A stretch of 64,000 nt of DNA from Candidatus Multivoradales bacterium (lineage in GTDB: Bacteria; Acidobacteriota; Thermoanaerobaculia; Multivoradales; JAHEKO01): the NCBI GenBank assembly GCA_965248055.1, contig CBDFIJ010000004.1:1632001-1696000 (forward strand), read 5' to 3'. Below the pieces are notes generated by a model. The model was not told where the DNA came from. It did not search any database and saw only the letters and a list, made by a program, of their open reading frames with translations. Shown piece by piece: positions 1-64,000 of this stretch. The number at the start of each line of letters is the position of its first letter. Position 1 is the stretch's first letter. The position numbers were made by a program, and so were the translations under genes.

Positions 1-2280
1 TACTTCAAGAGCCTCGTCCACGGTGTACCCAAGCAGATGAAGCTCTGTTGATTCTTGCTTCTGCGGCTTATGACTCTTAACCGTGACCACCGCCGGTTCG
101 TCAATCACCGTTAGATCCGCCTGCGGAATCCAAATTTTCTTTCCCCCAGCAGCTACTTGCACTTCCTTGCCCTTGGCCGCGATCACCGTACCACTCCATG
201 ACAGCACCCGATGGCGCACTCGATCACCGATTTCCACCGGGGAACTCGACGGTAGATCAATCTTCGGTTGATCCTTGATCGCCTGAGCCAGGATTTTCCC
301 GCGCTCAGCTTTCGAAATTCTTTTCGTCGAACTCTCGACCTCACGCCCAAGTTCCTCCAGCCGCCGATCGATGCGGCGCAATGCTTGGCGCTCAAAGTCG
401 TCCTGCTGCCGTCGCAGTTGGACCCCAAACTCCTCCTTACTTCGAGCTGCTGCGGCGTGCTCGTCCGCTAGCTTCTTCTGTTCCTGCTCGGCGGCGCGAA
501 GCAGTCTGCCGAGTTCGACTTTGCGACGTTGCAACTCGTTTCTTTCGACTTCCAGGGCATCCATCATCTTGGACAACGACACTCGTTCGCTGCCGACCAG
601 TTCTTCCGCGCGCTGCAGCCAAGCCTCGGGGAGGCCGAGTCTGCGCGCCAGATCCAACGCGTGGCTTTCCCCCGGCGGTCCGGGGACCAATTGGAACGTC
701 GGTTCACCGGACCGAGGATCAAAAGCCATCGCCGCAGTTGAACCCTGTGGGTGCTCCGCAGCAAAGGTGGCAATGGCGATCAGATGGGTGGTAACCACCA
801 CCGTCGCTTGACGCGTGGACAACTCCTCCAACAGCGCGACTGCCAACGCACTGCCTTCTTCCGGATCGGTACCCGATCCCAGTTCATCGATGACGATCAA
901 ACTCCGAAGCGAGGCTCGTTCCCAGGCATTCCGCAGTCTCTCCAACCTCCCCGAGAAGGTTGACTTGGCGGTCATTAGATCCTGGTCATCCCCGACGATC
1001 GCCCCAACGTGCTCGAACAAAGGCAATGCGGCGAATTTTGCTGGCAGAGGTACGCCGGATTGGTTGAGCACCGCCGCCAAGCCAACCGTCTTGATCGCGA
1101 CCGTTTTGCCTCCCGCGTTGGGTCCGGTGATCACCAGGAGTCGGTGTTCACGCTCAATGGCGATCGACAGCGGTTCCGACGCTCCAATGTGGGTTTTTTC
1201 GAATAGTCGCCGTCGGCTTTTCTCAAACCGAGGGTCGAGTAGTGGGTGGCTAAATTGTTCCAACCGAAGATCCGAGGAAACCTCAGCCCAACATCCTTCG
1301 GTCAAGCCACGCCAACGAGCAATCGCTTCGATGCCATCCACTTGACCCAACCACTCCAGAGTCTGCAGTAGCTCCTGTCGATGGGAAACCACGAAGTCCA
1401 AGATTTCTCGCAGAATGCGCCGCTTCTCTTGCTCGACACCGATCGAGGTCTGGCGCAACTTATTGTTGGCCTCAACCACGGCCAAGGGTTCCAGGTACAC
1501 GCTGTGCCCGGAGCCCGAGGAGCCGTGGCGAACCCCCTCGGAGGCCTCCGCTGAGGTCGCACGCACCAGAACTGTCATACGCCCTTCGCGTAGAGAAACC
1601 GTGTCGTCAACGGTGTCGGCTTGCCCCCGGGCATAGCTCTCCAATTGCTGTCGCAGGCCGGAGCGCTGGGTGCGCGCAGAGGCAACCAAAGAGGCCAATT
1701 TGGGCGTCGCTTGATCGTCGACCTCGCCCCGCTGGTCCAAAACCTTAAGAGTCTCTCGACTCCAGGTTCCCAGGTCGGCAAGCTGGCGGCTGCTGGCTAC
1801 AATCGATACCGTGGAACTGGCTTCACCAACTCGGCGTATCACGCCCTCTGCCATGTCGATTCCCTGCGCCAGTTGCCGAGCCTGCACCCCGTCCACCGAT
1901 GGTTGGGATCGCCTGAGACTGTCTCTGATCTCCACCAGACCACTGGAGGAGACAACCAGTCGCTGATCGGCCGTCAGCTCGCCGATCACCTCGACGTCAG
2001 ATCGACGAGCCCCAAGTGCTTCTTCGCTCGCCGTGGGAGCCAACGCCGCAACCCAAACGTGCCCAAGATCGGTAGCGCAAAGACTTCCGATCAACTTCAG
2101 CACACGCTCGGTTTCAAGCGCGCCTTGGGTCGCCGACGAGCAAGTTGGCGCCAATAACTCCTCTGGGTCCAATTCCTCTGAGTCCAATCCAGCGGAGTCC
2201 AGTTCTGCCGAGTGCAGCTCTAGCGATTGCGGTTCTGCAGAATTCCAGGGATCCATGAGTAACTCAAAGGGGGTGGCCAT
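1..2280 (-). CDS. mutS2: Endonuclease MutS2 (3' end beyond window edge)
   Basis: Absent from the ORF track because it runs off the window; translated by hand in part. Minus frame from ATG 2280 (alt. 2256) shows Walker A VITGPNAGGKTV (~1100-1135) and the Smr-domain start ELHLLGYTVDEALEV at the edge, in the same frame as the start. Confidence 0.93.
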   Translation of the reverse strand, partial: MATPFELLMDPWNSAEPQSLELHSAELDSAGLDSEELDPEELLAPTCSSATQGALETERVLKLIGSLCATDLGHVWVAALAPTASEEALGARRSDVEVIGELTADQRLVVSSSGLVEIRDSLRRSQPSVDGVQARQLAQGIDMAEGVIRRVGEASSTVSIVASSRQLADLGTWSRETLKVLDQRGEVDDQATPKLASLVASARTQRSGLRQQLESYARGQADTVDDTVSLREGRMTVLVRATSAEASEGVRHGSSGSGHSVYLEPLAVVEANNKLRQTSIGVEQEKRRILREILDFVVSHRQELLQTLEWLGQVDGIEAIARWRGLTEGCWAEVSSDLRLEQFSHPLLDPRFEKSRRRLFEKTHIGASEPLSIAIEREHRLLVITGPNAGGKTVAIKTVGLAAVLNQSGVPLPAKFAALPLFEHVGAIVGDDQDLMTAKSTFSGRLERLRNAWERASLRSLIVIDELGSGTDPEEGSALAVALLEELSTRQATVVVTTHLIAIATFAAEHPQGSTAAMAFDPRSGEPTFQLVPGPPGESHALDLARRLGLPEAWLQRAEELVGSERVSLSKMMDALEVERNELQRRKVELGRLLRAAEQEQKKLADEHAAAARSKEEFGVQLRRQQDDFERQALRRIDRRLEELGREVESSTKRISKAERGKILAQAIKDQPKIDLPSSSPVEIGDRVRHRVLSWSGTVIAAKGKEVQVAAGGKKIWIPQADLTVIDEPAVVTVKSHKPQKQESTELHLLGYTVDEALEV
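2155..2223. repeat. Degenerate 15-bp tandem repeat (~4-5 units) in the mutS2 5' extension
   Basis: ctctgggtccaattc / ctctgagtccaatcc / agcggagtccagttc / tgccgagtgcagctc; encodes ELHSA-ELDSA-GLDSE-ELDPE-EL. Confidence 0.7.
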
Positions 2281-2296
2281 TCGGCCAACTCAGACG

Positions 2297-2325
2297 AAAA
2301 AGGGCGGTCGACCAGCGACCGCCCT
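2297..2325 (-). terminator. Rho-independent terminator of rpsU
   Basis: Perfect 10-bp stem AGGGCGGTCG/CGACCGCCCT, 5-nt loop, followed by a T-run on the minus strand, ~30 nt after the rpsU stop. Confidence 0.8.
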
Positions 2326-2354
2326 GACAAAGCAAATTCGGATTTGATCCGGAT

Positions 2355-2564
2355 TCAACGCAAGCCCATACGCCGTTCTTCCGCCATGCGGCGCAAGATT
2401 TTCTTGCGCGTCTGAATTGCTTGACGCTTGCGTTTGATGCTCGGCTTTTCAAAATGTTGACGTTTTTTGAGCTCGGTCAAAATCCCAGCTTTCTCACACT
2501 TGCGCTTGAAGCGCCTCAGTGCTGACTCAAAACTCTCGTCGTCACGAACTTGTACCGAAGGCAT
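2355..2564 (-). CDS. rpsU: 30S ribosomal protein S21
   Basis: ESFESALRRFKRKCEKAGILTELKKRQHFEKPS signature; 69 aa; GAGGTGA RBS upstream. Confidence 0.98.
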   Translation of the reverse strand: MPSVQVRDDESFESALRRFKRKCEKAGILTELKKRQHFEKPSIKRKRQAIQTRKKILRRMAEERRMGLR

Positions 2565-2711
2565 CGTTAGAAATCACCTCACTTTTGATAGCCGGTTAAT
2601 CACGACCGGTACTTGGCGGTAAAACACCTAGTGGCCGTTGCCCGCACAGAATACCCAAGCGGGCCGCATAGTTTCTAAGAAGCCAGCCGCCGTGTCAACG
2701 GCGGAACCGAC

Positions 2712-3464
2712 TTACGAACCGGTCTGAACGTCGAAATCGGTCTTGTAGACCCGTAATTCTCCCCTGCGAGTCTCAAAATACACGCCAGCGATGCCTTCTT
2801 CCCTGCGGTAAAACCAAGCCTCCACATTACGGTCGGCATATTCCTTCCGATTATGGGGATTGACAGTTCCCAAGATCGACCTGACTTCCTCGGGGCTCAT
2901 TCCATTGCGCACCAACGCAAAACGTTCTTGGTCCATGTATTGCTTGGCTTTTGCGTCTTCGAGCGCCGCGTTCAACTCCGGATTGTCAATCGGCAGCGCA
3001 GCCGCAACTTGCTCCATGATTTGAATCGCCCGTGCGTAGTCTCCAGCTTTGTCGATGTACTCCTGGGCAACCAGCATGTCCTCGTGCTGTTTGGTCAACA
3101 TGGCATCTCGGACAACCCCTTCAGGCTCTTCACCGACCAGCAAGCCGGCGCTGTTAATCAGCTCGGTAGCCTTGGAACCCACCTCATCGGAGAGAGCGGT
3201 TGCCTCTTCGACCAGAGCATCGCGCTGGGCTACCAACGCAGCCATCGCCTCCTCGGTAACGTCCTCGGCGGCATTGGCAATCTGGTCCTTAGCACCGCTG
3301 AGTTCTGCGCGTTTGGTTTCGAGCGCGGTCTTGGCTTCCGTCAGTGCTTGCTCAAATACCGCCAAGTTGGCGTCACTATCGCCCGCCTCTGAGGCACAAG
3401 CGATCGGAATGATGATTAAGACTAGGCATAAAGCCCAACTTGCCCTACGATGAGTCCACAGCAT
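2712..3464 (-). CDS. Putative lipoprotein with coiled-coil N-part and SmpA/OmlA(BamE)-like C-terminal domain
   Basis: Hydrophobic leader ending IAC; C-terminal VRNGMSPEEVRSILG...WFY motif typical of BamE-like folds; GGAGGT RBS. Confidence 0.6.
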   Translation of the reverse strand: MLWTHRRASWALCLVLIIIPIACASEAGDSDANLAVFEQALTEAKTALETKRAELSGAKDQIANAAEDVTEEAMAALVAQRDALVEEATALSDEVGSKATELINSAGLLVGEEPEGVVRDAMLTKQHEDMLVAQEYIDKAGDYARAIQIMEQVAAALPIDNPELNAALEDAKAKQYMDQERFALVRNGMSPEEVRSILGTVNPHNRKEYADRNVEAWFYRREEGIAGVYFETRRGELRVYKTDFDVQTGS

Positions 3465-3601
3465 GTATGCTACCTCCGGTCTTTCAGTCGATACTCTGGG
3501 GCGTTACTTACGCCCGTCTAAACTCCGTTGTACGCCCGTACAACCTACGGGCACCGGTACAACGAACACACCGTAACACTGGATCTACCTAGACTCAAGA
3601 G

Positions 3602-5806
3602 ATGCCAATCACGTCCCCAACCATGGACCGCCAGCCAGTATTCGGCCTACGCCGTGTCTCGGTCGGGGTGCTGTGTATTGTGGCAGCAGCTTTGGTTGGA
3701 CCCAACACAGATCAAGGACTGGCGCAAAGCGCGGCTTCCACGGATCTCAGCAAACCCACACTTTTCTCACCCTCGACACAACAGCAACTCGACGCACTCG
3801 AATGCCACACCGAGAGCTTGACGTCGGACCCTGGGAACCCAGAGCGGAGAGTTTGGGCTGGCTTGGCTTTGGCCCAATGCGACCTCACCGAGCAGGCGGT
3901 AGAGCTACTCAGCACCCCTACCCCAACCCTCGATCAGATCGATCACTGGCGGTTTGTTGTCTGGGCAGAGTCGTTGCTCGCGCTCAATCGTGGCGGCGAC
4001 CTAGCCGCTGATTTCGTCAACCGCCCGACCTGGGTCCAGGACCAGCTAAGGGCGCCCTATGCTCGCTATCTTTCGCAGCACGACCCAGCGCGATTTTGGC
4101 TCCAGTACCAACCCCAGCTTCTGAACCTGACTGCCAACGACGCTACCGAAGTTGATGAGATGGCGTGGGAGCTCGCTGTCGGGCCCAGCGAGCAACAACG
4201 GCGCAAGCGGATCGCCCTGCGCCTTCTGATTCACTCTCCGGTTCAAGCCTCGCTGCTCAAGGTCGTTGAAACATTGCGCCACCCGGACGGCCTGATTCCC
4301 TGGCCCCGGCTGCTGAGCGCCGACTCGTTGACCCTACGCGCCGAGAATTTGATCGAATCGGGAATTCCCCAGGGAGCTTTGGTTGCGCTCGATGAGGTCG
4401 GGGTAAGTCAACGCGATGACCGCTGGCGACTTGCCCGCGCTCGCGCCTTGACTCTCAATCGTCAGGGAGCCCAAGCGTGGACGCTCCTCGAACCGCTGGT
4501 CGCCAACGGCGAGCAACAGCAGCTGTCCCTCTTGTGGGCTCGCGCGGATGCCGCCCTCGACGCATCCAAGGTTCGCCGCGGTCGTACTAATCTTGGAAGT
4601 ACCATGCGAGCGGTGATGCGCGACCGTGGCCACCATCAATTGGATTTGATCGCGGCCACGTCACCCGATCTCACCGAACAGGCCAATTCCATTCGCCGAC
4701 GCATTGCCGATCTCGACGACGATGATTCGGTCGAAGAAGTGACCTCCCTAACCATGAGCTTGGCGCAACTCGATCCGACCGATGTCTCTGCGGAGCGATG
4801 GCTGTGGGCACGAGGTTGGAAGCAGTATCAAGCACGCAACTGGACTGGAGCAGCGGATACCTGGCGTCAATTGTTGGATATCTATCCACGCGGACGCCAA
4901 ACCGACCGCGCATGGTACTGGCTGGCCAAAGCACATAGCCACCTTGGCAACCGGGAGCGCGCCCAGGAACTGTGGCTGAATCTTGCCAGTTCTCCGGTTG
5001 ACCACTACTACGCACAGCGAGCCCGAGAGCAGATAACAGCGCCCGTGACTCCTCGTGGCGAGCGCTTTGATCCCGATCCTCTGCCGGATGCTCCGCAATT
5101 CCGCTTGGCCAACTGGTTCGCCAGGGCCGGTCTTTCTGCGCTGGCTCGTCGGGAACTGGAACGACAAACCGGGGTTCCAGATCACCCTGTCGGCCACGTT
5201 CTTCTTGCCCGCATCGAAAGTGATTTAGGGAATCACCGCACCAGCATTCAGCATATTTGGCGCGCCTACAAGGGACTTGGAACCGCCCAGGAATCGACCG
5301 CACCCCGGTTCGCCCACGAGCTCTATTACCCACGCGAGTTTGAACAGCCGGTGGTACGTCAAGCGAGTCGTGTCCGGCTGGACCCCAAGCTGGTGTGGGC
5401 AATGATCCGCCAAGAAAGTGCGTTTGACGTCGCGGCTCGCAGTCGCGCTGGCGCCCGAGGTCTGATGCAACTGATGCCAGGCACCGCCCGCGAGCAAGCG
5501 CGCATGCTCGGAATGCGATATTCACAGACCAATCTGCACGATCCCGACTACAACATCCGCCTCGGCAGTAGTTATTTTCGCCGGGTCTTGGACATGTTTG
5601 ACGGCCGCTTGGAATTGGCATTGGCAGGCTACAACTCCGGTCCCTACCGAATGAAGAAATGGGTCAACGCAGCTGGCACCGGGTTGCAACTCGATTCGTT
5701 CATCGAAGAGCTTCCGTTCGAGGAAACCCGAACCTACGTTCGCCGCGTTGTGCAATTCAAAGGTAGCTATCAAACCCTCTATCCAGAGATCGAAACCGGC
5801 AGCTAA
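3602..5806 (+). CDS. Soluble lytic murein transglycosylase (TPR/helical N-terminus + SLT domain)
   Basis: SLT motifs MIRQESAF, GARGLMQLMP, AGYNSGP, ETRTYV. Confidence 0.92.
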   Translation: MPITSPTMDRQPVFGLRRVSVGVLCIVAAALVGPNTDQGLAQSAASTDLSKPTLFSPSTQQQLDALECHTESLTSDPGNPERRVWAGLALAQCDLTEQAVELLSTPTPTLDQIDHWRFVVWAESLLALNRGGDLAADFVNRPTWVQDQLRAPYARYLSQHDPARFWLQYQPQLLNLTANDATEVDEMAWELAVGPSEQQRRKRIALRLLIHSPVQASLLKVVETLRHPDGLIPWPRLLSADSLTLRAENLIESGIPQGALVALDEVGVSQRDDRWRLARARALTLNRQGAQAWTLLEPLVANGEQQQLSLLWARADAALDASKVRRGRTNLGSTMRAVMRDRGHHQLDLIAATSPDLTEQANSIRRRIADLDDDDSVEEVTSLTMSLAQLDPTDVSAERWLWARGWKQYQARNWTGAADTWRQLLDIYPRGRQTDRAWYWLAKAHSHLGNRERAQELWLNLASSPVDHYYAQRAREQITAPVTPRGERFDPDPLPDAPQFRLANWFARAGLSALARRELERQTGVPDHPVGHVLLARIESDLGNHRTSIQHIWRAYKGLGTAQESTAPRFAHELYYPREFEQPVVRQASRVRLDPKLVWAMIRQESAFDVAARSRAGARGLMQLMPGTAREQARMLGMRYSQTNLHDPDYNIRLGSSYFRRVLDMFDGRLELALAGYNSGPYRMKKWVNAAGTGLQLDSFIEELPFEETRTYVRRVVQFKGSYQTLYPEIETGS

Positions 5807-5833
5807 CCTTGCGGTTCTACTCGGTCTACAAGT

Positions 5834-5842
5834 TGGTATACT
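5834..5842 (+). promoter_or_regulatory. Extended -10 promoter element for the tRNA
   Basis: TGgTATACT followed by GC-rich ttcgcccc, ~40 nt upstream of the tRNA. Confidence 0.5.
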
Positions 5843-5882
5843 TTCGCCCCATTTCGCCATTTTTTCGAGTGGCGGAGGAGCC

Positions 5883-5958
5883 GGGTCCATAGCTCAGCGG
5901 TTAGAGCATCCGGCTCATAACCGGACGGTCCCTGGTTCGAATCCAGGTGGACCCACCA
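5883..5958 (+). tRNA. tRNA with CAT anticodon, most likely tRNA-Ile2 (lysidine-modified, reads AUA)
   Basis: 76 nt; acceptor GGGTCCA/TGGACCC + ACCA; D-arm AGCTCAGCGGTTAGAGC; anticodon arm TCCGG-CTCATAA-CCGGA; T-loop GGTTCGAATCC. The paired first position argues against fMet, and the arm resembles Ile2 more than elongator Met. Confidence 0.93.
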
Positions 5959-6036
5959 AGCGGCGCAAGCATGCGACAGATAACTCAAATCAACCACTGC
6001 TCAACGGCCAAGCCAGACTTTCAACAGAACGTTGAC

Positions 6037-6067
6037 CAGCCACCTTACAAGGTGGCTGTTTTGTTTT
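6037..6067 (+). terminator. Rho-independent terminator after the tRNA
   Basis: CAGCCACCTT-AC-AAGGTGGCTG followed by TTTTGTTTT. Confidence 0.75.
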
Positions 6068-6080
6068 CAGGAGGAATATC

Positions 6081-6863
6081 GTGAACCATCTTGTAGACGC
6101 AGTTGTCGCCTTACAAACGGCCGTAGACGAGTTGGCTCAGGTCGAGGACACACTGGAGAATTTGCCCTCATCGATGCGCGAAGTTCATCAGCGCTACAGC
6201 GAGAGCAAGGCGGTGATCGATGAGATCAAAGCCCGCATCGAGGCTGCCAACCTGGAACGACGCCAAGCGGAGATCGACGCCACCGACTCACAAGCCAAGC
6301 TTGAGCAACTCCAAGCGCAGATTAGAGAGGTAAAAACGCAGCGCGAATACGGGGCGATCCTGGCCGAAACCGACTTGGCAACCGAGAGCAAGAACTCCGC
6401 TGAAGAGACCGCTCTCGCTTCGTTGGAAATCATCGAAGGCGCAGAATCGGAACTCACGCCTCTGATTGAATCTTTCAAAGAGGTTGCCGACGAGTATCGC
6501 GAACACGAAAAATCCTGGAAGGCCGAAAAACCTACCATTGAAGCACGCAAAGTCGAGTTGACGGGAATGCTTGAAGTCCTGCGGGAAGAGCTTCCCAACC
6601 AAACGCGGCTTCGATTTGAGCGAACCTTGCAGCACACCCAAGGCCATGCGATGTCCTCTGTGGTGGAAGTTGATCGCACGCGCGGAGCGGACATGTGGGC
6701 GTGCAGCAATTGTAGCTATCGCATTCGACCGCAAGCCGTGGTGGAAATTCGCACTCAGGGAAAGCTGCTTCAATGCGACGGCTGCCGACGCTTCTTGTAT
6801 ATCGCTGAGGTTCCAGTTGTTGAGGACGCGCCCGCAGAAGACGCGGTCGAGGTCGAGTCCTGA
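6081..6863 (+). CDS. Coiled-coil protein with C4-type zinc ribbon (DUF164/CT398-like)
   Basis: Long coiled coil with KTQREYGA, C-terminal CSNC...CDGCRRFLY; AGGAGG RBS; precedes RNase H, a commonly seen neighbourhood. Confidence 0.85.
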   Translation: MNHLVDAVVALQTAVDELAQVEDTLENLPSSMREVHQRYSESKAVIDEIKARIEAANLERRQAEIDATDSQAKLEQLQAQIREVKTQREYGAILAETDLATESKNSAEETALASLEIIEGAESELTPLIESFKEVADEYREHEKSWKAEKPTIEARKVELTGMLEVLREELPNQTRLRFERTLQHTQGHAMSSVVEVDRTRGADMWACSNCSYRIRPQAVVEIRTQGKLLQCDGCRRFLYIAEVPVVEDAPAEDAVEVES

Positions 6864-6865
6864 CC

Positions 6866-7309
6866 TTGGCACAAGCCTGGATTGACGGGGGTGCTCGCGG
6901 CAACCCCGGCGAAGCTGGGTTCGGGGTTTGGTTCAAGAATCCCTCCGGCACAGAAGAGATCTGCGGCTATCTTGGGCAGACAACCAACAACGTCGCCGAA
7001 TACTCTGCCGCAATCGCCGCACTGTCTTACGCTCGAGAAACCGGAGTCGAACAACTGCACGTTTTTAGCGATAGCCAGTTGTTGGTGCGCCAAGTTCTGG
7101 GCGAGTACCGAGTTAAAGCAGCGCACTTGGTGCCACTGTTCTTGAAGGTCTTAGCTTTACGGCGCGAACTCAGTGTTTTTTCGATTGAGCACGTTCCGCG
7201 GGAGCAAAATAAGGATGCTGATCGACTGGCCAACCTGGCGATTGATCAGAAATCCCCATTGCCCGCCTGGCTGCAACCAAACCCGCTGTCGCTGATTGAC
7301 GGTGGCTGA
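6866..7309 (+). CDS. rnhA: Ribonuclease HI
   Basis: DGGARGNPG, TNNVAEY, SDSQL, HVPREQNKDADRLAN catalytic motifs. Confidence 0.93.
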   Translation: MAQAWIDGGARGNPGEAGFGVWFKNPSGTEEICGYLGQTTNNVAEYSAAIAALSYARETGVEQLHVFSDSQLLVRQVLGEYRVKAAHLVPLFLKVLALRRELSVFSIEHVPREQNKDADRLANLAIDQKSPLPAWLQPNPLSLIDGG

Positions 7310-7991
7310 CTTTCTCAGCCGCGTCGGCGCCATCCAACAACGCGTTGCGGACGCCGCGATCCGTAGCGGTCGAACTGCGCCGGAGGTCACTCTGATCGGC
7401 GCTTCCAAGCGGCAGCCGGTGGAAACAGTTCGCGCGGTCGCTGAAGCGGGTGTGGTCCATCTGGGCGAGAATCGAGTCCAGGAGTGCGAGCAAAAACAGC
7501 CCAGCCTGCCGAGCGCTATTGAGTGGCACCTGATTGGCCCGCTGCAAAGCAACAAGGTGAACTTGGCGCTCGATTTGTTTGACGTCATCCAAACCGTAGA
7601 TCGCGTCAAGATAGCCGAGCGCTTGCAGCGCCGTGCCGCTCAATTGGGGCGCGTAGTGCCGATATTTATCGAGGTCAACCTGGGGAACGAACCGTCCAAA
7701 CATGGATTCGCGCCCAAAGACTTAGACGCCCTGGTGGATCACCTTCCCTCTTGGGACCATCTCGCGGTTCAAGGTTTGATGGCGATCCCACCGTTCACCG
7801 GATCAGCAGAGGCAAGTCGTCCGTGGTTCCACAACCTTCGGCAACAGAGAGATCGCTTGTTTGAAACGACGCATCTGCAATCTGCGCCGGGATACCTTTC
7901 GATGGGCATGAGCAGTGACTTTGAAGTGGCGATCGAAGAGGGTGCGACCCACGTGCGAGTGGGCACCGCGTTGTTTGGAACCCGGGCATGA
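7296..7991 (+). CDS. yggS: PLP homeostasis protein YggS
   Basis: ASK (PLP lysine), GENRVQE, WHLIGPLQSNK, GLMAIPP, LSMGMSSDFEVAIEEGATHVRVG. Confidence 0.96.
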   Translation: MTVADFLSRVGAIQQRVADAAIRSGRTAPEVTLIGASKRQPVETVRAVAEAGVVHLGENRVQECEQKQPSLPSAIEWHLIGPLQSNKVNLALDLFDVIQTVDRVKIAERLQRRAAQLGRVVPIFIEVNLGNEPSKHGFAPKDLDALVDHLPSWDHLAVQGLMAIPPFTGSAEASRPWFHNLRQQRDRLFETTHLQSAPGYLSMGMSSDFEVAIEEGATHVRVGTALFGTRA

Positions 7992-8287
7992 CTTGGCCTG
8001 CACCCGGTCACCGGCTGTTTCCAGATCTCGACCTCGCGATAGACAGCGACTTGCCAGTCCGAAACCTAATCTGGGAACGGCTATTGGAAGACGGAACGCG
8101 GGAAGATCTGTGCGCTTGGTTCCATCAGACCCCGCCCAACGAATCGGTCGAGTGGTTGCGCGCCAAAGGAGATCGACTGTCGTCACGCAGCTATTCATTT
8201 TGGCGTTGGCTGCTCGACGTCGACCAGAGCCTGGCCGCTCGTCAGCAAAACCCCTACTGGCCGGATACTGAAAACGGGCGACTCTGA
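7988..8287 (+). CDS. Small helical protein, DUF6922-like putative antitoxin partner
   Basis: IWERLLEDGTREDL...RLSSRSYSFW pattern; ATGA overlap with yggS and TGATG overlap with the nucleotidyltransferase. Confidence 0.6.
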   Translation: MTWPAPGHRLFPDLDLAIDSDLPVRNLIWERLLEDGTREDLCAWFHQTPPNESVEWLRAKGDRLSSRSYSFWRWLLDVDQSLAARQQNPYWPDTENGRL

Positions 8288-9039
8288 TGAACCTCCAAAC
8301 ATACGCTGGAACACTTTCAAAACCGCTCAACTCCTGGCTCGGGCGATTGTCCGACCCCTCGTTGGGTCCAGACCTGAGTGACGATTTCTACCTAGCCGGG
8401 TCTGCCGCGATCGCACTCCATTGTCAACATCGAGAAGTCTGGGATCTGGACTTGATGAGTCCAGCACGGCGCCTGACGAGTGCGGAGCGACGGGATCTCC
8501 TGCAAGCTCTCATGGCTCGCGATTCGGCGCTGCGGGTGGAAACCGCCCGCGATGGCTACCTTTCGCTGCGCGCCGGCGACAATACTGGGATTCGTTTTTT
8601 CTACTACCCCTATCCCGTGGTTGCACCGACCGGCGAATGGCAAGGTTGCGAAATCGCCTCTCGCCTCGATCTGGCGTTAATGAAACTGGCAGCGATCATT
8701 TCGCGCGGTACCAAGAAAGATTTCGTGGATCTATTCTTGTTACTCAACGATTGGCCGTCAGCGGGCCAGCCGCCGGGGGAAGGAGTCATAGAAAGCGACC
8801 GGCCCTTGGGGCAAGCTTTGCCACAGGTCTTGGAGCAAGCACCATCCAAATTTGGACACGTCCTCGACTTCCCTTGGCAAGCGTTAAAAGCGCTGGGCGA
8901 TCGAGGACGCGCCGACTCTGAGCCGATGCCGCCGCTCACCACCGCGCTGGGTTGGGATCAGGTTGAAGGTTGGTTGGATGGTCCGGTGCGCGCCTACGCG
9001 CAACGCCAGGTAGGCTTAGGCGGCGAGTCGTCCCTATGA
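8287..9039 (+). CDS. AbiEii/AbiGii-family nucleotidyltransferase
   Basis: FYLAGSAAIAL...HREVWDLDL (GG/GS...HR...DxD) and MKLAAIISRGTKKDFVDL motifs. Confidence 0.8.
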   Translation: MNLQTYAGTLSKPLNSWLGRLSDPSLGPDLSDDFYLAGSAAIALHCQHREVWDLDLMSPARRLTSAERRDLLQALMARDSALRVETARDGYLSLRAGDNTGIRFFYYPYPVVAPTGEWQGCEIASRLDLALMKLAAIISRGTKKDFVDLFLLLNDWPSAGQPPGEGVIESDRPLGQALPQVLEQAPSKFGHVLDFPWQALKALGDRGRADSEPMPPLTTALGWDQVEGWLDGPVRAYAQRQVGLGGESSL

Positions 9040-10292
9040 CGGAACTATTAATCCAAAACATAGCCGAGGTGGCAACCCCGACAGGTTCTGTACCGCGAAC
9101 CGGTGCCGAGCAGGGGCGTATTCAACGGATACCGGAAGCGGAGATCTTGCTCTCGCAGGGGCGTATTTCCTTTGTCGGGGATCGCCAACAGAGAATCGCG
9201 GTACACGGGGAGCTGCCTTCAACTCTGCGGTTGGACGCCACACGCGGAACTGTCGTTCCAGGATGGGTGGACCCTCACACCCATCTACCGTGGTCGGGTT
9301 CCCGGGAACACGAATTCGCCAAACGGTTGCACGGCGCGACCTATCAGGAGATCGCAGAGGCTGGCGGTGGAATCCTCGCCACTGTGCGGGCGACTCGTGA
9401 AGCGACGACCGAAGAACTGGCAATAGCGATGAACCCCCGACTGCACCAGATGTTGCGTTGGGGCACCACCACCGCTGAGGCCAAATCCGGGTACGGACTC
9501 ACCACCAAAGACGAACTCAAACAACTGGAAGCGATCCGGGTCGCCAGCGACAGCCAACCCCTGGACCTAGTACCCACCTTGATGGCAGCTCACGAAGTTC
9601 CACCCGAGTTTCGTGACCGGCCCCAGGACTATCTCGATCTGATAGCAAACGAAATCATTCCAGCAGTGGCCGCCAGCAGCCTGGCTCAATACTGCGATGT
9701 CTTCTGCGAGCACGGAGTGTTCACCGCTGAGCAATCTCTGCAAGTGCTAGAAGCCGGAGTTGAGCATGGCTTGAAACCGCGATTGCACGCCGACGAATTT
9801 GTCGACTCCGGCGGTGCCCGAGTCGCTGCACAGCTTGGAGCCGCCACCGCAGACCACTTGATCGCCGTTTCCGATCAAGGCATCGCCCAGTTGGCAGAGG
9901 CTGGCGTCACCGCAGTCTTGCTACCCGGAACCAGCTTCTTTCTAATGAAGCACCGCTACGCCCCCGCCCGCCGACTGATTGACGCTGGGGTGCCGGTAGC
10001 CCTGGCCACCGACTGCAATCCAGGCTCTTCCAATACCGAGTCGATCCCCGGCGTGATCACCCTCGCGGTTCTGGAAATGGGACTGACAGTAGAAGAAGCG
10101 CTGACTGCCACCACTCTCAACGCCGCCTGCAGCCTGGGGCTGGGAGAAGAGGTCGGTAGCGTGGAAGTCGGCAAGCGAGCTGATCTATTGATTCTTGAGT
10201 CAGCCAATGTATTTCACTTGGCTTACCACTTTGGGATCAACCCGGTTGGCACGGTGATCAAGGGTGGGCAGGTGGTTCACCAACAGACCTAG
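9036..10292 (+). CDS. hutI: Imidazolonepropionase
   Basis: VDPHTH, GGGILATVRATR, EAKSGYGL, DVFCE, LHADE, ALATDCNPGSS; start moved to ATG 9036 (ATGA overlap). Confidence 0.95.
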   Translation: MTELLIQNIAEVATPTGSVPRTGAEQGRIQRIPEAEILLSQGRISFVGDRQQRIAVHGELPSTLRLDATRGTVVPGWVDPHTHLPWSGSREHEFAKRLHGATYQEIAEAGGGILATVRATREATTEELAIAMNPRLHQMLRWGTTTAEAKSGYGLTTKDELKQLEAIRVASDSQPLDLVPTLMAAHEVPPEFRDRPQDYLDLIANEIIPAVAASSLAQYCDVFCEHGVFTAEQSLQVLEAGVEHGLKPRLHADEFVDSGGARVAAQLGAATADHLIAVSDQGIAQLAEAGVTAVLLPGTSFFLMKHRYAPARRLIDAGVPVALATDCNPGSSNTESIPGVITLAVLEMGLTVEEALTATTLNAACSLGLGEEVGSVEVGKRADLLILESANVFHLAYHFGINPVGTVIKGGQVVHQQT

Positions 10293-10296
10293 CGTG

Positions 10297-11226
10297 ATGA
10301 TGGAAGCAAAGACACCGGTTGAACGAGCTGCTGAGAGCACGCAGGGGCAACCCTCGCTGCTGCTTCCGGAGTGCGACGACAAGCGGATCCAGCAAGCGAC
10401 CCAGGTGGCAGCCGACCTGGGATTCTGTCAGCCGATCTTGTGGACCGCCGATCGGGTTCAAGGGGCGAGAGAGCGAGTGACCGCCCATCTCCAAGAGCGA
10501 CTCCAGGCGCGTGGCAAGAGCCCGGACAAAGCGGCCGAAATGGCGAATACCCCGTCCTACTCTGCTGCGTCAGCAGTGGCCCTGGGGCTGGCCGACGGCG
10601 CAATTATGGGCGCGCAATACACCTCCGGGGAGACCGTCCGAGCAGCGCTCACCGCAGTCGGGCTGAAGACCGGAAATTCAACCTTGAGTTCCTGCTTCTG
10701 GATGCTGCAGGAAGACCAGAATTGGATTTTCGCCGACGCCGCGGTGGTGCCCGACCCCAATCCTGAGCAGCTAGCTCAGATCGCATGTTTGGCCGCCAAC
10801 GCCTGCCGCCGTTACCTCAAACAAGATCCGGTAGTCGCTCTACTGTCGTTTTCCAGCCACGGCAGCGCAAACCACGCCAAAGTAGACAAGGTTCGAGCGG
10901 CAGTTGACCTGTTGCGCAAACAGCCGGTCGATTTCATGTTTGATGGAGAACTGCAACTCGACGCAGCAATCGTCCCCGAGGTCGCGGCCAGCAAGGCTCC
11001 CGAGAGCCCCCTCAAGGGAAGGGCCAACGTCTTGATCTTCCCCGACCTCGATGCCGGAAACATTGGCTACAAGCTGGTGCAGAGGATAGCTGGAGTCCGC
11101 GCGGTCGGCCCTTTGCTGATGGGATTGGCCAAGCCGATGCACGACCTTTCCCGAGGATGCTCGGTGGACGACATCGTCAAGGTCATGGCGGTGACCACTC
11201 TTGATGTGTTCGGAGAACGAAAATGA
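10297..11226 (+). CDS. pta: Phosphate acetyltransferase (short form)
   Basis: FADAAVVPDP, VALLSFSS, DGELQLDAA, FPDLDAGNIGYK, DLSRGCS. Confidence 0.9.
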   Translation: MMEAKTPVERAAESTQGQPSLLLPECDDKRIQQATQVAADLGFCQPILWTADRVQGARERVTAHLQERLQARGKSPDKAAEMANTPSYSAASAVALGLADGAIMGAQYTSGETVRAALTAVGLKTGNSTLSSCFWMLQEDQNWIFADAAVVPDPNPEQLAQIACLAANACRRYLKQDPVVALLSFSSHGSANHAKVDKVRAAVDLLRKQPVDFMFDGELQLDAAIVPEVAASKAPESPLKGRANVLIFPDLDAGNIGYKLVQRIAGVRAVGPLLMGLAKPMHDLSRGCSVDDIVKVMAVTTLDVFGERK

Positions 11227-12485
11227 AGACCTTGGTGGTCGGCAGCGGTGGGCGAGAACACGCCCTGGCGTGGCGACTCGCGCAAAGCGCTTCGGTGCGG
11301 CAGGTTTACTCCACCCCCGGCAACCCCGGGACCGCTGAAGTCGGGACCAATCTGGAAGCTCGCACGATTGCTGAAATCGTCGCCGCGGTTGAGGACTTGG
11401 ATATCGACCTCACCGTGGTCGGGCCGGAGGCTTTGCTGGTTGATGGATTAGTGGATCGTCTTCAAGCCGCCGGTCGATTGGCGTGTGGTCCGGTCGCCAA
11501 GGCCGCAAGATTAGAAGGTAGCAAAGCCTTCGCCAAGAAGTTTATGCAGCAGATGCAAATCCCGACCGCGAACTACCGGGTCGAGAGCGACGAAGCCGGA
11601 GTGTATTCAGCGGTTGCCGAGTTCGGCTGCCCGGTAGTGATCAAGGCTGACGGCTTGGCAGCCGGTAAAGGGGTTGTCATCGTCGAAAACCCAGAAGATC
11701 TAGCCTCTACCGTCAAAATGTTCTTCTCCGAAAATAGATTCGGAGCTAGCGCCGACCAGGTGGTGGTCGAGGAGTTCTTAGCCGGCGAGGAAGTGTCGTT
11801 TATCGCCCTTTGTGACGGGACTAGAGCGGTGCCCTGGGCCGCAAGCAAGGACTATAAGCGGGTCAATGAAGGCGACCTAGGGCCGAACACCGGAGGTATG
11901 GGAGCTCACAGTCCCGACGGATTCTTATCTGAAAGTCAAAGTCACTTGGTCATGGATCAGGTCATGCAACCGGTGTTGGCGGCAATGACTGACGCGGGTT
12001 CTCCGTTTCGCGGATTTCTCTACGCGGGCCTAATCCTCACCGACAACGGCCCCAAAGTACTGGAATTCAACGTCAGGCTTGGTGATCCGGAAGCTCAGCC
12101 CTTGCTTTTGCGCATGGTTGGGGATCTAGGCGAGGTCTTGTCTGCGGCGGCGTGCGGTAACTTGGACTCAACCAGCGTCCAGTTTTCGACCGAGGCCGCT
12201 GGCTGCGTGGTTCTTGCCGCCCACGGTTACCCCGACAGCCCGCGATCCGGGGATCCGATCGGTGGCTTGGCCGAGGCCCGCGAAACCGGGGCGGTGGTCT
12301 TTCACGCCGGCACTCGGCTGGATCAACAGCGTCTTCAAACATCTGGGGGCCGCGTTCTCAATGTCTGCGCCACCGCACCCGATATCCACCAAGCCTTGGA
12401 CCAAGCCTATCGAGCTGCCGAGCTGATTCAGTTTGAAGGCAAACATTACCGACGCGACCTAGGGGCTCGGGTCAGCAAATCGTGA
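11223..12485 (+). CDS. purD: Phosphoribosylamine-glycine ligase
   Basis: GSGGREHAL, LEGSKAFAK, KADGLAAGKGV, GPNTGGMGA, EFNVRLGDPE. Confidence 0.97.
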   Translation: MKTLVVGSGGREHALAWRLAQSASVRQVYSTPGNPGTAEVGTNLEARTIAEIVAAVEDLDIDLTVVGPEALLVDGLVDRLQAAGRLACGPVAKAARLEGSKAFAKKFMQQMQIPTANYRVESDEAGVYSAVAEFGCPVVIKADGLAAGKGVVIVENPEDLASTVKMFFSENRFGASADQVVVEEFLAGEEVSFIALCDGTRAVPWAASKDYKRVNEGDLGPNTGGMGAHSPDGFLSESQSHLVMDQVMQPVLAAMTDAGSPFRGFLYAGLILTDNGPKVLEFNVRLGDPEAQPLLLRMVGDLGEVLSAAACGNLDSTSVQFSTEAAGCVVLAAHGYPDSPRSGDPIGGLAEARETGAVVFHAGTRLDQQRLQTSGGRVLNVCATAPDIHQALDQAYRAAELIQFEGKHYRRDLGARVSKS

Positions 12486-12527
12486 GCCACTGCCGTTTTG
12501 GACCGAGTGCGATCGAGACAGCCTTGC

Positions 12528-12556
12528 TTGACGCCTAGCCAGGGGTGCGGAACAAT
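12528..12556 (+). promoter_or_regulatory. Putative sigma70 promoter of ricT-hfq-pdxA
   Basis: TTGACG-N17-AACAAT in the intergenic region. Confidence 0.45.
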
Positions 12557-12620
12557 TCCTTCGGTCCATGTTTCTTGGTGAGAAAACCGATTGGGCACAA
12601 GATGCCTGAGGGACACTTAG

Positions 12621-13340
12621 ATGAGTGATTGCAGCGGATGCTCGTTTGTCGGTAGTTCAACTGCGCTGGAAAACGCCTTTGTTGGCGTCCGGTTCCGGGA
12701 CGAACCCCAGTTGACCCTGTGCTCTAGCGGTGAAGAAATCTACCATCGAGGCTCCACTGTGATTGTCGACTTGGGAACCGATCATGCTTGTGGCACCGTC
12801 GAACAGTCACCAATGCCGGTGTTCAAGCCTTGCCACAAATCCTCCGCACGGCCGATTCTGCGAGCCACCACGTCAGAAGATCGGTCGGCGTACGACCGTC
12901 AACTCAATAACGAAGACACCATCCACCGCTACGCGCGTGAACAGGTGCGCATTCTCAAGCTCGAGATGAAAGCTTCTAAGATCGAGTGCGATCTGCAAGG
13001 CAAAATGGCGACCGTCTATTTCACCTCGGATGATCGTGTGGATTTCCGCGGATTTGTGTCAAGAATTGTAGAACGCTTCAAATTACGCGTTCATATGCAA
13101 CAATTAGGGCCACGGGACGAGGCCAAGCTAATCGGAGGAATTGGTACTTGCGGTCGGACCCTGTGTTGCTCGTCTTGGATGAAGGGTTTTCGACCGATCT
13201 CGATACGCATGGCAAAAAGACAAGGGCTCAGTCTCAACCCGTCCAAAATCTCCGGTCAATGTGGTCGGCTCTTGTGCTGTCTGTCCCACGAGAATAATCA
13301 GTACCCGTCGACCAAGAAGAGGGCTGGCGTCACCGCGTAG
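12621..13340 (+). CDS. ricT: PSP1-domain / RicT(YaaT)-like Fe-S protein
   Basis: YFTSDDRVDFR, RDEAKLIGGIGTCGRTLCC, MAKRQGLSLNPSKISGQCGRLLCCL. Confidence 0.88.
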   Translation: MSDCSGCSFVGSSTALENAFVGVRFRDEPQLTLCSSGEEIYHRGSTVIVDLGTDHACGTVEQSPMPVFKPCHKSSARPILRATTSEDRSAYDRQLNNEDTIHRYAREQVRILKLEMKASKIECDLQGKMATVYFTSDDRVDFRGFVSRIVERFKLRVHMQQLGPRDEAKLIGGIGTCGRTLCCSSWMKGFRPISIRMAKRQGLSLNPSKISGQCGRLLCCLSHENNQYPSTKKRAGVTA

Positions 13341-13357
13341 CAAGAGAGGAATATTCG

Positions 13358-13675
13358 ATGGCAACCAGAAAACTCATAAGACCCGACACTTCCGAAATTC
13401 GGCGCGACGCTGGACGCTCGGTACGCCGCAAGCAAGCACCTCCAGAGCAAACTAACGCCGAAGAGTTCTACTACCTCAAGCAGATGGCTGCTCAGACCCC
13501 CATGGTGTTGGTTCTCGATGATGGCGAGGAGCTGGTTGGATCGATCGAGTGGTACGACAAGAACTCACTCAAACTAAACCGCAACAAAGCACCTAATCTC
13601 ATTCTATTCAAAAAGAACATCCGCTACATGTTCAAGGAAGAGGAGCGGAAACGAAACCGCCAGCGCACCCGCTAA
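13358..13675 (+). CDS. hfq: Hfq-like RNA chaperone (Sm fold) with basic N- and C-tails
   Basis: EEFYY...TPMVLVLDDGEELVGSIEWYDKNSLKL...LILFKKNI matches the Hfq Sm1/Sm2 layout; GAGG RBS. Confidence 0.75.
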   Translation: MATRKLIRPDTSEIRRDAGRSVRRKQAPPEQTNAEEFYYLKQMAAQTPMVLVLDDGEELVGSIEWYDKNSLKLNRNKAPNLILFKKNIRYMFKEEERKRNRQRTR

Positions 13676-14709
13676 TCGCGATCACCCACGGTGACCCAGC
13701 TGGAGTAGGCCCAGAGGTCGCCCTACAGGCAATGTTCTCCAGTCAGTCGGAAACCCGACTGCTACTGGTAACGGAGCACTCGGTGGTTGATTTTTGGCGA
13801 CAACGCCACCCGGAATGGCCGTGGCGTCGCCTGCAATGGTTGGCAGACCCCAGTGAGGTGATCGAACCCGGTCAGATCGGTATCGTTGATCTGGGTATCT
13901 CTGATCTGGCTACTACTGATCTGGGCGCTCTCGATCCAAACACCTCGAATCTGGACACCACCGGCTTGACAATGGTGCCAGGAGTGCCTTCAACTGCTGG
14001 AGCGGCCAGCGCTTTGCGAGCGATTCAAGCGGCTTCTACCTGGGCGCTGTCTGCGGTGGTCGACGGAATCGTCACCGCGCCGGTTTCCAAGATCGCGATC
14101 GCCAAAGCCATTGACCCCACCTTTCGTGGACATACCGACTACCTTGCCCAAGCTGCTGGCTTGGAGGGCTACGGCCAAGACTACCTGATGGCGTTTCTCG
14201 CCGAAGACCTCAACGTCGTACTACACAGTGTACACTTGCCCCTGCGTCAAGCATTTGACTCGATCACCACAGATTCCATCGTCCGGGGACTGCGCTGCCT
14301 GGACCGCCATCGACCCAAGTCACGGATCGCCGTTGCCGGGGTCAATCCCCATGCTGGAGAGCAAGGGCTATTGGGGTTGGAGGATCAAGAAATCGTGGCA
14401 CCGGCGGTGCAGCAGGCGACGCAGCTTGGAATCAACGTTTCAGGCCCCCACAGCCCGGACTCGCTATTCGCTCGAGCCCGAAGCGGCGAATTTGATTGGG
14501 TCTATGCGTTGTATCACGATCAGGGGCTGATTGCGGTCAAAACCATCGGCTTCGGAAATGCCACCAATTGGACTCTGGGACTACCCTATGTTCGCGTTTC
14601 GGTAGACCACGGCACCGCTTATGACATCGCGGGAAAAGGCGTCGCAGACTTCGCACCGATGCAGCGGGCACTGGCCACCGCTACACAGTTGCTCGAAGAG
14701 CGAAAATAG
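13651..14709 (+). CDS. pdxA: 4-hydroxythreonine-4-phosphate dehydrogenase PdxA
   Basis: ITHGDPAGVGPE lies in frame upstream of the ORF-track start 13732; also TAPVSK, GHTDYL, VNPHAGE, YHDQGLI, RVSVDHGTAYDIAGKG. Start placed tentatively at ACG 13651. Confidence 0.9.
   Translation, partial: TKPPAHPLIAITHGDPAGVGPEVALQAMFSSQSETRLLLVTEHSVVDFWRQRHPEWPWRRLQWLADPSEVIEPGQIGIVDLGISDLATTDLGALDPNTSNLDTTGLTMVPGVPSTAGAASALRAIQAASTWALSAVVDGIVTAPVSKIAIAKAIDPTFRGHTDYLAQAAGLEGYGQDYLMAFLAEDLNVVLHSVHLPLRQAFDSITTDSIVRGLRCLDRHRPKSRIAVAGVNPHAGEQGLLGLEDQEIVAPAVQQATQLGINVSGPHSPDSLFARARSGEFDWVYALYHDQGLIAVKTIGFGNATNWTLGLPYVRVSVDHGTAYDIAGKGVADFAPMQRALATATQLLEERK
13888..13962 (+). repeat. Degenerate 15-bp tandem repeat (5 units) within pdxA
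   Basis: GATCTGGGTATCTCT / GATCTGGCTACTACT / GATCTGGGCGCTCTC / GATCCAAACACCTCG / AATCTGGACACCACC. Confidence 0.75.
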
Positions 14710-14823
14710 CAAGAATCTGGTCGGAAATCTCCACCCCTCCGACTGCTAAACTGACCCTGGGCCGTCTCGCGGGACCGTCTCGCAGACGGTCCCCTGAACT
14801 CTTTCTCGGAATCGGCTTTCATT

Positions 14824-16101
14824 ATGCTCGCTCGCGACCATCTCCGCTCAAATAACGACCAACTGCGACAAGGTCTAAGCGCACGAGGGTTCGACCTGGA
14901 ACTCTTAGACCAATGGATCGATCAAGATCGCCAACGACGACAACTCTTAGTGCAGGTTGAGGAGGCCAAACAACAGCGAAACACCGCCAGCAAGGCGATT
15001 GGAATCCGCAAGCAACAGGGGCAAGACGCAGACGCCGAGATTGCCCAAGTGGGAGCGCTCAAGACAGAAATCTCGGCGATCGAAGAGAAACTCAGCAACC
15101 TTACTGACATTTTGGGTGATGCCGAGCTTTCCTTCCCCAATCTGACCCACGACAGTGTTCCCGTTGGGGTTGACGAATCCGACAACCGAGTGGAACGAAC
15201 TGTCGGTGATCTGACTCAGCTGGAGTTCGAAGCGCAAGCGCACTGGGATTTGGGAACCCAACTGGGAATCCTGGACTTTGAGCGCGCAGCCAAAATCTCT
15301 GGCGCCCGTTTCGTGGTCTATATGGGGGCCGGTGCGCTTCTGGAGCGAGCTCTAATTCAGTTCATGCTCGACGTGCAAACTCGGGAACACGGCTACACCG
15401 AAGTGATTCCACCGTTCATGGTCAATAGCAAGGCGCTGGTTGGCACCGGCCAATTGCCGAAGTTTGGCGAAGATCTGTTTCATATCGATGGTGGTCGTTT
15501 TCACCTGGTGCCGACCGCGGAAGTTCCGCTCACCAACCTGCACGCTCGAGAGGTTCTGAATCACGCGGACCTACCGATTCGCTATACCGCCTACACCCCG
15601 TGTTTTCGGGCCGAGGCTGGCTCCTATGGCAAAGACGTTCGCGGACTGATTCGTCTGCATCAGTTCAACAAGGTGGAGTTGGTCGCAATCACCGACGCAG
15701 ACTCAAGCTATGCGATGCACGAGACTTTGACCTCCCACGCGGAGTCCATCCTGCAACGGTTGGACCTTCCCTATCGGGTCGTGACTCTGTCCACGGGTGA
15801 CACGGGGTTTTCCGCCGCTAAGACCTACGACCTGGAGGTTTGGTTGCCAGGACAGAACGCCTATCGCGAGATCTCTTCCTGCAGCAACTGTGAGGCTTTT
15901 CAGGCGCGTAGAGCCGGCATTCGCTATCGAGACCCGAACGGCAGCAACCGCTACGCCCACACCTTAAATGGCTCTGGCCTAGCGGTCGGGCGCACCGTCG
16001 TTGGCATCCTTGAGAACTACCAGCAAGCCGACGGATCGATCGCGGTTCCAAAGGTCTTGCAGCCGTACATGGGCGGCTTGGAGAAGATCACCGGTCGCTA
16101 G
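14824..16101 (+). CDS. serS: Serine--tRNA ligase
   Basis: [54 protein letters not shown]. Confidence 0.98.
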
Positions 16102-16110
16102 CCGCTTGAG

Positions 16111-17685
16111 TCAGTCGGGCAACGCCTCAACCGCTGCCATTTCTGCCCGCAATTCGCGCTTCAAGATCTTGCCGGTGGCACTCAGCGGCAACTGATCCCT
16201 CACTTCCACTCGGCGGGGATATTTGTAGGCGGCCAATCGATCTCGGCACCATGTAATGAGTTGACTTGGCTGCACAGCGATACCGTTCTTGGCGTCGCCG
16301 CTCTTGGCCACCACCAGGGCCACGATTTCCTCTCCCAGACGCGGATCGGGGACCCCGATGACCGCCGCCAGTGAAACCTCGGGATGCTCCAGCAACACTT
16401 CCTCGATCTCGCGCGGATAGACGTTGAATCCACCGCGTATGATCATGTCCTTGGTTCGATCGACGATATAAAAGTAGCCATCTTGGTCCATCCAACCGAC
16501 ATCGCCGGTGTGAAACCATCCACCGCGCAAGGCTTCAGCATTGGCTTCTGGCCGCCGATAGTAGCCCTTCATCACATTGGAGCCACGAATCACGACTTCT
16601 CCGGTTTCCCCAGCCGCCACTGGTTGATCCTCGTCGTTCACGATCTGCATCTCAACCCCAGCAATCGGTGTCCCCACGCTACCCGGCTTTCTCTCTTTGT
16701 CCAGATGATTGAAACTGGCCACCGGAGCGGTCTCTGAAAGCCCGTATCCTTCCAAGATCGGAACTTCAAAACGCTCTTCGAACTCCTTAAGCACAGCCAA
16801 CGGCAACGAAGCACCACCCGAGAGACACAGCCGTAGACCAGAGCGCAACACCTGATCTTTGGACGGATCCTTTGCGGTCTGCAGCAACCCCCAGTACATC
16901 GTCGGAACCCCACCGAAAACTGTCACCTGATATCGACACATTGCGTCGATGGCTGCCTGGGGTTCAAACCGAGCCTCAAGAACCAAGGCTGCCCCAGACA
17001 CCATCCCACTGTTCATCAGCACCGACTGACCGAACGAATGAAACAACGGCAACGGAACGTAGACCACGTCCTCGGTGGTGAAACGACACATTGAGGCGGT
17101 CGCTTCGGCATTGCTCAGCAAATTGCCATGACTCAGCTCAGCGCCCTTGGGTCTGCCAGTGGTTCCTGAAGTGTAAAGAATGACCGCCGTGTCCTGAGGA
17201 TCGATCTCCGGGTAGTCAACAGTGCCGACCCCAGAAATCAACCCATCAATCAAGGCGGTGCCTTGCGGAAACGGATCGCGGCTGCCGATACCAATCAACA
17301 GGTCGCACTGCGCCACTTGGTCAAACCCCGCGGTCGCCTCGACCCCCATCGGCAACTCTTGAGAACCGGAGAAACACAACAGGGCTCGCGCCTCAGAATC
17401 CTGCAGATGGTAGGCAACCTCCCGGCGCTTGAGCAAGATATTCAGCGGCACCACCACTGAACCCGCTTTCAAGATCCCGAAATAGGCGACCGGAAACACT
17501 GGCAAGTTGGGACACATCAACGCGACCTTGTCCCCCGCCTCAATCCCCCGCTCAATCAGCGCACTAGCCAGATAATCCGAAGAGCGATCCAACTCATCAA
17601 ACGTCAGAACTCCTGCCGCCACATACACTGCGACTCTATCGGGCCACTGAAAAGCTCCGCTACGAGCAATCGATGCCAAGTCCAA
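16111..17685 (-). CDS. Long-chain fatty-acid--CoA ligase
   Basis: AMP-binding YTSGTTGRPKG, EGYGLSE, FHTGD, DRTKDMIIRGG, TGKILK. Confidence 0.92.
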   Translation of the reverse strand: MDLASIARSGAFQWPDRVAVYVAAGVLTFDELDRSSDYLASALIERGIEAGDKVALMCPNLPVFPVAYFGILKAGSVVVPLNILLKRREVAYHLQDSEARALLCFSGSQELPMGVEATAGFDQVAQCDLLIGIGSRDPFPQGTALIDGLISGVGTVDYPEIDPQDTAVILYTSGTTGRPKGAELSHGNLLSNAEATASMCRFTTEDVVYVPLPLFHSFGQSVLMNSGMVSGAALVLEARFEPQAAIDAMCRYQVTVFGGVPTMYWGLLQTAKDPSKDQVLRSGLRLCLSGGASLPLAVLKEFEERFEVPILEGYGLSETAPVASFNHLDKERKPGSVGTPIAGVEMQIVNDEDQPVAAGETGEVVIRGSNVMKGYYRRPEANAEALRGGWFHTGDVGWMDQDGYFYIVDRTKDMIIRGGFNVYPREIEEVLLEHPEVSLAAVIGVPDPRLGEEIVALVVAKSGDAKNGIAVQPSQLITWCRDRLAAYKYPRRVEVRDQLPLSATGKILKRELRAEMAAVEALPD

Positions 17686-17723
17686 CGTCGGGCCTCCTTA
17701 GAACAAAAGCAAGTGTACCGCTC

Positions 17724-19658
17724 TTAACCGCCGATGACCAAAAGCTCCCTCAAATCATATATCTGGTGAATATTCTCCGATTGATACGCCGATAACCGCT
17801 GCCGATGAAATGGCATGGAGACAGCCTCCATCTCTGCCTTCTCGGCATCTTTGAAACGTCCCAGCTCAGCGTAAATCATCCCCATAGTGACGGCGACTTC
17901 AGAAGTTGCGTCGTCCGTGTAGTGAGCGGTCATAATGTCGAGCGCTCGCTGCTCGTCGCGAGCCGAAGACTCAGCGACCAGCAGCCGAGCCAATTGATGG
18001 GCCACTAGTCCATTGTCTGGCAACAGCTCAGCCGCCACTTCAAGTGTTGCAATAGCCCCCGCTGGATCTTGTGACATGACCATCGCAGCGGCACGGCGCA
18101 AATGAGCCGCTGGGTTAGATGGCTGATCTGCAATCACTTGCTGGTATTGCTCAATGGCTTCCGAATAGCGACCCATGTGGGCCAGAAGGTCTGCCAAACG
18201 GAATCGGGATGAGGTGAGGGTACGGTCTTGCTGCAACCCTTCCAAGAGCGCTGTTATCGCTCGGTCCAACTGCTGATGGCGTACGAAAAATTCCGCCAAT
18301 CCTCTTTGGATCAAAGCGACTCCTCGACTGTCCGAGGACTGCTCCGTTGCTGCCTCCAGAATTTCCAAGGCTCGAGCGAGATCCCCCTCGATCTCACTGG
18401 CTTCGGCCAATCTCACGTACGCAGTCGCCTGCGAAGGATCCAATCCCACAACCCTATTGAGAGCGTCGCGAGCTTCCTGAGTCTTGCCGAGGTTGAGAAG
18501 CGCGGTACCTCGCTTAAGCAACGCTTCAACATTGTTCGGTCTAGCAGCCAATACGTGATCATACCTACCTACCGCTTCCAGGTACTTGCCGGCACGCGCC
18601 TCGAGATTCCCCAACTTAAGGTGCGAAGAAATCAGCTCGACATCAAGTTCCAGGGAGCGCAAGAAATTTCCCCTCGCCATAGAATCTCGATCCAGATAAA
18701 CCCGTAACCCACCGAGTGCGTAATGCAGCCGCGCCCGCAAACGGCGACTATCAGGATCGTCTGTTTTCTCTAGCTCACCCAGATCATCCACGAGGACCTC
18801 TTGGCTCCCCTGCACGTCACCAAATTGAGTCAACGCAAAGCCAAGCAGTTCATCAGCAGTTACCGTATCTTCATCCCCAGCCATCGATAGTAGCGCCTGG
18901 TAGGCGGCCAACAGACGTACTTCTCCGAGGGCTTTGCTCGTGGGGTCATCAAACACCACGCTCTGACGCCCACGAAGTTGTAACTGTCGGTCCGCTTCTT
19001 CGATTTCCCCGCTGGCTCTGATAGCTTGCGACAAAGGCACTCGAATCGCCGACGCCGATGGCTGAAGTCTTAGCGCTTGGCGAAAGGCCATAATCGCCTC
19101 TTGCTCATCATTCAACGCCAACCGGATTTGCCCCAGACCGAAGTACGCCTCCGCGGAAGGGGACAAAGCCAAGGCTTTCGAGTAACTTGCGAGCGCATCT
19201 CGTGTATCTCCAGAAGCCCTTTGAACATCGCCGAGGCGAACCCACGCGTGAGCGGCTTTGGAATCCAGGGCCACAGCGTTGCGGAATTTTTCTTTCGCTT
19301 GATCAACATCGCCTAGAAATTCGCTTACTCGCCCAGAAAAATATGGCCAACGAAATTCTTGAGGGGCGAGCTTGGCAGCTTGATCATAGGCTTCTCGAGC
19401 CGCGTCGCGCAGGTCGAACGCATGGAGAACTTGGCCGTAGTCACCAAAGGCAGCGGCCAAATCCCCATCCGTGGTGTTGGGGTTCGCTAACTGCTGTTCG
19501 ACGTCCGCGTGAACTCCAAGCAACCAATCTCGTAGCGACGGCTCCAATTGGGCCGTATTTGGCATCGGCACAGCCAGAGAAGAACGATCCAAAGGATTGT
19601 CACTGCAAGCTGCGACAACCAAAGCCCCGGACAGGATAAGCGCCCCCAGTCGTCGCAC
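17724..19658 (-). CDS. TPR-repeat lipoprotein (family A copy 1)
   Basis: Lipobox VVAAC; many TPR units; C-terminal GMIYAELGRF; start overlaps the upstream ASPIC/UnbV stop. Confidence 0.85.
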   Translation of the reverse strand: MRRLGALILSGALVVAACSDNPLDRSSLAVPMPNTAQLEPSLRDWLLGVHADVEQQLANPNTTDGDLAAAFGDYGQVLHAFDLRDAAREAYDQAAKLAPQEFRWPYFSGRVSEFLGDVDQAKEKFRNAVALDSKAAHAWVRLGDVQRASGDTRDALASYSKALALSPSAEAYFGLGQIRLALNDEQEAIMAFRQALRLQPSASAIRVPLSQAIRASGEIEEADRQLQLRGRQSVVFDDPTSKALGEVRLLAAYQALLSMAGDEDTVTADELLGFALTQFGDVQGSQEVLVDDLGELEKTDDPDSRRLRARLHYALGGLRVYLDRDSMARGNFLRSLELDVELISSHLKLGNLEARAGKYLEAVGRYDHVLAARPNNVEALLKRGTALLNLGKTQEARDALNRVVGLDPSQATAYVRLAEASEIEGDLARALEILEAATEQSSDSRGVALIQRGLAEFFVRHQQLDRAITALLEGLQQDRTLTSSRFRLADLLAHMGRYSEAIEQYQQVIADQPSNPAAHLRRAAAMVMSQDPAGAIATLEVAAELLPDNGLVAHQLARLLVAESSARDEQRALDIMTAHYTDDATSEVAVTMGMIYAELGRFKDAEKAEMEAVSMPFHRQRLSAYQSENIHQIYDLRELLVIGG

Positions 19659-21397
19659 TAGGAGCCCGCCTGGCGTCCAGTGCCCTCTTGAATCACTTGA
19701 TAAGAGCGCAACTGAAGGTTATCGAACTCCTCCACGAGTCCGCTGACCCAACGCACCGTAAGACTTACTGTTCGATGTTCACCAAGACCGAAAAGCAATC
19801 TTGGGTCACTGGAGGACGCAAATGACTCAGTGGTGTGGACAGTTCGCACCAACGACGACTGATCTTCCAAGTGCAGTATCGCGCGTGCACCAATCGCATC
19901 CCGCACCGCCGAGTCAGCTCCTGCGGTGACCACCCGAAAACCGATCCAGGCCTGATCTTGTCCGACTTGGTTAATCAGTAACTCAACAGGACCGTTGTTG
20001 TTCAGAATTAGCACATCAGTATCGCCATCGTTATCCACGTCGCCTGCCGCTGCTCCTCGACTCACTTCGAGGTTGGCAAACGCAGGTCCGGCTTGATCAG
20101 AAACTTCACGAAACTCTCCTAATCCGCTATTTTGAAACAGTTGATTGCGCATGCGAAGCGGATAGAGAACACCATTTGTCGCCTGTTCTTCTACAATCTG
20201 TACTGCACCGTTTGCAGTCAAGATGTCGAGATCACCGTCGTTATCAAAATCCAAAGCCAGAGCCCCAAAACCGGTGGCCCATTTGGAAGCCGCCGCCATC
20301 CCAGCCCCGATGGTCGCGTCCCTGAAGTTTCCTGATCCGTCATTCTGATACAGCGTATGGGTTTCTCCAGCCAAGTGCGCCATTACCAAGTCGAGATCGC
20401 CATCTGAGTCCAAATCGCCGGAAACAACACCCATACTTGCTTCGGCCTGTCCTTCAGAGTTCAGAGCGGCTCCGCGCACCAAGGACTGATCGTCAAAAGT
20501 GCCATCGCCTCGATTCATCCACAACTGGTTGGGCCTGCCATCATTGGCCACATAGAGATCCAACCAACCGTCGGAATCAGCATCCAGAAACACAGAGCCG
20601 AGAGCCGAGCCAAAGGACTGATTGAGGCCTGCCGACCTAGTCACGTCCTCAAACTCCTCTCCCCGACGATTGTGAAACAGGCGATCACTCAGCTCCGTGT
20701 AAGCAAGTGGCCCACAGTAGTCACGCGCACCGGTGACCCGAAAGCACTGTTTGGGGTTGTCGATCTCCAAGTCCACGTAGTTACCGACGAACAAATCCAG
20801 CCATCCGTCGCGATCGAAATCGAAAACACTAGCAGGCACCGACCAACGCACATCTCCCGCATTCCAGCCCACCGTCGCATCGACAAACTTACCGTCCGGC
20901 CCGCCAAGAAGAAGGCTGTTTTCTTGAAGTCCTGTCAGATATAAGTCAACATATCCATCGTTGTTGAAATCTCCGCTAGCCACACCCATTCCATAGCCAC
21001 GAAGGTCTAGCTCAACCTCTTCCGTGATGTCGACAAATCGAAGTCCCCGGTCGTCCGATCGATTTTCAAACAACCGGTCTCGTGGCGGGCCATCGTCTGA
21101 AAACGTGAACTCCGCTTCTTCTGGGCTACGTCCCGGGGGCAACATGGATCCCTGGGTCAAATAAAGATCGAGGTCACCATCATTGTCGTAGTCGAGCATC
21201 GCGCAACCACCTGCAGTTACCTCGGCCAAATAGAAATCTCCAGCGGCCCCGTGGAAATGGTCAAAGTTCAATCCTGACTCTTTAGCCATATCCAAAAATA
21301 GCGGCTGATTGGTGGGAGCCTCAGTTTGATTCAAGATCCTCTGATCACTGCAGGCAACGAGGACAAGAATCAGGGATAAGGGCGCGCAGGGCATCAT
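19658..21397 (-). CDS. CRTAC1-family protein (FG-GAP repeats + ASPIC/UnbV), lipoprotein, copy 1
   Basis: LVAC lipobox; repeats DYDNDGDLDLY, DFNNDGYVDLY, DFDRDGWLDLF, DVDNDGDTD; C-terminal AIGARA...SSDPRLLFGLG. Confidence 0.9.
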   Translation of the reverse strand: MMPCAPLSLILVLVACSDQRILNQTEAPTNQPLFLDMAKESGLNFDHFHGAAGDFYLAEVTAGGCAMLDYDNDGDLDLYLTQGSMLPPGRSPEEAEFTFSDDGPPRDRLFENRSDDRGLRFVDITEEVELDLRGYGMGVASGDFNNDGYVDLYLTGLQENSLLLGGPDGKFVDATVGWNAGDVRWSVPASVFDFDRDGWLDLFVGNYVDLEIDNPKQCFRVTGARDYCGPLAYTELSDRLFHNRRGEEFEDVTRSAGLNQSFGSALGSVFLDADSDGWLDLYVANDGRPNQLWMNRGDGTFDDQSLVRGAALNSEGQAEASMGVVSGDLDSDGDLDLVMAHLAGETHTLYQNDGSGNFRDATIGAGMAAASKWATGFGALALDFDNDGDLDILTANGAVQIVEEQATNGVLYPLRMRNQLFQNSGLGEFREVSDQAGPAFANLEVSRGAAAGDVDNDGDTDVLILNNNGPVELLINQVGQDQAWIGFRVVTAGADSAVRDAIGARAILHLEDQSSLVRTVHTTESFASSSDPRLLFGLGEHRTVSLTVRWVSGLVEEFDNLQLRSYQVIQEGTGRQAGS

Positions 21398-21418
21398 ATT
21401 GGCGAGCTTACAGCAGAC

Positions 21419-21444
21419 AAAAAAAAGCCCCCGCGAACGGGGGC
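21419..21444 (-). terminator. Rho-independent terminator after TonB-dependent receptor 1
   Basis: Minus strand GCCCCCG-TTCG-CGGGGGC-TTTTTTTT. Confidence 0.9.
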
Positions 21445-21469
21445 CCTTTGAATGCAGTTGAACCGTCGA

Positions 21470-24400
21470 CTAGCGAGGATTCCAGCGAAACCCCACCGAA
21501 ATCTGGAACTCCCGCACATTTTGTAAATCGTCCTCCTCGGTGGCTTTACCGAAGTTGGAGCCCTTGCGCCAATGCGTGCCTTCAACCGGAGTTTCCGTAA
21601 AGGGATTCCAGGTTGACAGCGTTGAGGTTTCAAATCCGGTGGTTACCGAGGTATTCGGATCATCAACCGCATCCTCGTTAAAGAGGTTGGTTACCGAAGG
21701 GATCACAAAGACCGAGAAACGACCGAAGTCCACACTGTAGTTGAACTGAAGATCGGTGCGAGTCACGTCATCCGTAGTGAAGGCACCACGGCCACCGAAG
21801 TAGTAATCTAAGTCGCCTGGCGGGGTGATGTAGCCAGGGTTAGTCACGTAGGGACGTGGGTCCACGGTGCCGATCGCACTGTACGGTTGCCCACTGAGGA
21901 AACTCTGCAACATGCTAACGCTCACGTTGTGGCGGTCGTTGCTGAAAAGGTCATAGATGGCCCAGACGCGCGCACGAAAGCGCTGATCGTTGCTGAGATC
22001 ACCGGTAGGAGAATTCTCGGCAAAACGGTACTCTGGGTAGCTAGTCAAAGAGCTGTCCGAGATAGCCCCCGAGCCGCTGGTCTCGCCGTTGAGGTTACCG
22101 TAAAGGTGAGAAACCGTTGCGTTCGCCCCTACCCGTAGCTTGCCGTCGAGAAAGCGTAAATTGGTAATTACCGATGCGCCATAGTAGTCCCGATTGGCAA
22201 TACTGTCGTTATTAACGATCAGCCCCTTGTCGAACGGAGCACCGGTTTCGGTGGTTCCTTGGCCAGTGCCAAGATCAACTCTCTCCAAAAGGAAATCACC
22301 GAACTCGCGCGCTGAGAGGTCAACTCGAATCCCACCATAAGTTCCAATATTGGTCTGATAACCGAGGGAGAACTCGGTTGCCGTAGTCGAACCAAGTCCG
22401 GTATCCAGCAGGGTTGTCGCACCAGGAATATCGACGTCAAACAGGAACGGGCAGGAGAACGGATCTGCGAGCGCATTCGGGCAGACATCAAAAAACCAAC
22501 TAAAGACCTTCTGGTTAAAGGTCACCGGATCAAAGAAACCGGAGTCGGGGCCGAAATAGTCGAAACCGAACTGCGCGGGACTTCCAGCCGGCGAAGAAGA
22601 ATTGAAAACACCACCTGCAGCGTGGCCAACATACTGGCCGACAAATGCATGTAGGACATGTTCGCCGTCGCCCTTGAGGTCGTAGGTGGCGCCAATACGA
22701 GGACTGACGGCACTGTTCTTAGCTACCTGCAGGCCAAGCGAATTAACCGCATCCAGTTCGTCGAAACGGGCCCCCAAGCTGACACTCAAGCGATCATTGA
22801 CCCGCCACGAATCATTGACGAAGGCGGATTGGGTTTCGAACGCTGTGCCTTGGGTGGGATTCAAGATTGGCAAATACTGAATGGTTGTCGCTCCGGGAAG
22901 CAATAGCGGGAAAACCTTGTCGCCGACAATCTGTGATTCGGCGAAATTCCAAATCATCAAGTCGTTGGGCGACTGATGGTTATCCGCAGCGCGAATGTCC
23001 GTGAAGCTCTCCACGCCGAAAGCCAAATCGTGCGACCCTTGGTCCCCGGCTAGAAAATAAGAGCCCTTGCCGAACCAAGTTTCATTGGAACGTTCTTCGG
23101 GAATACAACCATCGACCTTGGTGTCGTCGCAGAACAAGGATTCGTTGACGATGATGTTGTTGACCAAGTCCCAAACTGGAGTGCCGGTGTCGATTGCATC
23201 GTCACCACCGCCACTGCCTTCAAAGAAAAACTGACGATCAGTTACCCGAGCTTCGACGAAGAAGTTAGGGGTCAAAACCCCAGTGTAACTAAGAACGTTC
23301 AACTCCTGCGGTAGAGAACGAACATCATCCAGCGACCCATCGTCGATGGTGGCCAAGAAATTACTAAGACCACCGTGTGGCACGCCAGTTTGGTCGTTTT
23401 CGATCTCAGTATACCCAGCCTGTAACTGGTGCTTCTCGGTCATGCCCAAAGTGAGTTTTCCACTCAGGCGCGAGTTGTCGGTGCCGGTGGGATAAGAAAT
23501 ATTGAGAAAACTGGTGCCAGTACCCTCGGTCGAGCGATCCCGTCCAGCGGCAAAAAACCACAATTTGTCGCGCATAATCCGGCCACCCAAGGTGGCTTCG
23601 AGCGTGTGATTCAGCGTGTCCTCACGCGTTTCTGGCGAAAAATCATTCTTGCCTAGCCAGTCTTCATTGTCGAAAGTCGTGCGGATCGAGCCCTCAAAGT
23701 TATTACCACCCGACTTCGAGATCGCATTCACCACGCCGCCAGTGAAACGACCGTACTCAGCCGAAATAGCGCCGGTCTGAATCGTGGTCTCTTGAATTTC
23801 ATCTTCGATGAACAACTCAAATTCTTGTCCGCGGATGTTCTCATTCAGAACCACTCCGTTGAGCGTGTAGAGGTTGTCCCAAGACTGAGCGCCATTGATT
23901 GAATCACCGTTGACTCCAGTGGCGACCCCTGGAGACAGGGCGACCGCATTTCCAAGCGCCCGACCGACGGGAAGAGCATCCAACTCTTCAGATGTTATGG
24001 TAGACGATTTAGTACTGGTCTGGGAAATAGCTTGGGTCGCCTCCCCGGTAACCACGATCTCCTCTGAAATCGACCCAGAACCCAGGATCACATCCATGGG
24101 TAATGTCTGTGCTGCATTTACCTTCACCCGTTGGGTGGCAGCCTGAAATCCTTCCAATTGGAAGGTCACTTCGTATTCGCCAGGAGGCAGTGGTGGCGAA
24201 GCAAAGCCACCGTTGCTTTCGCTGACAATGACTCTGGAACCTTGTAGATTGTCTGACTCCAGGGTAATGGTCACCCCAGGCAAGCCAGCGTCATCTGAGT
24301 CGGAAATGTTTCCGGTTATCCGACCGGTACTCTGAGCCGCCAGCGGCATGGCAATGAGCGCCACCGCAAACAAACTCATCAGGAAAAACTTGAGCTTCAT
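21470..24400 (-). CDS. Oar-like TonB-dependent receptor with N-terminal carboxypeptidase-regulatory-like domain (copy 1)
   Basis: Signal peptide, LPGVTITL...LPPGEYEVTF domain, plug motif ISAEYGRFTGGVVNAISKSGGN, beta-barrel strands ending FQISVGFRW; GGAGGT RBS. Confidence 0.92.
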   Translation of the reverse strand: MKLKFFLMSLFAVALIAMPLAAQSTGRITGNISDSDDAGLPGVTITLESDNLQGSRVIVSESNGGFASPPLPPGEYEVTFQLEGFQAATQRVKVNAAQTLPMDVILGSGSISEEIVVTGEATQAISQTSTKSSTITSEELDALPVGRALGNAVALSPGVATGVNGDSINGAQSWDNLYTLNGVVLNENIRGQEFELFIEDEIQETTIQTGAISAEYGRFTGGVVNAISKSGGNNFEGSIRTTFDNEDWLGKNDFSPETREDTLNHTLEATLGGRIMRDKLWFFAAGRDRSTEGTGTSFLNISYPTGTDNSRLSGKLTLGMTEKHQLQAGYTEIENDQTGVPHGGLSNFLATIDDGSLDDVRSLPQELNVLSYTGVLTPNFFVEARVTDRQFFFEGSGGGDDAIDTGTPVWDLVNNIIVNESLFCDDTKVDGCIPEERSNETWFGKGSYFLAGDQGSHDLAFGVESFTDIRAADNHQSPNDLMIWNFAESQIVGDKVFPLLLPGATTIQYLPILNPTQGTAFETQSAFVNDSWRVNDRLSVSLGARFDELDAVNSLGLQVAKNSAVSPRIGATYDLKGDGEHVLHAFVGQYVGHAAGGVFNSSSPAGSPAQFGFDYFGPDSGFFDPVTFNQKVFSWFFDVCPNALADPFSCPFLFDVDIPGATTLLDTGLGSTTATEFSLGYQTNIGTYGGIRVDLSAREFGDFLLERVDLGTGQGTTETGAPFDKGLIVNNDSIANRDYYGASVITNLRFLDGKLRVGANATVSHLYGNLNGETSGSGAISDSSLTSYPEYRFAENSPTGDLSNDQRFRARVWAIYDLFSNDRHNVSVSMLQSFLSGQPYSAIGTVDPRPYVTNPGYITPPGDLDYYFGGRGAFTTDDVTRTDLQFNYSVDFGRFSVFVIPSVTNLFNEDAVDDPNTSVTTGFETSTLSTWNPFTETPVEGTHWRKGSNFGKATEEDDLQNVREFQISVGFRWNPR

Positions 24401-24494
24401 GAACTACCTCCCAGTACGTTGTTTAAGTTTAGGTGATACTTCCAAGCGACCCTGGTCGGCGATTGGAAGCAATACATACATATAATTTAATAAA

Positions 24495-24510
24495 AGCAAA
24501 CGTAATGCCG
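24495..24510 (-). promoter_or_regulatory. sigma54 (-24/-12) promoter motif of receptor 1
   Basis: Minus strand CGGCAT-TACGT-TTGCT, exact GG-N10-GC spacing, ~95 nt upstream of the ATG in an AT-rich spacer. Confidence 0.65.
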
Positions 24511-24670
24511 ATCATCAGCAATAAAGCGAACTCCCCAGACAACCTACTAATCGCCGGTAAAGCTTTGTATCCGTTCGTTTTACGATTAAAGCAAACAACG
24601 GCCTCGGAACGCAATTTATGGACCGATCGCTACTTCGGTTCAATCCATTGGAAGCTGTAGTTCAATGGGT

Positions 24671-24686
24671 TGGATTATCCGTTGCT
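24671..24686 (+). promoter_or_regulatory. Possible divergent sigma54 motif for the TPR gene
   Basis: TGGATT-ATCCG-TTGCT; correct spacing but weaker -24 element. Confidence 0.35.
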
Positions 24687-24732
24687 ACGGTGGAGCCAAC
24701 CGCGCCCAAAAGCCCCTATGATTAAATCAACT

Positions 24733-26610
24733 ATGAGTATCTCACACCACCAATCATACCCAACTCCCTGGATCTTCATTTTGATAATCAGTTGCTCACA
24801 ACAGTGGACACCTCCGGAAATATCCCTCGTGGGAGCATCTAGGTCTACTCAACAGCGCGTCGAACGGGCTCGCTCACTCGCGGGGCCGGGCGCTGCTAAG
24901 CAAATTGCTGATCTCGGTGACCTCTATTTTGCCTTGGGCTACTCGGGGGCTGCAGGGGCCTGCTACCGCCGTTCTTTTGCTCTACAACCGAATATTGAGA
25001 GCGGTTTTCTAGCCGCGAGCACAACCAGGGAGTCCGGAGACACAGCGACCGCTGAAACCTACTTTCACAGGGTCTTGGATTTAGATGCAAAGCACAAGTC
25101 TTCACGTTTGAGCCTCGCTGAGATGCTGCTCGAGAACCATAAACTGGAACTCTCCATCGAGAGCTATCGCCACGTGTTATCTGATTACCCAGGCGATCCT
25201 CAAGCATTAGTTGGACTGGGGCGTGCCTTGCTAGCAGCGGGCCGTGGAGATGAAGCCGCGACAGCTTTGGTGGAGGTCTTGCGCCTAAGACCTCACGCCA
25301 CCTCGGTCCATGCGTCCATTGCCGAAGCCTATCGAGCTATTGGCCGCCCAGACCTTGCTCGTGGTCACCTCACCAAAGCCGGACCTGGGGCCATCATGAG
25401 CGACGACTTGATCCTGGCGCGAGTTGGACGGCTCCGCATTGAGCTAATCGGGGAAACCGTTATCGCGCTGTCAGAGCAGGAGACCGTATCAGCTGAGGAT
25501 GTCGCCGGGTTCACGGTGGCGCAGCTGGGTCCGGTACCAGGAGCGGTTGCTGGTCTCAAGCAGATCGCCCCAAAACTTGTATCAAATTCTGGCCAGCACT
25601 CCGCTCGATTTTGGTTTGCGGTGGGCGCCCTCGCGGACCGACAAGGAAACCCTAATGAAGCCGAAGCGGCCTATGGTCAGGCGATCAATGAAGACCCAAG
25701 GTTGAGTTCCGCCAAACTACGCCGAGCACAAGCGCTGGTTAAGTTGGAGCGCTGGGATGACGCGGCCGCGTTATTCAAAGAGCTTCCATCACTGGATACC
25801 AAACACATTCGTGATTATGCGTCCACCTTGGCACAAACCGACGAACTCAGTCCCGCTGCGTCGCTCTTGCAAAACGCGATCGACAACTCTCCTCAGCAAC
25901 GCGACCGCGAGCAGCTCCAGCTCGATCTGGCTGACGTTCAACTGGCTCTAGGACAGACCGTGAGCGGGCTGCGATTGTATCAGCAAGTAACGGAAAGTTC
26001 CGACCCGATCCTGGCCGCGTCCGCATGGATGTCTTTAGGGGAACAGCAACGCACACAAAATAACTACGCATCTGCAATTGACGCATTTGGTAGAGCGATC
26101 GAATCTTCACCCAAGTGGTTAAATCCCCGGTACTCCCTTGCCGCTACTTTGGCGCAACTTCGTCGTTTCAATGACGCTTCTCTGCAGTACCGAAAGATCG
26201 TTGAACTGCAGCCTACGGAAGAAACAGCATGGCTGGGTGCGGCGACCGCAAAGGTATTGGGCGGAGCGGACCCAAAACAAACCACCGATCTATTAGCCTC
26301 TGCCCTGGATGCCCTGCCACAAAGTACTCGCCTTCGAGCGGCTCTGGCTAGACACCTTGTTGTCACCTCAGCGATAACCCCGCCCGAGGACGCCGTACAA
26401 GCCCTTGAGCTCGCCCAGGGATTGATCAACCTAAATCGGTCAACTGAAAACCTGGAAACCAAAGCAATGGCGCTGGCAGCCCTAGGTCGCTTCGCGGAAG
26501 CCATCGCTACTCAAGAGGAACTCCTGGTCAACGCCACCGAATCCGACACCGGTCGCCTGGAGGCAAACCTAGCTCGATACCGTCGGCAGCAACCATGCTG
26601 CCGCAACTGA
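24733..26610 (+). CDS. TPR-repeat putative lipoprotein (family A copy 2)
   Basis: Hydrophobic leader ending IISC; TPR units; C-terminal AMALAALGRFAEAIATQ shared with paralogues; start uncertain (24670/24718/24733). Confidence 0.8.
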   Translation: MSISHHQSYPTPWIFILIISCSQQWTPPEISLVGASRSTQQRVERARSLAGPGAAKQIADLGDLYFALGYSGAAGACYRRSFALQPNIESGFLAASTTRESGDTATAETYFHRVLDLDAKHKSSRLSLAEMLLENHKLELSIESYRHVLSDYPGDPQALVGLGRALLAAGRGDEAATALVEVLRLRPHATSVHASIAEAYRAIGRPDLARGHLTKAGPGAIMSDDLILARVGRLRIELIGETVIALSEQETVSAEDVAGFTVAQLGPVPGAVAGLKQIAPKLVSNSGQHSARFWFAVGALADRQGNPNEAEAAYGQAINEDPRLSSAKLRRAQALVKLERWDDAAALFKELPSLDTKHIRDYASTLAQTDELSPAASLLQNAIDNSPQQRDREQLQLDLADVQLALGQTVSGLRLYQQVTESSDPILAASAWMSLGEQQRTQNNYASAIDAFGRAIESSPKWLNPRYSLAATLAQLRRFNDASLQYRKIVELQPTEETAWLGAATAKVLGGADPKQTTDLLASALDALPQSTRLRAALARHLVVTSAITPPEDAVQALELAQGLINLNRSTENLETKAMALAALGRFAEAIATQEELLVNATESDTGRLEANLARYRRQQPCCRN

Positions 26611-26618
26611 ATCGCCTA

Positions 26619-27872
26619 CTACTGCAGGTATCCGAGCATCGCTTCCGCGTTGCCCGCTTCTGGATGGTCAGGAGACAGTTCCAAGAAGCGAGCAAGTAGT
26701 TTCTTCGCCTCTCCCGTCTTACCTTCTCCTACGTAGGCAACCCCCAAATGAAAATTGGCCTCCGCGTTGTCTGGGTCCAATGTCACTGCCTGTTCAAGAA
26801 CTTCGACCGCGGCTTCTGTTTGGCCCTCTCTGAACAAACGTGCGCCTTCTTCCGTGAAGGTGATTGCCACCGAGGAAGGGTCGGCGTCGGCGAGCAGGCC
26901 GAACACCTTAGAAGCGTTCTCCGAGTCCCCAGTCTTGACATAGGCTCGATGCAGAATCGCGAGGGAAGAAACATTCCCAGGCTCTTGATCAAATACTTGC
27001 GAAGCAAGCGCAATTGCTTCCACGTAGTCTCCTTGTTGCTGTCGGACCTCCGCTAGCAACAGCCGGGCGGTCATGAGACTCGGATCGATGACAAGTGCTG
27101 ACTCCAAAGATACCCCAGCAGTCTCTAGGTCTTCCCCTTGAAAAAGCTGCACCGCGTTGTTGTATGCACGGGCAGCGGTATCCAGGGTCGGTTGGCCGGC
27201 TGCCAGTGCGGGCACCAGTGCGGCAGCATCGACATAACGACCCAAAGCGAACAATATGTCGAACATCAGCGTTAGTCCGACCGCGTCATTTGGTCTTTCC
27301 AGCAAGAAATTAGCTGCGTTCTCTAATGCCTCCGCATACTCTCCACGTTCGAGTGCAATCGAGGCAAGAATCTTCTTCGCATCAGCCAAATCCGGGGCTT
27401 CAACGAGCGCTTGTGTCATTTTTTTCCGTGCGGCCAGCTTATCCCCTTCGTTGTAGAGCTCAGCGCCTTTGTTGTACAAACGAATCGCTGGACTCCCTCC
27501 TTCCAATCGTTGAGCACCACCCCCCGAACTCGCGGTTGCGGAGCCTTCGGGAATCATCGTGAACACCTGTTGGAAGGTCTGTCCTGAACCAATCGTTATT
27601 TCGTTGGACAAAGACTGAAATCCCGCCAACGAGATAATGACTTGGTGTGGCACCGAACCGTTGACCACCCCGACCGTAAATCTACCTTTCTTGTTGCTAA
27701 CCCCGTCATACGTAGCTGAAGTCGAGAGATCCTCGACCGCAATCGTTGCTCCAGGAAGCGGATTTCCAGCCACGTCAACGATCTTTCCCGCCACGCGCCC
27801 TTGTGTCTGCCCCCACATCGTAGTTGCCACAAATACCATTCCCAAGGAATATCCAATGCAAGCTCTTTTCAT
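26619..27872 (-). CDS. Secreted carboxypeptidase-regulatory-like + TPR protein (family B copy 1)
   Basis: Signal peptide, GRVAGKIVDVAGNPLPGATI...SNKKGRFT, then TPRs; AAGGAGG RBS. Confidence 0.85.
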   Translation of the reverse strand: MKRACIGYSLGMVFVATTMWGQTQGRVAGKIVDVAGNPLPGATIAVEDLSTSATYDGVSNKKGRFTVGVVNGSVPHQVIISLAGFQSLSNEITIGSGQTFQQVFTMIPEGSATASSGGGAQRLEGGSPAIRLYNKGAELYNEGDKLAARKKMTQALVEAPDLADAKKILASIALERGEYAEALENAANFLLERPNDAVGLTLMFDILFALGRYVDAAALVPALAAGQPTLDTAARAYNNAVQLFQGEDLETAGVSLESALVIDPSLMTARLLLAEVRQQQGDYVEAIALASQVFDQEPGNVSSLAILHRAYVKTGDSENASKVFGLLADADPSSVAITFTEEGARLFREGQTEAAVEVLEQAVTLDPDNAEANFHLGVAYVGEGKTGEAKKLLARFLELSPDHPEAGNAEAMLGYLQ

Positions 27873-27928
27873 GATTTCCTCCTTATCAAACAGGTAATTC
27901 TATTCGCCTCCGTTTTGCCGATAAGCAT

Positions 27929-29122
27929 CTATCGTTCCAGATACCCAGTCCGTGCCCGAACGTCACCCGACAAACTCACTTGAACTTCCACTTCGTGCCA
28001 TGTCCCTGGCCCATTTTGGGCTGTTGGGTAGTACCCCAAAACGTACTGGTCGCGGAGTTCCCCAAGGATTGTAGAGAACGCGTAACCGGCCTCCGAAACC
28101 TGCGAAACGGGCACAATCCGACCGCCACTTTCTACAACCGCTTGACGCAAGAATGCGAACTCTCGACGATTCTCCTCCATGCCACGCCAATTGTTCATGC
28201 GCCCCTTTGAACTCTGGCCAAGCTGAATCCAATAGAAAACCGCCTGTTCTCGGCGCATCACGGTCAATATCTGGCCCATCGGAAGCGAACTATCAACATC
28301 TTCGCCGTCGGACAGCAGTACCAAAACTTTTCGGCTAAGTCGTGGGGTTAGCCGCTTTAACCCCAGATACACTGCATCGCTCACGGCGCTTCCACCCTCC
28401 GCAGTTACATCTCTCAACCCCAGCAAAATCAATCGCGAGAAAGAAGAGAACGGCGTTTCTCGAAGGACGCGATCGGAAAATAGGATCAGCTTAGCCTCAT
28501 CCAGGGGACCGAGATCACCAAGAAAGGACTCCGCCCCCTCGACAGAGATCTGGAGTTTCCCATCCGCCATACTGAGACTGGAGTCGACCATCAACACGGC
28601 ACTAAACGGAACATCCCCTCCAGAAAACGTAACCAAAGTTTGCTCCACTCCGTCATCCAAGACGCGAAACGCGCTTTCTGGCAATCCCGTCACTCGGCCC
28701 ACGTTGTTCGACACCGTGGCAAAAATCTGACGCAACTCCACATCAACTTCCAGGTCACTTTCGATCTTGGTCGAAGAAACACTGGAGGACCCACTTGATC
28801 CGGCCGCACCTCGAGCGACCACCTCAAAACGATGTTCTCGATTCTCCTGGCCAACATCAATCTGGACTTCAAACGGTGCCTCTTGGTCGGTCGCCACCAA
28901 GAATCCATCGAGATAAAACTCCACGCGCTCGATTGTGGATCCTGGAGGATAGACCTCTGCTGCCACCTGCGTCGGACCAAATACCACCTGACCAAACTCT
29001 GGAGCGGTAATCGCGATTTCTAGACGTTCCTGCCCGACTACGGCCTGAGCATTCCAGGCGAGCCAGAGGGCTAGACAGGAAGCAACGCCAGTTTCCCTGT
29101 GCCGTTTCCGACTGATCATCAT
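27929..29122 (-). CDS. Ig-like (Big) + VWA domain protein
   Basis: IERVEFYLDG...APF Ig-like motif; MIDAS DSSLS, LLSDGED, SGG, LRDQYVLGYYP. Confidence 0.85.
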   Translation of the reverse strand: MMISRKRHRETGVASCLALWLAWNAQAVVGQERLEIAITAPEFGQVVFGPTQVAAEVYPPGSTIERVEFYLDGFLVATDQEAPFEVQIDVGQENREHRFEVVARGAAGSSGSSSVSSTKIESDLEVDVELRQIFATVSNNVGRVTGLPESAFRVLDDGVEQTLVTFSGGDVPFSAVLMVDSSLSMADGKLQISVEGAESFLGDLGPLDEAKLILFSDRVLRETPFSSFSRLILLGLRDVTAEGGSAVSDAVYLGLKRLTPRLSRKVLVLLSDGEDVDSSLPMGQILTVMRREQAVFYWIQLGQSSKGRMNNWRGMEENRREFAFLRQAVVESGGRIVPVSQVSEAGYAFSTILGELRDQYVLGYYPTAQNGPGTWHEVEVQVSLSGDVRARTGYLER

Positions 29123-29138
29123 CTTGCTGTCGTTCCGT

Positions 29139-31136
29139 TCAGGAAAGACCTTGGAGGGCCTTCAAGAGAGAGCTTCGATAGGCTTCTGATCGCTGCTCGA
29201 ACAAACTACGGACTTCGCTGATTTTTTCTTGTGGATCTTTAGAGTACCGGTGACGTTCACTTTCTCCGGTGCGCGCCTTAATCCAGGTTACCTCCGCCAA
29301 GGACTCCTGTGGTCGGCCCTGCAAATCATGGAACATCGCTTGTAGATATGCCAAGCCTTGATTTTCAGGAAATCGTTTACGGAACTCTAAGAAATAACGA
29401 CTCGCTTCCTCTGGTATGCCCCCTTCGATATAGAACCGCAGTAATTCTTGGGCTGCTAAGGCTGCCACCCAATCGTCACTCGCAGATAGCTCCTTGAGTT
29501 CCGAAATTCCTAACTCAGAGCGGTTAAGTCGGAGGTTCACCAGCGCGCGACGAATGCGCGCTTCCCGGGTCGGTTTTTCGATGTTCTCCAACAACGCGAT
29601 CACGCCCCGATAGTCACCGCTGCGTTCAAGTCGCCACGCCAGTAACTCCATGGCTTGCGCGTGATCTGGGGATGACCGCAAAGCAACCCGTAAGGATTCC
29701 AGTCCCGTTGGATCACCACCGCTGGCTTGCATTCCACCTATCGCAGCAAAGAAGTCGCCCGTTTCTTCTCCGGTCTCGCTCTTGTCTAACCCCAAATATC
29801 TCTGAGCGAGAGATAGGGCGAGTCGTTTGCAGTGGGTTGAAAGTTGGTACTCACGTTCTCGTAGATGATCTGTATAACGGTTCAAGTAAAGAGCCAATAT
29901 TGGTATCACCGCACCGGGCTCTCGTTGGCCAATCGAATCAAAAACGCGCAGCTCCAAGTCCGCGAGCGTTGCAAGCGCTTCGCCCGATCCTTGTATCAGG
30001 TCGTTCTCCAATTCTCCCAACCGAGACTGCGCGGCCGGATCTCCATTGGCCCAATCAGTCAGAACCGCCAAGAGCCTCCGGCGAATCTCCGGCTTGGGAA
30101 GGGCCAACTTTCGACTTACCGGTGCAGCCGCAACCTGTGCAGGAAGATCTTCCGCTTCGGCATTTCGTTTGACACGAGTCCAGGTCGTAGCAGTTTCTAT
30201 CTGCGAAGTCAGCAATACTTCGACAACCCCACCGCGCACCAATTCAGCATCTACTCCCTGCGCCACAAGCGAACCGGCAACTAGGTCCCGGCCCGAGGTA
30301 GTATTCTCGCCCACTGCAACTGGGGCGATCTCAAATCGACCTTCTACCGCCAAGTCTGGAGTTATCGTCGACTCCGCAATCGACCAACGACCCGGTCCTT
30401 GAGCAAATGTCCATCCAGTTGTGGTCAATGCCGCTTCTGCTTTCTCGTGGCTATTTTCGATCAAGATCTGGTTCGTACCGAGCACAAACATCCGGACGTT
30501 CCAAGGCTGATTTGCTGGCAATACACTCAGGGCGGACGGCTCGAAATTCGTCGGCGGCACCAGTCCGTCTAGCGGAATCTCCAACCAACTAGCCGCGACT
30601 TGATCCACTTCAAATGCTGAAATCGAAGCCTCGCGTGGGCTTGGCACACGCACCTGGTTTTGCCTCAGCCCCACCCGTCCAGAGATTGGCTCCGAGACCA
30701 GTGTCCGCAACCTATAGTCTCCCGCCGGAAGCTCAATTCCACCAACCACGCGGACTCCATCAACCGCGATCAAGCCCGCTGGATTAGATATCTCCACAAC
30801 CCGAGATTTGGCGAACACGATATTTCCTTGGCCTTCAAGGACGTATGTCGAAATTTTGACAAACAGTCGCTCCGGGATCGAGCCGGACAACAGGTTGTCC
30901 GCATCGACCTCCAACCACCAACCAATCGCTGGGGTTCCATCCTCAAGAGGAATCACCGAAGCAACTTGCTCGAAGAGTAGATCTCCTCCCTGTTGGTCGC
31001 TCATTATCAACGCTACATGTTCCGCCGCCAACCCACTGTGTGTAAGGAGACGAGCGGTTGGTAACGAAACCTCTTGACCTACAGCGATTCCGCTGGCAAG
31101 AACCGAGAGAGCTGCGGCAATGATCGAACGCATCAA
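29139..31136 (-). CDS. Secreted hypothetical protein: beta-sandwich N-half + helical/TPR C-half
   Basis: Signal peptide; LPAGDYRLRTLV...SGRVG resembles the C-terminal domain of Acidobacterial VWA proteins; ATGA overlap with the upstream VWA gene. Confidence 0.65.
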   Translation of the reverse strand: MMRSIIAAALSVLASGIAVGQEVSLPTARLLTHSGLAAEHVALIMSDQQGGDLLFEQVASVIPLEDGTPAIGWWLEVDADNLLSGSIPERLFVKISTYVLEGQGNIVFAKSRVVEISNPAGLIAVDGVRVVGGIELPAGDYRLRTLVSEPISGRVGLRQNQVRVPSPREASISAFEVDQVAASWLEIPLDGLVPPTNFEPSALSVLPANQPWNVRMFVLGTNQILIENSHEKAEAALTTTGWTFAQGPGRWSIAESTITPDLAVEGRFEIAPVAVGENTTSGRDLVAGSLVAQGVDAELVRGGVVEVLLTSQIETATTWTRVKRNAEAEDLPAQVAAAPVSRKLALPKPEIRRRLLAVLTDWANGDPAAQSRLGELENDLIQGSGEALATLADLELRVFDSIGQREPGAVIPILALYLNRYTDHLREREYQLSTHCKRLALSLAQRYLGLDKSETGEETGDFFAAIGGMQASGGDPTGLESLRVALRSSPDHAQAMELLAWRLERSGDYRGVIALLENIEKPTREARIRRALVNLRLNRSELGISELKELSASDDWVAALAAQELLRFYIEGGIPEEASRYFLEFRKRFPENQGLAYLQAMFHDLQGRPQESLAEVTWIKARTGESERHRYSKDPQEKISEVRSLFEQRSEAYRSSLLKALQGLS

Positions 31137-32914
31137 CCAAACGACGGAGCCACTAATTCAGCTTGCGCTACCGAGTCAGTTTGACCGATCTCGTCGTAAA
31201 CAGTGACCACCACGGTGTGGCCGATAGCACGCAACTTGAGAGTGAACGTGTAACCACCGGTTTGAGCGAGCGCGTTATAAAGATCGTTATTGGGAATCCT
31301 TAACGGCAGAGTCTGTTTGGTCACCGGAGCCATTCGGCCTTGCTCATCGCGCGCAGCAATAAACAGGGAAATCCGACCTTCATGGGCCTCCCCTTGGGGT
31401 AAAAGGGTTAACTTAGACATCGGCACTTTCACCATCACGGGAACGTTGGCAAATCCTTTCTCATCCTGCTCCGGCTGGCCAAACTCCACGGCAACCCCCA
31501 TCGGGTTGGGCGCTCCAACCAGTAGCAAGGCAGACCGGGTCCGATCTACTAGCCGCTCGTCGGTGGTCGTTTCCCGGTAGTGGTGTCGATATCGAAGCTC
31601 CACGCCCGGGCGCAAAACTTCGACTTTGATTTTTCGCCGAGCGCTCTCCTTGGCCAAGGAATTTGGCCGATAGGCAATCGAATACATGCTGTCAAAATCG
31701 CGGCGAATGCCTTGCAAGAGATTCCCCATGGAGCCGGTCGTCGAACTCCCTCCTGTCGATCCAGACATCAAGTTCATCACTGCAGCACGATTGGAGATCT
31801 CCGCCGATTGCATTTCGGGGGTTAACGTTCGGTTTCCCGCCGCATCCAACCCTTGGATCTCAACCGAAGTCATTCCACTGACGGCTTCCAACGGATTGAG
31901 TGTGTACAGCGTTATGCGGTGGGTATTGGCGGTCCGAGCTAAGTCCTCCACAGCATCACTGGCGTCAAACTCTTCAAGTTCCCTAATACGGCTGAACTCG
32001 TTCGCGCCGACGTTCGAAGCGCTCGAAAATCTCTGCTCCCAATAGCGAGCTAGACCAGCGGACGGCTGTTGGGTCATTCCGGCGCCAGCGTATATCAGTG
32101 CCTTGGGACCCGGCAAAGCGGACAAAACGCTCAACGCTTCGCGCACACCGGCCAAGGTTCGTAACGTGTTGGCGTGGGTTTCTTCCGCATAGATACGAAT
32201 CGCGGACAGCGCAGCGCTGGCCACAGCTGCAGTGTTATCTTGCGAAAAGCCACCGCCCCCCCCACTGCCAGTGTCAGTTGAAATTTCTCGAAGAACGTTG
32301 CGATAGGACACGGTCCGCAAGACTCCGGTCGCAGAACTATTGGAGATCTTCTCCACCGCAGCGAGGAGCTCCGCTATTGAAGCGGTCGGTTGTTGAGCCA
32401 CGCTCAACTTGCCGTTGTAGCTCAACAAGACAATTCGATCTTGAGGTCTGAGCTCGGCCCCTAGAAACTTTTCTAAGTTGTTAAGGATTACTCTACGGCT
32501 TCCTGGCACCAAGCTCGTATTGTCAACAAAAACAGCCATCGTTAGTGGCGGGTCGGTTGCTGTTCCCTGGTCAATTTCCGATTCGTCAACTTGTTCTTCC
32601 GAAACTCGACTTGCCTGAAGAATCGCGGCCTCTTCCCCTGCTCGATAGAAGTTGGTGATCGCAACTTCCGCACCATCTTCATAGACGCGAAATTCCTCGG
32701 GTTCTAGGTCCATCACTGCGTTGCCCACTTTGTCCAGCGCCACCACGTCAACGTTAATAATCTTGACTTCAACCGCGTCGAAAAAAGAGTCCAGTTCCTG
32801 CTCCGCAGCTTGACCAATTGCAGACGTTTGGCCCGCGACCAGGGCGCACAGCAGCATCAATGGAAGAGGCCGGCAGTTTGCTGTCAACCGTGATCCAATC
32901 TCGTGTGTCTTCAT
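31133..32914 (-). CDS. Acidobacterial-type VWA domain protein (copy 1)
   Basis: FFDAVEVKIINVDVVALDKVG, LPGPKALIY, TLYTL, STGG, YSIAYRP; start moved to ATG 32914 (AGGAGA RBS). Confidence 0.85.
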   Translation of the reverse strand: MKTHEIGSRLTANCRPLPLMLLCALVAGQTSAIGQAAEQELDSFFDAVEVKIINVDVVALDKVGNAVMDLEPEEFRVYEDGAEVAITNFYRAGEEAAILQASRVSEEQVDESEIDQGTATDPPLTMAVFVDNTSLVPGSRRVILNNLEKFLGAELRPQDRIVLLSYNGKLSVAQQPTASIAELLAAVEKISNSSATGVLRTVSYRNVLREISTDTGSGGGGGFSQDNTAAVASAALSAIRIYAEETHANTLRTLAGVREALSVLSALPGPKALIYAGAGMTQQPSAGLARYWEQRFSSASNVGANEFSRIRELEEFDASDAVEDLARTANTHRITLYTLNPLEAVSGMTSVEIQGLDAAGNRTLTPEMQSAEISNRAAVMNLMSGSTGGSSTTGSMGNLLQGIRRDFDSMYSIAYRPNSLAKESARRKIKVEVLRPGVELRYRHHYRETTTDERLVDRTRSALLLVGAPNPMGVAVEFGQPEQDEKGFANVPVMVKVPMSKLTLLPQGEAHEGRISLFIAARDEQGRMAPVTKQTLPLRIPNNDLYNALAQTGGYTFTLKLRAIGHTVVVTVYDEIGQTDSVAQAELVAPSFG

Positions 32915-33207
32915 ATTGAGTCTCCTAAACCCTACCGCCCACAACGAATTGTCTCACTTTCTCGTTTGGCCGTGCAGCATTGCTAAACCTGTATTGGGCA
33001 GGCTTCATTGTTTGACCGTATTTCTTTCGTATGATTTCGTGTATTGGTCGTCTGTCAACGCCGTTCTTTACCCAGGCTAATGCTGTAGAAAAGATCGACG
33101 ACCCCACTGGACTCGCCTACAAACCTCCTGCGGTATCGCCTAACAGCACGAGCGACATGAAACAATCCCCTTTCGTGCGGATCCCTGTTATTCGTTCAAT
33201 CTTAGCT

Positions 33208-34908
33208 ATGAATCCAAATACTTCTTCTTTTCACGCAACACTCTTGCTCGCCATTGCCATGGCGTTGCTGTCGCCTGTCCAGTCACAGGAACATCCAACG
33301 GGGCTCTTCTTCGGCAGTGTTGACGTTCAAGTTGTCAACATCGATGTTCACGTCTCTAAGAAAGATGGTACTCCGATCACAGATCTAACCCTGGAAGATT
33401 TTGAACTCTTAGAAGATGGAAGACCGGTCACCATCTCGGATTTTTTCTCTGTCAAGGGTGGCCGGCTAGATCCCCGTAGTTCAGAATCCGACCTCGAAAA
33501 CGGGGCTGAACCAAGCCTCGCCGAGTTGCCTCCCGGCGAAATCAGCGACCAAGTACCGGAAAACCAGCGCCTCCATTTGGTCCTTTACGTCGACAACTTC
33601 AATCTTCACCCGCTCAGCCGACGCTGGGTGATCGATGGGGTCAATCAGTTCCTTCTTAACTATGTCAACCCCGAGGATCGGGTACTCGTCGTCAGCTACG
33701 ACCGCGACCTGAAAATCCGTACCCGCGGTTTCGTCAATGACCGACAAGAGATCTCTGAAGCGCTGGAAGCTGCGGCATTGGTAACCGCCCATGCGGTCAA
33801 TCGAGACGGTGAGAGACAGCGGGTACTGCAAGACATCGACCGAGCAGACGACCCCCTCTTTGCACTATCAGAAGCTCGCGCCCACGCAGATTTTGTCCGC
33901 AACGAACTGGGGTTCGGTATTGACGCAGTTCGCGACGTTGTCACCAAGATAGCCGGAATCGATGGTCGCAAGGCGATGCTCTACATCAGCGATGGGGTGC
34001 CCCGGATACCCGGCGAAGACCTCTTTCTTGCCGCCACGGAACGCTTCCAGCAAGGGCCTTCGCCCGACGTCTTTCGCTACGACATGAGCCGTCGCTATCG
34101 GGAGCTAACTGCCCAAGCGAACGCCGCGGGAGTGACCCTCTACACCCTGGACGCTCGAGGACTGCACAGCGGGCAAAGCACCTCAGCAGAGATCAACTAC
34201 ACCAATCTCTTGAACGTCAAAACGCTTATCGACAACACACACGACCTCAACCTGCAAGCCCCGCTAATCGAGCTAGCCGACGACACAGGAGGACAGGCGA
34301 TCCTCAACACCAACGCGCTCGGTCCGGCTTTTCGGGCCCTGAATCAAGATCTTCGAACTTACTACTCGCTCGGGTACCAACCTTTGTCAACCGACGGTCG
34401 ATATCATCGCCTGGAAGTCAAAGTGAATCGCCCCGGGATCAAAATTCGTCATCGCTCCGGGTATCGAGCGAAAGCTCGTGATCAGAGGATTCAAGAGTCC
34501 TCGTCCGCTGCCTTGGATTTCGGACTTGAAAAGAATCCTTTAGAAGCGGAGATTCTTTTCGGCCAGACCGCTTCGACCGATGGTGACCTCCTGTCTCTTC
34601 CGGTTGAAGTCCATGTCCCGATTGGCAGCCTTACTCTTGTACCGTCTGAAGGAAAGCACCATGGACGACTGCGAATCTTGGTCGGCATTCGCGATCAACG
34701 AGGAAACACCTCGGGTGTGTTCACGCAACAACCGGCAGATATTGTTATTCCAGATTCGGACCTTGAGACGGCCCGCACACAACGCTTTGTCTACCAATTT
34801 ACGCTTGGGGTAGAAGCAAAACCACAGCAGGTTCTGGTAACCATCATCGACGACTACGGAACCGCTGTATCGCACCTACTGGAAGCCATTTCCCCGCGTC
34901 CTTCGTAG
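33208..34908 (+). CDS. Acidobacterial-type VWA domain protein (copy 2)
   Basis: SVDVQVVNIDVHVSKKDG, GRKAMLYISDG, TLYTLDARGL, LADDTGG, YYSLGYQP; start uncertain (33157/33208). Confidence 0.85.
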   Translation: MNPNTSSFHATLLLAIAMALLSPVQSQEHPTGLFFGSVDVQVVNIDVHVSKKDGTPITDLTLEDFELLEDGRPVTISDFFSVKGGRLDPRSSESDLENGAEPSLAELPPGEISDQVPENQRLHLVLYVDNFNLHPLSRRWVIDGVNQFLLNYVNPEDRVLVVSYDRDLKIRTRGFVNDRQEISEALEAAALVTAHAVNRDGERQRVLQDIDRADDPLFALSEARAHADFVRNELGFGIDAVRDVVTKIAGIDGRKAMLYISDGVPRIPGEDLFLAATERFQQGPSPDVFRYDMSRRYRELTAQANAAGVTLYTLDARGLHSGQSTSAEINYTNLLNVKTLIDNTHDLNLQAPLIELADDTGGQAILNTNALGPAFRALNQDLRTYYSLGYQPLSTDGRYHRLEVKVNRPGIKIRHRSGYRAKARDQRIQESSSAALDFGLEKNPLEAEILFGQTASTDGDLLSLPVEVHVPIGSLTLVPSEGKHHGRLRILVGIRDQRGNTSGVFTQQPADIVIPDSDLETARTQRFVYQFTLGVEAKPQQVLVTIIDDYGTAVSHLLEAISPRPS

Positions 34909-34944
34909 ACACAAGACCTGCTCAACGACGGCGGGTCAACCAAC

Positions 34945-37232
34945 ATGAACTGGCTTACCGGCATTCTGTCCAGCAGCTCGGGACCAACCCCCCGTCCGCA
35001 GCTAGACAGCAACCGCCAATCCACGGTTCGTGGGCTGTACGTAGTCGGCGATCTAGCCGGCGCCCCGGTGATCAAGCTAGCGATGGATCAAGCGGTTGAG
35101 GTCGTCGACCTGATCGCCAAAGACATCGCTTCAGAAAAGGTAGTTGTGGGGGCGAGGTCTTTGATGTATTGGTGATCGGGGCAGGAGCTGCAGGAATTGC
35201 AGCAGCGCTGCGAGCCAAAGAAAAGAGCCTCAGTTGCCTAGTCCTAGAAAAAGTACAGGTCGCCAACACCATCCACAGCTTTCCCGAAGGCAAGTGGATC
35301 TACGCGGAGCCCGACGACCGACCCAGCCGCAGCGACTTGTGGTTTGAAGAATCAACCAAAGAGCAGCTTCTTGAACGATGGCGGGAGGTCATTGATGAGT
35401 ACGGCTTGGCGATTCACGAGAACGAGGCAGTTGGGTCGGTAGAACCAGCTAATGATTGGATCAGCGTAGGCACCCGCCATCGAACCTACCGAGCTCGCCG
35501 GGTGATTCTGGCCACCGGACAACGGGGCAACCCACGCAAGCTAGGCGTGGGCGGAGAGCAGTCCAGCAATATCCATCACCGTCTCTATTCGCCAAAGAAA
35601 AGCCAAGGCAAAAACATCCTTGTGGTTGGCGGTGGCAACTCGGCGGTTGAGGCAGCGATCGCTCTCAGCGAAAACAATGACGTTGTTCTGTCCTACCGGG
35701 GAGGAGAATTCGGACGGGTCTTCAAAGACAATCGCAAGAAGTTAGACCAGGCGATCGCCAGCGGACAGGTGGAAATCCTCTTTCACTCCACGGTCACCCG
35801 GTTCGAGCAGGCCGGAGAATTCGCCAACGCCGCTATTCTGGAGATCGACCATGGCGGCCACCAAGAGCTTCGTCGGGTACCCATCGACCAGGCATTTGTC
35901 CTCGTCGGGTCCGAGTTGCCAGTGGGGTTCCTAAGAAAACTAAGCCTTCGCCTGGAAAACGAGTGGACCGGATCTCCATGGACTGCGCTCGCGGCGACCG
36001 TGGCGAGTTTCTTAGGTGTTGCGCTATACGGGGCCGGTCGTGGTGGCGATGGATTGGCGCTGTTGGACGGGGCTGTCGCGCTCACGCCCTGGATGGGAGC
36101 GGCGATCACGATCGCTGCTCTAGCGTATTTGGTCGTCAGCGGATCCAAGGGCAATCGCTGGGCTTGGTTGGGAGCGTCTTTCTTTACCTGGTATTCGGTC
36201 TACGGCATCAAGGTCGGGGCCGGCGAAGAATTCTGGCCCTATCGGAACTGGGGCTATCAAGCGATGTCCTTTTTTGACCGACCATGGGCCTTTTGGTACA
36301 CCGTCTTGTACACCGGGCTGATGACCGTGTTTGGTATCCAGGCGATGAAACGCTGGGGATTCGATCGCAAGGACCGCTTCCAGATTTGGCGCTACACCAG
36401 TTTGATTAGTTTTCAGTGGTTGTTTTTCTTCTTGATTCCAGAGTTCTTGTTTCGCTGGGCGGTGCAGTATCAGTGGATTGGCGAAAAGCTGGCCACCGAT
36501 CCGCAGTTCGCCGATCAAGCCTGGCGATCGTACGGAATCGTCTACGCCTGGCCACTATTTTTCTATACCTGGCTCTACGACCCGCACCAGATCTGGGTGA
36601 TATGGGGGGCTGTACTGACCTTCATCTTGATTCCCATCTTGGTGTTGTTTCAGGGCAAGCGCTATTGCTCCTGGATTTGTGGTTGCGGCGGATTGGCTGA
36701 GACCTTCGGAGATCGATGGCGCCACTTGGCCCCCAAGGGTCGTTTGTCTATCAAAATGGAAGAAATGGCCAACCTGGTTTTGTTGTTCGCGGTCGTGGCC
36801 ACTGCGATTCTGCTCACCCGAGACATCACCGGGATGTGGAATACCGGCGACGTCGCCGCTTATCTTTATCACATCGTCGCTGACGTCTGGCTGGTCGGCA
36901 TTCTGCCGGTAACGCTATACCCGTTTCTCGGCGGCAAGGTTTGGTGTCGCTACTGGTGTCCCCTGGCGAAAATGATGCAGTTCCAATCGGCATTCTTCGC
37001 CAAACTCGGTTGGTCTCGATTCGCCATCGTCGCTGACGATAAGTGCATCTCCTGTAACGAATGTTCTCGCTATTGTCAGGTCGGGATCGACGTTATGCAG
37101 TACGCGATGAAACAGGAAAAGCTCGACAATGAGACCTCCTCCTGCATCGGTTGCGGGATCTGCGTTACGGTCTGCCCAATGGATACTCTGTCGTATGAAA
37201 ACAGCAAAACTGATTTGCCGATTGTTTCCTAG
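34945..37232 (+). pseudogene. Frameshifted FAD/NAD(P)-dependent reductase (TrxB/YpdA-like, circularly permuted) fused to a NapH/NosR-like membrane 4Fe-4S domain
   Basis: ORF 34945-35175 carries STVRGLYVVGD; ORF 35169-37232 carries (FDVL)VIGAGAAG, ATG, VVGGGNSA, TM helices, CSWICGCG, CRYWCP and two CxxCxxCxxxC(P) motifs. One extra base at A4 (~35135) or G5 (~35148) joins them. May be an intact gene with a sequencing error. Confidence 0.7.
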
Positions 37233-37280
37233 CCAGGGGCAACTCTCACTTCAAACACCCCATGTCGGATCAGTCGGGGA

Positions 37281-37296
37281 TGGCGCAAAAGATGCA
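37281..37296 (+). promoter_or_regulatory. Possible sigma54 motif upstream of VWA copy 3
   Basis: TGGCGC-AAAAG-ATGCA, GG-N10-GC spacing, ~57 nt before the ATG. Confidence 0.5.
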
Positions 37297-37352
37297 ACGA
37301 CTTTTGGCTTCACGATCGCCTAACACTCAGTCACAAAAGCAAACAAAACACC

Positions 37353-39098
37353 ATGAAAAAGAACCTCCTTGCCGCGATCTTCATTATCGCATTCAGTCTC
37401 GTTGCCCAGATCGCTCAGTCTCAGTCTCAGCCTGGCGCCGAATCCGCTTCGGAAACTGGCTTCGTCGAGCAACTCGACGTCCGGGTGGTCAACGTCGATG
37501 TCTACGTCAGTGACAAAGATGGGCAACCGGTTAACGGTCTTACTGCCGATGACTTTTCGATGACGGTCGATGGCAGGCCGGTCGCGATCTCCAATTTCTA
37601 CGCAGTGGTAGACGCCAAACCATCTTTGGTGCGTTCCGTTTCGGGGCGTACCGAAATAGATTTGGTCGAGGAATCTCCAGTTGACCCATCCTCCACCGAA
37701 GCGGCCGCCGAGCTACCCGAAGATCAACGACTTTGGTTGATGATCTACGTTGACAACTACAACGTCGAAGCGATTCATCGTAATCGCGTCCTTCGAGAGA
37801 TGGTGACGTTTCTCAACGGCAGCTTGCAACCAGATGATCGGGTGATGATTGTCTCGTATGAGCGCAGCCTCCATACGCGTCATTCGTTCCACGACGATCC
37901 GTCAGCCGCCACAGAGGCCCTACTGGCGCTGCAGACCACCGCAACATTTCGCGAGCAACGCCAAGCCGAGTGGGAAGACTCGTTGGGTCTGATTGAAGAC
38001 TCTAGGGCTTTTCCCGAAGCTCTAGATTGGGCAGAAACTCACGCCGAATATATTGAGAACGAACGGTCATTCACACTCACGGCGCTGAACGGATTTGTCG
38101 ATAGCTTGCGTGGCCTTCCCGGCCGCAAGGCGCTGATCTATGTTAGCGATGGTATTCCTCTTCGAGCTGCCGATTCCCTGTTCCAGGCAGTCGATTATCG
38201 GTTTCGCGGCGGTGGCCATACCGGAGACGCACCGACAGGCAATCGAAGCGCAATCCTGAGCGGGTTTGAGTACGATTCGACCAATGATCTAGACCGCCTC
38301 GCGATCAAGGCTAGCAGCGCTCAAGTTGCTTTCTACCCGATCGACGCTGCCGGACAACGCGCCCCGATCATGCTCAACCCGCAATACGGAGATCTGCAAA
38401 TTCAAGGAATGGGAACTCTGGTGGGATCTGCGCGCAAAGCGAACCTACAGGGTTCTCTGGCCCGCATTGCTGAGAGAACTGGAGGTAAGGCTCTACTCAA
38501 TCGAACCAGGGCACTTCCAGGACTGGCAGAAATTGAACAAGGGCTTCGCAACTACTACTCGCTAGGCTTCACTCCTTCGACGGTAGCGGACAGTAGATTC
38601 CGTAACATCGAGGTCCGGCTGAAAAAGAAAGGCCTACGAGTTCGTCATCGCCAAGGGTACCGGGCTCTTTCCCTGGCCGAACGCTTGGCTGATAAGACCC
38701 ATGCAGCTCTCGTTCACAGCTTTGAAGATTCGTCAGAGGTTATCGACTTGGCGTTCGGGCGGGCGGGCGACGAAGAACACGGTCAATGGCTCCAACCCGT
38801 CGAGGTGCGCATTCCGCTGGGAGCTTTGACCTATGTCCCTCGGGACGACGGTGGTGAGTCCGCTCGCGTTCGCGTTGCGCTTGCCACCGCGGACGAGAAA
38901 GGTAGAACTTCTGCCGTGGATCAATCGACAATGACCATTGAGGTAGAACCGGAAGATGTTGGTCAAGTCGCCGACAAGCACTTCGTGGCGTCGTTTGAAC
39001 TCCTGATCCGCGAAGGCGGGCACAAGGTCGCCGCTACCGTCCACGATGAAACTAGTTCCAAGTCGTGGACCGAGTCAGGCGTAGTTTTGGTCAACTAG
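37353..39098 (+). CDS. Acidobacterial-type VWA domain protein (copy 3)
   Basis: Signal peptide, LDVRVVNVDVYVSDKDG, LPGRKALIYVSDG, FYPIDAAG, RTGG, YYSLGFTP. Confidence 0.88.
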   Translation: MKKNLLAAIFIIAFSLVAQIAQSQSQPGAESASETGFVEQLDVRVVNVDVYVSDKDGQPVNGLTADDFSMTVDGRPVAISNFYAVVDAKPSLVRSVSGRTEIDLVEESPVDPSSTEAAAELPEDQRLWLMIYVDNYNVEAIHRNRVLREMVTFLNGSLQPDDRVMIVSYERSLHTRHSFHDDPSAATEALLALQTTATFREQRQAEWEDSLGLIEDSRAFPEALDWAETHAEYIENERSFTLTALNGFVDSLRGLPGRKALIYVSDGIPLRAADSLFQAVDYRFRGGGHTGDAPTGNRSAILSGFEYDSTNDLDRLAIKASSAQVAFYPIDAAGQRAPIMLNPQYGDLQIQGMGTLVGSARKANLQGSLARIAERTGGKALLNRTRALPGLAEIEQGLRNYYSLGFTPSTVADSRFRNIEVRLKKKGLRVRHRQGYRALSLAERLADKTHAALVHSFEDSSEVIDLAFGRAGDEEHGQWLQPVEVRIPLGALTYVPRDDGGESARVRVALATADEKGRTSAVDQSTMTIEVEPEDVGQVADKHFVASFELLIREGGHKVAATVHDETSSKSWTESGVVLVN

Positions 39099-40717
39099 CT
39101 TGGAGGCGCGAAGACTTCTCCCCGTGCGAAAACAGGCCAAGGGGTGACCGGAACCCGCCCAGACTCCAGTGCAACTAACGTCTCGCGTAGATAACCAAAT
39201 TCCTCTCCAGACGCGCGAGCGATCTCGATCGCTTGGAGCTGTACTTGTGCAGCTTGGGTGAAGTCTCCTGCGGACGCCAGAGCCAGAGCTAGAGCGTCAG
39301 CGTGTCCTGGTGTCGGAAAAGCGTCAAATAGCGAGCGAGCGATCCCCAACGCTCGCTCCGCGTTTCTTGTTTGCGGGCAAGTCGCCAATAGTCGCGCCAA
39401 CGCATGAGCCGCAATCGCGTCATTGGGACGCTCCTCAACTCCCGCGGAAACCAGATAGGTAGCACCTTCACATTGACCCAGTAGACCCATCTGCGTCGCT
39501 TCGCTGACACGAAACTCGGCGATTTCCGGATATCCTTTTCTCAATTCTTGGTAAATCTCCAGAGCCAGCCCTGGACGCTGACTGTGCTCAAAGGCCTGAG
39601 CCAATGCAGCACGATCGGTTCGATCCGCACCATCCAGCTGAGTCACCACACGGAGTTCACGCTCCGCGGTCGGCCAGTCTCGTTCCTGAATCGCGATCTG
39701 GGCCAGAAGACGGCGAGCATCGAGGTTCTCTTCCGACAGAAACAGAGCTAACCGTAGCTGTTCCTCGGCCTTGTCGCTGGCGTTTCGATTCAGCAAAAGT
39801 TTAGCCCATGAAACTCTCGCCCCTGGGGACAACGGATCAATGGTGATCGCTCGGACCAATTGTTTCTCCGCTTGTTCAAAATCTTCCGCCTTGGCGCTCT
39901 CGCTCGCCTGACGCATAACATCGCTCCATCCCTCCCCGAGTTGATAGGTGCGAAGGAGAAGTGGGTCGTCCAAACGCACACCTTGATCGCCACTTTGGGC
40001 AAGCTGCTCAACCGCGTCTTCCTCGCGGCCTAGATCCCGGTAGGTCAACCCGAGCGGAGTTCGCACAGCGGCTGCTTCCGGTTGGATGTCGAGGACTCTT
40101 TGAAATAACGATACTGCTTGATCCAACCGACCGTCATTTCTTGCATCTTGGCCAAGAGCAAAGATTGCAGCAGCACAGTTTGGATCCTGTTCGAGAGCCT
40201 GGGTTAGCGATTCCAAAGCGCGTTCTCTGTCTTCTTGGTCTCGGAGGATCTCCCCCAAACGAACCAAAGACGGAACATCTCGCGGTTGCAATTCAGCTGA
40301 TCGTTCAAAGTCCTCCGTCGCCAAGATCAGATCATTCATTCGACGCAACGCCGTACCACGCAGAAAGAACCAACGGTAATCTACGCCATTCAAAGAAATC
40401 GCTTGGCGATAGAACTCCAGTGCTTCAGGAAACAGACCGTACGCGTGGTACAACATACCTACTTCTGCATAGGCCTCTGATTTCTTGTTCGCCGGAATTT
40501 CCAAATTGTCCTGAATACGTTGATTCCAAGCTTCTCGATCCCGCAGCCGCACTAAGACCGCCCCATCTAGGCGCTCCTCAAGAGTCATAACCTGTACCGG
40601 GGTCAGCTCCGGTGAAGTTGCGTTACTACCCGTAGCCGCAGATGACCGATCTGCACTCTCACCGCAACCGAAGCAGACGGTTAACAGCACGATGGCAATT
40701 CTCGCCTTACAATTCAT
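39095..40717 (-). CDS. TPR-repeat lipoprotein (family A copy 3)
   Basis: Lipobox-like FGC; TPRs; C-terminal ALALASAGDFTQAAQVQ; ATG 40717 overlaps the upstream ASPIC/UnbV stop. Confidence 0.83.
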   Translation of the reverse strand: MNCKARIAIVLLTVCFGCGESADRSSAATGSNATSPELTPVQVMTLEERLDGAVLVRLRDREAWNQRIQDNLEIPANKKSEAYAEVGMLYHAYGLFPEALEFYRQAISLNGVDYRWFFLRGTALRRMNDLILATEDFERSAELQPRDVPSLVRLGEILRDQEDRERALESLTQALEQDPNCAAAIFALGQDARNDGRLDQAVSLFQRVLDIQPEAAAVRTPLGLTYRDLGREEDAVEQLAQSGDQGVRLDDPLLLRTYQLGEGWSDVMRQASESAKAEDFEQAEKQLVRAITIDPLSPGARVSWAKLLLNRNASDKAEEQLRLALFLSEENLDARRLLAQIAIQERDWPTAERELRVVTQLDGADRTDRAALAQAFEHSQRPGLALEIYQELRKGYPEIAEFRVSEATQMGLLGQCEGATYLVSAGVEERPNDAIAAHALARLLATCPQTRNAERALGIARSLFDAFPTPGHADALALALASAGDFTQAAQVQLQAIEIARASGEEFGYLRETLVALESGRVPVTPWPVFARGEVFAPPS

Positions 40718-42407
40718 GGCAGGTATCAGAACTCGGTTCAAGGGTAGTGTAACGCCCTTGTGGCGGAACCGAACATACAACGACCTTGCCCGTTGGCCAT
40801 TCGATCACCAGCCGAGATGGCTTCGCAGTACCAACGAGTCCAAAGATTACGCGTGGATCGTGAGCGGAGAGGAAACTGCCTGACGTTTGCACGGTCCGAA
40901 GAATCTGACTGCCGTCCGCGAAGTAGAGGTGAACCACAGCACCCAGCGCTGGCCGAGCTTGTTGAGAGTCCATTCTAAGATCCAGCCCCAACCATTGACC
41001 TGTCGGCTCCAGCTGGTTAATCAACAGTTCGACCGGCCCATTGTTATTGGTTATCAGTGCGTCGATATCGCCATCATTGTCTATGTCACCGGAGGCGACA
41101 CCTCGGCTGACTCGCAGCCGCTGCAAAGCCGAGAAAGCCGAAGTCGTCAGCTCTTCAAACCGTCCATCACCTTGATTGCCAAATAGTTGATTTGGCTGAC
41201 TCAAAGCCAGCAGATCGCCGGCTTCCAATTGTTCTTGAATCCGACGCACCGATCCGTTCGCCACCAATAGGTCGAGATCCGAATCGTTGTCGTAGTCCAG
41301 AGCGCGGGTTCCAAACGAAGTAAACGGCAAGCTCGATGGCCCGAGCTGAGTCATCGAGGTGGTATCGGAAAAGACCCCATTGGCGCGCCCGGAATAGAGG
41401 GTATTGGTTTCATTCTTGAGATGGGTGAGGAAGATGTCGAGGATGCCATCCGAATTGAGGTCTGCCACCTCGACTCCCATGCTGGCTTCCGCCATTCCTT
41501 CTGCATTGACGCTGGTGCCGCTGATGCGAGAGCGGTTCTCGAAAGTTCCGTCTCCCAAGTTTACCCACAAGTAGTTTTCCATCTGGTCGTTAGCGACGTA
41601 TAGATCGACTAAGCCGTCGCCATTGAAATCCGCCGAAACGGCTCCCAAGCATGCACCCTCGAGACCAGCGATTCCAGACGTCGTTGAAACATCTTCAAAC
41701 CGACCATTTCCAAGGTTACGAAACAGTCTGTCGGAAAGAGCTGGAAAGGTCTTTGGGCCACAGTAATCTTCTATTCCGCTGTAAGCCGTACATCGGTAGT
41801 GGTTGTTGATCGTCGAATCAATATATGCGCCAACAAATAAATCCAAATAGCCGTCCCGGTCATAGTCAAAAAACACTGCCGTAGTATTCCAGCGGCTATC
41901 GCCGACCCCGGCTTTGACGGTTACATCTTCAAATGTCCCGTCTCCTAGGTTTCGTAGGAGTCGATTGTCTGTGTAGCTTGTCAGGTAGAGATCGATCCAG
42001 CCGTCATTGTCAAAATCTCCGGTTGCAACTCCTTGTCCGTAGCTATATCGCTCCGGCAGGGCAGTTGCTGAAACATCCTCAAACCGTAGGCTGCCATCTT
42101 CTACCAGTTGATTTTGGAACAATCGATCGTTCCCCAGCGCTGTTGTAGCCGAAGTCAACCGCGGACCAAGCTGTCCACCATCAACAAGAAACACGTCGAG
42201 GTCCCCGTCATTATCGAAATCGAACAGCGCCGCCCCCGACCCAACCATTTCCACCATATAGATCTCGCCCGTCATCCCGTTGTTGTGAACAAAGTCCAAG
42301 CCAAGGCTTGTAGCCGAATCAACAAACAGTTCGTGCGGACCTTCGATCTCAGTTGACCGCGAACACGAAAACACGACGATCAAAATCGCCGTTAGAGACG
42401 CTGACAC
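40707..42407 (-). CDS. CRTAC1-family protein (FG-GAP + ASPIC/UnbV), copy 2
   Basis: FSC lipobox-like; DFDNDGDLDVF, DFDNDGWIDLY, DYDRDGYLDLF repeats; HDPRVIFGL. Confidence 0.9.
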   Translation of the reverse strand: MSASLTAILIVVFSCSRSTEIEGPHELFVDSATSLGLDFVHNNGMTGEIYMVEMVGSGAALFDFDNDGDLDVFLVDGGQLGPRLTSATTALGNDRLFQNQLVEDGSLRFEDVSATALPERYSYGQGVATGDFDNDGWIDLYLTSYTDNRLLRNLGDGTFEDVTVKAGVGDSRWNTTAVFFDYDRDGYLDLFVGAYIDSTINNHYRCTAYSGIEDYCGPKTFPALSDRLFRNLGNGRFEDVSTTSGIAGLEGACLGAVSADFNGDGLVDLYVANDQMENYLWVNLGDGTFENRSRISGTSVNAEGMAEASMGVEVADLNSDGILDIFLTHLKNETNTLYSGRANGVFSDTTSMTQLGPSSLPFTSFGTRALDYDNDSDLDLLVANGSVRRIQEQLEAGDLLALSQPNQLFGNQGDGRFEELTTSAFSALQRLRVSRGVASGDIDNDGDIDALITNNNGPVELLINQLEPTGQWLGLDLRMDSQQARPALGAVVHLYFADGSQILRTVQTSGSFLSAHDPRVIFGLVGTAKPSRLVIEWPTGKVVVCSVPPQGRYTTLEPSSDTCHEL

Positions 42408-42442
42408 CTCCCAATGGCTCCATTTTCGTCCGGCTCTCAGGT

Positions 42443-44563
42443 CTATTCCTCCGGCAGCCGTTCGGCTCTACGACGCCATTCCTGAGCACCTTGGGTATCG
42501 CCAAGCCTGTCGGCCGTTTGGGCGACAAATGAATAGCCAGCCGGCGTTTTGGATGCCATGGCCATTCGATCCAGCAAAGGGTCGATTTCGTCAAACCTCC
42601 TTTCCGCTGCCAGCACAAAAGCAAGCTTCTCGTACGCTCTTACATTCGCGGGATAATCACTGATTTCTTGTTCGAACGCAACTACAGCTTCACTATTTGT
42701 TCCTAGCCGGGCCAACGCTTCTCCGCGCTCATAGCTAAGCCATGGAATCGTCCCTTCGCCGCGGCCCTGCAATCGAGATCTAAGACTCGCCAAGGTGTTC
42801 AGCGCTTGTTGGTATTCCTGGCGAGTGTTGTGGATCTGCGCCAGAAATAACAGTTGATCCGGTCTTGGAACGCTCTCGGCCTCAACCGCCCGACGACCTT
42901 GACGCAGCGCCTCATCCAAATCGCCGATCACAAGCGCTATGCGAGCCAAGACGTGAGCCGACTCAACCGGCAAAACCTCGCTGCTGAGTTCTGCGTGAGC
43001 TCTCGCTTCATCAGTTTCTCCTTGGTCCAATAGGATGCGCGCTATCTCAATGATCACTCCTGGGATCGGTACCGGCGCTTGTTCCAGCGCCAGGCGGTGC
43101 TGCTCCAGTGCTTCGTCCGCTCGGCCTAGAGTCCTTAGTGCCGACGCCAACTGATAGCGGGCGTCGAGCATCGAAGGGTAACGGTCCACCAACTGGGACA
43201 AGATCGCTACCGCACCCTCGTGGTCGCCCGCCCTGCCGAGCTTGAGAGCGTCATCAATCGCCTTGATACTTCCCACGTGTTCCCTTGGGTCCTGAGTTAG
43301 ATTTTCGGTGGTTGCGAAACCGGTGAGGTAGCCCAATGCAGCCAACTTAGCTTGAGCTTCCTCGGAGACAGCTACCTTCGGTCCATTGTCGACCGTCGAA
43401 AAGCTATCGAGCGTCGTCCTTAGATGAGTGGCGACTGGACGATTGGCCAAAAGCAAGTTGTGCTCCTCCGCTGGATCGCCGACATAATCAAACAACTCGG
43501 GATTGGGCTCTGACACGTAGTGGTACTGACCATCGACTAACCCTCTCAACTCCGCCCAGCCAAAATGAAGTCGCGGATAGAGCGTTTCGATATACAAAGG
43601 ACGCCCCGCAGGCTCAAGGTCGGAGAGCGAAATACCGTCCATAGGTTCCTCGCTCCGCACCCCCGCAATGCTCAAGATAGTCGGCGCAACGTCTACGATC
43701 TGAACCGGAGTATCGACGCTACCACCGCGGTCTCTATTGTCTGGAAATTTGATAACCAGGGGGATTTGCACTGTCTGGCGATAGAGCAGAATACCGTGCT
43801 CGCGCTCTCCATGCTCTCCAAGACCTTCGCCATGGTCGGCGACCAGAATGACAAGAGAAGGGTCATACAATGAGCGGTCCCGCAACCCGTCCAAAAACTC
43901 ACCTAAGATCCCATCGGTTTCGACGATCTCACCGTCGTAGGTATCGCCCCATCGCGCAGCAATCTCAGCTGAAGGTGCGTACGGAGCGTGGGGTTCGAAT
44001 AGATGGATAAAGGCGAAAAATGGTCCGTTTTGTTGATCGATCCAGGTCAGGGCGGCGTTGGTAGTCTCACTTCCTGGACGTTGAATCTCGGCCATGGTTC
44101 TGTTCTCGACCGCCTCAAACCGATCGTCATAGTGATCGAAGGTCGCTCCCAAGCCAGCTGCCGTCCTGAGGACAAAACTGGAGACGAAACCGCCGGTGGC
44201 GTAACCCACCGCACCGAGGACACCGCCCAACGAAGCCACAGAGGTTGCTTCAAATCGATAGCCAACGTTGTCGCGCACCCGATGCCGTGTGGGCAGCAAC
44301 CCGGTTAGCAAGGAACTGTGGGCGGGTAGGGTCAGTGGGGACACCGTGAAAGCGCGGTGGAACAGAACTCCATCCTTGCGGAATCTGTCAATCGCAGGGG
44401 TCTCAATCTGATGATACCCGTAGACCGGCAGATGGTCGGAACGCAGAGTGTCGACTGAGATCAAGATGATTGAAGGGCTCTCGCTGGGAAGATCGGACGA
44501 ACAAGCCAGCAACAGCGTAGCGCCAAACGTTAGAAAAACGTGATTGATTGAGTGCGAACGCAT
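42443..44563 (-). CDS. Sulfatase-like alkaline-phosphatase-superfamily hydrolase (Thr nucleophile) + TPR, lipoprotein
   Basis: LLAC lipobox; ISVDTLRSD, TLPAHSSLLTG, FEPHAPY, ADHGEGLGEHGE; C-terminal TPRs. Confidence 0.88.
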   Translation of the reverse strand: MRSHSINHVFLTFGATLLLACSSDLPSESPSIILISVDTLRSDHLPVYGYHQIETPAIDRFRKDGVLFHRAFTVSPLTLPAHSSLLTGLLPTRHRVRDNVGYRFEATSVASLGGVLGAVGYATGGFVSSFVLRTAAGLGATFDHYDDRFEAVENRTMAEIQRPGSETTNAALTWIDQQNGPFFAFIHLFEPHAPYAPSAEIAARWGDTYDGEIVETDGILGEFLDGLRDRSLYDPSLVILVADHGEGLGEHGEREHGILLYRQTVQIPLVIKFPDNRDRGGSVDTPVQIVDVAPTILSIAGVRSEEPMDGISLSDLEPAGRPLYIETLYPRLHFGWAELRGLVDGQYHYVSEPNPELFDYVGDPAEEHNLLLANRPVATHLRTTLDSFSTVDNGPKVAVSEEAQAKLAALGYLTGFATTENLTQDPREHVGSIKAIDDALKLGRAGDHEGAVAILSQLVDRYPSMLDARYQLASALRTLGRADEALEQHRLALEQAPVPIPGVIIEIARILLDQGETDEARAHAELSSEVLPVESAHVLARIALVIGDLDEALRQGRRAVEAESVPRPDQLLFLAQIHNTRQEYQQALNTLASLRSRLQGRGEGTIPWLSYERGEALARLGTNSEAVVAFEQEISDYPANVRAYEKLAFVLAAERRFDEIDPLLDRMAMASKTPAGYSFVAQTADRLGDTQGAQEWRRRAERLPEE

Positions 44564-44592
44564 TGCTCGAATCGTAACTGCAACAAGGGGTC

Positions 44593-44622
44593 AAAGAAAA
44601 GGGGCGGCCAAAGCCGCCCCTT
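44593..44622 (-). terminator. Rho-independent terminator after TonB-dependent receptor 2
   Basis: Minus strand AAGGGGCGGC-TTTG-GCCGCCCCTT-TTCTTT. Confidence 0.85.
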
Positions 44623-44646
44623 GGAAAAGCCTACGTGCTGCCTAGC

Positions 44647-47532
44647 TTAGAAGCGGAAACCAACCGCGAAGCGGTACTCACGAGGAGTTACGTAATCCGC
44701 GTTGTTGCGCGCGTTACCGAACGAAGCAGCTTGCGTGAAGGTTGTCGGACGACCCAATGAATCGAGCGGACCCGCTCTATTCGCTGAAATCGTGGTATCC
44801 CAGAAGATCTGCTTATCTTCATTAAGGATATTGAAGACCTCGGCCTTGACATAAAAATCTAAAGCTTTGACGGTCGGAATGCTGTAATTGAGCGCCAAAT
44901 CGAATGTCGTCCAACTGGCGAAATCACCAGCTCCTCGGTCGCCGAAAAACAGCGTAGGCGTGGCTGGGGGATTGGCGTATCCCGCAGCACTAATTAATCC
45001 TCGCTGTATCGAGGTCAATGGAAACCTGGTGCTGAAGTCGAATACACCGCCCGACTCATAATTGCCAAGCAGACTGGTTGACAAGCTACCGCCACGACCA
45101 AAGTTGAAGTTGTAGCGAGCCCACAGTCGAATCTTGTCCTCAGTGAACTCGTCGAGGCGCCCCAACGGCGCATTGCGGCGGTCCAAAGCCTCCGGAAAAT
45201 CGCCAAAAGTCGAAGCGCCGAAACTTTGACCGGTTTCGCCTTCATAGTCACCATCATTCTTGAACTGATGCGTCCAATGACCTTCGATCGAAAGCTTTTC
45301 GGTGATGTTGTATCGACCCTGCAGGATTCCTGCTTGATATTCCCGGGTTGGTGAATCAGTGTTGTCATACACAACGTTGTTTAGCGTGATCGGTCGAATC
45401 CCGAGGTCAGGGCGGTTGACGGTGGTACTACCGTTCACCGCCAGAAACAGATCTTCGACAAAGTTGTCGGTCGAGCGATCGACAAAAGTGGCTTCAAAAT
45501 AGCCTCCTTTAGGCAGCTCAATACCTCCCTGCAGAGTGAACTCTTGCACTGTCGGTGAACTCACGTTTTCGTTAAAGAACACATTCGCAGTAGGAAAAGC
45601 GCCCGCAAAAAAGCCCCAGGCGTTGGGATCGAAGCCACCGTTAGGGTCGCCCGGTGTTCCGTAGTAGTAGCCATAGACGTAACTAGGGGTACCGACATTG
45701 GTCACAGCGGCGTAGTTGTTGCCACCAAAGCCGTAGCCACCGGCATACTCACCGTAGGTTCCGGTTACGCGGTACCTGCCATCGCCCTTGACATCATAGG
45801 TCGCCGCTAGCCTTGGCACGATCGCGTCCGTGGATACCGGCTCTGCACCGGCGTTGGTGCCGCTACTGATATCCTCATAACGAAGACCTAGGTTAAATGA
45901 CCAGTGATCATCCAGCTGCCAACGATCATTGACATAAAAGGATTGGGTCTGCAACTGCAGTTCTGCCCCGCGAACGGCTTCGAAGAAGACTCCTAGGCTG
46001 CTCGGCTGCGGGTTGGGGATCAGATCGCCATCCGCGCCTATCACCACGTTACCGCTAGCATCCAGCAACGGATCAATGAATAACACCCAATCGGTAGCCG
46101 TCTGCGAGTTACCACCGACATTGATGTTGGTAAATTCTTCTACACCGAACCGCAAGTCATGGGTGCCGTGATTGGTGTCGCCAAAATAAGAGACGCTTGC
46201 CGCAGTCTGTTCATTGTCTCGATCCTCCGGGTCGGTGGCGTCAAAGTAAACCGCGTTGTAAGAGCAGCCCGCCTGATTCCAGCAGCGAATCGGCGAATCG
46301 CTGATGTCGGTGCCGACCGATGATTGGGGAATATGGCGGAAACCAAATTGCTTCTCCGAATATTGGGCATCGGCAAACACAGACGGGGTCCAGACACCGT
46401 TGTAGTTGAACTTAGTCAACTCCTGAGGAAATTCAATGCTCTCGATGGTTTGCAGCGTCGATCCAGAACCCAAAGACGGACGTACCACGGCGCGATCGCG
46501 TTCCATGAATCCGGCGCTTAGGTTGTGTTTCTCTGCTACGGTCGCGGTCAGTTTACCTTCCAAACGCTCATCATCATCTGGTTGTGAAAACGGAATTCCA
46601 GTGCGCGCCAAGAGGATTTGGGTAGTTCGTGAAGTGTCACGACCGGCGGCGAAAAACCATAATTGGTCTTCGATGATCTTGCCGCCCAACGTGCCAGAGT
46701 AAATATCACTGCGATCATTGGCCCGCTCAACTCCGTTGGTATCCTCTAGCGGCGTCTCTTCGCGCCACAAGGGATTGGTGGTGTCGAGGCGGAGGCTACC
46801 GGAGAATTCGTTGCCTCCACTCTTGGTGATCGCGTTGACGACTCCTCCTGAGAAACGGCCGTACTCGGCCGAGATTCCAGAGGTCAGAACTTGAGTCTCC
46901 TCTATCGCATCCTCGATAAACAGGGAAGTAGCAGTAGCGAATATCGGGTCAGTAATGTCTACGCCATCGAGCAGGAATACTGAGTCAAACTGAAATCCGC
47001 CACTGATAGAAACCTGGCCAGCCACCTGAGAGGTACTGCCCTGGGTCAAACCTGGAGATAGGTCGGCGATTGCCGCCATGCTCCGGTTGCCGGTCGGCAG
47101 GGTGTCAACTTCTTCAGCGCTGAGGTTGATCCCTACAGTTGGAGTTTCCAGCGCACTCACCGATTCTCCGGTGACTACGATGAGGTCTTCAAAATTGGCT
47201 GGTAACTGGGCTGAGACTTCTGCGCTCTGGCCTAGCTCCAAGGTCTGAGTCGTTTCGACGGTCGACATTCCGTCCATAGTCACAGTAACCGTGTAGTCAC
47301 CGCGAGGAAGGCCACGAAGAACGTAGGATCCGTTCCCGCTAGTTACTGTCTCCCGGACTCCTTGAAGGGAATCCGAGGCTGCTGTTACCACTGCGCCAGG
47401 AAGCGCTCCGCCATCTTCGTCCGTCACTGTTCCACGAATGGTCCCGGACTGAGTGCCCTGAGCCAACATTGGAGTAACAAGTACGAAAGATGCAACGAGT
47501 AACAGGTTTGCAAAATTTACCTTTCTACTCAA
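44647..47532 (-). CDS. Oar-like TonB-dependent receptor (copy 2)
   Basis: TTG start with GAAAGGAGA RBS; LPGAVVT...LPRGDYTVT; ISAEYGRFSGGVVNAITKSGGN; ends YRFAVGFRF. Confidence 0.92.
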   Translation of the reverse strand: MSRKVNFANLLLVASFVLVTPMLAQGTQSGTIRGTVTDEDGGALPGAVVTAASDSLQGVRETVTSGNGSYVLRGLPRGDYTVTVTMDGMSTVETTQTLELGQSAEVSAQLPANFEDLIVVTGESVSALETPTVGINLSAEEVDTLPTGNRSMAAIADLSPGLTQGSTSQVAGQVSISGGFQFDSVFLLDGVDITDPIFATATSLFIEDAIEETQVLTSGISAEYGRFSGGVVNAITKSGGNEFSGSLRLDTTNPLWREETPLEDTNGVERANDRSDIYSGTLGGKIIEDQLWFFAAGRDTSRTTQILLARTGIPFSQPDDDERLEGKLTATVAEKHNLSAGFMERDRAVVRPSLGSGSTLQTIESIEFPQELTKFNYNGVWTPSVFADAQYSEKQFGFRHIPQSSVGTDISDSPIRCWNQAGCSYNAVYFDATDPEDRDNEQTAASVSYFGDTNHGTHDLRFGVEEFTNINVGGNSQTATDWVLFIDPLLDASGNVVIGADGDLIPNPQPSSLGVFFEAVRGAELQLQTQSFYVNDRWQLDDHWSFNLGLRYEDISSGTNAGAEPVSTDAIVPRLAATYDVKGDGRYRVTGTYGEYAGGYGFGGNNYAAVTNVGTPSYVYGYYYGTPGDPNGGFDPNAWGFFAGAFPTANVFFNENVSSPTVQEFTLQGGIELPKGGYFEATFVDRSTDNFVEDLFLAVNGSTTVNRPDLGIRPITLNNVVYDNTDSPTREYQAGILQGRYNITEKLSIEGHWTHQFKNDGDYEGETGQSFGASTFGDFPEALDRRNAPLGRLDEFTEDKIRLWARYNFNFGRGGSLSTSLLGNYESGGVFDFSTRFPLTSIQRGLISAAGYANPPATPTLFFGDRGAGDFASWTTFDLALNYSIPTVKALDFYVKAEVFNILNEDKQIFWDTTISANRAGPLDSLGRPTTFTQAASFGNARNNADYVTPREYRFAVGFRF

Positions 47533-47591
47533 AATCTTTCTCCTTTCGATTCAAGCAACCAATCATCGGCCACTTGGAATACAGAGAAAGG

Positions 47592-47607
47592 AGCAACCGT
47601 TGTACCA
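47592..47607 (-). promoter_or_regulatory. sigma54 (-24/-12) promoter motif of receptor 2
   Basis: Minus strand TGGTAC-AACGG-TTGCT, exact spacing, ~60 nt upstream of the start. Confidence 0.7.
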
Positions 47608-47644
47608 GTGTGCCAACACAATAAAAATCTCATAAGTTATTTTA

Positions 47645-47657
47645 TATCAGCAGTTTA
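47645..47657. promoter_or_regulatory. IHF-like binding site upstream of the sigma54 motif
   Basis: TATCAG-CAGT-TTA fits WATCAR-N4-TTR, in an AT-rich tract ~40 bp upstream of the -24 element. Confidence 0.45.
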
Positions 47658-47727
47658 TACAAAGAAACGCACGTTAATAGACCAACCTTATGAACTTGAG
47701 AATCAAAATTCCGGACGCCGCCGGCGA

Positions 47728-49272
47728 CTAAGGCACTCGGACCGGTCGCTGGTCTCGGTATCCCTGCAGTCGGGCATTGGCACGCTCAAGCCACAAAGAA
47801 GAAGCATCTTCGCCAACTGTGGAGATCAAACGCTGCTGCCAGGCGACCGCCAGATCGAAACGACCAGCCTCCGCAAACGCCATCGCCATCAACTCAACGT
47901 GTCCAACGGATGGCTCAGCCTTAACCAGCTCGGATGCGATTTGGATTGCACGAACACCATCTCGAACGCTGCGGTCGCGACAAGAAGAAAGTATGTGAAC
48001 CAAACCAGATTGCAGCAGACGGCTTCCCGGGTCTTGCGCTATCCCGGTTTCGATCACCTTAAGACCGCGCTCACACTGTCCTGCCGCAACGTAACGCCCA
48101 GCAATCTCGATCTGAAGATCGGTATTCCTGGGGTCAGAACTCAGGGCTTCGTTATAGATGACCGCTGCGGCACCAGGGTCACCGTGGAGCAAGAGAGCTT
48201 CGGCAATAGCCAATCGAAAATCGTTGCGGGTTGGTTCCAGGTCGACCGCCGTCTTGAGATTCTCAATCGCTGTTGAGTAGCGACCAAGTCGTGTATTGAC
48301 CACGCCTATGTTGAACCAGAGGTCGGCGTTGCTGGGACGAAGCGCCGCAGCTTTTTCAAAAGCGCCTAAGGCTTGATCATATTCGCCGGTGCGAAACAAA
48401 GATGTCGCCAAGCTGTGCCAAATTGTTGAGTCTTCGGGATTCTGTTGAATGGCTTGGCGATAAGCGTCGGTCGACGCGACAAAATCCCCGGCACGCAGGG
48501 CTGCATCTCCCCGGCGCAGGATGCCTCCTATCCCGCGAGCAAGCAGTTGCACCTGATGCATCGCCGCATCACTCAGCACCACATCTACATCACCAATCAA
48601 CGCTTGATGGCGACGGACAGCTTCGTCCTGTTCCAACCTTCCGTAAGCCTGGACAAGCAAGCCGTGAAGCCTGGAGGCTTGTGGCTGCACCTCCAGCGCT
48701 TGCAGTAAGTATTCGACCGCAGCGGAGTAGTTGTCACTGGCGAGCGCACATCGTCCGAGTCCAGCCAGGCTGGTAGCGTCTCGAGGTGATTCCACGATCG
48801 CTTGTAGGTATAAGCCGCGAGCCTCCTCAGCCCGCCCGGCTTGAAAGTGAACCCGAGCCAGTCTGTTGATGGCAGTCGTATGATCCGGGCGATTTTCGAT
48901 GACTTGACGAAACTGATCCGCGGATTGATCGACCAACCCACGCTCCTCCAAGCAGATCGCCAATAGATAACGTGCCGTGTCGTTTTCCGGAGTCAAGGAG
49001 ATTACGTTTTCGTAAGCTACAGTCGCCTGATCATGGAATGAATAAGCTTGAAACAGGCGACCGATCTCAAGAAAAGCCGCGCTTCTATCCTTTTGGTCCC
49101 GCTGTTGGTCCAACGCGTCTCTCGATAGTCGACTGATCTCTTCAGTCAGGTGATCGGTTGCCTCTTCGCCCATCTCGGACAACGGGATCTCTGGCATTGG
49201 CTGTAACTTTGGAGTACAGGCAACCACCAACACCACCAGCATGCAAGCGCACGCCAGCCATTCAGATCTCAT
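47728..49272 (-). CDS. TPR-repeat lipoprotein (family A copy 4)
   Basis: Lipobox VVAC; TPRs; C-terminal AMAFAEAGRFDLAVAWQ; start moved to ATG 49272. Confidence 0.85.
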   Translation of the reverse strand: MRSEWLACACMLVVLVVACTPKLQPMPEIPLSEMGEEATDHLTEEISRLSRDALDQQRDQKDRSAAFLEIGRLFQAYSFHDQATVAYENVISLTPENDTARYLLAICLEERGLVDQSADQFRQVIENRPDHTTAINRLARVHFQAGRAEEARGLYLQAIVESPRDATSLAGLGRCALASDNYSAAVEYLLQALEVQPQASRLHGLLVQAYGRLEQDEAVRRHQALIGDVDVVLSDAAMHQVQLLARGIGGILRRGDAALRAGDFVASTDAYRQAIQQNPEDSTIWHSLATSLFRTGEYDQALGAFEKAAALRPSNADLWFNIGVVNTRLGRYSTAIENLKTAVDLEPTRNDFRLAIAEALLLHGDPGAAAVIYNEALSSDPRNTDLQIEIAGRYVAAGQCERGLKVIETGIAQDPGSRLLQSGLVHILSSCRDRSVRDGVRAIQIASELVKAEPSVGHVELMAMAFAEAGRFDLAVAWQQRLISTVGEDASSLWLERANARLQGYRDQRPVRVP

Positions 49273-49285
49273 TGATTTCAAGCGC

Positions 49286-50986
49286 TTAGCCTTCACTGTT
49301 TCGGGGGACTGTCGCGGCAACACTGCTAGCGGGTTGGGCGAGACGGTGGTATCGATCTATCTCCAGATCGGCCCAGTGCCCTTGGGTTCCATCCGCCCAG
49401 AGAACTTCGATAGAAAGAGGCGCGGTAGCTTCACCCACTCCAATCAGAATCCTACCGTCCTTGGCTGAACCATAGCTTCCGTCTGTGGCTACGGTCGCCA
49501 GCTTCCGTCGACCGTTCTGAACGACCAAAATGGTGCTACCAATAGCAATGCTACCGTCCCGATTCTTCAAGTCAAAGCCAATCCAATGGTGGTGGCGACT
49601 CTGGTTGAGCAAAATATCGGGCCCATCACCAATATTGGTGACCACCAAGTCGGCGCGGCCATCGTTGTCGAGATCCCCCACCGCAAGCCCACGACTCACT
49701 TTGGCACGCTTGAATTCCTGAGATACCAACCCAGCCTCAGTAAATGACTGGCCTCGGTCGCTTAGAAATAACTGGTTTGGCTGCGCTAAAGGAATACGGA
49801 CTCCAGCCTGCAATTGATCCGAAACCACGCTAATTGCTCCGTTGGCCAAAGCGATATCAAGCCAGCCATCCAGATCGACATCAAGAAAACCCGTACCAAA
49901 TGCGGTCAACTGGAGGCTGGGAGTTGCGAGTCCGCTGGTGGACGTCGCGTCTTTGCAGAACCCGCCACCATCCATCTGGTACAAGGTGTTGCTCTCACCT
50001 GTTAGATGGGCCAAAAACACATCATGGTCGCCATCGCTGTCGTAGTCGCCGATCGCTACCCCCATACTAGCTTCCGGGTTGCCCTCTTGATTGACAGCAC
50101 AGCCACCGACCAGGGCTCGGTCGGAAAACGTTCCATCCCGATTGTTGATCCACAACGTGTTGGGTTGGCTATCGTTGGCGATGTACAGGTCAGGCCAGCT
50201 ATCGCCATCGAAGTCTCGAGCAGTAGCTCCCAGGGTGTTGGTGGCAATCCGGCCAATTCCGGACGCCATCGAAACATCCTCGAAGCGACCTCCACCTAGG
50301 TTGTGAAACAGACGATCAGGAACTGAGGTGTAGGCCAACGGGCCGCAGTAATCCGGCCATCCCGCTGGAGCCATACAAGGAATGTGTGCTTCAACTTGAA
50401 AATTTAGAAAATTGCCGACGAACAGGTCAGATAATCCGTCGCGGTCGTAGTCGAAGAATGTGGCCGCAATACCCCAGCGCGGGTCATCAACGCCCGCTCG
50501 CTCTGTAACATCGGCAAAGGTGCCATCTTGGTTGTTTCTAAGAAGTTGGTTCGACCCAAACCGAGTGACGTAAAGATCCGCCCAGCCGTCACCATCAAAA
50601 TCACCCGTGGCGACGCCCATCCCATAGCCACTCGGACTAGGGAGTGCCTCAGAACCCACTGAGGAAAACGCCAGAGTAGTTGGATCGTCCACCAAGTCAT
50701 TACGGAACAAGGCATCTTCCCAGGTTTCGCCACCGGCTTCAAAGCGCCCGCCTTGAACAAAGAACAGGTCCAAGTCCTGATCATTGTCATAGTCCAGCAG
50801 CGCGACGCCACCGCCCATTATTTCGGGGACGTAGTAGGAACCCGTAGCTCCGTCCTGGTGGTGGAAATCAACGCCCAGCGCCTCGGTGGCGTTTCGAAAC
50901 CGTTCGCCACTCCCAGAGCCTCCCCCAGAACAGCCCCATCCCAAGAACAGCAGCAAGACCAACGACTGGCGAGTAGTTAACGCCAC
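49286..50986 (-). CDS. CRTAC1-family protein (FG-GAP + ASPIC/UnbV), copy 3
   Basis: GWGC lipobox-like; DYDNDQDLDLF, DFDGDGWADLY, DYDRDGLSDLF, DLDNDGRADL repeats. Confidence 0.9.
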   Translation of the reverse strand: MALTTRQSLVLLLFLGWGCSGGGSGSGERFRNATEALGVDFHHQDGATGSYYVPEIMGGGVALLDYDNDQDLDLFFVQGGRFEAGGETWEDALFRNDLVDDPTTLAFSSVGSEALPSPSGYGMGVATGDFDGDGWADLYVTRFGSNQLLRNNQDGTFADVTERAGVDDPRWGIAATFFDYDRDGLSDLFVGNFLNFQVEAHIPCMAPAGWPDYCGPLAYTSVPDRLFHNLGGGRFEDVSMASGIGRIATNTLGATARDFDGDSWPDLYIANDSQPNTLWINNRDGTFSDRALVGGCAVNQEGNPEASMGVAIGDYDSDGDHDVFLAHLTGESNTLYQMDGGGFCKDATSTSGLATPSLQLTAFGTGFLDVDLDGWLDIALANGAISVVSDQLQAGVRIPLAQPNQLFLSDRGQSFTEAGLVSQEFKRAKVSRGLAVGDLDNDGRADLVVTNIGDGPDILLNQSRHHHWIGFDLKNRDGSIAIGSTILVVQNGRRKLATVATDGSYGSAKDGRILIGVGEATAPLSIEVLWADGTQGHWADLEIDRYHRLAQPASSVAATVPRNSEG

Positions 50987-50995
50987 GAGTAGTAG

Positions 50996-52228
50996 TTATA
51001 GGTAGTCCAAGATCTCTTTTGCCTGCGTTGCCTGCGCCGAACTGGGGGCCGCATCGATAACCTCCAGAAACAGCTCCTTGGCCACTTCTATCTGGTTGTT
51101 GTTTAGCGCCAGAGACGCGCGAGCAAAGAGAGCCTTAGGGTTGGTCGGGTTGAGCTTGATCGCCTCAGTCGAAAGGTGGTCCGCAATGTCCAAACGACCG
51201 CGGTTGAGGTACTCATTGGCTTGTTCACCCAAGATGTCTGACGCCCGCAACGGATCCGCTTCCTTCATCACCGCTAGATAGCTTTCCGCTGCATCGTGGT
51301 CCCCGGTTCGTTGGTTGATGTCGAACAGGACAATCAAGGCACCCGGATCTTGAGGGTCGAGCGCCAGCGCAGCCTGAGCCAGTTCCTCAGCGGATTCAAA
51401 TTCTTCATCGGCAGCATACAGACGAGCCAGAGTGGACATCGCTTCCAAGAAATCCGGCTGTAGTTCCAATGCTTTGCCGATTAGGGACGTACTCAGATCT
51501 TGTTGACCTGAAGCTAACGCAACCGCCCCGGCGTTGAACAAACGCTTGGGGGTATCAGCGTCTCCGGTGGCCACCACTTGGTCGACAATCGCCAGAACAC
51601 CCTCGGAGTTTTTGGCTGACACCAAGGAATCAAACAAGATGTTCAGCGCGTCGACGTTTTCCGACTCTCGATCCAACCATTGCTGGGCCACTTCACTCGC
51701 CTCAATATATTTTTCTGCTTGATATAGAACCTGCGCCAGAGTCTCGTATGCCGCTACCATTTCCGAGTCAACGAAAATCGCCTCGCGAAAACTGACAATT
51801 GCCGCCTCAAGATCTCCATCATTAAATGCCGCCGCACCAATATTGAAGATCTCGATCGCTTTCTCGTCGCCAACCAATTCAACCTCTACCCACTCCACCA
51901 ACTCCCAGGTCAGTCGTATGGCTTCTCCTACTTTGACGTCGATGACGTCCGAAGACGGGATGTATCCATCTTTGGAAATCTCCACCTTGTAGTCCCAGGT
52001 GGCATCGGTGAAGGTCGCGGTAAACCTTCCCTTCTTGTTGGTGGTGTAAGTCTCGTCAAACGGACTGCCGACCCCGGTGATTACCACCGTGGCGTCTGCA
52101 ACTGGCACTCCCGAATCGTCCAGCACCGTGCCGCTGATTCGACCTTGCGGTCCAGCAATCAGTGATGACGAAAACACAAGCAAACAAAGAGCAATAAATG
52201 GTGAAACTGATCGATTAAACATTCTCAT
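50996..52228 (-). CDS. Secreted carboxypeptidase-regulatory-like + TPR protein (family B copy 2)
   Basis: Signal peptide, GRISGTVLDDSGVPVADATV...TNKKGRFT, TPRs. Confidence 0.85.
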   Translation of the reverse strand: MRMFNRSVSPFIALCLLVFSSSLIAGPQGRISGTVLDDSGVPVADATVVITGVGSPFDETYTTNKKGRFTATFTDATWDYKVEISKDGYIPSSDVIDVKVGEAIRLTWELVEWVEVELVGDEKAIEIFNIGAAAFNDGDLEAAIVSFREAIFVDSEMVAAYETLAQVLYQAEKYIEASEVAQQWLDRESENVDALNILFDSLVSAKNSEGVLAIVDQVVATGDADTPKRLFNAGAVALASGQQDLSTSLIGKALELQPDFLEAMSTLARLYAADEEFESAEELAQAALALDPQDPGALIVLFDINQRTGDHDAAESYLAVMKEADPLRASDILGEQANEYLNRGRLDIADHLSTEAIKLNPTNPKALFARASLALNNNQIEVAKELFLEVIDAAPSSAQATQAKEILDYL

Positions 52229-52283
52229 AACAGATGAATTCTACCATCTGAAGCTGGGCAAAGGGCCAGCGGGACATGACCCT

Positions 52284-53117
52284 TTATCCTTCGGAGACTT
52301 GCGACGCCAGCCCTCTCACAATCACAAACTCACCCGGTATCTGGTATCCCTCACCGACCCGATGCGGCGCGATGGAATCCAAGTAGTCGACGTGGGCTTC
52401 GGCGCGTGTCGCTTGATCGAATCGAGAGTAGGCCATGGCCACCGGGCCGCCGACAAAAGCAGCACCTGGCGCCTGCTTCTGATTGTCGTAGTGCAGCAGA
52501 GTGGAAATGCGTTGGGCCTCGATGTCGACAAGACCCGCCATGCCGAGGACGGTTTCTAGAGCGCCGGGTGAACCCAGCTGGAAAAACATCGGGCAGACTT
52601 CGCTCTTGACCCGAGCGTCTACGATCGGGAAAATCTCAGCCCAGCCACAAGCACTCCGTTCACCCCACACCGCCGCCACCGCGCGCCCACCGGGAACCAG
52701 AACGCGCGCCATTTCCTGTAGCGCTTCCAGCGGTAGAGGGACGTACATAAGGCCCAATGCGCACAGCGCGACATCCACCGATTGGTCTTCGCACTCCAGC
52801 TCTTCGGCACCACATCGAAGTGTCTTGATCTGGGCTAGATCATGCTCTTGAGCCAAGGCTTGGGTGGTGGCCACCATTTCTTGAGACAAATCGGTAGCCA
52901 ACACATAACCCTCGGGCCCAACCGCCCGAGCAGCCCGTAGCGTCACCAAGCCGGTACCACATGCAATGTCGATGACCCGCTCTCCAGCATTCAAGCCGGC
53001 CATTTCGATTAGGGAGTCCTGTGCTGGGCGTAGCTGCTCGCCCCAAAACGGTTCGCAGTCTGCAGCGGCCTTGTCCCATCCGTAGCGCTGGATGCGCCGT
53101 TGCAGTTTCGGTTGCAT
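52284..53117 (-). CDS. Class I SAM-dependent methyltransferase (UbiE-like)
   Basis: VIDIACGTG motif I, EMARVLVPGG. Confidence 0.88.
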   Translation of the reverse strand: MQPKLQRRIQRYGWDKAAADCEPFWGEQLRPAQDSLIEMAGLNAGERVIDIACGTGLVTLRAARAVGPEGYVLATDLSQEMVATTQALAQEHDLAQIKTLRCGAEELECEDQSVDVALCALGLMYVPLPLEALQEMARVLVPGGRAVAAVWGERSACGWAEIFPIVDARVKSEVCPMFFQLGSPGALETVLGMAGLVDIEAQRISTLLHYDNQKQAPGAAFVGGPVAMAYSRFDQATRAEAHVDYLDSIAPHRVGEGYQIPGEFVIVRGLASQVSEG

Positions 53118-53119
53118 CG

Positions 53120-53650
53120 CTAGCTCACCGGGTCAGCTGACGAAATAATCTGCACGGTTCTCTTGACCGACATCGGCTCGGCGAACACTTTGAGGTAGGA
53201 GCAGATCTCGTCCGCCTCGTTCACCATTGCACGGACCGCTTGCTCGCTCGCCGGAGACTCAATCGCCACGGTGTAGCGCACTTCGCTGTAGGCGGGGGTG
53301 ATACTGCTGTCTAAACCCAACTCACCACGGGCGTCATAGTCCGCCTGGACTTCGACCTCAAGGGCGTCGATAGGGATTTCTTTGAATGCCGCCCAGCGCA
53401 GGTAGGTAATGGACAGACAGGTTGCCAAAGCCCCTCGCCCAAACACCCCAGGATTGGGACCCTGGTTGTTGCCCCCGGCTTTCTCCCCGATATCGACCTT
53501 GAAGCTCCAATCGCCTTCTGTCACTTCACAGGTCAGCCCGTCGACCATTCGGGCTCGCGTCACCGCGATTCCCTGGCCCAGCGTCGGCCTCAGCTTGATC
53601 GCCCTCCGGTTGCGGGCAAACGCGGTACGAATCCGTTCGGCATCACTCAT
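53120..53650 (-). CDS. OsmC/Ohr family protein
   Basis: GGNNQGPNPG...ALATCL...ICSY Cys pair; start at ATG 53650 (ATGA overlap with the M64 stop). Confidence 0.85.
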   Translation of the reverse strand: MSDAERIRTAFARNRRAIKLRPTLGQGIAVTRARMVDGLTCEVTEGDWSFKVDIGEKAGGNNQGPNPGVFGRGALATCLSITYLRWAAFKEIPIDALEVEVQADYDARGELGLDSSITPAYSEVRYTVAIESPASEQAVRAMVNEADEICSYLKVFAEPMSVKRTVQIISSADPVS

Positions 53651-55089
53651 CGACTGTCTCCCGGCAGATAACTGTCGATCACGCGCTCGATCGCCTCGGA
53701 GCAGACGCAGCAAAAATGATCCGGATTGCGGGTAAACATGATGCAGTCCGCCTGCGGCCGGTAGATGCCTTTGGCCTCATAGCCACCACCTTGAAAAGCA
53801 CCGACCTCACTAAAGTGTGGCTCCGAGGTGAGGTGCTGGATGGTTGCCTCTTTGACTCGCGCGAAATATTCCTCCATCACTTCTTCCGAAGCCCCGGAAG
53901 CACGCAGCTTGCCTCGTTCCTTTTGGAACTCCGCCATCATCGAGTCATAGGTATTTTGATCCCAGAGAGTCGGTAGCGGTGTACTTTCAGAAACCAAATG
54001 ACCCCATTTGATGTTGTCGGGATCCAGGAGAGCAGTGATGTTGGGTTCCCAGGGTTCAACTCCAGGCGGGTTGAAATTTTCGTACGACACCTGTGAGGTG
54101 TAGTACTCATCGGCCAACCCGGCAAACGCATGGCCAAACTCATGCACCACCAAGTATCCAAACTGCTGACTCTTGGCCGCCGCGGTGGAATACAGATTGT
54201 AGATCCCACCACCACCATACTTTTCACTGTTGGCGATCAGAATCAGCGCGTCGTAGGGAGCCTGAGCGGCAATTTCGCGCAACCGACGATTCTCCATGGT
54301 TAAGACGTAGCGCTCGGAATCGAAACTGTTGTAGGACATTCCCAATGGCGATGTGCGCCAAATCCCGGAACGCGGTCGAGAGATTCCGGACTCCTCTGAC
54401 GGGACATCAATCGCCCAGACATTGAAATCCGCCTTGCGATCGGAGAAGGGCGGGTAAGCAAACAAAAGTTCCGCCGCTTTGCGAGCATCAGCGTGGTAGG
54501 AATCCATCTCCTTGGCCGAATAACCGTCGCCCAAAACTAGCAAATCGACCTTCTCCGCAGGGCTGCCATTGTCGAGCACCGCCCACACTTCGTTTTTGTC
54601 GGCAATCGCAGAGCGATCGACCGATCGATGTTGCGGATCGATCAGGGTCGAATAGATCTCGCGAAAAGTACCGTCGTGGTGGCGCTTCTTCAACACCACC
54701 TGCACCGGATGCTTGGGTTCCGGGAAGCGCTGCGACTCGTGCAGACTGCGCCACACCCCGCGCCGTGCCTCACCGGTGGTCTCCCACTCACCGTAGATCG
54801 ACGAAAACGCTTGCGAGTAAATCGTCAGGTGGGTCTGCGGATCGACCACCAAGAACAAGTACTTACCCAGATTGTTGGTGTCCAACAAGGTTGCTCGCCG
54901 GCCCGGCCATTCGCCCTCGAGCCGGAAACGGTCAAGACTGACGTGCTCTTCTTCGGCGGTACCGGAATGGTAGTAGTCGAAGCGGAGAGACTTGCCGGTG
55001 AAGTGTTGGTCAAACACTGAGTCGGCTCGCGCCGGGGAAACTGCCATCGCAATTGTTAGTACGGCATAGACAAGAGCGTCAAAACGCAT
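53647..55089 (-). CDS. Peptidase M64 (IgA peptidase-like) metallopeptidase
   Basis: Signal peptide; LRFDYYHSG N-domain; GDGY, YGGGGIYN, HEFGHAFAGLADEY, YRPQADCIM...FCCVC. Confidence 0.92.
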   Translation of the reverse strand: MRFDALVYAVLTIAMAVSPARADSVFDQHFTGKSLRFDYYHSGTAEEEHVSLDRFRLEGEWPGRRATLLDTNNLGKYLFLVVDPQTHLTIYSQAFSSIYGEWETTGEARRGVWRSLHESQRFPEPKHPVQVVLKKRHHDGTFREIYSTLIDPQHRSVDRSAIADKNEVWAVLDNGSPAEKVDLLVLGDGYSAKEMDSYHADARKAAELLFAYPPFSDRKADFNVWAIDVPSEESGISRPRSGIWRTSPLGMSYNSFDSERYVLTMENRRLREIAAQAPYDALILIANSEKYGGGGIYNLYSTAAAKSQQFGYLVVHEFGHAFAGLADEYYTSQVSYENFNPPGVEPWEPNITALLDPDNIKWGHLVSESTPLPTLWDQNTYDSMMAEFQKERGKLRASGASEEVMEEYFARVKEATIQHLTSEPHFSEVGAFQGGGYEAKGIYRPQADCIMFTRNPDHFCCVCSEAIERVIDSYLPGDSR

Positions 55090-55109
55090 GTTGGTTTTCC
55101 TTCTTGAGA

Positions 55110-55529
55110 TCAACTTGGCTTAGATACTTCTTGAGACGCCAATTCGGCCATTGCCCAGGAACGATAAGCATCAGGGTTCATGGTACCCACAAAATATCGG
55201 TCTGTAGCTTGGCGCAAATCGGAAAACTGATTGCTGGCGTGGCGCGGGGTCGCGTAAACCGTATCTACGTCTGGGGTTTCGCCCCTAAAGAGACCGACCA
55301 AACGCTGGCGCACTTCGCGATCTGGCAAGGTAAGCAAAGGTTCGTCGCCCAAGCCCTTAGATACAGCCAAACCGCCAACTGCCACAGCGCACGAAGTAAC
55401 CACATCCGCCCAGCTTACTGAACCGCTCCGAAGCCACTGAAAGGCAATTACACCAGCTGCATACGCGAGCACCAATCGGACCTCCCGCGCTTTCAACCAG
55501 AGACTCAAGCCTCTAAGAGAACCATCCAT
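55110..55529 (-). CDS. Small hypothetical membrane protein (paralogue A)
   Basis: Two hydrophobic segments, then TLPDREVRQRL...ATDRYF...AYRSW; motifs shared with 55817-56254. Confidence 0.7.
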   Translation of the reverse strand: MDGSLRGLSLWLKAREVRLVLAYAAGVIAFQWLRSGSVSWADVVTSCAVAVGGLAVSKGLGDEPLLTLPDREVRQRLVGLFRGETPDVDTVYATPRHASNQFSDLRQATDRYFVGTMNPDAYRSWAMAELASQEVSKPS

Positions 55530-55773
55530 ACCTGCCTATTGTATTGGCGAGCCAATCTACCGCTAACGAAAAGCTAAGTAATCCGGCTGTAAACGCCCGC
55601 CCCGGCCATTCGCCCTCGAGCCGGAAGCGGTCGAGGCTGATGTGCTCTTCTTCGGCGGTGCCGGAATGGTAGTAGTCGAAGCGGAGAGATTTGCCGGTGA
55701 AATGTTGATCAAATACTGAGTCTGCCAAGACCAGCCCGGCGTAGAGGAAGGAACGGTAGGTCACAGAATGCAT
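55513..55773 (-). pseudogene. Truncated duplicate of the M64 peptidase 5' end
   Basis: 55598-55725 aligns ungapped with 54899-55026 (offset 699), ~11 mismatches in ~128 nt; ADSVFDQHFTGKSLRFDYYHSGTAEEEH(I/V)SLDRFRLEGEWPGR. Confidence 0.85.
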
Positions 55774-55816
55774 TTCGAGTCAGGCTCCTTTCTGCTTAGA
55801 CTCAGACCCAAGCCAG

Positions 55817-56254
55817 CTAAACACCGAGTTCCTTGGCCATCCAGGCGCGGTATGCAACGGCATCACCCTGTGCAAGAAAATACCGATCGGTCGCTTTTCG
55901 ATACTTCTCCACGCCCAGGCCTCCACCTCGCAAAGCCTCGTAGACTTGATCGACCTCCGGTAGCCCACCGAACTGGAACAACTCCCGCAGCCGCTTCCTT
56001 ACCACTCGGTCGGGAACAGTTGGAATTCGGTCTAACGCCAGCCAACTAAAAAAAACCAACCCCATTACACCAACGATAGCCTGGTGGATCAGCTCTTGGC
56101 GGCTGAAATCGTTGTCACGAAAGTACTGAAACGCGGCGACAGAGAGCATCCCAACGGCATACGCCCATACGCCGTTGGCCTGCAGCCAATCGAGCACAAC
56201 CCTGATCCAACTCCGCGGGACTTCAACTGGTTTGATTTCGACTTCGACCACCAT
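55817..56254 (-). CDS. Small hypothetical membrane protein (paralogue B)
   Basis: Two hydrophobic segments, then TVPDRVVRKRL...ATDRYF...AYRAW. Confidence 0.7.
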   Translation of the reverse strand: MVVEVEIKPVEVPRSWIRVVLDWLQANGVWAYAVGMLSVAAFQYFRDNDFSRQELIHQAIVGVMGLVFFSWLALDRIPTVPDRVVRKRLRELFQFGGLPEVDQVYEALRGGGLGVEKYRKATDRYFLAQGDAVAYRAWMAKELGV

Positions 56255-56257
56255 TGG

Positions 56258-58816
56258 CTAATTGTAGTCGCCTGAGCTACACCACAGCGCTTCCCCTTGT
56301 CCGATCGGGCTCCCCGGCGGTGGTTCGTCTGGGGTCCAGCCAGGGGTAGGGAACTGGTGCTCGCGTTCTAAGAAACGCTCGATATCGGCGATCAGTCCCT
56401 GGCGCGACACGTCTTCCCGGCCATGGTTCAGGTGGGAGACCGCTGATCGAAGGGTCCACTCCAACCAGGTGCGGATCTCTGGGCTGAGGTTGGGATTGGA
56501 AGCTCTTGCGATCAACCGCTCTGCGGCCGAGCGAGCCACACTTTGGCGAATCGCACCGGTGCGACTGGCTTCGTCTGCAACCGAGGCGAAAACTCTCTCA
56601 GCAAACAAACCTAGAACTTCGTCAACCGAGGGTAACGATTGGTCTCTGCGGTGCAGGTCGATCAAGCGAGCCAAGCGCTCTGGTTGAGTCAGATAGTCGG
56701 TGATCGATCCGGCAACGGTTGCGGCTGCGCCCAGAGAGTCAAACGCCGGAGAGGTTCCAGAGTTGAACAACTCACGATTCGAGCCGTAGCCAAACGGGCG
56801 CGGTGCCAACATCGCCAGCACTGCTTCGGGCAGATCGAGAGCCTGAGGATCCAGCGCGCTCAGCAGTGCATCCAGAGCTCGACGCTGTTGTTCGGCAGAA
56901 ATCGGCTGTGTCGGGACTTGACCATCGCCTGGGAAGGCGTAGCTGTATTCCATGCCTCCAATAACCTTGGCTGCCGCCTCGAGTTGAAAGCGATGATGAA
57001 AATAGACCGGGGCCAGTACCTCTTGCAGTAGTGCCACCGGCTTCCCAGCAGCGAGGTTGTGCTCGCCGAAACGTTCCAATGCTAGCCGGCGTACTGCGAG
57101 CACGTGCAGTAGCTCTTCGACTGGATCGCTACCGTTGTCCCACAAATTGGCTCGCGGATCAGAAGCCCTAGAGGGTCGGGCATCGGCGTCGGAAAGAAAC
57201 AACATTTTGCCATCCAGACCCTCTTGAACGATCTCAGCAAGCGCCGCAATTTCGTCAACTTCCGGAGCAAATTCGCTATAGGCAAAGCGGACACCCAGTG
57301 TGTCCCAGGTGCCGATTCCCACGCCATACGCCTTGGAGAAATCGAAGCTGCCATCCTCGTTGATGCCAATCAGTGGAGTCGGGTAGTCCATCACCGAAGC
57401 GCGATCGTCATAGGAACTAGCGGCGAAATTATGGGTGAACCCCAAGGTATGACCCACTTCATGTGCAGCCAACTGGCGAATGCGCGCTAGGGCTAGCTCG
57501 ACCGGATCGTCGGCGGCCCCAGTACCGGTCTTCTCAACCCCCGCCAGACCCTCAAACAACAAAATGTCCTGCCGCACCCGCAGCGACCCCAAATTGACAT
57601 GTCCTTTGATGATCTCGCCGGTCCGCGGGTCCGCCAATGGCGTTCCATACGACCAGCCCCGCGTGGATCGATGCACCCACTGGATGACGTTGTAACGGAC
57701 ATCCATTGGATGGACATCCTCAGGCAGCAGCTCCACGCGGTAGGCATCGATCAAACCGGCGGCATTAAAGGCATCCGCCCACCATCTGGCACCGTCCAGT
57801 AGAGCCGAACGTACCGGCTCCGGAGCTCCCGGGTCCAAGTAGTAGACGATCGGCTCCTTGACCGTAGACCTCTCTGTCGACGGGTCGGTTTTCTCCAGCC
57901 GATGGCGGTAAATCCAAGATCGGCGAATCGACTGGTCGAGCGGCACTGCATAGTCTTGAAAGGTCAAGCCGTAGGACGGCATCCGGGGATCAAACTCGCG
58001 AGTCTGGTAGCCATCATCCGGCAGACGGACAAACGAATGGTGCTGCATCACAGTAAAGGTATCCGCGGTGGGTGCTGTGCGCGCAACCTGGTCTCCGGGC
58101 TTGCCACTCGAATAAGTCAGTACCGCTTCTAGCTCAACGTTGTCGGGAAAAGCCAGGGTGGCGTCGAGGTCAATCGCACTGCGTGCCGAATCGAGGGCAA
58201 AGCTCCCGTGATTGCCGGTCTCCAGAGTGCGAGCGACATTGTGCGCATCCCGGAGCAGAAACGGCGAAAGATTGATCAGACTCCGACCATCCGCATCCTG
58301 GGCTTCGATCTTGGCCGCCCAAATCACCGACGGGGCAAAGGACTGGGCAACTGCACGCCGTTCCTGCTCATTGTCCGAAAGAGCTCGGAAAGCCAAATTG
58401 GGCTGCTCAAACAAGACCTTCTCGCCAACGCGACGCAGTGTGATGAGCTTGGAGTCACTAATCTGACCGCGATCCAAGCCCACCGGATTCGACCCCAACC
58501 CGGTCGCTAACCCCTCAAGATAGATCAACTGCAGCGCCTCGCCATTGTCGTTCGGCGCCGGGACCTCCATCCATACTTGGCCCTTCTGCCGGTCAAGATG
58601 GATCGTTACAAAGCCGTCCTTCTTGTCAATGCTCTGTTTTGCGAATTCTTGCGTCTTGGCCTCCACGGTCGGTAGGCCCGTCTTCTTCTCGCTGGTGGGA
58701 GCTTTTTCGGGTTCCTCCTTACGAGCTTCGACCGGGACCGATATCGCCAAGGAAAGAACAACGCAAAGCCCAACAATGCGCCGAAATGAGGTCAATAATG
58801 AGTGGGTGGCCAGCAT
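56258..58816 (-). CDS. Secreted zinc-dependent metalloprotease (DUF5117/DUF4953, EcxA-like)
   Basis: HEVGHTLGFTH zinc motif, SVMDY Met-turn, DPRTGEIIKG; start moved to ATG 58816 (GGAG RBS). Confidence 0.9.
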   Translation of the reverse strand: MLATHSLLTSFRRIVGLCVVLSLAISVPVEARKEEPEKAPTSEKKTGLPTVEAKTQEFAKQSIDKKDGFVTIHLDRQKGQVWMEVPAPNDNGEALQLIYLEGLATGLGSNPVGLDRGQISDSKLITLRRVGEKVLFEQPNLAFRALSDNEQERRAVAQSFAPSVIWAAKIEAQDADGRSLINLSPFLLRDAHNVARTLETGNHGSFALDSARSAIDLDATLAFPDNVELEAVLTYSSGKPGDQVARTAPTADTFTVMQHHSFVRLPDDGYQTREFDPRMPSYGLTFQDYAVPLDQSIRRSWIYRHRLEKTDPSTERSTVKEPIVYYLDPGAPEPVRSALLDGARWWADAFNAAGLIDAYRVELLPEDVHPMDVRYNVIQWVHRSTRGWSYGTPLADPRTGEIIKGHVNLGSLRVRQDILLFEGLAGVEKTGTGAADDPVELALARIRQLAAHEVGHTLGFTHNFAASSYDDRASVMDYPTPLIGINEDGSFDFSKAYGVGIGTWDTLGVRFAYSEFAPEVDEIAALAEIVQEGLDGKMLFLSDADARPSRASDPRANLWDNGSDPVEELLHVLAVRRLALERFGEHNLAAGKPVALLQEVLAPVYFHHRFQLEAAAKVIGGMEYSYAFPGDGQVPTQPISAEQQRRALDALLSALDPQALDLPEAVLAMLAPRPFGYGSNRELFNSGTSPAFDSLGAAATVAGSITDYLTQPERLARLIDLHRRDQSLPSVDEVLGLFAERVFASVADEASRTGAIRQSVARSAAERLIARASNPNLSPEIRTWLEWTLRSAVSHLNHGREDVSRQGLIADIERFLEREHQFPTPGWTPDEPPPGSPIGQGEALWCSSGDYN

Positions 58817-59077
58817 AGTTTGATCTCCAAGGTTAATGCCCCAACACGCTGTCAAGAAGCCTCAGGCAAGGAGCACTTGAAGCGCCATTGGATGCTAACA
58901 GCCACGATCAAGATCCCTTACTCTGGACAGTGACCGGGCCGGCGGATCAATTAGGGCGGTACTCGGCATTTCCGTCACCCCGTCCAGGGTATGTGGGGCT
59001 CTCAATACAATAGAATCCCCTTATTCACATGCTAGTATCCGCCTTCATATGGTGTTGCCTTTCCAAAAGGAGGAAGC

Positions 59078-59965
59078 ATGACTGGAGCTAGCTCGCCCCG
59101 GCATCAGGGTCGTATTGAGCCTGTTCTCGTAGGGTTGTTGTTCGTTGGCTTGGCTGTCGCAACCTTTCTGTTCGGTTCTCGCACCTGGTTGCCAGAGTTG
59201 GCGTCGCGTCACGGCGCAGGCATGGATCGAACCTTGATCTTCCTGCTGGTAGCGACCGGACTGATGTTTTTGATCGGCCATTTTGTCCTCGGCTATTTTG
59301 TTTTCCGCTTCGGCAGGGCGGACTCCGCCACTCCCGGACGGGCAAGCGCCAAGATGGAGCGGGGCTGGTCGATCGTTCTCGCTTTGATGATGGTGGTGGT
59401 TGGCGAAGGGGGGGTACTCGCGGTGGGCCTACCAGCGTGGAAGGAATACTTCGCCACTGCGCCTCCCGAAGATTCCTGGTTGGTGGAGGTCACATCTGAG
59501 CAGTTCGCCTGGAACATCCGCTATCCGGGGGAGGACGGTGAGTTGGGCCGCACCGACCCAACCCTGATCAAATTGGCCAACCCGATCGGCATCGATCCCG
59601 AGGATCCCTACAGCGCGGACGACCGCACGGCGATCAATCAGATTCACGTGCCAGTGAATCGCCCGGTCAGAGTTCGGTTGCGCGCCAAAGACGTGATCCA
59701 CAGTTTCTTTTTGCCTCATCTTCGAGTCAAGCAGGATGCGGTGCCGGGGATGACCATTGACGTCTGGTTTGTACCAACCAAAGAGGGTCAGTACGAATTG
59801 GCGTGCACCGAATTGTGCGGCCTTGGTCACTACCGGATGAGAGGCTTTTTTAACGTGTTGTCAGAGCAAGAGTTCGCTGAGTGGAGTGGCGAGGGGGGTT
59901 CGAAACCTGAAACCCCGGCAGTAGAAGTACCAGTGCAACCGGAGGGGGAGCAAAAGAATGGCTGA
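59078..59965 (+). CDS. coxB: Cytochrome c oxidase subunit II
   Basis: QFAWNIRYPG, DVIHSF, CTELCGLGHYRM CuA ligands; no fused CxxCH; AGGAGG RBS. Confidence 0.95.
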   Translation: MTGASSPRHQGRIEPVLVGLLFVGLAVATFLFGSRTWLPELASRHGAGMDRTLIFLLVATGLMFLIGHFVLGYFVFRFGRADSATPGRASAKMERGWSIVLALMMVVVGEGGVLAVGLPAWKEYFATAPPEDSWLVEVTSEQFAWNIRYPGEDGELGRTDPTLIKLANPIGIDPEDPYSADDRTAINQIHVPVNRPVRVRLRAKDVIHSFFLPHLRVKQDAVPGMTIDVWFVPTKEGQYELACTELCGLGHYRMRGFFNVLSEQEFAEWSGEGGSKPETPAVEVPVQPEGEQKNG

Positions 59966-61679
59966 AGAACTTGGATTCTGGCGGCGTTACATATTCAGCA
60001 TCGACCATAAGATCATCGGCATCCAATACATTCTCACCGGTTTCCTTATGGCCGTGGTTGGAGGATTATTGATGGTGCTGATACGGATGCAGTTGGCGTG
60101 GCCAACGAGGCCATCAGGCCTATTGGCGGCGTTGTTTCCGAACGGCATGGCCGGTGGTTACATGGCGCCGGAATTCTATATCTCTCTGGTGACTATGCAC
60201 GGCACCATCATGGTGTTTTTCTTTATGTCATACGTGCTGGTCAGTGGGTTTGGTAACTACCTAGTTCCATTACATGTGGGCGCTCGCGACATGGCATTTC
60301 CGTTTCTCAATATGCTTTCATTTTGGATTGCAGCCACCAGCGCCCTGGTGATGCTGGCGTCCTTCTTCGTCGAAGGAGGTGCTGCTGCTTCCGGCTGGAC
60401 TGCCTATCCCCCGTTGAGCGCAATCGCGTCGGCAGTACCCGGATCAGGCATGGGGCAGACGCTGTGGTTGCTTTCGATGGCGTTGTTCATTGTCTCCTTC
60501 ACCATGAGCGGCCTCAACATCATTGTTACGGTGCTCACCCAGCGGGCACAAGGCATGTCTTTGATGAGGATGCCGTTGACAGCGTGGTCGTATTTCGTTT
60601 CGGCGGTCGTCGGAGTGCTTGCATTTCCGCCGCTGACTGCGGCCGCGATCATGCTGTTGTTCGATCGTCACCTCGGTACCAGCTTCTTCTTGCCCAAAGG
60701 GCTTGTGGTTGCTGGTCAGCTTCAGGAATACACCGGCGGCACTCCGCTGCTGTGGCAGCATTTGTTTTGGTTCCTGGGTCACCCCGAGGTTTACGTTCTA
60801 ATCCTCCCGGCCTTGGGGTTGGTGTTCGAGATTTTCCCCGCCTTCACCCGTAAGTCAGTGTTTGGATACCGAATCACAGTGTATTGCCTATTGGCAATTG
60901 GAGCACTGTCGATGATTGTCTGGGGGCATCACATGTTCGTCAGCGGAATGAGCCCCTACTCCGGCGAATACTTCACCATCATGACCCTGGTGATTACCAT
61001 TCCTTCAGCAATTATCGGCGTCAACATGATCGGTAGTCTGTGGGGTGGTGCAATCCGCTTGCGCACTCCGATGCTGTTTGCTCTCGGGGTGATCGCTCTT
61101 TTCGGCACCGGTGGTTTTGGCGGGCTATTTCTTGGTAACGCCACCGCCGACGTTCAGCTGCATGACACTTACTTTGTAGTCGGACACTTTCACTTCATGA
61201 TTGGTGGTGTCACTTTATTTGGGATGTTCGCAGCGGTCTATTTCTGGTTTCCCAAGATGTTCGGTCGCATGATGAACGAGACCCTAGGCAAGGCCCACTT
61301 TTGGCTGACAATTGTCTCTTTCTACTGTGTTTTTCTCATTCAGCACTTTATTGGCCTAGCCGGCATGCCACGGCGGTACTACTCGTTTTCCGACTATGAA
61401 TTCCTGCAGCCATTGCAGAACCTGCAAATTTTGGTGACGATCGCAGCATTTGTCTTGACTGCCTCCCAGTTGCTGTTCCTGGTCAACTTTTGCTGGAGTC
61501 TACTGCGCGGCAAACAGGCCGGAGAAAACCCATGGCAAGCGACGACCCTCGAGTGGACCCTGCCGTCTCCGCCGGCGCATGGCAATTGGACCAGCTTGCC
61601 TCAAGTGAACAAGTGGCCGTACGAATACGGTCCCGAGTTGGGCAACGACGGTTATTCGTCTCAAGCGGAACATGTCTGA
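59958..61679 (+). CDS. coxA: Cytochrome c oxidase subunit I (A1 type)
   Basis: DHKIIG, HGTIM, GWTAYPPL, WFLGHPEVY, WGHHMF, HDTYFVVGHFH, GMPRR. Confidence 0.97.
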   Translation: MAEELGFWRRYIFSIDHKIIGIQYILTGFLMAVVGGLLMVLIRMQLAWPTRPSGLLAALFPNGMAGGYMAPEFYISLVTMHGTIMVFFFMSYVLVSGFGNYLVPLHVGARDMAFPFLNMLSFWIAATSALVMLASFFVEGGAAASGWTAYPPLSAIASAVPGSGMGQTLWLLSMALFIVSFTMSGLNIIVTVLTQRAQGMSLMRMPLTAWSYFVSAVVGVLAFPPLTAAAIMLLFDRHLGTSFFLPKGLVVAGQLQEYTGGTPLLWQHLFWFLGHPEVYVLILPALGLVFEIFPAFTRKSVFGYRITVYCLLAIGALSMIVWGHHMFVSGMSPYSGEYFTIMTLVITIPSAIIGVNMIGSLWGGAIRLRTPMLFALGVIALFGTGGFGGLFLGNATADVQLHDTYFVVGHFHFMIGGVTLFGMFAAVYFWFPKMFGRMMNETLGKAHFWLTIVSFYCVFLIQHFIGLAGMPRRYYSFSDYEFLQPLQNLQILVTIAAFVLTASQLLFLVNFCWSLLRGKQAGENPWQATTLEWTLPSPPAHGNWTSLPQVNKWPYEYGPELGNDGYSSQAEHV

Positions 61680-62232
61680 GGTTGTTTCTCAGCGCCGCGC
61701 CTCGCTAGATCCAGCCCAGTTGGGTCTTTGGGCATTCCTAGGCACGGTGACGATGCTGTTTGCTGCGTTTGGCAGTGCCTATATTGTGCGCCGCGCCAGT
61801 GCCGATTGGGTACCGGTACAACTACCAGCCACGCTGATCTTAAGTACCGCAGTTCTATTGGCCAGCAGCATCAGCCTAGCGCTGGCGGAGCGTGCTGTGG
61901 CGACTCGCGAATCGGTAGCCCGCCGCTACCTGGCTTTGACTCTTCTACTGGGTATCGTGTTCGTTGGCTGCCAGATGTTCGCCTGGAGGCAGCTCGCCGT
62001 TCAAGGTGTTTTCGTGCCCACCAGCCCCCATAGCTCGTTTTTCTACCTACTCACCGGCGTACACATCTTGCACGTTGCAGGGGGCATCGCGATGTTGAGT
62101 TGGGCCATGGCCAAGGCTGGTGGTCAAAGTAAGGCTACTACCCACGTCCGAAGGCTCCGACTTTGTTCGACTTACTGGCACTTTCTCGCGGGGGTTTGGG
62201 TATTGCTTCTGTTGGGTATGAAATGGGGATAG
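61672..62232 (+). CDS. Cytochrome c oxidase subunit III (first short copy)
   Basis: LGLWAFLGTVTMLFAAF, FFYLLTGVHILHV, TYWHFL. Confidence 0.88.
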   Translation: MSEVVSQRRASLDPAQLGLWAFLGTVTMLFAAFGSAYIVRRASADWVPVQLPATLILSTAVLLASSISLALAERAVATRESVARRYLALTLLLGIVFVGCQMFAWRQLAVQGVFVPTSPHSSFFYLLTGVHILHVAGGIAMLSWAMAKAGGQSKATTHVRRLRLCSTYWHFLAGVWVLLLLGMKWG

Positions 62233-62251
62233 AACTCTTGGAGGTGCGACG

Positions 62252-62866
62252 ATGGTAGACGAAGTGATGACTGGCAACGACGCCGTTGCTCTCGGATCCC
62301 ACGCCGAATCGCTGGATCCCGGTTGGCGCAAGATGATGATGTGGGTATTCATCATTACCGACGGCCTGCTCTTCGCAGGCTTTCTCGCCTCCTACGGATT
62401 CGCCCGTTTGGCCAGTCCCAGTTGGCCTGAGCAGAGTGCTGTTTTTAATATCACCTTGATCGCCACCATGACTTTCGTGTTGATCACCTCCAGTGCCACG
62501 ATGGCGAGCGCGGTGCGAGCGGCAAGCGTCGGTGATCGCAAGGTTGCCCGTCGATTCCTGTGGCTCACGGCAGCCATTGGCCTGGTTTTTCTCGCTATGC
62601 AGGCCTACGAGTGGGCACATCTTATTCACGGCGGAACCAGCCTCAGCGCGAACCCTTGGGGAGCGCCTCTATTTGGCGCCTACTTCTACCTGATTACTGG
62701 CTTCCACGGTACTCACGTGCTGTCGGGGGTGCTCATTTTGGCAATAACGGCTATGCGCTGGGGCAAGGGAGTTACCAAACCAGAAGGGGTTGAAATGGCT
62801 GGCCTCTACTGGCATTTCGTCGACCTGGTTTGGGTGTTTGTGTTCACCTGTTTCTATCTGATCTAA
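62252..62866 (+). CDS. Cytochrome c oxidase subunit III (second short copy)
   Basis: MMWVFIITDGLLF, ITGFHGTHV, GLYWHFVDLVW. Confidence 0.9.
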   Translation: MVDEVMTGNDAVALGSHAESLDPGWRKMMMWVFIITDGLLFAGFLASYGFARLASPSWPEQSAVFNITLIATMTFVLITSSATMASAVRAASVGDRKVARRFLWLTAAIGLVFLAMQAYEWAHLIHGGTSLSANPWGAPLFGAYFYLITGFHGTHVLSGVLILAITAMRWGKGVTKPEGVEMAGLYWHFVDLVWVFVFTCFYLI

Positions 62867-62898
62867 CGGACGAAGCCACAACAACCGAGGAATTGGTT

Positions 62899-63231
62899 AT
62901 GACGCACGAAAAGACAGCTGGCTACGGTTTTTACTGGCGTATCTGGGGGCTATTGTTGGTCGTCACGCTGGTGATGTTGTTTGTCGATCGACCCACAGCT
63001 CAGGCACTGGGTTCCACCTCAGGCGGCTTGCCTCACGGGCTATTGATCTCCATCCTGGTGGTGGCGATGTTGCTCAAAGCTTGGCTGATCGCCTCCTTTT
63101 TCATGCATCTGCGGTTTGAACGTATGGCAATCGGCGTCGCGGTGCTACTGGGTTTGCTGATCAACGGCGCGATCCTGTTCGCACTCCTGGTACCGGACGG
63201 GCTGCGGATCCTAGGAATGGCAGGGTCGTGA
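62899..63231 (+). CDS. Cytochrome c oxidase subunit IV family protein
   Basis: KAWLIASFFMHLRFE motif, 3 TM segments; ATG 62899 after a GAGG RBS. Confidence 0.8.
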   Translation: MTHEKTAGYGFYWRIWGLLLVVTLVMLFVDRPTAQALGSTSGGLPHGLLISILVVAMLLKAWLIASFFMHLRFERMAIGVAVLLGLLINGAILFALLVPDGLRILGMAGS

Positions 63232-63485
63232 TCCGTCCCCGCCAGTTTGCAGTTGCAGCGATGGTGCTGATCATGGCTTTGGCGCTTACCTCGGAGCCTC
63301 TCGCCGCTCAATGCGCAATGTGCCGCAATACCCTAGCGTCATCCGACAGCCAACTCTTAATAAAAGCACTTCGCAGTGGAATCCTCTTCTTGTTGGCAAT
63401 TCCTTTCTCCATTGTTGGAGTCATAGGTGGATTGGTCTACAGTGCCCATCGGCGGCAACAAGATCCTTCCCAAATCGATCTTTAA
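63228..63485 (+). CDS. Small exported membrane-anchored protein with QCAMC motif
   Basis: Signal peptide ending PLAA, then QCAMC and one TM helix; GTGA overlap with coxIV. Confidence 0.7.
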   Translation: MIRPRQFAVAAMVLIMALALTSEPLAAQCAMCRNTLASSDSQLLIKALRSGILFLLAIPFSIVGVIGGLVYSAHRRQQDPSQIDL

Positions 63486-63520
63486 ACTCAGCAGCAGCAG
63501 TTCATCGCCGCTCGGTGGAA

Positions 63521-64000
63521 CTAGCTTCGAGTAGCGGCTGCCATTCGGCGCGCGAAAGCTCTTACCAGCGGCGCTGGATCTGTGTTTCTCTCACAACATT
63601 CCTCCAAGATACTCACCATCGCTGATCCTGTAATTGCCCCTGCAGCACCGGCTGCCAGCGCCTGGCTCACATGTTCCGGAGTACTGATGCCAAATCCGAG
63701 CAATGGTGGGGTGCTCCCAGCACCCGAAGTCTTGAGAACAGATCAAAGGCGTCATTACCCAGATCTTCCCGCTGTCCCGTGACCCCAGCCCGAGCGACGC
63801 AGTAGGTGTAGCCACTCGACAGTCGGGCGACCGCCTCCAGAGTTGCATCGTCAGCATTGGGTGGAGCGATCAAGATCGGATGAACATCCGCTGTGCGGGC
63901 CGCAGCGGCAAACTGCTCTGCTTCCTCGACCGGTACGTCTGCCAGCAGTACCGAATCGACCCCAGCCTCAGACAGGTCTCGATAGAACAACTCGACCCCG
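63521..64000 (-). pseudogene. trpA: Tryptophan synthase alpha chain, 3' part, frameshifted near 63710 (5' end beyond window)
   Basis: GVDSVLLADVP...YTYCVARAGVTG in one frame, LGFGIS...GAITGSA in the other; one extra C in the C4 run gives GAPPPLLGFGIS. Confidence 0.88.

Follow-up and report, generated by a model that had tools for sequence, protein, structure and literature searches.

A composite acidobacterial locus of Oar-class receptors, CRTAC1-like propellers, VWA proteins and TPR lipoproteins as a candidate uptake kit

A locus of about 34.5 kb on the 3.35-Mb chromosome of an uncultured acidobacterium contains a gene set assembled from a few repeating parts around two outer-membrane TonB-dependent transporters. 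It covers positions 17724..52228 of a 64-kb window, by which we mean the whole stretch of DNA analysed here, and represents 1% of the chromosome. We favour, at a probability of about one half, a reading in which three conserved envelope modules combine at the locus into a TonB-transporter-centred kit for capture, trimming and import with TPR-docked heads. The three modules would belong together within this Acidobacteriota lineage, and the recurrence of the kit in related genera points to an unstudied uptake-type system. An earlier reading, made from the sequence alone, had named no functional description of the assembled system, and our literature search likewise found no paper describing it. 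In the Acidobacteriota, a dominant soil phylum, few gene families have expanded as far as the Oar-class transporters and the CRTAC1, TIGR03436 and TPR families. A modular accessory kit around the transporters would offer an experimental handle on what these bacteria import and how, in the form of a two-protein complex, an enzyme with predictable chemistry and a receptor.

The first module would consist of an Oar-class TonB transporter followed by a TPR-tailed lipoprotein enzyme that belongs to the alkaline-phosphatase superfamily and has a Thr nucleophile, often together with a secreted CarboxypepD_reg-TPR protein. The second would comprise at least one pair of a CRTAC1-like calcium-loop propeller lipoprotein and a TPR superhelix lipoprotein, predicted to form a complex in which the N-terminal TPRs hold a loop of the propeller in their concave face. 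The third would be made up of TIGR03436 VWA-fold proteins that are secreted, encoded in arrays and in most cases devoid of a functional metal site; their likely companions are beta-sandwich-TPR or CarboxypepD_reg-TPR proteins, joined in some cases by a flavoprotein. The putative common thread is that every head bears, or is paired with, a TPR arm. Such arms may dock interchangeable binding and catalytic heads around the transporter at the outer membrane, and the assembly would capture a macromolecular substrate, trim its phosphoester groups and pass the product on to the TonB-driven transporter, which would import it. The kit probably serves to capture, process and take up a substrate that bears phosphoesters; here we infer the docking at the transporter, the direction of transport, the substrate class and the side of the outer membrane that the lipoproteins face. 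As a counter-point to import, the Pfam and NCBIfam scans recognised none of the 18 gene products as an inner-membrane transporter, a regulator or a catabolic enzyme that would confirm it.

Gene content and organisation

The locus contains exactly 18 large ORFs, whose products were assigned to families by Pfam and NCBIfam profile scans. These scans agreed with the sequence-only reading in the family counts (2 receptors, 3 CRTAC1-type proteins, 4 and 2 TPR proteins, 4 VWA proteins and others) and in the absence of SusD, glycoside hydrolase, MoxR and regulator families among the 18 proteins; the gene orders it gave are correct when read on the minus strand. Inspection of the N-termini by eye revealed lipobox-like or signal-peptide-like leaders in 17 of the 18 proteins, as had been claimed, the exception being the redox protein. 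The 18 genes do not make up one fixed machine: they fall into separable modules on both strands, arranged in four or five transcription units. No common upstream motif was found.

Unit A is transcribed from the minus strand and starts with an Oar-class TonB-dependent receptor of 976 aa (21470..24400), recognised by its Pfam domains: CarboxypepD_reg at 55.1 bits, OMP_b-brl_4 at 71.4 bits and Plug at 23.1 bits, which just misses the cut-off of 23.9. Next is a CRTAC1-like Ca-loop beta-propeller lipoprotein of 579 aa (19658..21397; FG-GAP_3 3.1e-37, UnbV_ASPIC 5.6e-14, L-V-A-C lipobox), the stop of which overlaps by 1 nt with the start of the last gene, for a TPR partner lipoprotein of 644 aa (17724..19658; V-A-A-C lipobox). 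The latter matched only TPR families in Pfam and scored 614 bits with the HMM of the partner family. Divergent from the receptor gene, across a 270-bp AT-rich spacer, the plus strand encodes another lipoprotein of the partner family without its own CRTAC1 (24670..26610; TPR only, partner HMM 549 bits), which has 646 aa as called and a true start that is probably later.

Unit D, also on the minus strand, has as its first family member a secreted CarboxypepD_reg and TPR protein of 410 aa (50996..52228; CarboxypepD_reg 31-109, TPR 128-398). It continues with a CRTAC1-like propeller lipoprotein of 566 aa (49286..50986; FG-GAP_3 6.9e-42, UnbV_ASPIC 2.3e-9), a TPR partner lipoprotein of 531 aa (47728..49323), the second Oar-class receptor, of 961 aa with the C-terminus ...GFRF (44647..47532; CarboxypepD_reg 66.4, OMP_b-brl_4 58.4, Plug 29.2 bits), and a lipoprotein of 706 aa that combines an alkaline-phosphatase-superfamily enzyme with TPRs (42443..44563; Sulfatase 141 bits, Phosphodiest 50 bits, TPR 437-693). 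Another CRTAC1-like propeller lipoprotein of 566 aa (40707..42407; FG-GAP_3 2.4e-51, UnbV_ASPIC 1e-12) and a TPR partner lipoprotein of 561 aa as called (39095..40780; TPR only, partner HMM 631 bits) complete the unit.

The four VWA proteins all exceeded the TIGR03436 cut-off of 81.25 bits. Unit B, on the minus strand, begins with one of them (31133..32944; 603 aa, 144.6 bits) and ends with a secreted CarboxypepD_reg and TPR protein of 417 aa (26619..27872; CarboxypepD_reg 27-106, TPR 130-413), preceded by a Big_7 and VWA protein of 397 aa (27929..29122; 110.5 bits, Pfam Big_7 and VWA_2). Between them lies a 665-aa protein (29139..31136) that had been taken for an orphan and matched no Pfam family above the cut-off; it has 609 relatives at E<=1e-3, and 38 of the 41 aligned members of this family matched TPR_19. 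Its relatives and its model (pLDDT 87.4; strands at 28-310, helices at 348-661, TPR matches only for 348-626) identify it as two beta-sandwich domains with a C-terminal TPR array. The plus strand carries two further VWA proteins, of 625 aa as called (33031..34908; 185.1 bits, with a leader and Met60 as the probable start) and 581 aa (37353..39098; 195.7 bits). Between these two genes sits that for an inner-membrane flavoprotein-polyferredoxin of 687 aa (35169..37232), which has a YpdA-like Pyr_redox_3 domain, TM segments, two CxxCxxCxxxC motifs in a NapH-like part and no leader.

The integrin-like combination of a propeller with a VWA/MIDAS domain, as proposed from the sequence, is weakened by the loss of the metal-site serines in three of the four VWA proteins. 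An intact DxSxS site is present only in 27929..29122 (DSSLS at 180), and the MIDAS column is degenerate in the others, reading D-N-T-S-L in 31133..32944, D-N-F-N-L in 33031..34908 and D-N-Y-N-V in 37353..39098; their paralogues elsewhere in the genome also have D-N-x-N/S at this site.

Using HMMs built from the paralogues, we found that 16 of the 41 strong genome-wide members of six paralogous families sit in the locus: 2 of 10 TonB-dependent receptors (TBDRs), 4 of 9 VWA, 3 of 7 CRTAC, 4 of 7 TPR partner, 2 of 5 CarboxypepD_reg-TPR and 1 of 3 Sulf-TPR proteins. This clustering exceeds chance.

Propeller-TPR pairs and receptor-enzyme units

The tightest unit of the locus is the CRTAC1-like calcium propeller lipoprotein with its abutting TPR lipoprotein. 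All three CRTAC1 proteins scored above the cut-offs for PF13517 and PF07593, and five DxDxDG-type loops have invariant Asp and Gly residues in alignments of 15 and of 31 CRTAC1 sequences. A gene of the TPR partner family abuts all seven close CRTAC1 paralogues in the genome. We also sampled 80 CRTAC1 loci across phyla; the central gene was complete in 71, and 52 had flanks of at least 2 kb on either side. In 40 of these 52 the CRTAC1 gene was abutted on the same strand by, or fused to, a TPR gene, compared to a background of 16 TPR ORFs in 656 kb of far flank, and Pfam confirmed four ORFs as TPR-CRTAC1 fusions. A TBDR gene was located within 5 kb in 23 of the 52 loci and the commonest order was TBDR, TPR, CRTAC1, whereas an enzyme was present in 7 and a VWA gene in 3. 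The conserved partner of the propeller is hence the TPR protein and not, as had been suggested, a VWA protein. Other ORFs near the 22 receptor-linked CRTAC1 loci were heterogeneous, with no common catabolic partner among the 105 of 169 that were scanned.

The pair is also predicted by a model to be in direct contact. The propeller of 49286..50986 (residues 40-566) and the TPR protein of 47728..49323 (residues 53-523) yielded an ipSAE of 0.61 (runs 0.61, 0.60 and 0.68) against 0.00 for the best of 3 controls; among solved complexes 116 of 157 attain the mark for this score, compared to 2 of 215 among mismatched pairs, a calibration that is only approximate here since the model was built on our own alignments, and the score expresses model confidence rather than a measurement. 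The runs agreed to at least 63%, with a partner pLDDT of at least 82, and the interface segment 292-303 of the CRTAC1 protein includes G295 and G302, which are invariant across 31 aligned CRTAC1 proteins. The model of 47728..49323 by itself is a superhelix of about 13 repeats (pLDDT 92.9). The best Foldseek matches in the PDB were consensus TPR and OGT TPR, with only generic TPR solenoids among the best 50 matches listed. We considered a SusD-like identity for this lipoprotein, but neither Pfam nor the best 50 Foldseek matches listed included SusD, and it appears as a plain TPR superhelix.

Both receptors follow the Oar domain plan of CarboxypepD_reg (PF13620), Plug (PF07715) and the barrel OMP_b-brl_4 (PF25183), and the genome contains 11 TonB_C matches. 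Adjacency of receptor and enzyme was observed in six other genomes (G001, G009, G011, G012, G019 and G020). A cluster elsewhere in the same chromosome (C4, 878-896 kb) has the order CarboxypepD_reg-TPR, TBDR, Phosphodiest+TPR and pairs the receptor with a different alkaline-phosphatase-superfamily enzyme; a second mixed cluster is located at 2219-2249 kb.

The enzyme (42443..44563) had been described as a sulfatase-like TPR protein. The Sulfatase match and the TPR tail stand, whereas the active site is not that of a true sulfatase: T-L-P-A-H at 78-82 replaces C/S-x-P-x-R and aligns with S-T-P-A-R of the choline sulfatase 7oz8, so that Thr is at the nucleophile position. A metal-binding Asp is found in VDTLRSD. 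We rejected a formylglycine-dependent (S1) sulfatase on the basis of Thr and His in place of Cys or Ser and Arg. The motif T-[LA]-P-x-H is present in 14 of 16 enzyme-TPR proteins, and this conserved Thr-x-Pro-x-His site predicts an enzyme of the phosphoesterase/transferase type. The label "sulfatase" is likely a mis-annotation, and such proteins should be left out of surveys of sulfated-glycan use.

Co-location across genomes and alternative readings

The whole locus is collinear with that of a sister species of the same genus (G001), in which the first receptor is 81% identical; this collinearity says little on its own because it spans the entire window, including the housekeeping flanks. Five part classes were found together within about 36-56 kb in another four genera, which belong to two families (G009, G011, G012 and G019): the Oar-class TonB receptor, CarboxypepD_reg-TPR, enzyme-TPR, CRTAC1 with its TPR partner, and TIGR03436 VWA. 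In each, a receptor operon is divergent from an operon with the order CarboxypepD_reg-TPR, VWA, VWA. Some of the loci in this comparison had been chosen for their clustered CRTAC1 matches, and related genomes are not independent. A TIGR03436 gene was located within 20 kb of CRTAC1 in 14 of 34 loci, compared to 4.8 expected (0 of 5000 permutations reached 14). Independent scattering of the families, which would have counted against the sequence-only reading, is not what is seen.

It is unlikely, in our view, that the locus is a neighbourly pile-up of independent, expanded envelope families produced by tandem duplication and shared constraints on secreted genes, in which only the CRTAC1-TPR and receptor-enzyme pairs are functional. 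Such a pile-up would have no common substrate and no common complex. It would account for the separability of the modules, with no VWA gene within 20 kb in 20 of the 34 CRTAC1 loci, for the rarity of VWA and enzyme genes in the cross-phylum sample, for the several transcription units on both strands, for the collinear flanks in the sister species, and for G020, where the receptor-enzyme and VWA modules are present and CRTAC1 is reduced to one weak, fragmentary match. These families are described as paralogue expansions in Solibacter (PMC3174227). Against it stand the recurrence of the five classes with the divergent operon arrangement in four genera of two families, the proximity of CRTAC1 and VWA genes, and the concentration of the six families in 1% of the chromosome.

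An export or surface-assembly role, with Oar-class barrels moving lipoproteins or other cargo outwards and TPR proteins, VWA proteins and propellers building a surface matrix or adhesion layer, seems to us quite improbable. The many export-type leaders fit this role, and both VWA and FG-GAP folds are well known from adhesion; the loss of metal-site serines required for integrin-type ligand binding, in three of the four VWA proteins, argues against it. A hydrolase-type enzyme encoded right behind the receptor usually marks a TonB-dependent nutrient uptake locus. The same reading likens the TPR proteins to scaffolds of BcsC/PgaA/PelB/AlgK-type secretion. Their weak generic NCBIfam matches to PrsT, PgaA and BcsC are far below cut-off and reflect repeats only, and no synthase, glycosyltransferase or polymerase was identified in the locus by Pfam or NCBIfam.

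Bat-type envelope stress or redox maintenance, in which VWA and TPR proteins act with the flavoprotein-polyferredoxin and the receptors are bystanders, is very improbable: a VWA-VWA-Pyr_redox_3 triad is kept in G000, G001, G012 and G020, with the flavoprotein domain after a VWA pair, and weak BatC-like NCBIfam matches of TPR proteins fall below cut-off, but no MoxR ATPase, DUF58 or membrane-anchored BatA/B-type VWA protein is present among the 18 proteins, the composite loci of G009, G011, G012 and G019 have no redox match, and the G019 genome has no match to the redox protein at E<=1e-10.

Comparison with known systems

The capture and import kit that we favour shares parts with several known systems. 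The four VWA proteins belong to NCBIfam TIGR03436 (acidobact_VWFA), an uncharacterised paralogous expansion; three of them have D-N-x-N at the metal site, and the VWA proteins of the locus are linked to CarboxypepD_reg- or beta-sandwich-TPR proteins and a flavoprotein. They depart from integrin-type VWA/MIDAS domains in the replacement of DxSxS by D-N-x-N/S in the three members of about 600 aa, and from Bat/MoxR-VWA systems in the lack of a MoxR AAA+ ATPase and DUF58 among the 18 locus proteins. Compared to BcsC/PgaA/PelB/AlgK/E secretion the locus has no glycosyltransferase, and its TPR proteins scored 17-64 bits with the PgaA and BcsC models, the cut-offs of which are 367-858. The enzyme shares the Sulfatase/Phosphodiest fold and the Thr at the nucleophile position with the Thr-nucleophile alkaline-phosphatase superfamily (NPP, LtaS, EptA/MCR, BcsG and phosphonate monoester hydrolases), yet lacks a membrane anchor domain, carries a lipobox, ends in a TPR array of about 270 residues and is placed behind a TonB-dependent receptor.

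The propellers resemble vertebrate CRTAC1/ASPIC (PDB 9etn) in the FG-GAP/VCBS propeller, the DxDxDG calcium loops and the UnbV_ASPIC domain; residues 56-556 of 40707..42407 matched 9etn_A, "Cartilage acidic protein 1", with an E-value of 1e-16 in phmmer. Unlike the vertebrate protein, they are lipoproteins with no Pfam match to an EGF-like tail and are paired or fused with TPR proteins. We know of no counterpart at the locus for the known partners of animal CRTAC1.

The receptors are comparable to Oar of Myxococcus xanthus in domain plan, with a signal peptide, a CarboxypepD_reg extension, a plug and a large barrel. Oar, the only transporter of its class known to have been characterised, is required for protein secretion and not import and is tied to its own Ton genes (PMC6434023), whereas the locus receptors neighbour lipoproteins and an enzyme and the TonB genes lie elsewhere in the genome. 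By analogy, this secretion role would count against import by the locus receptors.

In contrast to the SusC/SusD PULs and "utilisomes" of Bacteroidota, none of the 18 locus proteins matched a SusD family in Pfam at E<=1e-3, the helical lipoprotein is modelled as an open superhelix of TPRs with best PDB matches to OGT and consensus TPR, and neither a glycoside hydrolase nor a regulator is encoded. The receptor 21470..24400 scored 20.4 bits with the SusC/RagA model TIGR04056, for which the cut-off is 368.25, and 44647..47532 had no match to this model in NCBIfam. The systems are alike in that a TonB transporter with a CarboxypepD_reg-type N-terminal extension adjoins a lipoprotein enzyme as well as a helical and a beta-rich lipoprotein of the outer membrane, and the SusC, SusD, binding protein order of PULs is mirrored by the TBDR, TPR, CRTAC1 order of other CRTAC1 loci. 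We tentatively suggest that the Acidobacteriota may have an independently evolved counterpart of the utilisome, built from Oar-class transporters and plug-in heads that are each docked by TPRs; the heads would be the CRTAC1 calcium propeller, the Thr-type phosphoesterase, and Ig-like and VWA-fold modules. If so, the TPR-propeller complex would place the CRTAC1 family in a functional context for the first time in any organism.

Gene content and layout of the locus

The locus at window 17724-52228 lies in a chromosome of 3.35 Mb and 57% GC, is flanked by housekeeping genes on both sides and contains exactly 18 large ORFs, the number of consecutive genes counted in the sequence-only reading. Pfam and NCBIfam searches with the 18 proteins also bore out the families named there: two receptors (CarboxypepD_reg, Plug and a large barrel), three CRTAC1 propeller proteins (FG-GAP_3 and UnbV_ASPIC), four all-TPR proteins of a single family, two CarboxypepD_reg plus TPR proteins (CPDreg-TPR), four TIGR03436 VWA proteins (110.5-195.7 bits, cut-off 81.25), one Sulfatase plus TPR protein (enzyme-TPR), one protein with no family over the cut-off and one that combines Pyr_redox_3 with a NapH-like part, hydrophobic segments and two CxxCxxCxxxC motifs. 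Export leaders had been claimed for 17 genes, and by eye the N-termini of 17 of the 18 proteins resemble signal peptides or lipoboxes, with the lipobox cysteine present in the CRTAC1, TPR-partner and enzyme proteins.

The genes are arranged as four or five units. Unit A (minus strand) has the order receptor > CRTAC1 > TPR and diverges over a 270-bp AT-rich spacer from a lone TPR gene on the plus strand. It is accompanied by unit B (minus strand; VWA > beta-sandwich-TPR > VWA > CPDreg-TPR), unit C (plus strand; VWA > flavoprotein > VWA) and unit D (minus strand; CPDreg-TPR > CRTAC1 > TPR > receptor > enzyme-TPR > CRTAC1 > TPR). No shared promoter or operator motif was found upstream of 10 receptors and 12 other unit starts, where 8-10-mers recurred in at most four regions and the commonest stem from one spacer, counted twice. 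The GC content is about 0.53-0.565 within the locus versus 0.56-0.595 in the flanks; recent transfer was rejected as the source of this dip because G001, a genome of the same genus, has the locus in collinear and diverged form.

Directly past the locus, on the strand of unit D, window 53647-58855 encodes two secreted zinc peptidases, one of the M64 (IgA-peptidase) type and one DUF5117 + DUF4953 Met-zincin. Upstream of the M64 gene (53647-55113, minus strand) are two paralogous small ORFs of 139 aa (55110-55529) and 145 aa (55817-56254), between which ORF 55513-55773 repeats M64 residues ~31-70 as a copy of the 5' end; window 55110-56254 has the appearance of a partial tandem duplication. The methyltransferase and OsmC genes that separate the zinc peptidases from the locus are replaced in G001 by a third receptor gene and one more CPDreg-TPR gene. 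The sole Rfam match in the window at the gathering threshold is a tRNA gene at 5883-5955.

Clustering in the genome and conservation among relatives

HMMs built from the paralogues and run against all ORFs of the genome identified 10 receptors, 9 VWA, 7 CRTAC1, 7 TPR-partner, 5 CPDreg-TPR and 3 enzyme-TPR proteins with high scores. Sixteen of these 41 members are encoded inside the 34.5-kb locus, which represents 1% of the chromosome, and most of the others sit in three further mixed clusters, while all seven CRTAC1 genes abut a TPR gene of the partner family. The cluster at 878-896 kb contains VWA > CRTAC1 > TPR beside CPDreg-TPR > receptor > Phosphodiest+TPR, repeating the receptor-enzyme pairing with another member of the enzyme's superfamily. 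The third mixed cluster (L113:10113-12488 and L114:2483-5350 in the fetched stretches; G000:C4 ~2224-2237 kb in the genome itself) is broken by Mutator-family and rve transposase genes, and also has a 955-aa PKD/Ig-repeat protein adjoining two receptors. Outside any mixed cluster, G000:C4:2350583-2353489 encodes a very close paralogue of the receptor at window 44647-47532 (1643 of 2179 self bits), which suggests a recent duplication.

The whole window is collinear, in inverted orientation, in G001, with one-to-one orthologs for 18 of 18 genes at 40-81% identity. Paralogs within the locus are just 25-45% alike and the duplications are therefore old. Since the housekeeping flanks are collinear too, collinearity with G001 is by itself no proof of linkage. 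For more distant relatives, we selected 20 stretches in which UnbV_ASPIC matches clustered, a choice biased for CRTAC1 only, and added six more. The unpublished genome G002 is counted in the tallies of 20/21 and 21/21 genomes with a match, and no other result depends on it.

The receptor, CPDreg-TPR, enzyme-TPR, CRTAC1 with TPR partner and VWA classes occur together within about 36-56 kb in G009, G011, G012 and G019, which represent two families of the order. Two sub-orders recur among these four genomes, receptor > CPDreg-TPR > enzyme-TPR and a divergently oriented CPDreg-TPR > VWA > VWA. In a further genome, G020, the order CPDreg-TPR > receptor > enzyme is accompanied by a VWA-X-VWA trio, with only one weak, fragmentary UnbV match genome-wide. 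Proximity was assessed from complete match lists for one large contig each of the own genome, G001, G011, G012 and G019. A TIGR03436 gene was located within 20 kb of the CRTAC1 locus in 14 of 34 cases versus 4.8 expected when VWA clusters were moved randomly, a value equalled in 0 of 5000 permutations, although this significance is overstated since the relatives are non-independent. The presence in one locus of both modules, CRTAC1-TPR and VWA with enzyme-TPR, together with the CPDreg-TPR class, is conserved across genera.

The propeller pair and the other parts

A scan with the CRTAC1 alignment, using one genome per species, identified 80 loci in Acidobacteriota, Planctomycetota, Poribacteria, Latescibacterota, Gammaproteobacteria and Verrucomicrobiota, the closest relatives being Acidobacteriota MAGs. 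The central gene was complete in 71 loci, and 52 had flanks of 2 kb or more on each side. Among these 52, a same-strand abutting TPR gene was located upstream only in 23, downstream only in 13 and on both sides in 3; TPRs were fused to CRTAC1 in 1, and 12 had neither an abutting nor a fused TPR. The background is 16 TPR ORFs in 656 kb at distances above 3 kb from every CRTAC1, from which we roughly estimate that chance alone would yield about one abutting TPR in 52 loci. Fusions are represented by four single ORFs with TPRs followed by FG-GAP and UnbV_ASPIC. A receptor was located within 5 kb in 23/52 loci, an enzyme-TPR in the locus in 7/52 and a VWA in 3/52.

The TPR partner at 47728-49323 was modelled as an all-helical superhelix (pLDDT 92.9), for which the nearest PDB structures are a consensus TPR, OGT and SPINDLY. 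A complex model of CRTAC1 residues 40-566 with TPR residues 53-523 scored 0.61 (runs 0.61, 0.60 and 0.68), whereas the highest-scoring of three controls gave 0.00. Of 157 solved complexes, 116 attained the mark for this score, as did 2 of 215 mismatched pairs; these counts apply only approximately here, since the alignments were our own. The runs agreed in at least 63% of contacts, with partner pLDDT of at least 82, and placed propeller residues 292-303 and 330-359 against TPR residues 94-247. As a prediction, the modelled interface supports binding of CRTAC1 to its TPR partner.

The enzyme-TPR protein at 42443-44563 had been called sulfatase-like. Its sequence has VDTLRSD and then T-L-P-A-H-S-S-L-L-T-G at the position of the sulfatase C/S-x-P-x-R motif, and HMMER aligned T-L-P-A-H to S-T-P-A-R of choline sulfatase. 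T-[LA]-P-x-H was present in 14 of 16 enzyme-TPR proteins and unmatched in the other two. In NPP, LtaS and EptA-type enzymes the threonine found here acts as the nucleophile, and we therefore read the protein as a putative phosphoesterase or phosphotransferase rather than a sulfatase.

Two other assignments were revised. The metal-binding site of the VWA fold (DxSxS) is kept only in 27929-29122, the ~600-aa VWA proteins having D-N-x-N/S. For the supposed orphan at 29139-31136, full HMMER against 1.84 billion representatives recovered 609 relatives at E<=1e-3, compared with 3 matches in a word-index search. TPR_19 matched 38 of 41 aligned members of this family, and the model (pLDDT 87.4) has two beta-sandwich domains and a C-terminal TPR array; all matches listed in a wide structural search were TPRs, aligned to residues 348-626. 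Its N-terminal domain is also found C-terminally in ~720-aa VWA proteins of relatives. The CPDreg-TPR proteins and the N-terminal extension of the receptors are linked by a shared Pfam domain only, with no significant BLASTP similarity (24% over 102 residues, E 2.5), and the receptor sequence had zero matches to the PDB.

At window 33031-39098, the flavoprotein (35169-37232) carries a fused NapH-like iron-sulfur membrane part, and its gene lies between two VWA genes. A MIDAS-less TIGR03436 VWA pair followed by a YpdA-like Pyr_redox_3 flavoprotein occurs in G000 (the own genome), G001, G012 and G020 (including G000:C4:750134-754834, fetched as L115, and stretches L122 and L123). The flavoprotein domain comes after the VWA pair in all four genomes, and the link is probably real, odd as it is for a secreted VWA fold to be associated with a cytoplasm-facing flavoprotein.

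Proposed uptake assembly and known systems

Every soluble part, whether enzyme, CarboxypepD_reg module, beta-sandwich module or propeller, carries or is paired with a TPR array. In an integrated uptake system, to which we assign a probability of about 0.5, the TPR arms would hold these heads in place around the Oar-class transporter at the outer membrane, and the assembly would bind a macromolecular substrate, remove or cut its phosphoester groups and feed the TonB-energised transporter. TonB_C had 11 matches elsewhere in the genome. Counting against uptake are the lack of importer, regulator or catabolic genes within the locus, the absence of a shared upstream motif and the heterogeneous neighbours at other receptor-linked loci, around 22 of which no common partner hinted at the substrate (Pfam, 105/169 other ORFs). 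The sequencing runs listed for this DNA, four from one study, include none of RNA. A set of independent modules is a reading that we consider unlikely next to the conservation of the modules in one locus across genera. Export or surface assembly is less probable still; the only studied Oar-class transporter serves secretion (PMC6434023), which counts against uptake. The flavoprotein is missing from the composite loci of G009, G011, G012 and G019, and a Bat-like redox or stress role seems very improbable.

Integrated uptake, the reading we prefer, has no counterpart in the literature searched, subscription journals and bioRxiv supplements lying outside the search: no paper was found on CRTAC1 with TonB-dependent transporters or on TIGR03436 and its names and, judged by title and abstract, none on a bacterial function of UnbV and nothing on this subject among CRTAC1 propeller and crystal-structure papers. 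The one paper found on ASPIC/UnbV together with TonB, a study of Solibacter paralogues, just lists the families (PMC3174227). Considered as a SusD member, the TPR lipoprotein gave no SusD-family Pfam match and only generic TPR solenoids among the Foldseek matches listed, an analogy of position only. The layout resembles that of a SusCD locus, but tests of membership speak against the SusCD family, and we rate the locus as a putative TonB-transporter nutrient locus.
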